This document shows, in pieces, positions 1-64,000 of a stretch of 64,000 nucleotides of DNA. Each line of letters opens with the position of its first letter. Positions within the stretch are counted from its first letter, which is position 1. The notes under the pieces are model-generated. The model saw only the letters and a list, made by a program, of their open reading frames with translations, did not search any database and had not been told where the DNA came from. The translations under genes were made by a program, and so were the position numbers. The DNA comes from Torpedo marmorata (lineage: Eukaryota), in the NCBI GenBank assembly GCA_977017645.1, contig OZ360223.1, forward strand, positions 68,386,001 through 68,450,000, given 5' to 3'.

Positions 1-545
1 CGCTCTCTTCCACCATCCTGTTCGCTCTCACCCACAGTGCTTTGAGGGGAGTGCTGGGCTTTGTTCGACGAGCATGGACCCTCGAGCAAATTGAATGAGG
101 CGTGGGGGCGGGTGGCAGTGAGCGAGCGGCCTGTCAAGCTCAGCTCAACAGGCCGCCCACTCGCTCACTGCCACCCATGCCTCATTAATTCTGTTCGGGG
201 GGCCGTGCGCGTCGAGCTAAGGCTCAGCGTGGAGCCTGATCACCGAGGCCCAGCGCTCCCCTCAAAGCAAGTGATCGATTGTCTGCTCCCCGCAACGGTG
301 GGCCTGGGCCCTGCCCCTTGTCCTGGCTTCTCTCCCTTCCACTCTCGCGCGCCCGCAGGTCCAGGCACACCTGTCAATCAATTAGCGTTTGGACGGTGGG
401 GGAAGCAACCTGAGCCTCGGTGTGCGGTGGGCAGGAGGACGTGTTGCTGCTGTGTAAATACACTAAAACAATTTTTTCCTGAAATCTCACGCTAAAAATG
501 GGGGGGTCCTATATGCCAGTGGGTCCTATATGCAGTCAAATATGG
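1..545. mobile_element. Right end of a Tc2/pogo-type (Tc1/mariner superfamily) non-autonomous DNA transposon
   Basis: Ends ...GGGTCCTATATGCAGTCAAATATGG followed by TA, resembling the TIR of the element at 25060-25717. Subterminal GGGTCCTATATGC occurs twice. The TA matches the TA of gagtTAACTTGCCC in the uninterrupted LTR copy near 25909. Confidence 0.7.
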
Positions 546-2403
546 TAACTTGCCCAGGACTGGGTGTACACAGAGAGAGACACAGAGAGAGAGAGAGACA
601 GGCTATGGAAAGATATTTTGTTGCACTTTTGCAAAAGCAGGTGAAAACCCCTGCAAAAAGCATTTCAGTCTGTTGTTGCAAAATACCATCAAATACCTTT
701 ATTCCCTCAGTGCTGGTCAAGAAGCTACAAACTCTAGACCTCTGTACCCCCCTCTGCAACTGGATCCTTGACTTTCTCATCGGAAGACCACAGTCAGTAC
801 GAATTGGAAACAACGTCTCCTCCTCACTGATTATTAACACAGGCGCACCCTAAGGATGCATGCTTAGTCCACTGCTCTACTCGTTATACACCCATGACTG
901 TGTGGCCAGGCACAATTCCAATGCCATCTACAAGTTTGCCGATGACACCACAGTTGTCGGCCGAATCACAAACGGCAATGAGGAAGCGTACAGGAGGGAG
1001 ATAGATCAGCTCGTTGAATGGTGTAATGGCAACAACCTTGCGCTCAACATCAGAAAAACCAAGGAGATGATTGTGGACTTCAGGAGGAAGTCAGGAGAAC
1101 ACGACCCAGTCCTCATTGAGGGCTCAGTAGTGGAGAGGGTCAAGAACTTCAAATTCCTGGGTGTCAACATCTCTGAGGATCTGTCCCAGAGCATCCACGT
1201 TGATGCAATCACAAAGAAGGCTCATCAGTGGCTATACTTTGTGAGGTGTCTGCGGAGATTCGGTATGTCACCAAAGACTCTCGTAAACTTCTACAGGTGT
1301 ACCGTGGAGAGCATTCTGGCTGGTTGCATCACTGCCTGGTATGGAGGCGCCAACTCCCAGGACATGAGTAAACTCCAGAGGGTTGTTAACTCGGCCTGTG
1401 ACATCACAGGCACCAGACTTCACTCCATCGAGGACATCTACATGAGGCGGTGTCTTAAAAAAGCAGCCTCTATCCTCAAAGACCCCCACCACCCAGGCCA
1501 TGCCCTCTTCACTCTGCTACCATCGAGAAAAAGGTACAGGAGCCTAAAGACGAGCACTCAACGGCACAAGGACAGCTTCTTCCCCGCTGCCATCAGATTC
1601 CTGAATAATCAATGAACCAAAGACACTGCCTTACTTTTCGTGCACTATTGTTTATAATTTTTTATAGTAATGTCGTAAGATGGTTAATAGGAATGTTAAT
1701 TGCACTATGATGCTGCCGCAAAACACCGAATTTCATGACTTGTTCATGACAATAAATTCTGATTCTAAAAAGGCTGGAGCAACACAGCAAAACCAGAGGC
1801 TTGTGCATTCCAGTGAAAAAGGCTGGGAGAATAGCACATAGCCTCCTGTATCAGCAAAATCCTGATTTAAAGCAACTTTCGTGGAGAACAGGCGTGAAAT
1901 CAGCGAGACAGGCTGTGAGATCCAAGTATACGCCTCAATCAAAACTGATTTGGAACAGCAATCCTCGTGTACCTACCAAAAGGGAAAGTCATCACAGAAG
2001 AAAAGCAGTCCAAGCATTCGTAAGCTTAAACAGTCTTCGTCTCTCTCTCCAACGTTCATTAAGAAGACCTTTGTGCCAGCGCACAGAGCTGAATTTGGAC
2101 CCTGAACATAGAGAGTGATTTTTGTGGACTGTATTTTTGGGACTGACTTATTTTTATGACTGACCTGGGGGTTTTAGGGAAGGTTTTCCATTTTTACATG
2201 AGGGTTGGGCACAGACTGTAATGGTCTGGGCTTTACATACACACACACACACACACTCTTTAGATAAGAATAGTGTTTATAGACATTTATAGTGGGGTTA
2301 ATTGTTGTGAAATTATATGTTTAATTGTCTTTAATAAATATAAATTTCAATTTTACCCCTTTTGCATTGCGTTTTCTGTCGTTGCTGGTTTGAGTTTGTA
2401 ACA
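546..2403 (+). mobile_element. Solo LTR copy A (interrupted by a LINE at ~683-1766; 5' part lies beyond the transposon, outside the window)
   Basis: Collinear and highly similar to 25909-26650. Has AATAAA followed by a ...GTTTGTAACA terminus like the copy at 60354-61045. Confidence 0.8.
683..1766 (+). mobile_element. 5'-truncated Rex1/Babar-clade LINE (RT C-terminal half plus 3' UTR)
   Basis: NTGAP*GCMLSPLLYSLYTHDC...KFADDTT...RCTVESIL in ORFs 530..853 and 860..1615, with one in-frame TAA at 851-853. Tail ATGACAATAAATTCTGATTCT. Confidence 0.9.
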
Positions 2404-2651
2404 GTACAGAGTTGGTATGTTTCTGTCAGGATTAAAGGCATAGTTAACAGGCATAGGGAACCTTGGCTTTCGAGGGATATTAGGGATCTGGTTCGGAAGA
2501 GAGAGGTGTATAGCAGGTATAGGCAACACGGAGCAAATGAGGCACTTGAGGAGTATAAAAATGTAAGAGAAACCTCAAGAAAGAGATCAGGAAGGCTAAA
2601 AGAAGACATGGGGTTGTTTTGACAGACAATGTGAAGGAAAATCCTCAGGGT

Positions 2652-2914
2652 TTAATTTAATTTTTAATTTTGACATACAGCACGGTAACAGGCCATTTCG
2701 GCCCACGAGCCCGTGCCGCCCAATTACACCCAATTGACCTACAACCCCCGGTACATTTTGAACGGTGGGAGGAAACCAGAGCCCCCAGGGAAAATCCAAG
2801 CAAACACGGGGAGAACATAAATACTCCATACAGGCAAAGTGGGATTCGAACCCCAGTTCTGATCGCTGGCGCTGTAATAGCGTTGTGCTAACCACTATGC
2901 TAACCATGCCGCCC
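2652..2914 (-). mobile_element. tRNA-derived V-SINE (HE1-like), near full length, inserted in CR1
   Basis: The minus strand reads GGGCGGCATGGTTAGCATAGTGG (A box) ... GGTTCGAATCCC (B box), then the V-domain TCTCCCCGTG...GGTTTCCTCCCAC, a CR1-like tail and an AT-rich end. Confidence 0.85.
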
Positions 2915-4254
2915 TCAATTGGTATATTAAGAGCAAAAGGATAGTATGGAACAAAATTGGTCCTTTTGAAGATCAGAGTGGTCGGCTTTCTATGGAGCCA
3001 AAAGAGAAGGGGGAGATCTTAAATGTGTTTTTTGCATCAGTATTTACTCATGAAACTGGCACAGAGTCAAGGGAAGTAATGAAAACAAGCAGTGAGGTCA
3101 TGGAACCTACAGATTAAAGGGGAAGAGTGGTTGCTGTCTAAAAGCAAATAAGGTTGGATAAATCCCCAGGGCCTGACAAGATATTCCCTCGGACCTTGAG
3201 GGAGGCTAGTGTAGAAATTGCAGGGGCTCTGACAGAAATATTTAAAATGTCCTTAGCCATGGGTGTGGTGCCGGAGGATTAGAGGGTAGCTCATGTTGTT
3301 CTGTTGTTTTAAAAAAGGGTCCAAAATTAACCCTACAAATTATAGGTCAGTGAGCCTGACGTCAGTAGTCTGTAAATTATTGGAAGGTGTTCTAAGAGAT
3401 CGGATATACAAGTATTTGGATAGCCAGGGACTGATTAGGGACAGTCAACATGGCTTTGTGCATGGTAGGTCGTGTTTAACCAATCTGATAGGGTTTTTCG
3501 AGGAAGTTACCAGGAAAGTTGATGAAGGAAAGGCTGTGGATGTTGTCCACATGGACTATAGTAAGGCCTTTGACAAGGTCCCAAATTGGAGGTTAGTCTG
3601 GAAGGTTTAGACGCTCAGTATTCATGGTGAAGTAGTAATCTGGATTCGACAATGGCTGGACAGGAGAAGCAAGAGAGTAGTGGTGGATGATTTCTTTTCA
3701 GACTGGAGGCCTGTGACTAGTGGTGTGCCTCGGGGATCAGTGCTGGGACAATTGTTGTTTGCCATCTATATCAATGATCTGGATGAATATGTAGTAAATT
3801 GGATCAGCAAGTTTGCAGGTGACACTAAGATTGGAGGTGTTGTGGACAGTGAAGAAGGTTTTCAAAGCTTGCAGTGGGATCTGGACCAGCTGGTAAAATG
3901 GGCTGAAAAATGGCAGATGGAATTTAATGCAGACAAGTGTGAGGTGTTGCATTTTGGAAGGACAAACCAAGAAAGGATATACACGGTAAATGGTAGGGCA
4001 CTGTGGAGTGCAGTAGAACAGAGGGATCTGGGAATATAGATACACAATTCTCTGAAAGTGCCGTCACAGGTAGATAGGGTTGTAAAGAGAGCTTTTGGCA
4101 TATTGGGCTTCATAAATCAAAGTATTGAGAACAGGAGTTGGGATGTTATGGTAAAGTTGTATAAGACATTGGTGAGGCCAAATTTGGAGTATTGTGTGCA
4201 GTTTTGGTCACCTAACTACAGGAAAGATATCAATAAGATGGAAAGAGTGCAGAG

Positions 4255-4488
4255 ACTCATTTAAGGACTCTTACTTATGCACTTTATTGATTTTGTATTC
4301 TCTCTGTATTGCAGTTTATTTACATTTGTTATCTGTTTACAGTTCTTTATTTGTTTACATGTACACGCTGTGTACAGTTTTTTTTCTTGCACTACCAATA
4401 AGTGGCAATTCTGCCTCGCCCGCAGATAAAGAATCTCAGGGTTGTATGTGATGTCATGTATGTACTCTGACAATAAATCTGAAATCTG
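4255..4488 (+). mobile_element. 3'-UTR-only fragment of a second Rex1/Babar-type LINE family inserted in CR1
   Basis: Interrupts the CR1 ERVQ^RRF codons. Matches the reverse complement of ~56700-56900. Tail GACAATAAATCTGAAATCTG. Confidence 0.8.
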
Positions 4489-4974
4489 AAAGATTTACTA
4501 AGATGTTGCCTGGACTTCAGGAACTGAATTATAGGGAAAGGTTAAACAGGTTAGGACTTTATTCCCTGGAGCATAGAAGAATGAGGGGAGATTTGATAGA
4601 GGTATTTAAAATTATGAGGGGTATAGACAGAGTAAATGTAGGTAGGCTTTTTCTACTGAGTGTAGGTGAGGTACAAACCAGAGGACATGGGTTAAGGGTG
4701 GAAGTGGAAAAGTTTATGGGGAACATGAGGGGAAACTTTTTCACACAGAGAGTGGTGGGAGTGTGGAATGAGCTGCCAGCTGAAGTGACGAATGTGGGTT
4801 CAATTTTAACATTTAAGAAGATTTTGGACAGGTACATGGATGGGAGAGGTATGGAGGGCTATGGACTGGGAGCAGGTCAGTGGGACTTGGCAGTTAAAAT
4901 GGTTCGGCACAGAGTAGAAGGGCTGAAGGGGCCTGTTTCTGTGCTGTAATGTTCTACAGTTCTATTGATCAGAC

Positions 4975-5440
4975 TTCAGCTGGAGTACTGCGTGCAATTC
5001 TGGTCACCGCACTTGCGGAAGGATATAATAGTGTTGTCGAGAGTTCAATGTTGCCTTGGATGGTGCATTTAAATTATGAGGAAACACTGGAGAGGCTGGC
5101 CCTGTTTTCCCCGAAGTAGAGGATGATAAGAGGGTCATTGGTGAGGTTTATAAAATTATGAAGGGGAAAAGATGGGGTAAACAGAACAAAACTTTTCTCT
5201 ACATCGCGGGGAATAAAACTAGGGTTAGGGCATGAGATTTAGAGGGGATATGACAGAGATCTTTTACATCCAAAGACTAATGTACCTGGGAATACATTGC
5301 CTGAGAGAACGGTGGAAGTAGTATTTAGGCGTGGATTTAAATCGCTTAGGCCATTGGCCAAGTGTTGGAAGGTAGGATTAATACAGATGGTGCCCAAGTG
5401 GTCAGCATGGACACAGCTGGTTTTCTGAATGCATCCTGCA
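4975..5440 (+). mobile_element. Old degraded CR1 3' fragment
   Basis: CTGGAGTACTGCGTGCAATTCTGGTCACC encodes LEYCVQFWSP; the downstream sequence is CR1-like. Confidence 0.7.
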
Positions 5441-6463
5441 ATGTGAGAGTATGCAAAGGCCTTCATTGTGAAAGTCTTATTCAGCACCTTGAGGTTCCTA
5501 ACAGTGAGTCTTTGAGCAAAATGTTCTAGCTAGTTGTTAGCCAATTGTTTAATATGGCAAACGTAAGTGGGCAAATGTTTTCAAAGACAATTCAACATCA
5601 AGTCACCAAAACAAAAAGTCAGCCAAATATTTGCAAGATCTTATCCTCTCGAGTATGAAGCATATATATACATTCATAGTCAGAAACAAAATATCTGCTT
5701 TGATTACTTGAAGAAAATCAGTGAGTTTTATTCAATTTCCTGGGCAACATTTCTTCAAGCAACACCACTAAAAAAATTAACCTTTGCTCATTTAATCATT
5801 TTTGACTTGAGACTTTGCTGTGCACAAATTGACAATTCTATCTACAAGACAACAGTCAACATAATCAAGATAATCTATCAGTTACAATGCACTTTGGGAT
5901 ATCCTAAGGAAACGGCAATGTTTTAAAAATTCAGTTACATGCAGCTATATAACACAGGCTCTTTCAACTGAAGGTAAAACCTACAGAGGTTAGTGTATTA
6001 TATTGCAATTCACCTCAACAGAACTGCAAATATCAATCATCACTCAAAAGATCTGCCACCAGATCTCTGCAATGCATTTTGCCACACAAAGTATATTCTT
6101 CAAAAAATGATATCAGTGGAAGTTGAAGTGAAGATGGTGGTGGAAGTCACGTTACTGCTGTGGAATTCTCTCCAGAAAACAGAATAGCACAAAACCATGC
6201 ACTCTCGGTCTTGAACATTATGTTGTGCAGAATCCCATTAACATTGCATGGCTACTTACCCGCACAATTCTTTGGAGAGCTCAATTTTTCATGTAAAAGG
6301 GAAATACTAAAGGGATAATCAGGCATCGTTACACATAATAGGCTATGATAAATGGATGGCCATACCACCAGCCAGACAAGTGAGGGCTATAAAAGGATTT
6401 CAGATAAAAAACAAATTAGTTGGATCAGTGGTGGACGTTAAAAAACATCCTATTAATGCCTAC

Positions 6464-6659
6464 CATTCCCTTTTTGGAGTGTGACCCGTAGACTGTCCGT
6501 TCATCAGCGTTGCTGGTAGTGAGGTCTTAGGTGGTACTGCAGGAGAACAAATTGAGCTCGTGGAAAGGTCTAAACTGCCATTTTTGGTTACACTTTCTTC
6601 CATTGTATGAGCTCCAGTCACTTCTTTCCAAAGCTGCTGCAATTCTGTTGGAGTCATGC
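6464..6659 (-). CDS. FOXP1: FOXP1 internal coding exon (196 nt, phase 1/2): (G)[21 protein letters not shown]...[12 protein letters not shown]
   Basis: Acceptor tttgacacag|GC, donor TG|gtaggc. [12 protein letters not shown] and HTPKRE identify FOXP1 rather than FOXP2/4. Lies inside ORF 6460..6684. Confidence 0.93.
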
Positions 6660-7974
6660 CTGTGTCAAACAGCAATAGCCCCACAGTGTATAATTAGATC
6701 CATGAACAGTAGACTTATTCTTCTTCACATACTAATTAAAAAAATGTATGTAAACAAGGTTTGATGTTAATTAGACAATTCTTAACTATATTCCTAGACA
6801 CTGCAATATTTCTAACATGACAGAGTGTAACCCACCGTATGTTCTGTTAGTGTTGATAATTAAAAGTAAATTCTTCAGATCTTTGCAATAATTGATCTAT
6901 TCATTTTACCACAGACTGCAACATAACAACTGCTCTGCATATTGACCCTTTTTTAAAGCAGAGCACTTAAACTTACCATTGCAGAAATTCTGTAATACAT
7001 TAATGGCAAATACATTCATCTTTAAATATAAAAAGTGTAATTGAAAATAATGTGCTGTAAATGTAACCAATTCATTTGCACCATATTCAAAAGGCCTTTT
7101 ATAATTTTACTACAAAATTAGAATATTATGTCAGTAATTATTTTTTAATCACCTGCCTTTATCATTAAAATTTTATTTCATTCAAAAACCAATGTGGAGA
7201 GTTGAAAGCGAAAAGCAAAAAATCTGTGGTTCTAACTATATTTTAATTAAAAATCACAATTAAATATTCAAGCACTTTAGATCAGTGAGAACACTCGGTC
7301 AGAATCTAATTTATTACTTCCATTTTAGGTCCAAGGATTGGATAATAATCTGAAAAAGATCAGCCAAAATATCTTTACTTTACTAAACTACTGCTAAAAA
7401 TTTTAATTAAGGTAGCATTGGAGAGTGTAGGTCTAATAAGGCAATAGACTCTAGAGAGTCTAAGTGGTTAGGAAGTGTGAAATGAGACTGATAGGATTTT
7501 TACATGTTCTGGGCATAGTAAATAGTAAATTATAGCAGGACAGCAGAACAACCTTTTCACTATTAGCTGAGCAGTAACAACTAGAAAATCAAGCAGGAAG
7601 AAGGTCACAACGTAAATTTTCTTATTTCTTTACACTAAGTTTTCATTTCCAAACATAATACTAGTCATATTAATTTCCAGCAAATGTGCCGAACAGGATT
7701 GTCTGTGAGGTAACAATTACAGTCAAAATTGATCTTAATGTCGCTATTTGCATGGTTAAAACAAAAGTGAATAATCACGCTTGATCATATCATTCTTTTG
7801 TGTAGAAAGAAAGTAGATTGTCACACTTTATCTTTAATCAGATTAGCATGAAAAGGATCCTCTATGATGGATTTTATCCTAGATTTATTCATTTAATTTT
7901 AAACACATTCCCTACTGTTTCTCATTATAAAAAAAATGGACACTACTTTGAAAAAGTAAATCACGAAAATCTGC

Positions 7975-8938
7975 AGACACCGTGGCTTCCCCTCCACCAC
8001 CATCAACTCAGCCCTCACCCACATCTCCTCCATTTCCCGCTCATCTGCCCAGGCCCCCTCTGCCCCCAGACGCAACAAACATAGAATCCCCCTCATCTTC
8101 ACCTACCACCCCACCAGCCTCCGCATCCAACACATTATCCGCCGGAATTTCCGGCACTTACTACAAGATCCCACCACCAGACACATTTTTCTTTCTCCTC
8201 CCCTCTCGGCCTTTAGCAGGGACCGCTCCCTCCGCGATTCCCTTGTGCACTCATCCCTCCCCAACCATCGCAACCCCCGGCACCTTCCCCTGTGCCTGCA
8301 GGAGGTGTAACACTTGCGTCCACACCTCCTCCCTCACCACGGTCTGGGGCCCCAAACAGGCCTTCCAAGTGAAGCAACACTTCACTTGTACTTCCAGGGG
8401 ACTTATTTACTACATCCGGTGCTCCCTTTGTGGCTTTCTCTACATCGGAGATTGGGAGATCACTTCGTTCAGTACCTCCACTCCGTTCGCAACAACAGCG
8501 ACCTCCCAGTGGCCAACCATTTCAATTCCGAGTCACACTCCCCCACCCTGACCACCTGCAGATTGGAGGAACAACAGCTTATTTTCCGTCTGGGCACTCT
8601 CCAGCCAGAAGGCATGAACATTGACTTTACTGCTTTCCACTAAACCTGCTAGCCTTTTCTTTCCCCTCCCCCTGTCCTGTCTTTCCAGTTCTTCCACCCA
8701 CCCAGCCATCCCTCCTCCCCCTCTTTGCTGCTGTCCCCTCCCTCCTTTCTCCACCAATCATCTCCTGCCTTTGCCATCCCTTCCCCCCCCCCCACTCATT
8801 TGTCCGGACGCCTGCCGGCATTTTCTCATACTTTGATGAAGGGCTCAGCCCAAAACGTCAGTTATGTATCTTTACCTTTGCTATATAAAGGACACTGTTT
8901 GACCTGCTGAGCTTCTCCAGCATTTTGTGTTTCTACTT
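7975..8938 (+). mobile_element. Penelope-like element 3' fragment: GIY-YIG endonuclease remnant plus terminal repeat with decayed hammerhead
   Basis: HFTCTSRGLIYYIRCSLCGFLYIG, VANHFNS, EQQLIFRLGTLQPEGMNIDF. Then TTGATGAAGGGCTCAGCCCAAAACGTC and TGACCTGCTGAGCTTCTCCAGC. Confidence 0.88.
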
Positions 8939-9600
8939 TGAAAAATGTATGTTTTTGAAAAACGTGATTGATTACTGTTCATAGAACTCAATTTCCCAAT
9001 CCCAGGTAGTACTGGTTGAAAGACAAACATAGTTGCTCAACCTTTTGCGTCCTTGTACCTCTATACCCAGGTGGCTATGTTCAAGCAAGCATAAAGTTGA
9101 TTTAAGGTTCATAATGACATCAGTTCTGGACTATTATCACAGTGATAAAAAATTGCTTTGTATTTCTGCCTACCCAAACTCTGTTGCTTTTCAAAGAACC
9201 TGTGTTCCACTGGGACAAATGTCACGTCTATTAGTTTACTGCACCACTAGAACTATATCTCTGAAGCCACTCTCTGTGGGTTCTTTGGTCAATGGCTTGC
9301 AGATAGACACCCTTAGGCTTTAAACATGTTCCTTAAACACCACAGGAACAGCTAGCTATAACATACAACTATTCAAATCAATCAATGACATGGCTGCTGA
9401 ATTACCTAAGGGCGTCCCTGATGTGTTGCTGTACAGATTACACTTCACGCATCGTCACATTCATAGCTTTCATATTATACGCTGGTGTGCCCTGTCACCG
9501 CTCAATTGCCCTCTTCTGAACAACTTAACTGCTGCAGCATTTGCAGAGCCCAACTCAGAAGGCTGTTTTAAAAGGGCCCATCTCCAGGCCTGACACTTAC

Positions 9601-9757
9601 CTTGTCCTAATGTCTGCAGAGAGAGAGCTGGCTGACCAGACTGCACTGGAAGCAAGCCATGACGCTGCATTGTCATGATGTGCTGTTGTTGAAGCTGCTG
9701 CACCTGGAGAAGTTGCTGCTGAAGGGCTAAGTGGTGGGCTGCCAGTGGTTGCTGTTG
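9601..9757 (-). CDS. FOXP1: FOXP1 internal coding exon (157 nt, phase 0/1): [52 protein letters not shown](G)
   Basis: Acceptor ttttag|CAA, donor CAAG|gtaagt. Aligns to FOXP1 [41 protein letters not shown]. Phase fits the neighbouring exons. Confidence 0.92.
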
Positions 9758-10791
9758 CTAAAATTAAATACAATTTTGAAGGATCTGGATTAGAGTTAAA
9801 TACATTACATTATTATCATTGATAAATGTTCCTTTATTCCCCAACAACCATTACACCTACTTGGAATTAATACTGGAAACATCGATGATTTTCCTTACAA
9901 AATTGATCCAACTAATACTTTCTTCTTAATGGCTTCAGTTAGATCCAAAGATCTCTGTTGTAAGTTAAATAGGTTCTTTTGAAAAGGTTGTTTGAGCTGA
10001 AAATGACCACCTGAGAACACTGCAATAATTACTTATTTCTGATTAATATAAAATACTAAAGTTTCTTCCATCTATTTTGATGCACATAGTCGGGGTTACT
10101 AAACCAGCAACTTTTTAAATTGACTAGATGCCCCTTTCAATGATTGAAAAATCAAAGGATGGAATAAAACGTTAATTTAATGTTGTTAATCAGCCATGAC
10201 AAAACATGAAATAACTTTACTATATCATTCATTGCAACAGCCTCTGCATTTTAATTACAGACATTTATAATTTACCAAACAGCATTGGACTTGAATATTG
10301 GTATCTCAATACGTCACTCAGCTTGTAAAAGCCCATGTATTGATTGAGCACATAATATACTCTACATTTATCATTTCTACTTTTTGAAGTCTGGTTCTCC
10401 CTTCACCATTGCTATGCAATTAACTATGCAATTGATTAAAACAACACTATAAATGCATACAGTTTAGTAAATCTATAGCAGTTTTCCAAGCTGCTTAAAG
10501 ACACATACAACAAGTTTGCTTGTAATATTAGCAAGAAATAACATATGTGCAAACTTTAATTAATGGAGTGTTTATCATTTGTTGGATGATATCTAAACAT
10601 CCACTTATATTCAGATTTTACATTACCACATGTGCTGAGGCAAAATTATTGCAAAAACTGCTCAAAATCAATAGTAAATATGTAAAGTCAATTGATTGAA
10701 ATTTAAATGTTACAAATCACACAGCACAAATAATTCTCATCTTTTATTCAAGTCCAAATGAAAAATGAAACAAACATCTTTTATGTACTGT

Positions 10792-11135
10792 AATGCAATA
10801 CACAAAAGTGCTGGAGAAACTCAGCAGGTCACACAGTGTCTATAGAAAGAAAAGGGTAACCAATATTTCAACAACGGACTGAGCCCTTCGTCCAGGTATG
10901 AGCAAGGAGCAGGCAGGCACCTAAATAAAAAGGAGGGGGGAGGAGAGGAAGGAAGGAAGAAGTGGCAAGGGGAGGAGCACAGGCCATCAGGCAAGAGGTC
11001 ATAGGTGGATATGGGTGGGAGCAGGAGAGAAAAAAAGCAGTGATAGAGGGAGGGTGTAGCTCTCTGAATGGAGAGGGGTGGGGAGCTGGAGGAAAGGAGA
11101 CAGAGGGATGGGGAAAGAGAGAGATATGGAAACTA
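10792..11135 (-). mobile_element. Penelope-like terminal-repeat fragment
   Basis: Reverse complement resembles 8650-8938 (GCTGGAGAAACTCAGCAGGTC, CTGAGCCCTTCGTCCAGG, purine-rich tract). Confidence 0.75.
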
Positions 11136-11929
11136 TCTTTTATGTAATGTTTACTTCTGCATTGCCTCAAGCCTCTTCCCTGGTGTTGCTCACTGCACAT
11201 TAAAGTGTCATAAAACTCTCGTCATCCATTCGCATTTGCAATTCTTCCACCAACTTTCTTTATAGTATTTGCTTTTTATGTTCTTCATTATTTCAGCACA
11301 ATCTGCTCCTGTATTATGATCATCAATTCTGAGCCAACTTTGATGTACCAATAGCTAAAAAAGAATGGATTTCCACCTTTATTTGGTAGGTTGTGTGTGT
11401 CCTCACAAAGACTGGTTGAATTGGGCAAAAAAAGTTAGGCACAGCACAACGATAGTTTGCACAAAGAACGATACTGAAACAGTATCAGCACAGTTTCAGA
11501 TGGGAGCTCACCAAATTTAGCAGTTTTGCTATGGAGCATAATTGATGCATTCCAGACCTTCGAGAAACATGCTCTATGTGAGCCAAACACTATCACTCAT
11601 TGGAGCTGCCAGGGAGGAGAAAGAGGCTACAAGAGAGAAGGAGATGGTGCTGCAATCTTTACGATGGGTATTGAAATTTCAGTAGTAGGGAAAGGGAGCA
11701 GTAAGGGAATTCCTATCTATTTGGGAGCGAGGGGGCAGGCAGGAGACCCAGAGGAATTGCTGTTGAAGAGCACAACCGAAAGTGGTCAAATAAATCTCCT
11801 TCTGGAATGGTGCCTACCCCATAGAGTACATCTGGAAGAAATATCATGACCTCACAACAAGAGCTCAAGAGCACCTCTGATGCACGTACACACAATCCAC
11901 CTCGCTCCACACAATGCATCCCGTATATG

Positions 11930-13320
11930 GTCAAGCTTCAAGAAGTGGGAATGTGGGCCAAGGAATGGCAGATGGAATTTAGTTTGTACAAGTGTAAGGT
12001 TTGGCAATCTGGTAATTAAGCCATGGCAGGACTTGCACAGTGAATGGTAGAGCCCTGGAAAGAGTTGCAAAACAGAGAGACCTCAGGGTACAAGTACTGT
12101 ACATAGTTCCATGAAAGATTGTCACTAATGAACAGGGTGAAGGTGACTTCCTTTCATTGGTCAAGGCATTGAGTACAAGAGTTGGGACATCGTGTTAGAT
12201 TCTATATAGTTAGAACTATACAAGACATTGGTGAGACCACACTTGTGCACAGTGTTGGTTGCCCAACTATACGAAAGATGTCAATAAGCTAGGAAGGGTG
12301 CACGTGGATGCAATCACAAAGAAGGCTCGTCAGCGGCTATACTTTGTGAGGTGTCTGCGGAGATTCGGTATGTCACCAAAGACTCTCGTAAACTTCTACA
12401 GGTGTACCGTGGAGAGCATTCTGGCTGGTTGCATCACTGCCTGGTATGGTGGCGCCAACTCCCAGGACAAGAGTAAACTCCAGAAGGTTGTTAACTCGGC
12501 CTGTGACATCACAGGCACCAAACTTCACTCCATCGAGGACATCTACATGAGGCGGTGTCTTAAAAAAGCATCCTCTATCCTCAAGGACCCCCACCACCCA
12601 GGCCATGCCCTCTTCACTCTGCTTCCATCGGGGAAAAGGTACAGGAGCCTAAAGACGAGCACTCAACGGCACAAGAACAGCTTCTTCCCCGCTGCCATCA
12701 GATTCCTGAATAATCAATGAACCATAGACACTACCTTACTTTTCGTGCACTATTGTTTATAATTTTTATAGTAATGTCATTAGAATGGTTAATATGAATG
12801 TTAATTGCACTATGATGCTGCCGCAAAACACCGAATTTCATGACTTGTTCATGACAATAAATTCTGATTCTGATTCTGAAAAGATTCAAAAGAATGTTAG
12901 TGGGACTGGATGGCTTACATTACAAGGAGAGGCTGGACAAGGTGGGACTGGAGCACAGGAGCCGAGGGAGGTAACTGTAGAGGTATACAAAATTATGAGG
13001 GGCACAGACAAGATAAATCGTCATAGCCTTTTTACCAGGGTAGAGCTCAAAGCAAGAAGACATAGATTTAAGGGGAAAGATTTAAAAGGGATCCAAGGGG
13101 CTCATTTCCCACACAGAGAATGGTTGGTATGTAGAACGAGCTGCCGGGGATGTGGTAGAGATGGGAACAAACATATAAAAGCATTTAGACAGGTACATAG
13201 ATAGAAAAGGTTTAGAAGGAATGGGCTAACTGCAAGCATATGCAACTAGTTTATGTTGTCAGCTTGTCGGCATAGATGAGTTATGCCCAAGGACCTGCTT
13301 CTGTGCTGTATAACTCTGAC
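11930..13320 (+). mobile_element. Degraded CR1 3' fragment interrupted by a Rex1/Babar LINE
   Basis: TGGCAGATGGAATTT, TACAAGACATTGGTGAGACCAC and a CR1-type tail. CR1 sequence resumes at ~12879. Confidence 0.75.
12301..12878 (+). mobile_element. 5'-truncated Rex1/Babar LINE, same young family as 683-1766
   Basis: Nearly identical to 1196-1766 (compare ORF 12259..12720 with 860..1615). Tail (ATTCTG)3. Confidence 0.9.
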
Positions 13321-16300
13321 TCAAGATATCAGCCACGCTTGAGTTAATTGTACATGGAAGTGCCTGGATCATTTGATTATGGACACAAATTTTACCCAGA
13401 AATTATCGCTACCACAATCTACCAAGGGTGCAATTTCCTTTGGACACGATTCACGTAAGAAAAGCAGACTGTAATAAGATTAATTTCTCAAGCAGAAGTT
13501 CGTATGTTTGTGATTGTGAGAAGGGAAGAAGGCACAAAGATCCAAACTAAGAGCTAACAGTTTATGACTGATGTTGATAAGGTTGTCTTCACATAAAGAG
13601 TAAGCAGTACATAAAATTGTCAGAGCAATGCAGTGAGTCTGAAACCTTGGAATTGTTTACAAAATGAATGGATGTTGTTTTCCTCGTCTGTATTTATCAT
13701 AGATCCTTTGTATGTATTTTGAAATATTATTCAAATAGTTGACTGATTAAAGTTTTTAAATTCATACTTATTCATTGTACTTTTTAAATTCATATGCTTC
13801 TTGATTAATGTAGCTTGAGGCACTCTTTGATTCAAGTTTAATTCTTCATGGCATTTATTTTAAAACATGTTTTCACACCAAGCTTCAATATTGTTTTGCA
13901 GAAAGTAATGGCTTTCAAAATTGAAAATCAAAAGGCAGGCTAACTGCCATCAAAATCATTTATTTTCATTCTCTTCTTAATGATTTAATTTTCAAATTGG
14001 GCATTTTGAATGGAAAAAAATGTGCCTCGCAAATATTTCAGCGGTAAATATAATTTAAGTGGAATGGATTAGACTAACAATTAGAAGATGCTCTGTCTTT
14101 ATCTGTCCAGTCAGTTTGCAATGGAAAGAGGTTGCAGATCCAGACTTAAATCAGAAGATTATTCGGTGCTGCAGAATAGCCTTACTTGACTAAACTCACA
14201 CAAGAGACATTCAGACACAATCTCTTGCTGTTTGCAGAAACTGGAAAATGCAAGTCGGTGACCAGGTTGGGGGTGAGGGAGATGAATGAAAAGGATAGGG
14301 CAGCAGAGGAGATGATCAGAGAGAATTTGCCAGGGGAGGGGGGGCATTAACAGATGATACCACCTTCATCACCCTGGGCAGCAGTCCATGTTGTGACAGG
14401 ATTTTTAGATCACATAGAAGCAAGCCCAAACCCTCTGGTAAAGACCAGGTCATTGTCTTAGCCCATATGGCTCATGGACCTCGGATGCATAGTGCATTTT
14501 TAAGGAAGTATCACGAAAATGAGCACACCTGCTTGTGCATGTACCAAGCCACCTTTTTTCTTACACGTAGCATATGAACAGAAGACCTAGTCTGAATAGA
14601 CAAAAGTACCCAAATACATCAAGTAGTATAAAATATTGCATTGTGCAATAACATTTATTTACTTTGATTACTTATGTTAATCCTCTATTTTACTAATGTT
14701 TATAATACAATATCAGAAGGATCCAATATTCACAAAAATTATGAAATATAATTCTCATGGACAAGGTTTGGTTGCGTAAGGGGATTGAAGAGGGATTTCT
14801 AGACTTGTTTTTCCTTGTGTCCCGGGGTTTTCTTTTTTTCCACCCGAATGATCATAGGAGTTTCATGGCTGTGGAGGATGAGGTGGTGCTAACGGGAGAA
14901 AATGAAGTGATTACCTGTAGTTACACTGCTCCAGTCATCACTAGTGTGGGCAGGCTTGATGGACCAGTTTACTTTTTAACTACCTGTTAATTTTTATGTC
15001 CAGAACAACCTTTAATTGCCATTGCAGATCTTGTATGCTGGACCTCTTCTTTTTAAATAGATCACTTCCAACCAACATTATTTGCAGAAAAGTATTCTGC
15101 AGAGGCTGAGAAACTGAAACTAGTTACACAGACCCTTATTGAACAGATCTAAGCAAACAGTTTAGAACCAGATTCTGCATTGAAGAGTGGAACATAGTTT
15201 CACAATTAAGGCAGCTATTTAATCTATTTAGAAAAAAAAGTCAAATTGATGCGACCTTCAAAATAAACTTGTAAATCCCTATCAAAAGCACTGGGATTTT
15301 TGTATATTCAACGACCACACAATTGGGAGTCCAAATCCATACAGTTTCAAGCCAAACATTTTTTCATCCCTCAAGTTTAAGAGGAGGCAATACAGTACAT
15401 TTTTGATAAATTTACTCATCCAAAATGAAGGGTGAAAGCCATCTCCACCGAATACACTGAGGAGCAATGAGGACTACTAGATTGTCTGACAAAGCATTGG
15501 AATAAAAGTGAATTGAGAAATATATATTTTATGTACATCAACCAGCAGATCTCTCTGCAAAAAGATTGACAGCTCTGGGATCCAGAGAATCGGAACATAA
15601 GCATTTCACTTTAATATCAGTCACTCGTATGTAAATAATCTGGTCGCCTATTTTTCTTTTGAGGTTCCAAGCATCTTTTCCTGTGTACATAGATGTCATA
15701 TTTGTGCAATGAAGCAGCATTACAAGAGAACTTTGCACGCCTCTAGATTGATTTTATTCTACAGCTGCTATGTTTGCGTACACACCCATGAATTGACTTG
15801 GTGATTTTTGAAAGTTTTAGAGTGCCAATCAGCTATCTTTTACCCAAAAGTGATTTTCAGTTTTTGAACTGTAATTTTAGTAGTGAAATTAATCCTTCAT
15901 TCACCACTTTCATGGTGGACAACTTAATATTCTGCAGTGCACCAACAGCATGAAGAAGAGGATTTATCAGCTCATGATAGGCGACAGACAGCATCAGAAA
16001 AATGCTGGTTTAACGTACAATTAGGCACAATTGCCTTCAACATTATTTAACATGACATAATGACGATTTCATTTCTTTTTCCTTACACCAGGGAAACAAT
16101 GAAAACCCTATATTGCTGCCTACCTAAAAACATGACCAATTGATGCAGAGTCTTGCTTCCTTAAAAAGTTCATCGTGGATGAAGTGTAAATCAAGTCATG
16201 GAAAAACAATAGAATATTTCACCCAAAAAAGCTGCAAATTTGATTAACACAGATTAAAATGTTAATGTGTTACACAACAACAGTAACCCATTATGTGAGG

Positions 16301-17019
16301 TGCATTGTGACAGTTCAACAAGCTTATATAAAATGGAACATTATCGTTATTAAATTAATTTTATTGAATTCTGCAGTGGCATTCAAGTGTCTTGTGTGCT
16401 TTGCAGTTGAGTTTTCCTCTTGTGTGCTGTGAACTTCTCTATACTATTTCTGCATGAGTACCTGCTGCTAAATGTTCCTCTAGCTAAAGGATCCACTAGT
16501 GACCATCTTTATTTGTAATGAGCCCATATGTTGCAGTGATGATTTCAAGGACATGCAGTAATGATTGTAGACAATGAAATCTTCCACTGGCAATGTCAAT
16601 GGCAATTGAAAGGTTGATCTCAATTATGCAGGATATAGGTAAAGTTGGGGATAAGCACACAACTGGAAATCATGAAGCGAGAGCAAGACTTAATGGAAAG
16701 GAATTTATTTTGCTGAACTGCTCAAAATATCAGATATTTCCCTGGTGTTACCTGTGCTTTAGAAAGTTTTGCCCCTACTCCAAATTGAAGGAGTCTGTAA
16801 TTTTAATACATATTTTAAAATATCCCTACATAACAGCAATAAACATTGTTCTGATGTGCATCCCAATTTATGCAATACGTGCCTTGGCATTTTAGGTTCC
16901 ATCAGTAGTCTTGCATTGGAAAAGATACCCCCAAAATGGAGAATTATTGGACATCTTAGGATGGTGGGTAAAAGTTCCATACTATTACAATAATCCATGT
17001 TCAGGCTGGTATATCAGAG

Positions 17020-17765
17020 TAATATAACATGGAAACGGGCCATTTGGCTTGTGACATCCACATTAACCAATGGGCACCCAACAATATTAATCCCTTCTTC
17101 CAGCACTTGGCCTGTGACCTTCTATGCCCAAGCAATTCAATTGCTTGTCAAGATGCTTAAATGCTATCCACAACTCTGCTTCCACCACCCTCTCAGGCAA
17201 TGTAATCAGTTATTTACTACTCTCTGGGTGAAAAAGGTCCCACTCAGATCCCTACTAAATATCATCCCTTGCTCGAAATCCATCTCCATTAGTTTTATTC
17301 ACCACTGGTAAGGGGAAAGGCTTCCTGCAGTTAACACTATCCACTTCCCTCAGAATCTTGCCCTAATTACGTCTTCAGTAAACCCCTAGGGAAAACAGAC
17401 CCAACCTCTCCAGTGTCTCCTCATAATTGAAACGCTTCATCTCAGGCAACATTCATGCGAATCTCCTTTGGAACCTCTCCAGCACTATTCCTGGGACCTT
17501 ACATTTCATGGCATATGTCCTAGCCTCATTAGTACTCCCAAGGTAATCACATTTATCAGAATTAAACCCCATGTTCCATTCCTCTGCCCATTTCACCAAC
17601 ATGTGAAATCATCCTGTAGCCCAAGACTACGTTCCACACTGTCATCAATTTTGTTATCTTCTCAAAAATTTCAGTCAGATTGGTTAGCCGAGATCTACCC
17701 TCGACAAAGCGATGCTGGCTGTTTCTGCTCAGTCCTTGTCTTTCCAAGTGATCTTTAATATCTTG
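17020..17765 (-). mobile_element. Degraded CR1 fragment
   Basis: ORF 17562..17768 carries SQHRFVEGRSRLTNL. A reverse-oriented CR1 3' end lies near 17020-17250. Confidence 0.7.
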
Positions 17766-20344
17766 CAACCTATTCTCAAATTCATGAGATAATCCTCAAA
17801 AATAGCACAAAGATTATGATGCACAATTAACTCACGACCACAATTTTCAATGAAATTGGTGCATCAAGCTCTTGCTGTCTTCTCCTTGCAATGATTTCAA
17901 CATGTAATATTAAATATACTATGCTTTTGCTTATTTCAGCAAGTGAGTTAACATCAAGAATATCTATCACCTGTTAAAGCTGGCCTATATATGTAAATGG
18001 CAAGGGCATTGTGGATGTAGCAATTGGAAAAGACCAGGAAGATCTTTAAGAAAGGCACAACAGACAAATATTTTCTGATACTGCAAGGGAGATGCTGGTG
18101 AAGGTGCAACATCTTATATTCAGCAAGGGACTAAGAGGCCCTCCAGACATTCACTCAAAAGGCAGTGGAAGGAGATAAATATGGAGATCCATGCCAGGAA
18201 TCAAGTCTCGAAGACCATACTTCCAGTACTGTAAAAAAAAGTCAACAATTTTACAAGCTTCTGACATATTGCTAAACACACCTTCAAAACCTTTATCCAA
18301 CCAATTCATTACTGACTTTAGATTCATACACACATTGTTTATCTACTATCAATCTGGATTTGTATCAAATTTCTTATGTTCCATTATCCCCTTATATACC
18401 CAGTATTGTTATCTGCCTCTCACCCATATTTTCCACATGGTCACATTGCCATCCATCTGCTCAAACTCATGTACAGCACTTAATAACACATCTCCCATTC
18501 TTCAGAGGCTGGTGCCAAATAATCACAGTAAAAAGAAGCTAACTAGTGCTGATAGCCATGGAAGAGACATTGTGTCCACCTTTACACTGGCCTTCTTTGA
18601 GACACTGGTCAAAGCCAGGTGAAAACCACAGGCAATTGTAATATTTTCGAATATAATCCTCCTTTGTACATTTCAGCTTTCAGTCAAATCCCTTTCAATT
18701 TACAGCCGATAGATGCAATAATATGGCACTATTTTCGACACACTGCCCCCCGACTACACCATCTCATGATCACAGCAGTAGGATTTAGCTAAATTCAACT
18801 CTAAACTTCAGCATTCTCTCACAATGCCTTAAACATCAAAGTGACACAACATTAAAATTCAGCATGCCCGCATATCCAACTCACCTTTCAATCAACCATT
18901 AACAAACGTGATAATAATGGAGGACCCTTTTAAACAGCACAAGTCTGGAGCTGGGGGAAATCTTTGTGGTGCAAGATACCGTGCCCCAAGATCCACTTCA
19001 TTGTCCGCCTTCTCTGTTTAGAGTATTCACAAACATTGCCACTGGCCTTGCCAACTTTGCAGCTGGCATACACCGCACCAAAATCTTGAACCAAAACATC
19101 ACCCATAGTTGCTTTAAAGCCCAATTTTGTCACCAAAGCCTTTCAGCAGCTAGCATCTCAACTGTTAGTAACTTTAAAGAGCTCTGAAAGGCACCAAGCC
19201 CTCACCTACACGTGCACGCACACAGAACAGACCCATCACCAACAAATAGAAGATAATTAATAATCTCTTTAAATTGAGCTGGAGGGGTGATTCTTCTCAT
19301 CAGAGAAGACATGTTCAGCTATGCACAATTAAGAAAAATTGGAGGCTGGAGCAACTATTTGAAACATCTGATATTGAAGCATTATTACACTGATTGACTT
19401 CACGATCTGCCTATTCTGGATATTTCCAGTAGCTGTTTGATATGCAGTTGTTTTCATCAATAAGGGAGCAATCATGACCAGTACAATTCGTAGGCATGCA
19501 TCAGCCACCATATTTGAATCAATTGAACACCCCTAACAATACAATGAGTATTATAGTGACAAATTATGCAGCATGAAATATGATGAGCTCCAGTCTCACA
19601 TGAAATCAAATCTGGTTCAGACAAAACTAACTGTGGTCAAATCTAAAGGCACCAGGAAATAAAAAGCAGAAACTGCTGGAAGCATTCAACATATCAGGCA
19701 TCAGGATGTTCATATTATGGAAATTACGAACTGTTACTGAGCTACTTCTGAGTGGTTTCTGAGTTCAGCCCAGCTCTGATATACAGATATACACTGTTTC
19801 TCACAAAGCAGAAATCATTCAGATCTGTCTGATATGAAGTTGTGCCTAGTGCAAATTTTGAAGCTGATATTTGATACTGAAAGATGATGGCACTTTCTGG
19901 AGTCAATGAAAGTCAGAACATTCTTTCAGGACAGGTTGTATTTTGATGAGAGAAAATGTTTTAATACACATTAATAGCAAAAGGATAATCGGAGGAAGAG
20001 TGGATCCGATTACTGGCCAAAAAGGAGATCTTTGTGGAGGCTGGGTATCAAATGAGTCAGTTTCACCTGCCTTCAGAGACGGGGATGCTGTAATTACAGC
20101 AGAATAGGAGAAGAATAAAAATAGGCTGGGGAAGAACATATAGAATAAAGCTTTTTGTAATATCAGCCTGTGTCCTATGCAATGAAATTCCAATGGAAAA
20201 ACTAAGATAATTGAAATAGGGAAATATCACACAAGTTGCACAGTTCACAACTTTCATTCTCGGTCCTCCAAACATCAGGCACAATAATGCATGGAGAATT
20301 CTTGATATACAGTGTTCAATGGCGTATCGTGCAGATTGGACTTG

Positions 20345-21445
20345 TGCATTTTTCATTTGTGAATTTGCAGAGGACGCTGAATGGGGAGCAGCAATGCAGT
20401 AAATGATCCCTACAGATTCACATATGAAGTGTTTAAGAACTGTTGGGGCCCCAAATTGTGCTGATGGAGGAGGTGTAGGTGCAGGTGCAGCACGTCTTAT
20501 GGTTACACCAGTACTGGGGTGAGGGGGGGATTGGTGGGAAGGGATGACTGGACAAGGGAATCACAGAAAGAGCGATCCTAACAGAAAGCAGAGGAGAGGG
20601 GAAGATGTGTCTGGTGGTGGGATTATATTGTAGGTGGCAGAAATTGAAGATAATATTATGTCGGATGTAGAGGCTGGTGGGGTGGGAGGTGAGGGTGAGG
20701 GGAACCTTGTCCTTGTTGCATCTGGAGAAGGTAGGGGCCAGGGCAGGTGTGTGTGAAACAGAGGAGATGCAGGTTTTTGAGGGCTGAACTAACTGCAGTA
20801 GAGGGAAGCCACATTTTCTGATGAAGGAGGACATCTCAGATATCCTAGAATGGAAGGCCTCATTCTGGGAGCAGATGTGGTGGAGATGGAGGAATTGAGA
20901 GAAAGGACACTGGGTGGGAAGAGGTGTAGACAAGGTAATCGTAGGAGTTGGTGGGTTTATAAAAGATGTTTGACGATACTATGTTTCCCGAAATGGAGAC
21001 AGAGAGATGGAGAATGGGGAGAGTTACCAGAGATGGACCAAGTGAATTTGAGTGCAGGGTGGAATTTGGCAGCAAAATTTATGAGCTCTTCATGGGGGCA
21101 GCAGGCAGCACTGATGCACGTCAATATAATGGAGGAAGATTTGGGGAGCCTTGCATTTATAGGTTTGTAGCATAGATTTCTCTACATAGCCAATAAAAAG
21201 ACAGGCATAGCTGGGGGCACGTACAAGTACCCATAACTACACCTTTGATTTGGAGAAAGTGGGATGAGCCACTTTTTGATATTGAGGATATGTGCGAGTT
21301 CTTCCAGACGGACGAGGATGGTGGAGGAGGGGGACTAGTTAGGTCTGTTATCAGGAAGTAGTGGAGAGCCTTGAGGCCTTCCTTATGGGGGATGGAAGTG
21401 TACAGAGACTGGACGTCCATAGTGAAAATTAGACGGTCCAGGTTT
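20345..21445 (-). mobile_element. Penelope-like element RT/endonuclease remnant
   Basis: MDVQSLYTSIPHKEGLKAL...FLQIKGVVMGT (PLE RT), YKPTNSYDYLVYTSSHP, PFSQFLHLHHICS. Confidence 0.85.
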
Positions 21446-21529
21446 TCCCACTGCTATGTGGTTGAATTTGCCTACTTCAACCTCCCAGAACTGGAGACAG
21501 CACTATCTTATTCTGCATTGAAATGAAGT

Positions 21530-21682
21530 GAAAACACAGAAATGCTGGAGGAACTCAGCAGGTCTCGCAACGTCCATAGGAGGTAAAGATATATAACCAA
21601 CATTTCAGGCCTGAGCCCTTCTTCAAGGTATGAGTAAAAAACAGACAGGCGTCTGAATTAAAAGGCTGGGGAGAAGAAATAA
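21530..21682 (-). mobile_element. Penelope-like terminal-repeat fragment with decayed hammerhead core
   Basis: Minus strand reads TTGAAGAAGGGCTCAGGCCTGAAATG followed by GACCTGCTGAGTTCCTCCAGCA. Confidence 0.75.
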
Positions 21683-24349
21683 ATTGATCAAGTTCTCTTC
21701 AACAAATTTTGGAATATCTTCCACCCCACTTCTGCGCACTTCACTTTAACATTGTTCTATATTAAAGTTGGGATATTGCATACCATCTATTTCCAGTTTA
21801 TAGCTCTTGCACAGGTCTATAATTTCACTGCAGATTAGCTCTTCTGTTAGTTTCCCATTATTTATCCCCAATGTAATATTCCCTTTGGTGTAACAGCTCC
21901 CTTCTTGATTCCAGCCTGTTAAAGTGAAACCTGTCCATCTTGAAAAGGTCCTCCTTGCGCAAAACTGGCCGTAATGCCCTGAAAATCTGAAGACCCCCTT
22001 CATGCATCTCCTTAACTACACATTAATTTGTTCTTCCTTCTTAATTATATTCTTACCAGTGCATAGCTCTGAAAGTAATACAGATTGTGCCCTACTTATT
22101 ACTTTTTTTGATTAACTCCTGAAAATCTGACTGCAGTACATCCATTTTTACCATCCTCCCCCACCCCCCACATATCGATGATACCAAGGTTCTGGTTCTC
22201 TCCCTTTCATGCCTCAGAAAATTTTGGACTACATCATTGAAGTCTTTTACTTTGAATTATTTTCACAGTTCAAGCTATAAATTTAAGGTAAAAGACCGTG
22301 CAGTACTCACATTCACAGCTGCAGAAAATGTGTTCCCCATGACCATTGGAACTCCTGTGAACACCGCATTCTACACTTTGCTGTTCACTCCGTTGTGGAC
22401 CTTTACTACAGATTTCCATTTTGATGGCTGCACTTCTTCAAGAAATAATCATTTCAACTTGTCTATAATAATGAATATTGGTTTGAGGATGGCACACACC
22501 TTGAAGAGTCCTGCTCTTCCTGCCATCTTGGATGCACTCCTTCACTGATACTGGCTAAATCATGGACACACCTTGAATCATGTAGCCCAGGAAGCTGTCA
22601 ATTTCTCTCTTGCTCCACACTGACTGACCTGCAAAATCTTCAGCCTGGTCATCTGGAGGAAAGAAGCTTCTCAAGATTCCTGTGCTGTCATGCACCCAAA
22701 CTACACAATATTTGTTTTGCTTTGTTTGCTATGTAAAAGCATGCGAACGGGCACCACAGGTCCACTGCCATGACTTCCTACAGACATGATCTACCAGGAC
22801 GTGAGTTGTGCTGAAATTCCCACATGGCTCAGGAAAAGCAGGCACAATCCACAGAATCCTTATTTCTTCTCAATCCTCTTTTCTGGTATGCTTAATTTTA
22901 ATATGTTTTCTTCACTGTATTTCACAATCATGTTTTTTTTCCAACTAAAGCTCCACTGTTCAAGCTTCAAGTTTGTTAGTGATGAATGAATTGTTTTTTT
23001 CTTATTAGTTCAACTTTGTGCTTTTTATTTTAATTACCAAGCAGCACCTCACTGCCTGCTTCACTGGATTCCCTTGTTCATCAAATTAACAGACTTTACT
23101 GTGTGTTAGAAGTGGAAATCAATGAAAGCTGCAATCAGTGGTATGCACTGCATAAGGAATTTAACTGGAGTTTATAAAATTATAAGACCATTAGAAAGAA
23201 TGAATAGGAATGAGCTATTTTTCTTGGAAAGGTCAGCAGGTAGAGGGTGTTAATAGAAGGATTAAAGGGAAATTACTGAATAAGTTTTTCATCAAAAGGG
23301 TCGGTTGGAGGTGGCATCTGGAGTCACTGAGTGAAACAATGGTGTAGGCATACACCTGTGACACATGAAAAAAGTTCCTCTAAGACATAAAGGCAATGGG
23401 CTGGAAGCAAGAAGGTGGGAATGGACTGAATAAGGTCTATGTTGGCTGGCATGGGTTCTATGGGCTGAATGACCTTGTTCTATGCCACCAGTTACTATGA
23501 TTCTACCAATAAAAATAAGTGCAGTGATTAAAAATTTTAGGGAGTGATAAATTATGAAGGGACACATTCACAATATTATGGAATTTGAGACAATGTAACA
23601 AGATATAAAACAATTTAACAGGAAACAAATTTAGTACCAACTATAGTTTACTTCCAGATTACTGAAAATTACACTCACAAAACATTGTTCATCTCCTCTG
23701 TCGAAAATAGCTTTCTCAACAATTACATTTGTGATAGATATGATGTATAATCGGATACTAAATATAAATGCATGCAAATTCCATTGTCAACTGCTGATCG
23801 ATTAGTAGAACATTTGCTGAAGCTTTTATCTTTTTGACCACATTCTACAACTAAAATTCTGCGTACTGAGTCAAAGCAAGATAAAAAGCCGACTACATTC
23901 GTCAACAATGCTTTCTTCCCACTCTCAATGGCAAGAAATTAATGCTGATTAAGTTATTATCTCCACTGAATTTGTGACAGTTATAATCTTAAGAAAATTT
24001 GCTTTAAAATCTCAAATTAAATTTTGGAAATTTGACAGTTCTCAGTTTGTTTACTTGCCAAAGGAATTCAGTTTCTGATCTTTTTTTAAACAAAATATTT
24101 CTGAAAAGGGGGTCAACAATGAATTTGGATCTTACACTCACCCCAATTATTTAACTAAAAGCTCCTAAAACTTAAGGATTACACTTCACAGTAACACTTC
24201 TACTCAACTTAATTTACCGTGGGAAATAAGTGTTTTGTTACGCACAACATCCGATTGTTTTTGCTCTGAAAATAAATGTGATATTCCATGTAATTAAAAA
24301 GGGAGCAAAGTAGACAAGTATTAGCACCCAGAGGGGGAAACTGTTGAAA

Positions 24350-24512
24350 AAGCAAAAGGCTGCTGATGCTGGAACTATGAAAAAACAGAAAATATTGGAA
24401 ATACTCAGCAAGTCAGGCAGCACTGATGACTTTACATGTTAACTCTGTTTCTTTCTACACAGATCCTGCCTGACCTGCTGGGTATTTCCAGCCTTTTGTG
24501 TTTTTATTTCAA
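24350..24512. repeat. Penelope-derived palindromic (fold-back) element
   Basis: Arm GGAAATACTCAGCAAGTCAGGCAG (to 24420) is inverted relative to CTGCCTGACCTGCTGGGTATTTCC (from 24466). The spacer contains CTGATGA. Confidence 0.75.
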
Positions 24513-25059
24513 ATTGTTATGTGGTCTGTCGCAAAAAAAAAAATCAGGGAAGCACGAGGTTTGCATTTAAGAAGTGACATATCAGAGACACACAACATCT
24601 CCTCACTTGTCAGGAAGGCGCAACAGTGACTGCACTTACTTTGAAGACTGAGGCAGGCAAGGCTACCGGACACATTCTGTCAACTTTCTGCAGGAGCTCT
24701 ATCGAGAGCGTCCTGGCCTGCTGCATCACAGTGTGTTACGGTTGCTGGAGAGCATTGGATCAGAGGTCAATCCACATGACCATAAAAGCGGCAGAGATGA
24801 TCAATGGGGTCTCTCCACTCCCATCGATGTGACTATGTGATTTACTGGGATCGTTGTCTAAAGAGGGCTCGCAAAATCAGGGAGGACCCCTACCACTCCG
24901 CACGCAGCTCTTCCAGCTACTCCCGTCGGGAAAAAGATACAGAAGTATTAGAGCCAGAACCACCAGGCTAAGGAACAGTTTCTTCCCACAGGCAGTGAGA
25001 CTGCTGAATGACTGCTAAATGACATGTATTTTAATACATGTACATATATACTATACCTA

Positions 25060-25717
25060 CCGTATATTTTGGCGTATAAGACGACCTTCAGATAAGATGG
25101 GTCCCCAATTTCAGCCTGAATTTCATGGTTTTATCATATATCGGGTGTATAAGATGACCCCCCAAAAATACGTGTGTTGACTGAGCTGGTGTCGCGTTGA
25201 CTGAGCTGTTGGGCGTGGCCAGAAGGTGTGTGTTATCATGGAGCCTCCAGCAAAACGAAGAAAGTATGAAGCAAGTTTTAAGTTAAAAGTCATTGAATTG
25301 GCCAAGGAATCTACCAACTGTGCTGCTGCAAGAACATTTGACATAACTGAGAAGATGGTAAGGGAGTGGAGAAAGAATGAAGATGTTTTAAGAAAAATAC
25401 CAAAGATTCATCAGATTCAGACTGGGACCCGTATGATGACAGTGTAAACAGTGAGACTCCGGATGTGCTTGCCGAGTTCTTTGCCTCAGACAATGATAGT
25501 GATTTTGATTTTTGAAGGATTTTAGATGTGTTTTTTTACAATAAAAATTTATTTCTAATAAAAATTAGGGTGGAGTCTGAGTGGGTTATGGAACCAATCG
25601 AGTGGTACTTTGAGTAGAATTTTAAGGTCACATTTTTGTATCTGGCCTATAAGACGACCCCTGATTTGGCGTTTTTTTGGGTGCTTCAAGGGTCGTCTAA
25701 TACGCCGAAATATACGG
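25060..25717 (+). mobile_element. Internally deleted Tc2/pogo-type DNA transposon
   Basis: 27-bp TIRs CCGTATATTTYGGCGTATWAGACGACC with 2 mismatches and TA on both flanks. Retains the N-terminal HTH segment MEPPAKRRKYEASFKLKVIELAKESTNCAAARTFDITEKMVREWRK and an acidic C-terminal remnant; no DDD domain. Confidence 0.92.
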
Positions 25718-25813
25718 TATGTATCGTTTTTCTGCATGTGTGTTATGTTTGCATGAGTGCTTACATTGTTCTGCAGCTTGGACCAGAGAACGTTGCTTCG
25801 TCAGGTTGTACTG

Positions 25814-25932
25814 TGTTATGGACCATGACTGACCATTTGGACTGCGGCAGGTCAGCAGGAAGGATGAAGTCTTTTGGAGTACACACTGGGACCAGGTATT
25901 GAAAGAGTTAACTTGCCCAGGACGGGGTGTAC

Positions 25933-25963
<31 letters not shown>

Positions 25964-26650
25964 CTGTGGAATGATACTTTGTTGCACTTTTGCAAAAGCA
26001 GGTGCAAAATTCTGCAAAAAGCTTTTCAGTCTGGAGTTGCAAGAGGCTGGAACAACACAGCCAAATCCAGGCTTGTGCATCCCAGGGGAAAAGTCTGGGA
26101 GAATAGTACATGGCCTCCTGTATCAGCAAAATCCTGAGTAAAAACAACTTTCGTGGAGAACAGGCATGAGATCAGCGAGACAGACTGTGAGATCCAAGTA
26201 TACGCCTCGATCAGAACTGATTTGGAATTGCAATCCTCGTGTACCTACCAAAAGGGAAAGTCATCAGAGAAGAAAAGCAGGCCAAGCATTCGTAAGCTTA
26301 AACAGTCATTGTCTCTCTCTCCAACGTTCATTAAGAAGTCTTTCGTGCCAGCACACAGAGCTGAATTTGGACCCTGAACATAGAGAGTGATTTTTGTGGA
26401 CTGTATTTTTGGGACTGACTTATTTTTATGACTGACGTGGGGGTTTTGGGGAAGGTTTTCCATTTTTACATGAGGGTTGGGCACAAACTGTAATGGTCTG
26501 GGCTTTACACACACACTCTCTTTAGATAAGAATAGTGTTTATATATGTTTATAGTGGGGTTAATTGTTAAGAAATTATATATTTAATAGTCTTTAATAAA
26601 TATACATTTCAATTTTACCCCTTTTGCATTTTGTCTTCTGTCGTTGCTGG
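25814..26650 (+). mobile_element. Solo LTR copy B (last ~15 nt missing)
   Basis: Starts TGTTATGGACCATG like the copy at 60354. Body matches 546-2390. Confidence 0.8.
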
Positions 26651-29403
26651 TACAACGGAATGACAGATAAACTTGATCTTGAACTTGAGATCACGCATGG
26701 TCCATAGGAAGCAAAGGTAATATAACCACTGTTTTGGACCTGAGCCCTCCAAAAAGCAGGCAGGCACCTGAATAAATAGGTGGGGGAAGAGTGGAAAGGA
26801 GAGAAGAAGCGGCAGGGGGAGGTGGTGGCTTTCCCAATCATAGGTAGAAGTTGAAATATTCAGGCACCCTTCCTGACAGCATCAGTGAACAAAGCTGAAT
26901 TGCCTCCTGATACAGTCTCCAAACACTGGTTGAGACCAAGGTGCTTGACTTCAGATGGATGAATAACCATATTTCAGTTACAGTATTCCAGTCTCTATCT
27001 CAGAATGTTTGGATTCAAGTCTCTTTCCAGACAGCTTTGGCGAGTAAACAGAACAGCTACATGTCTAAATATACGACTATCTCCTCCAGATGTATTAACA
27101 TTTGAGCTGTTAGCATGTAGCCCTCTTCCCTGTGCTCAGTACATTCTAAAGTGTTCATGGGACTCCTCAGATTTGGTTCTTAAAGAGATGGTTGGAAACT
27201 GTCACTGAAAATCTGAGTTCTAAAATTACTTAGCCAATTACTGTACTGCACCCAAAACAAAACGATGTCTCAAATGACCCTCCCTGCTTGCTGATTTGTT
27301 GTGTTACCCTCACTAGCAAAAAAAAACAAGTATTGAGGCCAACTCTGGAGATTAATGCAAGCATTCTAGTGAACCACACAACCCTTTATTTGCCATTTTG
27401 CTGCCACCCTCACCAAGTATGTGTGACATAAGCAGGAACTGGATTGTGCTCTCACACAGCTACTGTCTACTTTCCAGGCACTCATGTGTAAGACCTTAGC
27501 TGGGTGCTACCTGGGCAGAATGCAATGGATGGTTGGTCAATTATGTCTGCCTGCAGGGAGATAAGGAGACAATAGCATAACCCTTTACCTAATCTGCATC
27601 TAGAATATTACATTCTATCAATTCAATAATAAACCCCACTCTCCCCGCACTCACCAATAAACCCACCCATCTCCACAACCAAATTGTTGATAGTAAGAAA
27701 ATGAGGGAAAGGGAAGAAGGGGCAGAAGAACAAATGCCCAGGGATAATGTCACAATGTTGGCTACTATGCAGACAAAGCTTTTGTACAGATTTCCTGCAA
27801 TAATTATCTGATTGATGCAAAGATAATACTGTGCCATAACTACAATAAATGGAAGGAAATTATCCAACATTCAGATATTTACCATAATTCATAACAAACC
27901 ATGACAATGTTATACAGACCATGTCTAATAATTCTGGAATGTAAATTAAAGTATTAGCCACACTAGTTAAGCATCTTTCTGTCCATGTAAGGTATTTTAG
28001 ATTATGTGCCATCACCCAAACCATTCACTTCAATATGGTCTTCATCTGGATTCTCTGTTCATGTTTGCTCCCATTTTACACACTTAGGTATAGGAAAACT
28101 CATGATAGTATTTATAAATGAAAAGTCAGGATGTAAAATGTACGAGACCCATTGTCAGAGAAAGAATTTAAAAGCACCACACATGCTGCCAAACTGTACT
28201 CTCCACCCAGTTATCAAACACAGGATACAACTGAGTTTGTTTACTTCTTATTCAATGCATACACAAAAGGTCCTTGTACAGCTCTGTTGTCAGATCAATA
28301 ATTAGTGTTGAAATACTGAAATATCCAGATAAACATGTATCTTATTTCCCTCCCTCACATACTTGTCAAAGGTCAACTCTCCTTCCCCAATTTACTCCCC
28401 ATTAGCTTTATTGTAAATTGTCAGTTGTGTATTTGTTTGATTATGGTTGCAAGAGTAACCCTTTACACCTACAATTTCAATACGTAGACAACTTTGATGA
28501 GCGGAGAGTGCAGCCCATGTGAATATTGTGCGATAGTGTGTTCCAACAAAACAGAAGTACACCTTCATGATACTAACTTAGCAGATCAAATTATAGGTTA
28601 ACATAATGTGACATAATGAAGAAAACACAATGCCTACCTTTTGATAATGACAGAGTCTTTTATTGTTGGGCTTTAAATAGAGTGATAAAGATTTAAAGAA
28701 AAATCTTTGATGCCTTTAAAAGAAAGCTATATAAAGTAACAACAGGGGATTATGGCTTGTAAACCACAGGAAAAAAGCAAAGTAATTCCTATTCCACTTT
28801 TGATGGCTGTTAGAAATTCTATTTAAAAAAAAAACATTACCAGAAGGAGAAAATCTCATGAGGATAGTTATATCCTGTGATCATGCATAATGTACTTCAA
28901 CAGTTGGTTTTCTCCCAATTCTGTTGATCAATTTCACCTCCTTCAGACTCTTTTTTTTCTATCATGTTTACATCTGCTGTGATTCAGTGACAAGTGCTGC
29001 CTAGGCTGGAAAAGTAGACCTGTCACGTTGATTTATGAGTGCATCAAACTAAGACTTGTCCAAACTGAAACCCACAGTTCATTAGAGTATTGTGACTTTG
29101 AAGACTACGTTCATACTGTCGGGTTTTAGTCTTTGCTTTCATTTATATGCTCTCAAATGTGCATCTCCAAGGAAAAACTAAAATTCACTGTGTCTTTGAA
29201 CTTCTTTTGACAATGCAATAATCATTGCTTTGTCCACCATGAAGACAAGTCATTGATGCACACTGAATTGCAGCTGATGAGTAAGCCTCTCTGAATTAAA
29301 ATACAGAAAGCAAACAAAGCTGAGAGACCACTGGAAAGCTTTCACTGCAGGCATATCTCACAATCACAAGTCTCTTGTCTCTCTGCCATTTCCATTTTAA
29401 TTA

Positions 29404-29574
<171 letters not shown>

Positions 29575-31181
29575 TTAGAAAAAATAAACATTTAAAGAGC
29601 ATTTCCTGTCATGATATCGGCTCACAGTTTGAAAAAAGGTACAAACACATCCTCTTATCAACACTGTTCTGGCCTTTTGGATTGAAACTTGCCAATAAAT
29701 CCTTCATTGTATGAACTATTCTTAGCATTATCATTTCAAACACGAATCTTTAAAATGAACTGTTGAAAACATGCCATTTTCCACACTGTAATTAAAATAT
29801 GGCAAGAAGTGACCTTTGTCTGTATGAAGAAAGCCAAAAAATGTCCTTGCTGAGAATACATGGTTATTCACAGACAAGTCAATGTAATAATTCAACAGAG
29901 TAATTATTAGCAATTTTCTAAACAGGTCACTCAAAAGTGATCCGTAAGCAAGAGCAGTCAACCTCCTCTAATATATCTGGCACAAGGGCATAGCACCAGA
30001 ATTAGAAGCATTATTTCAGGAGCCATCTCAATAAAAAAAATGCAAGTTCAATTAAAATCTGCATTGACAAAAGCTTCATTTTCACAAGGAAATGAAGTCA
30101 CTTTCGATCAGTACAGCCCAAATTCACTCTCTCGAGCTCGCTTCCTAGTTGTGCTGTAGCAAGGAAAATGTTTTCCACAGGGACTATTAATCTGGGCTGG
30201 GGACTAAAGCTGTCCTGAAAGTGCACAAGACTTTGGGAAGTTATATCTTCCATATGTATTGATCACTGCAGAATTCAACCTCGTGAGAGAAAACATTGTG
30301 CACTCTATGTCAAAATCAATTTTAATGCCAGTTGTCTTCATAGATAGAATGTAAAATCTTAATCTGTTGGTGCCAAATCTCTTTCTACAAAAACATAATT
30401 TTTACTATTTAGTACAACTTCATGCAATTGCTAATTTAAAGTACAACTTGCTACTAATTGGGCCTAACATGGATCTCCAGAGAAATTATCAAATTAGTGA
30501 CTAATTGAGAATGTTTGTCTAATTATCAGAATAAGTGATGAATAGCTTTCCTGTGGAGTGAAACAATAATGTATTATGTAAGTCGCTTTATGTCATGGCA
30601 TTGATAAACCTTTGCCTTCACCATGAAAGGAGGAGGATTATATAAAGACCAACTCTTCTACTAACAGTGGATTCACTCAGATATTTACGTTGAACAGAGC
30701 ATATGACGTAGTGCCACAATGAAACATTGCTAATAAACAAGCCAGACAGCACTTTACTAACTGTAGTATAAACCTCTGGTGCAGCGTTGGCACAGCCTAA
30801 TCTTCACCTTGGCTGGAAATGCCAAAAGGGAAAATACTGCCAAAAATGCACAAGGACAGTTTAGCAAACAACTTTCACAATAACTGTGTGAAGAGATATT
30901 TAGCTGTATTTATGTTAGTTAGTTATTAGTGGTTGGAGATGAGGGGATGATGTCCAGAAAGATACCGGTAAATGCTATCTTATCCAAAGGTAATCAAACT
31001 TTTTAAAAAACTGGGTTTGGTTCAAAGATTAATTGCTGGAGATATCCAAGATATTAAATGTTCTCAGCAGGGCAGTCAGGTTGATATTCTACATGATATA
31101 TTGAGGGGATCTAGCGAGTACAATTGGAGAGATATCCCAAAGCCCATGACATCATTTGGCATTTTTAAACATGGTGGAATG

Positions 31182-31390
31182 CAGGGTCGGCGTCAGAACA
31201 AGTCTAATCGGGGGGCAATAGGGTAACCGCGGGGGGGGGGAGAGGGTGGTAACAATCTGATGTTTGAAAACTCACTCGGGGGGGGGTGACGCGAGCGACA
31301 CTAGTGCTGCAGGTGGGGGGGCACAATAACTCATTTGGGGGGGGCAATGCCCGCGGATGCCCCCCCCCCTCCGCACCGGTGCCGGCCGTG
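31182..31390. mobile_element. hAT (Tip100-like) MITE, G-run rich
   Basis: Termini CAGGGTCGGC / GCCGGCCGTG form imperfect TIRs. 8-bp TSD GTGGAATG / GTGGAAGG. GC-rich island in AT-rich DNA. Confidence 0.78.
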
Positions 31391-33294
31391 GTGGAAGGAA
31401 CTAATTCATGAGAAGACCTGATTCATAACGTCACCAATGTGAAGCACAGATCAATCCAAGTAGGCCTCTAATTCAACTTCAGGTCTGATATAACTTCCAC
31501 TAAACAAGAAAAAAAATCAGATAAGCAAGTAATGTTTGGACACAGATATACTCTGTCTCATATGATGAGCTTAATTAAGGTGAAAATTTTCCTCTTCGAT
31601 TGTTTTGAGCTTTGTGACAGCCACCATTTTGTTCAACAACATGTTGCAATTTCAGCTTTGTCCCAAATGCCAACAAAATGTGTATCCTAGAGAGAATAAC
31701 AATTTATGTTTACCTGACTTTTATTAGAGAATTTATAAAACTGATCTATTATAAATATATGGTTCTCATGCATGTACATTCTGAAAATATGCCATTGTGA
31801 TTATTTTTTGAAATAATAGTGTAACTGCAGGAAAAAGTAACAGAACAATATCTACCATACAGGAAGCTACCAAATGCAAATCTCTCTTCCAAAGAATGGT
31901 ACACGATTTAACTATAAAACTTGGTAAGGTGTAGATAATCGCAGCTATTTACCAGTTCAGCTAAATATCTGAATCAGTACAAAACTTAGGTTTATTAATG
32001 GCTGATGAATTGGGTAACGGTATCCACGATTGTATTTTGGGTAACACACTGATTTCAGTGTGTGTATGACCCAATTTATATTCAACTGAAGATTGCATTA
32101 CATTGTGGAAATTGAACCCTTTTGCTCAAATTATCCCCAGGTTAGATTAGGCTAGTGAGTAAATTGGCTGGGGCTTTTTTGTGTTTGCTTCACCAGAGAA
32201 CAAGTGTCATTTCCCCAGCTTCAGTTGCACAGCTATGACGTGCAGCGTTGGTGCAGCAGCCATTTCTACAACTTCCAAGTAAACTTGTACATTCAGGTGC
32301 AATCTATGATCTTCATTATTAGTCAACCCTGCTGTGGATGGGCAAACAGCTGTGAATTAAAGCATCTCCAGCATGATATTATGTTCAACGCAATGACTCT
32401 GACAAACTAATTTTCCATTGTTCAGTCTACGAGCGGAAGCATCAATATATGTGTTCCCTCACTGACTGCAGAATTTCTGTTGTGCACGTCTGAAATCTGC
32501 CAAATAATTGTAGGATCACCAATAAAATAGGATTCAAGCAAGGTATTGGATTTCATTGGGATTTGCCATATTGGAGATTACAGCCTCCACCCCCCCCCCC
32601 TCCCCACATATACTTTTGGGTTTTCCCTCATTTTCATAACAGTCTTTTCTGTTCCTGATCTGTGGTAGCCATGGAGAATTTTTTATGGCCTGCCCACATT
32701 CCCAATGAGCTCTGCAGCAATTGACAGGAACCACACAGATTCATGCCCAAAAATGGGGTCTGCAGTAAAATGATGTCGAACTACTTTTAATGGATTTTTG
32801 CCCAATTCTTCTGTGCACTTTAGATGATTTGCCTGGGAGTTCACACCATATCCAGTATTTTTTAAAACAGTTCTAAAGTGAGCAAGAATGTCGAAAATAC
32901 AATTTAACAATGTTCTACATCCTGAGGTTCAAAACAAGACAGTGAAAACATTTGTTAGACATTGATGCCTGACATTTAAAATTCAAATCATGGGGCTTTG
33001 AGGTGTCTTCGATAGTGACGCTAGTGAATTTCGCCCAGATTTATGCTGCGTACAGCTTCCAAGAACAGGTTCCAAAATATATTTTAAAATTATTGCGATG
33101 TTCTCTGCCTCATGCCCCTGTTATGCCTCATGGATGTGCACCCAGTCTGCCGTGAATTCTCGTCACAGTCAAGGGAAAATGCCTCCCATATATCAAGGGT
33201 CCAGTGGTTAGGGTAAAAGTAGAGGAGCAGTTCTGTGCTCAGTGGCAGTTCCACCTTTCTGGGCAAGTACCTTGCAATTAATAGCATATAGACA

Positions 33295-33565
33295 TAGTTA
33301 GTAGAGTTGCTGCCGCAGCTCCAATAAACACAAACCAATACTGTGTTCATTTTGCACATTCTCCCTGGGGCTATGTGGATTTCTCCCAGGTGCTCCAGTT
33401 TCCCCCCACATCCCAAGAGTTGGTAGGTTAATTGGCCACTGAAAAATGCCTCCAGCTGCAGATTTTGGGAGGAGTTGATTGGAATGTGGATTAGTGTTGG
33501 ATAAAATAAAATGGGTGCCTGACAGTGAGCATGGGATCCTTGCTGTCTGACTCCGTGACAAAAAG
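33295..33565 (+). mobile_element. Degraded V-SINE
   Basis: V-domain TTGCACATTCTCCC...GGTGCTCCAGTTTCCCCCCACATCCCAA and GGTTAATTGGCCACTG. Confidence 0.7.
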
Positions 33566-34167
33566 ATGAAAATGTAAAATTGGAGGTGTTGGTGGCGAGC
33601 TGTTGTCCCTTATCAAGTGAACAGGTGGTGGGTGAGCAAACATATGTTCAGGACAGGAGATGATTAACTGAGATTGGTGAAAAACAAAAAATAACGAAGT
33701 CTGGATTTGACGTTGGCATACGTGGGCAATAAGGATGGAGACAAGCAACATTACAAGGGGAAACAATGGCACAAATGGATGTTGAAATAGGAAGAAAGTT
33801 GAAATGATGAGAACCCCCCCCCCACGCATCTCCAAGCCCCTCGCTGCAGAATGCAAGTTTCTCCTCCACCAAGATCCATGTAATCACTGATGCATTGATG
33901 TTTCCACGCATAAAGAAATCACAGGCAGTCTAAATCCAACAATAATCCATGAAGGAGAACATTTTCAACTCTGAGCGATTGTTGCCACCAATAACTTCAG
34001 AGGTGGAAATGGAATGCATGTGTAACGTTACCCATAATTTAAAGAGGCAAATTTGAGTCGTATATCCCTGGTTTTGTCTAATTTTAAATCCAGTTTAACA
34101 TAATTATTGTTTTCTAGATTTGACTGTCTCTGAGAGTATTTTGGATACTTGATTTAATAGTCAACTA

Positions 34168-34314
<147 letters not shown>

Positions 34315-37300
34315 CTAAAGACATGACAAAATGAAAATCAGGAACAGAACATTCCCAAAGTTCTACAATTACTTGCGATGATTATCACACAATAAAAGAT
34401 CAAGTAAAATGTGATATTGCCGAATCAGTTTAACGTGATTCAATCAAACTTACTTTGAAATTCAAATGCAGCAATTATTTTTAACCTTTTTTTGGAGATG
34501 TGATTCCAAACCTTAAATTATAATACATTTTGTGTATTACAATTACAAATTAAAACAATTCTTTATTGTTAGTTCCTGCCTTGTTAATTGGTTGAGAATT
34601 GTAACAACAAACATTATTACCCACTATTACCATTTAAAAAATTAGCTTCCTTCAATCGTTGTCGTGTTTAAAATTTGAAATCAACTTAAAAAAAATTATC
34701 CTATGTGCATATATGCTACTATAAATGCAAATGAATTGGACAAACACTGCTACATTAATACAAATCTGAATTGCTTTAGCTTGTTCCTGCAGGAGTACTG
34801 CTGTCGCCTTAAAGCAGCATGAACTGTGATCTCAATTGTGAGTACGCTGATCTAAACTAAGAACGTTATAGTGCAGATATTGCTGACATAGTTATAGCAG
34901 ATTTTTTTTCACTGACATTTCAGTGACAAATAGTTACAGTGATGAACCTGATAGCATTTCACATTTGCAACTGTTAACATGGACATCCTTCTAAACTGAA
35001 ACCGAGAACTTGTTCATTGTGTCTGAAGGATGATGTCTTGTTCTGATAATGAAGTCGACATTAAATGACAGTCTGACTTGAACAGGGTTGCATAGTTATT
35101 TTCAAGCTTACACTTAATGACAATCCTATAAATTTTGCATGCTTGTAGAATGAAATTCAGCTATTGAAATCAATCATTATATTCTGTTGAAATGCTGGGA
35201 TATTGGATACAAATTTCAGGGTATGTAAAGGCAATACTTTTTTTAAAGCCATTTAAAAAATGAATAAACAGAAGGAACACAATCAATGTTTCATCAGCTG
35301 AAAAGTATTATTGTAAAACTTCAATTAAAATACATGTGCGTCCTGGTGTACTTATTTTTAAATGCCATTTTGTTATTTAACAGATGTATGGCTTAATTTT
35401 TGTTTAAGATTTCTCAATTCCTTCTGGTTTACATTTATTTCACCCATGGATGCAAACTTTCATTGATAACACAAAGGTAGAAACATGCATCTGTAAACTG
35501 ATCTATAGCTTTATATCATCCTTGGGGATTTTTTCCTACCTAAAAATAGGCCAATGCCAGTGAAAGGATTTAGAAAGGTATTGAATCACAATCCCATATA
35601 TATCCCATATATAGAGAATCCAACAAACAAACGTATTCAGCTTTATATTGTAGAAACACACTTCAGTATTTTTACAGTTAAGACGTATTATATTTATCAC
35701 GTCTATCCCACCACCCTCACTGATTCTTCCTGCCATCTGCATAGCGCATTCACTTTCCTAATTTCACAGTCATTATGCACTGATGTCCTGATTTCTCAGC
35801 ATCACTAATCTTGACAAACTTAAATCACCGATAAAGGTCAGACAGATGAAGAAACATTGCAAACTCTTACACAGAGCTTTTTATCTGCATGACAGCAACA
35901 AATTTGCATTACACAACTCAAACTCACCAAGTTTGCTGGTTATTTTGGGATAAGTGATGGAAGTTCACACAGTAAATGCACATGCACTGTCCTATTGTCT
36001 TTTGTGCAGTAACTAATGTCAGAAATCAAAGAGCATGCAGCATTGACAGTAGGCTATTATAGCACACCCTTTATTACACATTACTACAGAGGTCATTAGC
36101 AACAAGAGTGATTTTACAGTTCTTAACCTATTGATCACTCCAACTACTGCCATTTAATTCCTTGTTGAATGACTCAAAACTGCTATAAGGCACACAGTAA
36201 AGAATACTTTAACACAAATAAATAACTATGCACTGGATGCTGTAAGTGAGTGCACAGAACTTAGAACAGAAAAGTCACTTATGCAAAAAAAAGTGAAATG
36301 TTTGAATCTGTTATCAAACATTTTACTAAACCTACCACGGTGATTTGAAAAGTATTCCACTTTGTATAGTGAAATGAAATAATGTGAGTAAATAAATTTA
36401 ATGCACCAACGGAATTATTTTCTGCAAATTTCTAAATGGAACCTTACAACATGATGTGTTGTTTTTTTAGATAATGATATGTAATTAATGCAATAAATTA
36501 AGGGAATTTTCTTACATTGAAAAAACATACCTGAAGTACATGCTTGATGATAATTCTGATTACCAAGGTACAACAGCTTGAAAAGCAGAGCTGATCATTA
36601 ACTGTTACTTCAAGAGTTAAAATATGATTTGAAAGTTAAAAGGACAACCACAGCGTGACGTAATTTCCTGTATGAAATTTTATTTGTGACCTTATGGGTT
36701 TTTCAAGAGCAATTTAAATTACACAGAGAGAAATAAAATTGGTGTCATGCAGAGGAAATCAAAGGTATGCCTCCACTAAAGGCACGGGTCTTTAGTTTAC
36801 TTTCTTGCAAGCCTAAACTGTTGCTTCCAAAAGAAACATAAAAGTCTATAAAAATCACATTATTTTGATTCAACTAAACTATTCATTCCAGATAAAAGCT
36901 CACTCTTCTGTGAACCAGTTCAGATCCAGCTCCACTAACAAATGAATTGTTCATTCCATCTGGCAGTTATCATCTATCAATCATATATAATATGTCACAG
37001 CTTGATCAATAATATAGTGTTTATGAGGGAGAACAGCATATATTCATGTGTGACCAATACATGGATGGTGCATCAGAATTTAGAAGCATTTGCTCCTTAA
37101 TCAATTGTGTTGATTAACACAAACTTGTAACTACTCAAGCATCTTAAATAAACAGAACAAACTCTGTGATTTCACAAAGAACTCAATAAATATCAATGCA
37201 AACTTTGTGAAATGAACAAATATATATAGAAAATAACCAAGAACAATGGTATATGAACAACACATGAATATTGTTATGGGTTATAACTTTAGGATTATAG

Positions 37301-37409
37301 TTGCAAAGAAACATACAGAACTTTCTCAAAATATGCCTAAGTACCTCACAACCACTGAATTATTGTTAGAGAATAATTACTGCTATTTTATTGACTAAAT
37401 CAGTGTTAA

Positions 37410-37715
37410 ATATGTGCATTGCAGGATCCTACAAACAGCAAATGAAACAAATGATCAACTAACACTTTGAAGACAGCTTCAGGAGGAAAGTTGTTAAGGA
37501 CACCAAGACCGGTTCAACTTCAAATTATGGAATGAGAGTTTTTTTACTTTCACCTAACAGGCAGCTGCACCTCTCTTTAACTCCGTTTTTGAAATATGCC
37601 TGCACAATAAATTCCTCCACCAATATTCCAGGGAAGTGCTAGCCTTGATTACATGCTCGCCTAAAATGGGACTTCAACACAACTTCTTCAGAATCAGAAG
37701 AAAAGATTTTTCAAT
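37410..37715 (-). mobile_element. Ancient DeuSINE (SacSINE1/AmnSINE-like) remnant
   Basis: The order of blocks (AGGACACC...CACCTAACAGGCAG...TTTAAC...CTAGCCTTGATTACATGCTC...GGGACTTCAACAC) resembles the reverse complement of the Deu-domain SINE consensus as I recall it. Heavily diverged. Confidence 0.5.
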
Positions 37716-38819
37716 AGATGATACTGTTTAAAGATTAAAATATTTCACTTGACTTTTAAGTCACTCATTAAAGTATTAAATATGTCCTGCACATCTTTAA
37801 ACTTTAATAAACCAGAGTTTCCCATTCAGGTATTGCATCCTCTGAACCAACTACAAGATTAGGTCATGAAATGGAGTCCCATTTAGGTGTTTTTTAATGG
37901 TCATAAATTGGTTTTACCATATCCATAAACCCACTTTGGTTTCTATTTGCATTCCCCAGCAAGTTTTCTGGCCAAGAAATTGTTGGCACATACAGATGTG
38001 CATTAATTTGCCTTTATGTGATCTGCCAATAATTGTAATGGTTGTCATCAATTGATTAAAATTCATGGCTCCCAAGGGCCAAAGAGTTGGTTGTGAGGAA
38101 TGTCCCTCACAGATTTACATATTCCCAAGCATGAAAAGGAAAATAACTGGTAAATAGGACCAGGTCACCAATGGAGTGTAGAGAGATCCTGAAATTATGT
38201 GTTAGGTTTTCAGATCGGGATTAGGAAAGGGGAGGTAAGATGATTGCAATATTCAATGGAGGTCAGGGGTTGAATGAACATATAGACAGGATGGAAGAGA
38301 TTGTCAAATGATCCAAGCTTATTGGGGGAAGGATGCCTGGGTACGTTTCATCGGTTGAGGGAGGTAGGGGAGGAACAAAAAAGAGAGGGGAGAATGAGGA
38401 GGAGAAAATCTGATAATAAAATAAAGAGGACTACCAAGTCAGGCTACCATAACTCTGGGCTGGAAACTGGGAGAGAGCTCTGATAAGAGATATGCCTCAA
38501 AATCAGAAATACTCTAAAGGAGCATTAAGCATCAAAAAGACCAGGTCTAAAATGACAAACAAGTTATTGATGCAAAGGAAATTTTGTCTTTTCCCTGGAA
38601 CACCTCTTCAAATTTCTGAATGGTGCAATTTGACCCTGAAATAATCCTAATCACAATCCACTCCAGGTAAATACTGAATATCATAGGAATAAAGCTTTAA
38701 AAACTCTTTTTTATGTTCAACAAATCCTGACAAAGGACACAGTTTCATAATATAGACCCATCTACCAAAGACAACTTAAATGATGCTTGTGAGAACCTGA
38801 ACAGACAAATTAAAATCGA

Positions 38820-41070
38820 CGGAGAAGCAAGAGACAGCAGATGCTGGAAACTAGAGCAAAAAAAATGTGCTGCTGGGGGAGCTCAGTGACTCAGGCAGTA
38901 TTGGTTGAGGCAAAGGGATGGTCGACGTTTTAGGTCGAGACCTTGCATTCAGGACTGAAAGAGTAAAGAGGAGGTAGCCTATACAAAGAGGAGGGAAGGG
39001 ATGAAGCAGGAGCTGGGAAGTGAAAGGTGGATCCAAGTGAGAAAGGATTGATGGGCAGATGGAGTCAGGTGGGGTAGAGAAGGTGGAGAGAGCGAAAGAG
39101 GTTGGGAGGTGATGTCAAAGGGCTGTGCACATGGAATCAGATTAGAAAGGAAGATAATGAGTTGAAGCCGATAAGGGAGGGATGGTGTTCAGATGGGAAC
39201 GTATGGGGAGGGGGATAGAAGAACCAGCGGCCATAGTTTGAGAGTGTGGGTGATAGGCAGATGAAACCAGGTGAGGGAGGGGACAGAAACTGGATAACTG
39301 GGGTCTTGGGGAGGTTTGGAAAGAAAGAACTTGGGTGAATCCTTAGCCACAGGTGAGGTGCCAGAGGATTGGAGGGTTGCTCATGTTGTTCCATTGTTTA
39401 AAAAAGGCTTCAAAAGTAACCCACAAAATTATCGGCCGGTGAGCCTGACATCAGTAGTAGGTAAATTATTGGAAGGTGTCCTAAGAGATCAGATATACAA
39501 GTATTTGTATAGCCAGGGTCTGATCACGGACAGGCAACATGGCTTTGTGCGTGGAATGTCGTGTTTAACAAATCTGATAGGATTTTTTGAGGAGCTTATC
39601 AGGAAAGTTGATGAAGGAAAGGCTTTGGATATTGTCTACATGAACATTAGTAAGGCCTTTGACAAGGTCACACATGGAAGGTTAGTCAGGAAGGTTCAAG
39701 CACTTGGTATTCATGGTGAGGTAGTAAACTGGATTTGACATTGGCTGTACGGGAGAAGCCAGAGAGTAGTAGTGGATGATTGTTTCTCAGACTGGAGGCC
39801 TGTGACTAGTGGTGTGCCTCGGGGATCAGTACTGGGAGCATTGTTGTTTGTCATCTATATCAATGATCTGGACGATAATGTGGTAAATTGGATCAGCAAA
39901 TTTGCAGATGACGTAAAGATTGGAGGCGTTGTGGACAGCAAGGAAGGCTTTCAAAACTTGCAGAGGGATCTGGACCAGCTGGAAAAATGGGCTGAAAAAT
40001 GACAGATGGAATTTAATGCAGACAAGGTTGAGGTGTTGCATTTTGGAAGGACAAACCAAGAAAGGGCATACACAGTAAATAGTAGGGAACTGAGGAGTGC
40101 GGTAGAACAGAAGGATCTGGGAATACAGATAAATAATTCCCTGAAAGTGGCGTCACAGGTAGATAGGGTTGTAAAGAGAGCTTTTGGCATATTGGCCTTC
40201 ATAAATCAAAGTATTGAGTACAGGAGTTGGGATGTTATGGTAAAGTTGTATAAGACATTGGTGAGGCGAAATTTGGAGTACTGTGTGCAGTATTGGTCAT
40301 CTAACTACAGGAAAGATATCAATAAGATGGAAAGAGTGCAGAGAAGATTTACTAGGATGTTGCTGGGACTTCAGGAACTGAGTTACAGAGAAAGGTTAAA
40401 CAGGTTAGGACTTTATTCCCTAGAGCGTAGATGAATCAAGGGAGAGTTGATTGAGGTATACAAAATTATGAGGGGTATAGATAAAGTAAATTCAAGTAAG
40501 CTTTTTTCCACTGAGGTTACGTGAGATACAAACTAGAGGACATGGGTTAAGGGTTAAAGGGGAAAAGTTTAGGGGGAACTTCTTCACACAGAGAGTCGTG
40601 GATCGAGCTGCCAGCTGAAGTGGTGAATGCGGGCTCAATTTTCACAGTTAAGAAAAGTTTGGACAGGTACATGGCTGGGAAGGCTATGGTGGGCTATGGA
40701 CTGGGTGCAGGTCAGTGGGAATAGGCAGAATAATAGTTCGGCACAGACTAGTTTTAGTCTTATTGATGTCGAGGTGGCCACACTGAGAGCACTGAATACA
40801 ACAGACGAGGTTGGAGGAGGCACGCGTGAATCTCTGCCACACCAGGAGGGTTGTCTAGGTACTGGATGCTGGTGAGGGAGGAGGTATAGGGACAGGTGTT
40901 GCGCCTTCTACATATGCAGGGGAAAATGCCTGGGGTCAGGGAGGGTTGAACAAATCAATGAGTCAGAGAGAGAGAGCAGAACTGGCTGAAATGACAAAGA
41001 ATGATGCGCTGGATGCAGAGGCCGTCGGGTGAAAGGCAGGGACCACAGGAACTCCACTTCTGTTCTCTCT
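38820..41070 (-). mobile_element. Penelope-like fragment split by a CR1 insertion (38820-39314 terminal part; 40752-41070 GIY-YIG part)
   Basis: Minus strand reads CTGAATGCAAGGTCTCGACCTAAAACGTCGAC (hammerhead remnant). Near 40760-40830 it encodes ASSNLVCCIQCSQCGHL. Confidence 0.75.
39315..40750 (+). mobile_element. 5'-truncated CR1 LINE, same family as 2404-4970
   Basis: ORFs 39316..39738, 39772..40002 and 40006..40434 carry RT motifs (KFADDVK) separated by in-frame stops. High similarity to 3245-4920. Confidence 0.92.
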
Positions 41071-42057
41071 GTAAAATCTGTCTCTGAAAATAAAAGATGA
41101 ATGGATGGATATCTTCTGGAAAGCTCATCTTCATTAAATATCTAATATATAGCCACAGGAAGCAGTCAAAATTATGACTTTTAAAGAGGATAATAATCGT
41201 TTAAGGTTACAAGAACATAAAACAAACACATGGCTTTAATAATTTGAACGGTATAAGCCTATTTTTCCCCCCAAGTTCTTTCATGGAATTTGGAGGTCAC
41301 CAGCAATACTGGCATTTATTGTCCATCTCTAACTGCCCATGATTTGAGGAGGTAATTACCGGTAAGTCAATAACCTTGGTAAACCAAAAGTCACATGTTA
41401 AGCCAGACCAAGTAAAAATGGCAAATTATCTTCAACTAAGGTCATGAGTGAATCAGAAAGATTTTTATTACAATCCAGCAGTATCATGGTTCTGATATAT
41501 TACAGATATCAGATTATTTTAACTACTTCAAATATACAGATGAAGTCACAAAAATGGTTACACAGGAAAGGCAGGGAGAATCCAAAACTGTCTTTATATG
41601 GTGTTAGGAGAATTAAAAACAACCCTGTCACAAGACAGAATTTGCTCCAGTCACTGATGGGTGTCTAATAGCCCAATGAATTTAGTAATGATAAAACAAA
41701 TAGGAGAACATTTAGAATAATAAAGCACTGCAACTGGTCTTATTAGGTGTTTGTCAGGTTATGAAATCCTGCCAAAACCTTCGGTTAGTGAGACTCTTTT
41801 CCATTTAGCACCTGATTGAGAACTATAGCTCAGGGGTTCCAGAAGATGAATTCACAAATTGAGTGCAGCACCCAGTTCTGGGATCATGGAGGTGTGAATT
41901 GTGCATCATGGGTACAACCACTGGAACTGCTCAGGTAATGTGTCAAACTGTGCAAAACAGCTTGCAAAGGAAACCATTAACCAAAAGGTTAAGAAGAAAT
42001 GCAAGATTAATTCAGAGGACTGACAAGACAGTTGGAGAAACTGTAGGAGTCTGGGCC

Positions 42058-42722
42058 CAGGATGGTGACACCTGTGTTCGGCAGCAGCCACAAGGGGTTG
42101 CAGACTCCAGGGGAGCAGTGGGCTGGTGCACGTCATCAGTAATGGGAAGAACACTCCCCCACCACCCCCCCCCGGTTGAGAAGGAGAAGCAGAGAAGACG
42201 ACCCTGAGGACTGTGACCATGGTGGCAGACCAGCACAAGGCTCTTGGGCTGAAGGACACGTGGTGAGCTATTGGCGACCTGCGGGCAAGGAAGCCACATC
42301 GGTTGCGGGCTGCTGGCGACTTGAGGTCAAAGGACTCACACCGGGCTGCTGGCAACTGGATCATAAAAACTAGGTATCGGAACCGGGATTTGAGAGGGTC
42401 CTGAGGGCAAGAAGGGCTCCCGAAGGGCCCTGGGTACTGAAAGCTTCCTCATTGTGTCGGTGGGTTGGATCTGGGCTCAGGTTGCCGATGGTTTGAACTG
42501 AACTGGAGTCTTCTGCGGCTGGAAGTGAATCCATGGTCTGTTTCATTCTGGTTGTAGAGGAATTTTTCTTTATGGAGCTGGACTTCTCTTTCTCTGACTG
42601 TAAGGGGCGTCGGGCAATGATAATGGCAAATCTTTGTCTGCGTTATGGTAGACTAAAGGCAATTTCGTATAATATTACATTGCTGTTTTATTACATGACA
42701 ATAAATAATATCTGTATCTGAA
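42058..42722 (+). mobile_element. Non-coding GC-rich retroposon (non-autonomous LINE derivative or SINE) with Rex-like tail
   Basis: GC-rich body without RT motifs, ending AATTTCGT...ATGACAATAAATAATATCTGTATCTG. The 5' boundary is uncertain. Confidence 0.55.
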
Positions 42723-43139
42723 ACAATGAATGATCAAATCAGTCGACAGGCAGATGAAGGCATTTGCTACTGATAAGTTACAAAGAAATTATCAAATCAG
42801 TGCTGAAACTGAACTGATAAGTGATGTCCACACTGAAACTGGTCAAGCAACTGCTCATCAAACAACAACTCTCCAAGGAAGATATGAGGGACAGAAAGCC
42901 CACACTTGTGCAACATCTCCCTCAAGATCCAGTTCTGTCAAGAAAGATTCCTCTACAACCACAATGAAAGAGACCATCAAGAATGGGGAGGAAGCCCCTT
43001 GTCAGAGATGAGGAAATCGGACATGGATAGTTCAACATCATGTATCTAATCAGTCACCTTGTATGGGTAAATCCTAACTTACTTGTTTTGGTGTTTTTTT
43101 TTCAGTGGCCTCTTGAGGGTTATTAGTGACACGACTTGT

Positions 43140-44473
43140 CAGTGCCGGATAAACGCAACTGGAGGCCCTGGGCTAGGAGACCTTGGGAGGCCAAAACTTA
43201 ATAAAGGTAAAGGTAAAAAGGTAAAGGTTCCATTATTGTCACGTAATACTACATTCAGAATGTAACATACATGAAATTCTTTAATTTTTGTCTACTGTAA
43301 GGCAGACAGAGGGTCACTACTTTGTCCAGCGCCCCTCACAGAAACCTACAGCACCTGGTGTTCCTTGGTGGTCTCCCCTCCGAGTACTGACCAGTCCTGT
43401 GCCTGCTTAGCTTCTGAGATCAGACAATCCCAGTTGTATTCAGGCTATTGGTGAGCATCTGATCATGAGAAACAAAACCTCGTTCTCTTATTTATCTACT
43501 CAATGAAAGTAGAACACTGCTGAAATTTTAGCATTGATAAAAAGATTGTTTATAAATTTATAACCTTTAATAAGTTTACAAAAGTATGGAATTAATGAAG
43601 ACGTTCACACAGAACATTCAAAGCTATGTTTCAACATTACACTATATACAAAGTCAGAACAGTATCTTTCAAGCTTTTTTGGATGCAAACTTATTAATTA
43701 TGTCATTAAAATCAGTAAGTCGCAGTTTATCTATGCAGAGAATGCTCAGATCAGACAACCGATCTTGGGAGATTGTTGACCCTAGATCATTCTTTATCCT
43801 TTTTAGTCTAGAAAATGATCTTTCACCAGTACAGTTAGTGACCATTAAACACAGGAACAATCTGAACATTGTTTCCACATTTGGAGAATCTGTCCGAATT
43901 TTCTCCTGGAATATTATTTGATACGTATCTTGGTGGCTGAAATTTTCTTTTTCAGGGTGAGCTTGTTTGACGTACAGGTGGAAGTGCAAGAGTTCACCGA
44001 CTAGACTAAGGTCAACATCCTTTGGATACTCTTGCATCAACATCTCGATGCCATTGTGAATCTGTTCCTTGGTTGCTTGCAGGTTCACCAAAAGAAAAAT
44101 TGCCAGCTACACACTCCTATACACTGTTGCTCTTCTGTCTAGGTTGGCTTCAAGAGCATCCATGTCAGAATTCAGAATTCCCGCAAGTTGAGAATCGGCC
44201 ATGCGGGAAAATCCTGCGTGAAAACTTGTGTAACTGTTATACATACGTGTTTAATGTTACTAAGCAACTAGGCCTAGATAGTAAAATCAAAGGCGAGTGC
44301 GAGTGGATTTGTGCTTACACATTATTTTGGCCTAGGTACGCCCCTGATTTTTATCGTTACAAATGAAATAAAATTAATGGTAAATTTTTAATTTTTGGCA
44401 GGAGGCCGAGGCCCCCCTAGATTATGAGGCCCTGGGCTGCAGCCCACTCAGCCCATGTGTAAATCCGGCACTG
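43140..44473 (-). mobile_element. Internally deleted hAT (Tip100/ZMYM-type) transposon
   Basis: TIRs CAGTGCCGGAT / ATCCGGCACTG. 8-bp TSD CGACTTGT / CCAATTGT (6/8). ORF 43669..44091 encodes the hAT C-terminal dimerisation motif TNCTGERSFSRLKRIKNDL. Confidence 0.9.
43203..43453 (-). mobile_element. 5S rRNA-derived SINE (SINE3), copy 1, nested in hAT
   Basis: Minus-strand head AGCCTGAATAC...GTCTGATCTCAGAAGCTAAGCAGG...AGTACTCGGAGGGGAGACC...GGTGCTGTAGG is 5S-like. It is followed by a ~130-nt tail ending GACAATAATGGAACCTTT(ACCTTT)n. Confidence 0.88.
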
Positions 44474-46621
44474 CCAATTGTGTATTGAGAGATGAATAAT
44501 GAAAGCTTGAATACAAAATGTGCATTCTGCCTCAAACTCTACCTGTCCAGAATGTTGAGGACACAGGCAACAGAATCCCAATATCACATTTAGCTTCTGG
44601 AATACATCCATTTATTGTGAAATCTGCATCCATCTCTTATTCACATAACCTTATTAACTTTATTCATAACAGCACTGTGGCTCTTAGTGGGTAGTTAATT
44701 GAGGATCTTTAAAATGTTTATTTTCTTCAGTTCCCCAAAATTGAAACAGAAACAATTAAAGTTTTTGGAGTAATAAGTAACATATTTACATTCATTATTA
44801 ATAGTATCCAGTACAAAAAGTGTACCTGTACTTGTATTACATTAATTATTAGTTTTAATGCCATCCATATTCAGAGTAAATATTAATGCAGCCAAAAGTG
44901 GCTCGTCTCATTTACAATAAATTTGGAAATAAAATATAACTAGTGATAAACTACTGTATGGTCTTTGAATTCTTAATCAGATAAAATATTAATGCTTGCC
45001 ATGGACCCTATGGATTCAATTTTACAAAAAAAATCATCCAAAAATTCTGTGCCAACTCAATCACCTTTCTGAACTGATAAAGTTAAAACATAACACAAAA
45101 CATGGAAAAAAAGCATGAGGCACAAAATGTTACACCAGGTCAGTCTCCAATGTGTGTGAAGGAGCAGTTACACCACAATATAACCAGATTTGTATTTTCT
45201 GATTGCAACTTGATCACATCTAGATTATAAATATTTCATTTGAAGTTATATCTTTTTATTTGCATATCTATGGTTATTAACAAATATATTGAAACCACAA
45301 TGGAAAGACAACTAAAATGAATAGTGGTACTGGAATTCACAACCTAACAGAAAAAAATAGCGACAGGAAGTGAAAGCTGAATTTTTTTTTAAACCACAGA
45401 CCATATGATTTGAGACACATGGAATCTGCATAAACTATCAAGGACTAATTGCGTGTCAGATCTGACGTGATATGTGGAAAGCAGCAAGACTGTCTTCATT
45501 TTTTTGTTATAAAGGGATATAACAGGTGTCCCAAATCCTTTACCAAAGAATCCTACTACCCAAATAATGATTAATAACATCCAAGTATCATATCCTGCAC
45601 TCTGCCACTACTATCAAGAAAATGTTTGGCTGCATTACTTTATGTTGAGGGGAATAATATCTCAAGAAATATTAATGCCTTAATTGCTCTGTCATATCAA
45701 AATAACCCAGCCAAATAGGGGTTTTATTAAAAAAATTAACCTAATAGCCACCACAGTAGTATTTACTTCCAAGGTAGAAGCATGAGGAGAAATACTTCTA
45801 TGACTTCCAGCAGTAAATACGTTCTTGATTATTGGCTGCCAATCGACTCAATTCTATGACTTCATCGGATTGGAGATGAGTAAAATGGACAGTAAATCCA
45901 CATGTCCAGCATTAGCATCCAAAGACAAATTTTGCCTCTTCAGTTTTTATGAAGCTGTCAGCCAACCATTCAACAATAATGCCATTCTACATTTGTAAAC
46001 AAACAAGTGCATAAAACTGCTTCAGGGTGACATTATCTTTTTATATTTCATCCTTTTCTGAGCAACTTAGTTTGCCCTTGGTATCCAGTACTTCATTCCA
46101 CAGCCCAGCTGAGTGGTGCCCTTTCGTTTTTAAACAATTAAATTCATGGCCTCTGTAGATGCCTCTTGTCCACTGATGGATGCAATTCTCAATATGGGAA
46201 CAGGAAAGACTATTTACAAAAGTAAGACAACTCCTAAATACCTATTCCCTTTGGCACACAAGGCACAAACACTGTTTATTTTTGGATATTTTACTGTATT
46301 TTGGGTAACTATCTTCTAAAATATAAATATATTTAAGCAAATGTAATTTTAACATAATAATACAGCTCATTTTACTGCAAATGCAATTTGTGTACCTAAC
46401 TAGATTCAACAAAGAAAATGAAAACATAACTTGCATCTACTTTCTTGACAATTCCAACAATGATTTGCCAGTTATGATCTTTCTCCGGCTGTGAGGTTTC
46501 AATGTCTTTCAATTACATGACATGAAATCAAGAAAGAAAAACAATTGAGCAATTATTTTTAATGAAGAAGCAAAAAGATGTTGACCATCAAAAGTGTTGT
46601 TATTCTGGAATCGATATTGTT

Positions 46622-46855
46622 AAAGGTCAAAGGTTCCATTATTGTCACGTAATACTACATTTAGAATGTAACATACATGAAATTCTTTCATTTTTGTCTA
46701 CCCGTAAGGCAGACAGAGAGTCGCTACTTTAGCCCCCTCACAGAAACCTACAGCACCTGGTGTTCCTAGGCGGTCTCCCCTCCAAGTACTGACCAGTCCT
46801 GTGCCTGCTTAGCTTCCGAGATCAGACAATCCCAATCGTATTCAGGCTATTGGTG
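46622..46855 (-). mobile_element. 5S rRNA-derived SINE (SINE3), copy 2
   Basis: Collinear with 43203-43453. Head GATCTCGGAAGCTAAGCAGG...AGTACTTGGAGGGGAGACCGCCTAGGAACACCAGGTGCTGTAGG. A ~21-bp tandem duplication lies at its 5' junction (46840-46881). Confidence 0.88.
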
Positions 46856-48209
46856 CTGTTATTCAGGCTATTGTTGCTGTTAACAAGTATATCATGGATG
46901 CAAATTTCTTTTTGAATCTGGCATGTTTTTAATCATGAAAACAAAAATATAGAAATGGCAGGGTTCTATTATTGGGAACATTAAGACAGTTAATAATTTC
47001 TTATAAAATGGGCACCAGGAGATTATTTTCAGGTTTTTACTTGGATAATCTGGATTGAATCATATAGTGAAAATATTTACCAGGAGGATAAGCTGAAAAG
47101 CCATCATATTGATATGGATTTATTATAAAAGGGGAAATACAGCTTACATTCTTGACATTTGCAGATCCTGTATAATGAAACCAATGATATTTAGCTTGAA
47201 AGTTTGTTTTTTAAAGAGAAAATATAAAATTTATTTCCTAGATATATGTTCCAAATCATCTGACTACACAATGCTTATTTGTTTTTACCTGTTACTGAAA
47301 CGCGAGTTCTTCATATAATCCTAATGTATTTTGTTACGATGATTAGTTACACATATGTGCAGATCAATCAATTTTTTTGCAGAATACAGCTTTCCATAAA
47401 AGACAAAACATAGATCATGAAAAAATGACACCATTCAAAGATGAATGTGTGCCAAATGTTTTACTAAGGCAATAGAAAGTGCCCTTTCAGCAGGTTTTCA
47501 CAAATGAAGAAAACATTGTTTAAATCTCTCAGCAAATTACATTAAAATAATATAAGATCCATGAAATCTTTAATGATTCACAAGGCAACTTTCAGTATAT
47601 TGGAAAGATTTTAATGTAATCAGCTTTGGTATTAACTATCATTTTAACACTGTTACTACAATTATGGTATAGAAAATTGGATCTAACTGAAGTTGAGATG
47701 CAAACCCATTGCAACGTACACTGTACATGCTAATAAATTTACAGGTAGAACCACAGAAAAACTGGCCCATTAGCCTCATTGGGAAAGTACCAGATTGCTG
47801 CAGGTGTCAGGTATGGGCCTCGTGCTGGCTCAACGAAGACTGGAACAGCTAGGTCAGCAGCTCAGATATCGGTTAAGAACCTCAAGAGTTTTGAGCTAGG
47901 GTTGGAAAGGTGAAACCAATGGCCAAAAGCTTGTTGTTTTTACATGGTCCACTTGCTTTTGTTTTCTGTCTCTACATTGGAAAATACAAAACAGTATTTC
48001 TTTGGCTGGTGGCCTCAGAGTTTGCTTTCAGGGCTTTTGGTTTGGGTGGAGGACAGCTAAAGAACTGGTTATGCTGTACCAGCAGTCAGTTACAGACTAT
48101 TTTCACAAAGGATCTAAAACAAGTATAGTGTCCATTGCACAAGCAAGGTGTAAGCACAAGGGCAACTTCAATCATGCATTCTGCATCTGAGGAACAACGC
48201 GATGTGATA

Positions 48210-50400
48210 CTGGTCAATATTACAGTTGAACAAAGGGGACTATGGAGCCATGAGGGAGGAGCTGGCCAAAGTTGACTGGAAAGATACCCTAGCAGGGATG
48301 AAAGTGGAACAACAATGGCAGGTATTTCTGGGAATAATACAGAAGGTGCAGGATCAGTTCATTCCAAAGAGGAAGAAAGATTCCAAGGGGAGTAAGGGGT
48401 GACCGTGGCTGCCAAGGGAAGTCAAGAACAGTATAAAAATAAAAGAGAAGAAGTATAACACAGCAAAGATGAGCAGGAAGCCAGAGGATTGGGAAACCTT
48501 TAAAGAGCAACAGAAGATAACTAAAAAGGCAATACGGGGAGAAAAGATGAGGTACGAAGGTAGGCTAGCCAAGAATATAAAGGAGGTTAGTAAAAGCTTC
48601 TTTAGGTATGTGAAGAGGAAAAAAAATAGTTAAGATCAAAGTTGGGCCCTTGAAGACAGAAACGGGTGAAATTATTATGGGGAACAAGGAAATGGCAGAA
48701 GAGTTGAACAGGTACTTTGGATCTGTCTTCACTAGGGAAGACACAATCAACCTCCCAGATGTAATAGTGGACAGAGGACCTAGGGTAACAGAGGAACTGA
48801 AGGAAATTCACATTAGGCAGAAAATGGTGTTGGGTAGACTGATGGGACTGAAGGCTGATAAATCCCCAGGGCCTGATGGTCTGCATCCCAGGGTACTTAA
48901 GGAGGTGGCTCTAGAAATAGTGGACACATTGGTAAGTTCTATAGATTCAGGATCAGTTCCTGCGGATTGGAGGGTAGCTAATGTTATCCCACTTTTTAAG
49001 AAAGGAGGGAGAGAGAAAACAGGGAATTATAGACCAGTTAGCCTGACATCAGTGGTGGGGAAGATGCTGGAGTCAATTATAAAAGATGAAATAGCGGCAC
49101 ATTTGGATAGCAGTAACAGGATTGGTCTGAGTCAGCATGGATTTACGAAGGGGAAATCATGCTTGACTAATCTTCTGGAATTTTTTGAGGATGTTACTAT
49201 GAAAATGGACAAGGGAGAGCCAGTTGATGTAGTGTACCTGGACTTTCAGAAAGCCTTTGATAAGGTCCCACATAGAAGATTAGTGGGCAAAATTAGAGCA
49301 CATAGTATTGGGGGTAGAGTACTGACATGGATATAAAATTGGTTGGCAGACAGGAAACAAAGAGTAGGGATAAACGGGTCCCTTTCAGAGTGGCAGGCAG
49401 AGACTAGTGGGGTACCGCAAGGATCGGTGCTGGGACCGCAGCTGTTTACAATATACATTAATGATTTAGATGAAGGGATTACAAGTAACATTAGCAAATT
49501 TGCAGATGACACGAAGCTGGGTGGCAGTGTGAAATGTGAGGAGGATGTTATGAGAATGCAGGGTGACTTGGAGAGGTTGGGTGAGGGGGCAGATGCATGG
49601 CAGATGCGCTTTAAGATGTGAGGTTATCCACTTTGGTGGCAAGAACAGGGAGGCGGATTACTTTCTGAATGGTGTCAAGTTAGGAAAAGGGGAAGTACAA
49701 CGAGATCTAGGTGTCCTTGTTCATCAGTCACTGAAAGTAAGCATGCAGGTACAGCAGGCAGTAAAGAAAGCTAATGGCATGTTGGCCTTCATAACAAGGG
49801 GAGTTGAGTATAAGAGCAAAGAGGTCCTTCTGCAGTTGTACAGGGCCCTGTTGAGACCACACCTGGAGTATTGTGTGCAGTTTTGGTCTTCAGGTTTGAG
49901 GAAGGACATTCTTGCTATTGAGGGAGTGCAGCGTAGGTTCACGAGGTTAATTCCCGGGATGGCGGGACTGTCATATGTTGAAAAATTGGAGTGATTGGGC
50001 TTGTATACACTGGAATTTAGAAGGATGAGAGGGGATCTGATTGAACATATGAGATTATTAAGGAATTGGAGGCAGGAAACATGTTCCCGATGTTGGGGGA
50101 GTCGAGAACCAGAGGCCACAGTTTAAGAATAAGGGGTAGGCCATTTAGAACGAAGTTGAGGAAAAACTTTTTCACCCAGAGAGTTGTGGATCTGTGGAAT
50201 GCTCTGCCTCAGAAGGCAGTGGAGGCCAATTCTCTGGATGCTTTCAAGAAAGAGTTAGATAGAGCTCTTAAAGATAGCGGAGTCCAGGGATATGGGGAGA
50301 AGGCAGGAACGGGGTACTGATAGTGGATGATCAGCCATGATCACAGTGAATGGCGGTGCTGGCTCGAAGGGCCGAATGGACCCATTGTCTATTGTCTATT
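48210..50400 (+). mobile_element. CR1 LINE ORF2 remnant (second CR1 subfamily), ~2.2 kb
   Basis: KSPGPDGLHPRVLKE, YLDFQKAFDKVPH, GVPQGSVLGP, KFADDTK, RPHLEYCVQFW, with frameshifts and stops. Tail (ATTGTCT)n. Confidence 0.93.
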
Positions 50401-52642
50401 GGTTGCGAGTGTACATCCAGAGGGGGATGAGTATGCATGTAATGCATACAATATTGAATCCTTAAACACTCATGGACAATTACTAAGTTGGCAATAATGC
50501 CTGAAGAAATATATTCAAAAACTGGGTTTGAATGTTCTATAATTTCACTAATTAATTTCCCCAAGAATGATTTCAATGGTCTTTGCAGGTAGGTGATCTC
50601 TTCATAAATGCCAAAGTGCACTTCACCCTTTGCTGGAATCACCATAAAGACATGACCTCATTATATACAAACATAATATGACTGACCAACGATATTAAAC
50701 ACTATATTAAAACCATTTCATCGAAAATACAATGAAAAGTAGTTTTAAGTATGGATAATATATTACTTTTAAAGTAAGAATTAGACCAAATCTAGGATAT
50801 TTATTGGAAATAAACATGTACAGACATCTTTTTCAACAAAGGTAACACACAACAGATTTATTCAGCCATAGCACAAGATGCCATATTAAGAACACTGCAT
50901 GAGTCCTAAAACGACAGTGTAACAATCATTTAAGAATATTAACCCAAGTACGAAAATCTAATTAATCTGCACCGACTTTAATTCTACAGATCACTGTTAT
51001 TCTACAGGAGTCAAAGTTCAGGCAGTTCTGAAATATTTTAACAGCGTAACAGTAAAATCTGTACACTGCTATGTGATGAAGGAAAGTTTACCCCAGCTGT
51101 TCAATCAGTCTCTTAAATTTTTAATTTTCATTCAATCATCATTAAATAGAGAACAGTTAATGGGCCATGTACACAGCAGCCCATATATGTGCCTTGCCTT
51201 GCTCAACATGCCTGCAGAAGGTTTAATTGAAAATAGCCTCTATTATAATAAAGAAAATGTATTATGTATACTCCGACAACAGGATAAATGATATAATTAA
51301 TAGAATATTCTGATAGTATTGATTTGCAAGTTATGCAACATAATCAATGGTTGGAAGCATATATAAATTAATTGGTTATAGCAACCTATCAAGATGCTGC
51401 TTAACAAAAAAATGCATTTGAAGTTACTTTAAAGTACTACATCATAAATGAAATGGTCTGCCAGGCATCATGTTGAGATACCACTCATAGTCTGAAGAAA
51501 TACAAAAAAACAAAATGTTTTCTGATAATAGAAATGCATCCGAAAGATTCCTGGAGAATATCCTGGGAAATTTTCACAGAACAAGGTACAGGAATACTGA
51601 CAATCAAATCGGTGCTACCAAGACATGCAATTTAAAGTTACAAATCTTGAAATGAATTCATGCGTACATCTGAATAAATATATTCCACACATAATAATTT
51701 CATCTTTTCAGCCTATTGTCCTTACACAGTCTGAAATCAGCTAGTTTCTACTAAACAGTTTAAAACTTTTATTTAGTTTAAATACACAAGATGTGTATTA
51801 TACAGCCTGAACCAGACAAATCCATTGGGCAGAATTTAACTACAGTGTATACATCAGAACTAAGCAAAAGGGTGCAAATTAGATTCTAATGAGAAAACAT
51901 CAGTCGCTCCTCTGATGATTTCACCATTCACTGATTCACTCCTAATGAAGACACACTCTATCCAGAATGCTCTTGAACTGTCAGAGGTCAAAATGAATTC
52001 AAAAAGCCAAAAGCAAATCAAGAAAAATCGGAAGCACTGATAGAAACCTTTTTTCAGAGTGGTGTGGCAATTAAAGTAATTGCACAAAGAGACAACTTCT
52101 ATCAATGGCAACAGAAATTAAGCTGCCAATGTTGTAACAGGTTAGATGAAAATCAGATTTTAATGTATGCTTCCTCATGTCATCTTGTTTTGTCAGGACA
52201 TCAAATAAAATTGAAAAGTACAAAATAACAAGCCCCAGAGAAAACCAGAGAGGATGACCTTTCTGGTATTGTTGGTTTACCATGTTCAGAAATATTTTAA
52301 TAATAATGAAGTTGACTTCAGTAGCAAGGGTAAGTCATGCAAACAAATCATGCTTCATCCCTTTAAATATATATTTCCCTTAAGTACAAGCATGCGTATA
52401 ACTACTTGAGAAATTCCATGAATGCTGATGCACAGCCATTAAAATCATAAACCGGAAATTACTGACTCAAGTATCTTCATCTTCATCTACAAATTCACAA
52501 TTTTAACACATCCACTCAGGAATCATGATGATTGCAATAATATACTGCTTTGTTAATAATAAAAACAATTAAAATGCCATGCTAATTTAAAACTTAGATT
52601 TTCTTCTGCTCTGTTTGAAATGGCCAAAATTAAATGTTAAAA

Positions 52643-52810
52643 TGTACGTTCTCCCCGTGTCTGCGTGGGTTTTCCCCGGGGGCTCCAGTGTCCTCCCACC
52701 GTTCGAAACGTACGGGGGTGTAGGTTAATTGGGTGTAAATTGGGCGGCACGGACTTGTGGGCTGAAATGGCCTGTTACCGTGCTGTATGTCTAAATTTTT
52801 TTTTATTTAA
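52643..52810 (+). mobile_element. 5'-truncated HE1-like V-SINE
   Basis: TTCTCCCCGTGTCTGCGTGGGTTT...GGCCTGTTACCGTGCTGTATGTCTAAA is the reverse complement of 2665-2820. Confidence 0.85.
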
Positions 52811-55800
52811 AAAAAAATATTTCTTCTTAACCACCTTCATAATTTTTAGTAACTAAACATGGCAATGGGTAATGCCAGAGCTTAAGGTGAGCAAAATGGA
52901 GTGTTTTCTAGGTAAATTGGGTTTATTTTACCAGTTTACAAGCAGAAAGCCGTGAACATGGATATCTAGTTCAGATGCAAGATTTGGATTTTAATTCCAG
53001 CCGAGATAAACAGAATGTTGCAAGCAAGAGGTTTCAGTGTAAAAGAACAAAAGCATGCATTTAATAATCTCCTAACACAAACAATAATCTTTTTCCCAAA
53101 GGTCATTTTTGTTTTCTTTTGAATAAACAAGCCACTAAAAGAACCAGCTAAAAACAACATATTTAGTTAGTGGTGTCAGGACTTTCCCACAGTCAGCTCT
53201 AGTTACCCACAGGTGTTTACGCCAATTTTGAAAGGGAAAACACAAGCTATATTTGATCGAACATCTTATCTCAGCACTCAGATGTTTGGAGGCTTGAAAG
53301 TTGCAGACAAAATGTATACCAAAACTATCAAAACAAACGGCAACACAGCATTTTATCCTCTTTTCTCCCACCCTTCTCCATTCCTTCCCTTTTGCCATTT
53401 GTTTTAAATAAATCTCCCTTCAGAGTTCAAGGCAGACTATTATATTGTGAATGATGTTGCAATGGGAGGCATTCACTTCAAACTACACCTATTTTTTAAA
53501 AAAAAGCATGTTCAACAGCACTTCTTCCTATCATGTTGGCAGATGATTTATGGTTTACCTATTCAGCAAGGTTATGCAACACTGCATGCCTTCAGAAGTA
53601 TTATTTGAGTCAGTTGAGATTTAATTAAGATCACAACCCTTAAAATCCCTGCCCAACGAAAATTCACAAAAGACAACGCACAATACATCCTGGTGCAACA
53701 CCACAGAACAGATTGTTTTCATTCCAATCTTTGTAACAACACAAGCTAATCCCAGTTTCCATGACGACAGACAAAAGTTGACAAATTTTGTTTTGTTTAA
53801 CATTCTGTTCCTATTGCTTACAGTCCCATCAATTAAAATATGCATGCAAAACGAAAGCCTAAGAAAATATCAGTCTCAGTCCTGCTGTGTAAATTCACTC
53901 TCAGTACAGTATTGTAATGCATGGTTGCCTATGTCGTGGTAAAGAAATGACAGGTGCTAGCAGTCTCTCTGGTTGACAGGCCACTGCACAAATAACTGCC
54001 TTTCCTGAAAGGGCTAATGCACTACTAATGAACAATAAATCAACTTTGATTATAAACTGTCATACAAATCAGTTCTCAGTTCAGCACTCTGAGATTCTAT
54101 GCCAAGTCAGCTGTACATTGCTGGAATACATCATCCACATTTAGTTTTGTTCACACAATACTACACTGAAAGTTCAAAATGAAAGTTGAAACTGAAAAAT
54201 CAAAACAGGCCCCTTTTCCCCTTGGCCGCAGAGTTCATCCACTGCTAAACAGGTGCGCATTGGGAGCTCAGGTAGATCATTTCACTTCAATCCTCCAATC
54301 GACAACACAATGTATTTGTCATCTTAGTGGTGCTTTAGGCTCTCCATATCAATAGTGATCCATTCCAGATAGGATTGGGGTATACAGATTCCTGTAACTT
54401 GCATTCTGATAGAATGATAGAAATTTGGAAGGGAAATTTACTTCAAAAGACAAAACTTTGATCTTGCAGAGCACACTGTGAACATCAACTCATTTAGAAA
54501 TAGCTCCTCTGAATGATGATGGCCATGATAAGATAATCTATTTTGTTTACAGTATGTACTGTAGAGACACCAGGGAACATGCAACTCATCTATCAACTAA
54601 TCAATAGCTTTTCAAGTGACTTTTAAACCACTGTGGACTCAAGATAAAACAATCAAAATGTGGCACCTGCTTTCTATACAAATAGACGTAAAGAATTACT
54701 TTGCTGTGAAAATGCACAACGTGCAGTTTTCAAAATTACCTCTGTCATTACTTCATTTCCTGAGGGCTTCCTTGACTATGACAACATCCTATTTGAATCT
54801 AAACACAACATTCAAGTTACTTGAATCTCACACCCTATTGGACTCTGCGGGAATGTGACTGTCGAATGACCAAAAAAAGCTTACTCAATACTGCACATAA
54901 AGCATAAGAGAATGGATGACATATAAACTCAACCTCATTCAGACCAATTCATTCATTCTCCCTGTTGGTTCAATAATGCAATATAATATAATATTGAAAT
55001 TTTACAAAGGTTGTGCCTAGTAACAAAAATATTCTTGGATATTCCTATTTTATGACTCTAATATGTTATAAATTGCCATTAAATGCAGCATAAATTAATT
55101 CTTACAAAATCTGTTCCTGCTGGTGAAAGACAATAAATGACAGTGGATTCAATGATGAAAAGAGCTTTTAAAACAAGCTGATAAATAAAGCAGTATCAAT
55201 GATAAAAAAATATTGCAGAAAGTAACTTGTACTGCTTTTCTCCTAGATAAATTAAATTGTCAGTTTTACAGAGGAAAGGTACTAAAAATTGTGGAATCAA
55301 TCATATTGACAAACCTGACAAACTCCATTTAGCTGCCGCAGTAAACAGAGTGGTGGGCCATGAAACACTAATAAGTCTCCTGTACAAACTCAGCTTTCTG
55401 CAGATACAAACAGATTACACCCGCAAGGGTGAGCACCAACTGACGTGATATACAGTCAATCAGCCACACCCTGCTCGCCAGTCCCAACTACTCACCATCA
55501 ATCCATGAGATTCAGATGCCTCTTGCAGTGACCCTCCTCTTTTGCAATGACAGGTGACATGAAGTCCTTGTGTAAGAGGCTTCATAGTCAATTGTTTGCT
55601 AAAAGAATTCAACCTTATTTTTCACAAAGAAAAATATCCGTTAATTCTTTCTTTGTAGTTTTGTCTATTAACATCAATCAGTTATAGCTTGTGCTAGGTT
55701 ACTCTGGCAGCTACAATGTACTGAGATCTAAACTAGGAACATTTTTATTGAAATGATCATTGTTGCAGTTCTCATGTCATATTGTCCCCACTTCCTGTTT

Positions 55801-56701
55801 TCTAAATAAATTTGTGAATGAACATTCGTTAAAAACAATTTGTTTTTTTTTCTATGCCAAATTCATTGTTTTGCATGCCCAATGTGCATATAAACGCTAA
55901 CATTTTCAGGAGGTTCACACATGTACATGTGCTCAGGTAGAATTTTCAGTGTACTCTGTCATATTTACCTGCTGTTGAAAAGCATCGCCTAAATTTTCAT
56001 ATTAAGATAATTTAAGATTTTACATAAGCAAAACAGGAAGTAATGCTATCTAGATTTTTTTGCTATCATACTTACATAGCTTACTTCTCCTCCCACAGAT
56101 TATCTGGGAATAAAATGTTGTCCCATTGTTTGAACTCAAATTGTAATGTTGGTAAGTGCATACCTGATTTTGGCATAGGAACTGAACATAATAATTCCAT
56201 CCCCTCTCTGCAAAACGTTAATCGAATATATATTTTGTTCTTGATTCCTCTCTGAGCCAGGCTGTCTCCACACTGGAAAACATGAAAGACGGTGTCCCGA
56301 TGGGCATCTTGTAGCTACCTGTGAGCAATCATGTCACTAACAGAGATCCCAAGGTCTCTGTTCCATCCTCAGCAGCATGAGCTGGTGTACAATACTGGGA
56401 CTCCACATGCATATTTACAGAAATATTGTCCTGCACAAATGGACACTTTTCCATTTCTGGCTCCGATACAAATCAAGTCTTTTATCTCAAAGAGCTGCCT
56501 AAAGTTTAGACCTATGATTAGGAGAATGTGTTGTCAGTCCAGCAATACCTCAGACTGTGCCTACACACTCTCACCTAAACAATCCACCAACGAGTTCATT
56601 AGGACAGAGATTAGATGATTTTTTTTCTCCCTCAGATGGTTGTGAACTGCTTGAACTCTTTTCTTCATAGGTCAGTTGAAGCAGAGGCTTTGAATTTGTT
56701 T

Positions 56702-57345
56702 TCAGATTTATTGTCAAGAGTACATCACATACAACCCTGAGATTCTTTTTCCTGTGGGTGAGACAAAATTACCACTTATTGGCAGTACAAAAAAAAACTG
56801 ACCCAATGTGAACATGTAAACAAATAAAGATATGTAAACAAACTGACTGCGCAATACAGAGACAGAAAACAAAATCAATAAAGTGCAAAAGAGTCCTTAA
56901 ATAACTTCCTGATTAAGTTTATTGTTGAGGAGTCTGATGGTGGAGGGGTAGCAGCTGTTTTTGAACCTGGTGGTGTGAGCCTTGTGGCACCTATACCTCT
57001 TTCCTGATGGTAGCAGCGAGAACAGAAGGTGTGCTGGGTGGTGTGGATCCTTGATGATTGCTGCTGCTCTCCGACGGCAGCGTCCCTTGTAGATGTTCTC
57101 GATGGTGGGGAGGGTTTTACCTGTGATGTCCTGGGTTGTGTCCACTAACTTTTGCAGGGCGTTATGCTCGGGGTATTGGTGTTCCCATACCAGACTGTGA
57201 TGCAGCCGGTCAGCACACTTTCCACCATACATATGTAGAAATTTGCCAGGGTTTTCAATGTCATACCATACCTCCGCAAATTCCTGAGGAAGTAGAGGCA
57301 CTGACATGCTTTCTTCACAATGCCATTTGTATGTCGGGTCAGACA
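56702..57345 (-). mobile_element. 5'-truncated Rex1/Babar LINE inserted in an old CR1 remnant
   Basis: KKACQCLYFLRNLRRYGM...VESVLTGCITVWYG and IIKDPHHPAHLLFSLLPSGKRYR. The 3' UTR is shared with 4255-4488. Confidence 0.88.
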
Positions 57346-57529
57346 CTCAACATACAAGACAGAGATAGATAGATAGAGATACTTAATATGAAAGGAGTGA
57401 AATATTACAATCAGTAGATGGGAATGCAGAAACAAGGGTAGAAGTAGATCGGCCAAGGTATCATTTAATGGATAAGCAGACGAGGATCTGAGTGACTTGC
57501 ACCTGCTCTAAACTGGTACGTTTCAATCT

Positions 57530-57960
57530 TTGTTTGTTGGACAATAAGTCTTATGAGGCAAGGTTAGCAGAGTTAGGATTTTTCTCTTTGGAGCGAAGAA
57601 GGATGAGAGGTGACTTAATAAAGGTCTACAAGATTCTGAGAGGCATAGATAAGGTAGACAGCCAGCGCCTCTTTCCCAGGGTGGGAGTAGCAAACACTAG
57701 AGGTCATCTGTGCAAAGTGAAGGGAGGAAAGTTTAGGGGAGACATCAGGGATATGTTTTTTTTTCCCCACACAGAGAGTTGTGTGTGCCTGGAATGCTTT
57801 GTCAGGGGTGGTGCTGGAGTCTGAAACATTAGGGGCATTTAAGAGACCCTTAGACAGGCACATGGATGAAAAAATAGAGGTAGGAAGGGTTTAGTATTTT
57901 TTTGGTGGGAATATTGAGGGCCGAAGGGCCTGTACTGTTCTGTAATGTTCTATGTCTATG
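57530..57960 (+). mobile_element. CR1 3' fragment
   Basis: YEARLAELGFFSLERRRMRGDLIKVYKI. Tail GGGCCGAAGGGCCTGTACTG...ATGTTCTATG. Confidence 0.85.
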
Positions 57961-60279
57961 TTGACAAACTGGACATTTGCTCAACCACTTGGTCTGATCC
58001 TACCTTGACAGGGACATCGAGAAAAAAAAAACACCTCAAGGAAACTGGCTTTGTCTTCATCAGCCAGACCCCTCAACCTTCCAAAGACAAATCCCACTGA
58101 AATACTTTGAGAGTTTGTGAAGGCATGCTCTCAGGCTGCAACTGAGAATGTCTCTGAAGTTCACAACATTCAAAAAACATTAGAAATTGCACACACTTTT
58201 TCAATATTAAAAAATCTAAACTCTACATACCGGTAATACAAGAAAACAATTAAATATAAATTCAAAGAATGAAGATTATCTGAAACGTGCATCTCTCCCT
58301 GCACAGAAATGAATGGAGTTGACGAATCCCTGCTGAGTTCAGCAGGTGGTTTCATCAGTCTAACAGCTGGGAAATCTCAACCTGGACTCCACGAGCAGTC
58401 TAATGTTGGAAAAAAAACATATGTTGGAGCAGTTATCAACTGCAAAGAAACTTAGGGCATCAGTAGTCATGAATGTCTGCGTAAACCTTTGCAGAGGTTA
58501 ACCCAGAACTCTAATGCTGGACCAAAGACATTTTCTTGTGGAAATTATGCGCCAAATCTGTAATACTCTTAAAGAATTTAACCATTCCAAAAATGTACCC
58601 TTGTATCCTTGTATCAAAAGTAAACATACTGTGGGCACATAGGTAATGTAAATTTCTCTTCCACTGTGATTTTTAAGAACTCTAATTTCACTTACCCCTT
58701 GGGTTCAATGCTATAGTGACTGCAGTCCAAATGAAGCTTCTCAATCATTTGTATTACTTTCAGGTTTTCCCCTGAGATGTTGGTTGGTTTTATGATTTAT
58801 TAATAATGCACACAATGGTATACACAAGATTAAAAAGGTTAATGCCTGACTGTGCCCTACCCTGATTGTGTGTCAACAGGAAAATAGGTGCCTTCCAAAA
58901 GGCGAGATTGTGCATGTTCAATCCATAACAGTTGCCCTTTTCTGGGCTTTCAGAATGAAAATTATGACTCAAGCTAGACTATGTCACAAACTCTGTTGAA
59001 TAACAAATTAAAACTTTTGTTAGGTAGTGAGGGGAAAAGGGGAAAAAAGTCCAAGAATTAGAGCTGGGTTCAGCAGTGTGGTGCCAGCATGATTCTTTGG
59101 CCATGAACTCTGGAGGGCATTGTACTCTGCTATCCATTCAGAGGGCAGGTTCTGGGAACTGGGGCAGCTGGAAGTAACCCATGGGAAGTTTATCAGGGGT
59201 GGGTTTGTGAAATCAACAGTATTGGGGCAGTGTCAGAACCTGGGTCGAGCAATTATTGCATAAGAGAATGGGAAATGGTGATGGTTGTGACTGTAATATA
59301 TGGAGTGAAGGGGAGGGTGGAGGTGTTGGTCGGCCAAGGATGTAATTGTGCAATTGACTCACCTGACTCCAGCGATATAATGCAAAGTTCTGGTTATTGA
59401 GAAATGCTCAACTTGGTCTAATTTCTCCTGCACCACTTCAAAACGAATGCTACACAGGGAATAGCATCATCCCTTGTGCCTGGTACGAAAGTATCAGAGA
59501 TACAAGAGTGACTCATATCATAAACCGCCTGATCAAAGTTCCGAAGTGACACAACATCAGCTATAAATCACTCATGAGAAGAAATCATTTTTCAAATGTA
59601 TATTGGTGGGATTAAAAATCATTATGCAATTAGCTTTTTGAGGCAACTCATTTAGCTTCATGCCCTCATCTGCTTTTACAAGGATGCTCTGTATTCCCTG
59701 GCTCTCAAATAAGGAAAAAGCTTCATAATTTTACATCACTAACTAACAATAGCTGTTGATATACAATATCAGTACAACTGGACAGTGGTACAGCATGCTT
59801 CACTCAATTTCTTTAATTTTTTTTGCAGGTTTGAATGAAGAGTGGAAGCATCCAAGATGAAAGATTTGGAACCATTTTGCTTATGTCTAGGTCTTTAAGA
59901 AGTAATTCAAATATGTACTGTAAAACTACAAGTGATGTTTTAATATTTCACTGTTGTGCTGGGATCATAATCTACATTTTACTTATTCATTTCAGACATT
60001 TTAACAATGATAAGAATTGTTTACGTTATATATTAGAAAATTATAAGCCTGGAAACAAAAATAATATACAAATATGCTGTTACAATGCTTCATAATTAAC
60101 AGGAACATGCACTAATCTGACAGCAGGCGATTTTATCTGGACCAGCTAACTGCAGTGGGAGTAAACCACATGACCTGGATTTAGAACACAGCTTGAATTC
60201 TGGGTGGTCTTGAGATGGACAGGGAATTCCCCTGTACAAAACATGGTACTTGATATGATTGGAAGGTAGGACTCCAAAG

Positions 60280-61852
60280 ACTTATCCAACAGGACAGGTT
60301 GGGAAAATGGGCAAAGGCGTAGCAGATAGAATACAGAGTAGGGAAGTGAATGGTGTTATGGACCATGGACTGATCTTTTGGACTGTGGACTGTCATTATA
60401 AAGGATGGAATTCTGCTGAGAACTCTGTGTGACTTGTGGTACAGCTGAGTGCTGACTCGCCAAGGTCGAGCTGTGCAGACAGAGAGACAATGGAATGGCA
60501 GTTGGAGCGGTAAAACATCAGTCAGAACGGCAGTTGGAGCAGTAGAGGGCAACTGGAGAGCTGTGTGAAATGCACATGCCTCATAAGTGAGGAAGGGTTT
60601 AAAAAAAACACACTTTGAGAACCAAGGAAGTCATCTGAGGAAGCCTGAAAAAGGATTTGTAAGCTTACTGCAACGCAACATCAGTCATTTTTCTCTCTAA
60701 CGTTCAATACAACGTCCTTTGTTATGAGTTAAAGAACTGAACTTGGACATTGAACTTTGAGATTGAATTTTGTGGACTGTGTTTTTTGGACTGACTTACT
60801 TGACTGACTGACCTGGGGTTTTGAGGATTTTTCCTTTTTGAATATTGGGCACAGACTGTAATGGTCTGGGTTTTTCACATACACACTGTTTATAAATATA
60901 TGATATCCGTATATTTGCTATAGATACTTATAGTGGGGTTAATTGTGTTAAGACATTATATTGTTAATAGTCATTAATAAATATAGAGTTAAAATTTAAC
61001 CCTTTTGAATTGCGTCTTCTGTTGTTGCTGGTTTGAGTTGTAACAAAGGTCATGCCCTTTGATAGAAAGAATAAAGATGTACCCGGTAGATTATTTTCTA
61101 AATGGGAAGAAAATTCAGAAAGCAGAGATCCAAAGCAACTTGGGAGTCTGAGTGCAGGATTCCCAAAAGGTTAACGTGCAGGTTGAGTCGGTAGTAACAA
61201 AGACAAATGCAATGATAGCATTCATTTCAAAAGGACTAGAATATAAAAGCAAGGATGTAATACTGAGGCTTTATAATTTGCCAGACCACATTTGGAATAT
61301 TATGAGCATTTTTGGGCCCCATATCCAAGGTAGAATGAGTTGATGCCGGAGAGGATCCAGAGGAAATTTATGAGAATGATCCTGCGGATGAGAGGGTTAA
61401 CAAATGAGGAGCATTTTACAGTTCTGTGCCTGTACTTGCGAGAGTTTACTTTAGAAGGATGAGGGGGGCTCTCATTGAAACATACCAAATATTGAAAGGG
61501 CTAGATAGAGTAGATGTGGACAAGATGTTTCCAGTAGTGGGAAAGTCTAGGACCAGAGGGCACAGCCTCAAAATAAAAGGACATGCCAATGGAACAGAGA
61601 TGAGGAGAAACTTCTTCAGCCAGAGGGTGGTGAATCTGTGGAATTCATTGCCACAAACAGCTGTGGAGGCCAAGTCATTGATAGATTTAAAGCAGAGTTT
61701 GATCGGTTCTTGATTAGTAAGGATGCCAAAGATTATGGGGTGAAGGGGGAGAATGGGGTTGAAAGGAAGAATACATCAGCCATAATTTGAATGGTGGAGC
61801 TGACTTGATGGGCTGAATGGCCTAATTCTACTCCTATCATCTATGGTCTTAT
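60280..61852 (+). mobile_element. Degraded CR1 3' fragment interrupted by solo LTR C
   Basis: RRMRGALIETYQILKGLDRVD...RTRGHSLKIKG...NFFSQRVVNLWNSLP. The sequence is continuous across the LTR. Confidence 0.85.
60354..61045 (+). mobile_element. Complete solo LTR copy C (related subfamily)
   Basis: Inverted termini TGTTA...TAACA, AATAAA near the 3' end, and flanks ATGG / AAGG consistent with a 4-bp TSD with one mismatch. Ends are shared with copies A and B; the middle is different. Confidence 0.85.
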
Positions 61853-61889
61853 GACTGATGGGTAGAACGGTCATTGTGGGCCGCACATT

Positions 61890-62190
61890 TAGGGCAGCAC
61901 AGCTCCAGTGACTGGCTCAATCCTGATTTCCAGTGCTGACTGGGGAGTTTGCAGATTCTCCCTGTGAATGCTTTGTTACCTCCAGGTGCTCCAGTTTCCT
62001 TACACATCCCAGATATGCTCTGTAAATCACGCCTAGCTTGTGGGCGAGTGTAGAATCTGGAGGAAGTTACTGGGAATGTGGGGAGAATAAAATGAGATTG
62101 ATGCAGGATCGGTCTAAATGGGTGCATGATGCTCGGCATAGATTCCGTGGACCAAAGAGCATGTTTCCTTGCTGAATGACTCTGTGTAAG
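61890..62190 (+). mobile_element. Degraded V-SINE
   Basis: GGAGTTTGCAGATTCTCCCTGTG...GGTGCTCCAGTTTCCTTACACATCCC followed by a CR1-like tail. Confidence 0.7.
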
Positions 62191-63016
62191 CCAGGCCAAG
62201 AGTTGGGATCTGCAACCAGATGAGTTTCAGAGAATGATTTGCTTCTTCTTTGAAGAATGAGTTGAAAATCAACCTGCAGACGCAACACAATATGATGTTG
62301 CCAGCAAAGCCACATTTGTCATACAGCAAAACTGCCCTTGAGAAGGTAGTGTTAGCTATTTAAAAATACTGCAGTCTTTCTGGTTAGCATACTCCCAAAG
62401 AACTGCTGGGTTGGGATTTCCAGGATACAGACCAGTGACAATGAAGGACCACTAACGTGATTTACAATGGCAAAGTATCTTATCAAGCTTGTCTTTGGGA
62501 TGTGAAAGGAAATTGGAGGACCCAGAGCAAACCTGTGTGGTCACTGAGAGAATGTGTCAACTACTCACAGACAACACCAGAGGTCAGGATTGAACTTGGG
62601 TTGCTGCTACAGTTTTACTTGTGCAGGCCATTCTCAGAAGCTAACACCCACAATATTGTGCTGAGAACAGATGGTGATCTCAGTCAGTATACAGCACTGA
62701 TTTCATGGAAGCACAGCCATTTTGAAGTTCAGCCTATTTTTCTTAGCCTTTCTTACGTACCGGACAGCAGCGATAGAAATTAGCCCAGACGGTGTTATAT
62801 TTAAAATAATATTTTTAATTATTAATCAACAATTATTTCACACCTAATCTAATTTAACTAACTTATCTAAATTTAACTAAACTTATCTATACTTACCTAA
62901 CTTAAACTCTAACTATGCGCGAATATATTGGTGTGTGTGGAATACCCCAAGCCACCACAGCTCAAGGCCCAATTCTCGGAAGGCAGTTCAAAGTTCAGTT
63001 TCGGAAATTCAGTGAT

Positions 63017-63280
63017 GACACGTGGGCTTGAAATTGATGCAACACGCAGGCTTTAGATGGGTGGGACACACAGGCCTCAAGTGGATGTGACACACGGGCT
63101 TTAAGATGGGTGAGACACGCATGCCTTAAGTGGATGCGACACGCAGGCTTTAAGATGGGTGAGATACACAGGCCTTAAGTGGATGCGACACGCAGGCTTT
63201 AAGATGGGTGAGACACACAGGCCTTAGAATGGTGAGACATGCAGGCCTTAGATGAATGCGACACGCAGACTTTAAGATGA
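63017..63280. repeat. Minisatellite of ~11 monomers of 24/25 bp, mostly alternating as a 49-bp dimer
   Basis: GACACGCAGGCTTTAAGATGGGTGA and GACACACAGGCCTTAAGTGGATGC repeat in turn. Confidence 0.9.
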
Positions 63281-63451
63281 GGTTAGCAGTTCATGAAGTG
63301 GGTAAAAGAGACCGGGGGTGACAGAACATTGATTAACTCACAAAACCCTTGTTCAGGTGCTTCAGCGAAATGTTCTTTTTAAACAAGTGCCAACCAAAAC
63401 TGCCCTCTTCTCTGGTGTGGGGGACACGAAGCAAGTGATGCTCAAAGTTTC

Positions 63452-63640
63452 CAGAACCCTTTTCCGTGGGTCAGCCGAACTCAAATGACTCTCGCTCTAG
63501 TCATCATCCAAGCGCAGAATCTCTTCTGCCTTTAGAACCCTTTTTGTGGGTCAGTCGAACTCAAGTGACTCTCACTCTAGTCACCATCCAAGTGCAGTAT
63601 TTCTTCTGCCTTCAGAACCCTTTTCGTGGGTCAGTCGAAG
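63452..63640. repeat. ~80-bp tandem repeat, ~2.3 copies
   Basis: AGAACCCTTTT..GTGGGTCAG.CGAA recurs at 63453, 63534 and 63614. Confidence 0.85.
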
Positions 63641-64000
63641 TGGTCTCTCATCCCTCTATACTAACAGGAGGGACTCTGACAGTTTGTCTATAACCACACA
63701 ATGAGGCCAAGTGGGTTTCTATTTCCCACAAGGAGGTCGAAGAGTTCTTTACTCTTGTGCTGCTTCCTTAAAATGGCCCCTTCAGAAGTGACTTTTCCTT
63801 TGCCACGATGGGATTCAACGTCTCCTTTTGCCACGATGGGATTTAACAAGTCCCCTTCAAAGTGACCTTTCCTTTGGCCACACGAAGCCACTTCAGCACA
63901 GTATAATTCAAAGAGCTGTTGCTCCTGTGCTACTCCCTTAAAATGGCCCCTGAGCAAACTGAGTACAGTGTCTTGAACACGCTGGTCACATGGTCTCTGC

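Follow-up and report, generated by a model that had tools for sequence, protein, structure and literature searches.

The four FOXP1 exons found in the analysed window (the whole stretch of 64,000 nucleotides of Torpedo marmorata DNA) are most probably ordinary coding exons of the linear gene, and the reading frame running around a circle composed of them is likely a by-product. Any such circle would likely be formed at a low level via redundant pairing of many intronic repeats, and not via the two repeat pairs highlighted by a previous sequence-only reading.

Exon set and paralogues

FOXP1 is a minus-strand gene in the window; its coordinates are given as plus-strand numbers of the window. The junction motifs listed in the earlier note were located on the minus strand only. 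The following exons and introns are considered:

34177..34314, minus strand: exon E1 of 138 nt, orthologous to human exon 8, with the phase-0 acceptor at 34314 and Met-Met at 34296-34291
29452..29541, minus strand: exon E2, 90 nt, with a second AG 6 nt inside (giving 84 nt)
9601..9757, minus strand: exon E3, 157 nt, with a second AG 6 nt inside (giving 151 nt)
6464..6659, minus strand: exon E4 of 196 nt, orthologous to human exon 11, with the phase-2 donor at 6464 and ATG as its final 3 nt
1..6463, minus strand: window portion of intron E4-E5 (full length 35,005 nt)
34315..64000, minus strand: window portion of intron E0-E1 (full length 85,777 nt)
120181-120092, minus strand: upstream exon E0, bounding the intron before E1
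start 28,542 nt before window base 0, minus strand: downstream exon E5, bounding the intron after E4

E1-E4 show canonical AG/GT edges, read openly in linear order and sum up to 581 nt (mod 3 = 2). The proposal that exons of 138 + 90 + 157 + 196 = 581 nt match the circFOXP1 exon set was thereby confirmed, with the edges in place and the exons corresponding to human exons 8-11. With E4 as query, 32 proteins among 64 candidates were retrieved, all being FOXP1 of cartilaginous fishes with 80-98% identity, and a genome search returned two further FOXP-like loci on other contigs with 55% and 51% identity. The closest relatives of the gene are accordingly FOXP1 sequences, and two separate paralogues exist in the genome. 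Based on a long polyglutamine exon in one of them, we take the paralogues to be FOXP2-like and FOXP4-like. The FOXP2-like one carries a 195-nt exon (contig C48, ~36844126-36844320) in which close to 40 glutamines follow one another. A prokineticin gene located ~1 Mb from FOXP1 on the same contig was considered as a synteny marker and rejected as not discriminating, because another prokineticin gene is found 1.3 Mb from the paralogue on contig C45.

The stretch of 187 residues from Met-Met to KRE is identical in 45 of 53 chondrichthyan FOXP1 sequences (gene models, several of which come from one species each), and the residue following KRE is Cys in 50 of them and Gly in two, the motif being absent in one.

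Linear splicing of the block was examined in public runs, covering 7 of 13 runs as assembled contigs apparently derived from relatives, with library types not on record. The E3-E4 join is present in contigs of three out of four runs, within a comparison in which repeat contigs at 7.8-9.0 kb predominated. Donor 6464 continues into linear E5 in contigs of all four runs, the E5 start matching the loose contig end. E3-E4 and E4-E5 are the contig-supported joins, and the E1 and E2 edges are defined by sequence and protein models. When E4 alone was followed, each of four runs contributed one contig, each leading into E5 and none from 6464 into E1; as contigs are prone to drop rare variants, this does not count against a circle. 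The two sites of the presumed back-splice are 27.9 kb apart.

Full-circle reading frame

Joining donor 6464 to acceptor 34314 yields a 194-aa ORF with its ATG at circle nt 19 and the end KRE-WFQYQWL, the stop codon beginning at nt 20 and overlapping the start codon. The computed circle hence reproduces the anticipated full-circle ORF including the overlap of TGA and ATG. Splicing of E2 or E3 at their inner AGs would shorten the ORF by 2 or 4 residues, leaving the tail unchanged. A further start, absent from the earlier note, is an ATG made at the junction (last 3 nt of E4), which begins a frame of 201 aa and 606 nt, exceeding the circle length. This triplet consists of the last base of a Glu codon and the first two bases of the intron-split Cys codon, with G at positions -3 and +4.

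The proposed explanation of the geometry is simple. With a phase-2 donor and a phase-0 acceptor, back-splicing would shift the frame by one; ATG-ATG in the shifted frame always contains TGA, and a ribosome would have to stop on its own start codon after seven new residues. The overlap would arise because exon phases and Met-Met codons set the frame. In the paralogue control, a length of mod 3 = 2, the ATG at nt 19, a stop beginning at nt 20 and a tail of seven residues were recovered in six out of six circles (FOXP1 of the window and both paralogues, each as E1-E4 and E1-E5), and the tails themselves differ across the three FOXP genes (WFQYQWL, RCLCQWP, and RCLCRWP). Among all synonymous encodings of VPVSVAMM, 3840 of 6144 keep the overlap, and with Ser encoded as TCN the fraction rises to 3072 of 4096 (75%). 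The start-stop overlap was consequently rejected as a sign of selection, being common to both paralogues and kept by 75% of the recodings, and the within-genome test (six of six circles, these recodings, and differing tails) revealed no selection signature on the circle-only frame. A junction-spanning ORF with a new C-terminus is present, but equally in both paralogues, so it is not diagnostic. The reservation already expressed in the sequence-only reading, namely that the ORF might result from conserved exon phases and AMM codons, was substantiated by both controls. We therefore regard the full-circle frame as a likely by-product of the Met-Met codons and of exon phases common to the family; any E1-E4 circle would carry the frame, used or not.

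As to its content, 187 of the 194 residues are those of the linear protein, and the frame stops at residue 280 of model P0001, ahead of FOXP-CC (293-361) and Forkhead (473-550). A circle made only of E1 (138 nt), or one of E1 and E2 (228 nt), would contain no in-frame stop and represent a rolling-circle frame.

The start codon can be accounted for by the linear gene. Short FOXP1 isoforms (FOXP1S) from internal promoters are reported to commonly start translation in exon 8 (PMC7145990), with PMC3887110 adding little on them. FOXP1S thus shares with the circle ORF a translation start in the same exon, and among the 53 chondrichthyan models 10 start at the same Met-Met (MMTPQ) and one at MVPVS. 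In contrast to the circle ORF, FOXP1S retains the coiled coil and forkhead domains, and it explains the start codon without a circle. The Met-Met ATG is likely kept as part of the linear protein and likely starts a short linear isoform too. A single-copy stretch ending in ATG at 55496-55498 (minus strand), followed by the consensus donor GTGAGT, represents a candidate alternative first exon placing a Met before E1, as in model P0010 (599 aa, MVPVSVAMM); a second ATG-plus-donor site of this kind is located at 67787. A CpG scan of window positions 34315-64000 revealed no CpG island in this range. If transcription indeed started near 55498, the repeat at 56700 and the stronger pairs beyond 64 kb would lie outside that pre-mRNA.

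Comparison with human circFOXP1

The human circle hsa_circ_0008234 is reported to comprise 587 nt from exons 8-11 (PMC10093195, PMC8744252), and p196 is described as the product of human circFOXP1, sharing FOXP1 residues 101-289 (PMC12034270), from which a 7-residue tail follows by subtraction. The statement in the earlier note on a four-exon human circle of 587 nt encoding a peptide of ~196 aa thus agrees with PMC10093195 and PMC12034270. According to the latter source, p196 was detected by an antibody to sequence common with FOXP1, accompanied by plasmid, shRNA, and IRES-mutant controls. The fish block resembles this system in its orthologous four exons, the HTPKRE end, its size (581 vs 587 nt and 194 vs 196 aa) and the 7-residue tail. 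In contrast, the fish circle and its product are predicted from DNA, while a product is reported for human; moreover, the fish tail starts with W, the fish junction creates an extra ATG, and the fish block is flanked by LINE and SINE copies in place of Alu.

A second human circle, hsa_circ_0001320, is described with five exons and 692 nt, and its AluJr/AluJr4 pair, 18.3 and 5.5 kb from the circle ends, was tested by cloning and CRISPR (PMC6547427). Its fish equivalent would measure 686 nt and carry a 229-aa frame whose geometry matches that of the four-exon circle. For the human five-exon circle the downstream intron is the next one, whereas the fish counterpart of that intron is 6.2 kb long and holds two weak inverted partners (best 129 bits). 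A circFOXP1-231aa product is mentioned in a review (PMC11599189); 231 = 196 + 35 suggests that it derives from the five-exon circle. Assuming a common exon 8 acceptor, the human intron equivalent to E4-E5 amounts to ~25.7 kb by subtraction of the values given in PMC6547427 and PMC10093195.

Beyond human, mouse circFoxp1 is reported (PMC8749388), and a literature search for circFOXP1 outside mammals found none. Sharks do make circRNAs, 4,558 being reported from bamboo shark liver; the main text of that paper does not name foxp1 (PMC7759564).

Repeat pairs in the flanking introns

The repeat inventory took in 80 kb downstream and 120 kb upstream of the window. The elements related to the two highlighted pairs are:

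2656..2914, minus strand: full-length tRNA-type SINE that is inserted into a CR1-like LINE copy and provides the downstream arm of pair 1
52642..52800, plus strand: 5'-truncated copy of the pair-1 SINE, upstream arm of pair 1
4250..4491, plus strand: LINE 3' UTR fragment that is inserted into the same CR1-like LINE copy and provides the downstream arm of pair 2
56700..57340, minus strand: LINE 3' end (C-terminal ORF piece and 3' UTR), of which 56700-56902 is the upstream arm of pair 2
692..1766, plus strand: LINE fragment with an inverted partner at 64825-65897 just outside the window (1075 nt, 96%)
2921..4965, plus strand: CR1-like LINE fragment (RVT_1) with an inverted partner at 80137-81753 (90%, 1174 nt) and a same-direction partner at 39340-40751

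Pair 1 aligns 2666-2822 with 52642-52797 over 158 nt at 87% identity, with distances of 3.6 and 18.3 kb between its arms and the splice sites. The SINE pair 2652-2914(-)/52643-52810(+) had been described as bracketing the exons; both copies are real and reside in the flanking introns, but pairing is confined to these 158 nt and the upstream copy lacks the head. Pair 2 aligns 4259-4484 with 56700-56902 over 232 nt at 78% identity, 2.0 and 22.4 kb from the splice sites, and its description as a LINE 3' UTR pair (4255-4488(+)/~56700-56900(-)) in the true flanking introns was confirmed. Both downstream arms are later insertions into one CR1-like LINE copy (2403-4965), forming a small nested repeat stack. 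The pair-1 SINE, whose tRNA-like boxes were identified by eye, has 8 matches in 264 kb, and we take V-SINE-like to be a plausible name for it. For the 56700-57340 LINE, which is 68% alike to the 692-1766 LINE with RVT_1 and PF09004 in its ORF, Rex-like is presumably a plausible designation.

Evaluation of the full flanking introns places these pairs within a large background. At a length of at least 50 nt, 40 inverted (reverse-complementary) and 22 same-direction matches connect both introns, and the named pairs rank 20th and 23rd of the 40. Four inverted pairs longer than 1 kb with 90-96% identity outrank them, and the 692-1766/64825-65897 pair, spanning both flanking introns, is far stronger than either. 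The two named pairs were therefore rejected as special; they are weak members of the repeat background. Duplex energies only track length and identity and were left out of the evidence. No inverted pair within 10 kb of both splice sites was found in the two full flanking introns.

Unrelated blocks of 6.5 x 29.7 kb, the size open to the sequence-only reading, were drawn 12,000 times from unrelated contigs (three source blocks): 52% of the draws contain one or more inverted matches of at least 150 nt, and 26% contain two or more; the window alone contains three inverted and four direct matches of at least 150 nt. The true flanks hold 29 inverted vs 13 direct matches at this length and show the highest inverted density of 11 comparisons (9.7 per Gb2 vs 0-7.9). 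With same-strand matches less than 1 kb apart left out and the others merged into elements, 32 inverted vs 20 direct pairs remained (p = 0.06 under random flips, and p = 0.24 when weighed by score). The adjacent intron pair is skewed in the opposite way, with 19 inverted vs 36 direct. Inverted pairs within single introns (18 upstream, 4 downstream) could compete with pairing across the block, and other exon sets are bracketed likewise (E1-E2 with 916 bits, E1-E3 633, E1-E6 2656, and E0-E4 1080). The flanking introns of 86 and 35 kb are the longest around the E1-E4 block, and the E4-E5 intron measures 35 kb in FOXP1 vs 5.3 and 4.0 kb in the paralogues.

Two further observations concern the repeat content. 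A ~240-nt repeat with a 5S rRNA-like head and a shared tail is found at 43209-43462 and 46619-46863 (minus strand), and ~15 kb before the window start; Rfam recognized only two 5S-like pieces (RF00001, 39.5 and 46.1 bits), and the repeat probably represents a 5S-derived SINE. Between the two flanking introns, its copies pair in inverted orientation at 92-94% identity, better than the two named pairs. In the upstream intron, the segments 90541-91768 and 97472-98584 are near-identical and ~6.7 kb apart, with the same translations at 91061 and 97780 and the same BLAST partners, representing either a real duplication or an assembly artefact.

Possible explanations for the predicted circle and its frame

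The inference that ORF geometry and the two pairs jointly point to a conserved circle was not supported, given that the geometry appears in all six circles and the pairs take ranks 20 and 23 of 40. Of the suggestion that the repeats act as Alu pairs do in human, the location of both pairs in the flanking introns was confirmed; the human Alu test refers to the five-exon 692-nt circle (PMC6547427). Distance in itself does not exclude the named pairs, as an Alu 18 kb from the human circle end is reported to have mattered. In the reading we consider most probable, donor 6464 and acceptor 34314 could be brought together by dozens of inverted copies in long introns, and no single repeat pair would be needed for back-splicing. 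Some circle, at a low level and in some tissue, is predicted with about even chances. The inverted excess of 32 vs 20, the highest inverted density among the comparisons, the long E4-E5 intron in both fish and human and the reported mouse circFoxp1 run counter to the by-product reading, and the paralogue-wide geometry could also reflect an old common function. A rival is a conserved and regulated, non-coding circFOXP1, in which E1-E4 or E1-E5 is preferred in fish as in mammals through long introns and inverted repeats, the circle acting as RNA. The orthologous exon set, the long flanking introns, the four strong inverted pairs of more than 1 kb, the mild inverted excess, and the general capacity of sharks to make circRNAs (reported in PMC7759564) are in line with this possibility. 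We nevertheless judge it unlikely, as the mild inverted excess lacks significance in both tests, the neighbouring intron pair shows an equally large skew in the opposite direction, and the inverted pairs within the single introns could compete.

Less probable still is a circle conserved in jawed vertebrates and translated into a Gln-rich FOXP1 fragment of 194 (or 201) aa, without zinc finger, coiled coil, and forkhead, as the equivalent of human p196. The frame does exist, the 7-residue tail recurs in the reported human product, and the junction ATG has G at both -3 and +4; yet the frame needs no selection, nearly all of its residues equal the linear protein, its start is common to the short linear isoform, and it ends before FOXP-CC and Forkhead. 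The antibody described for human p196 likewise recognizes sequence common to FOXP1 (PMC12034270). A conserved translated product of the predicted circle is unsupported. Equally little credence is given to the most far-reaching version, in which circFOXP1 is older than the divergence of cartilaginous from bony fishes, and rays and sharks circularise it via their own LINE/SINE pairs and translate a p196 equivalent from the back-splice-made ATG (201 aa, more than one turn). The reading of four ordinary coding exons with a by-product frame and a redundant repeat background remains the one we prefer.

Implications for the FOXP family

If a translated fish circFOXP1 were true, it would represent a rare circRNA product kept across jawed vertebrates, with its repeat drivers being replaced, and would speak for p196 being a normal protein instead of a tumour curiosity. 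The useful result of this study is a control, as the start-stop overlap and the full-circle frame are found in all three FOXP genes examined. In consequence, neither can be taken, whatever the species, as a sign of p196-like coding.
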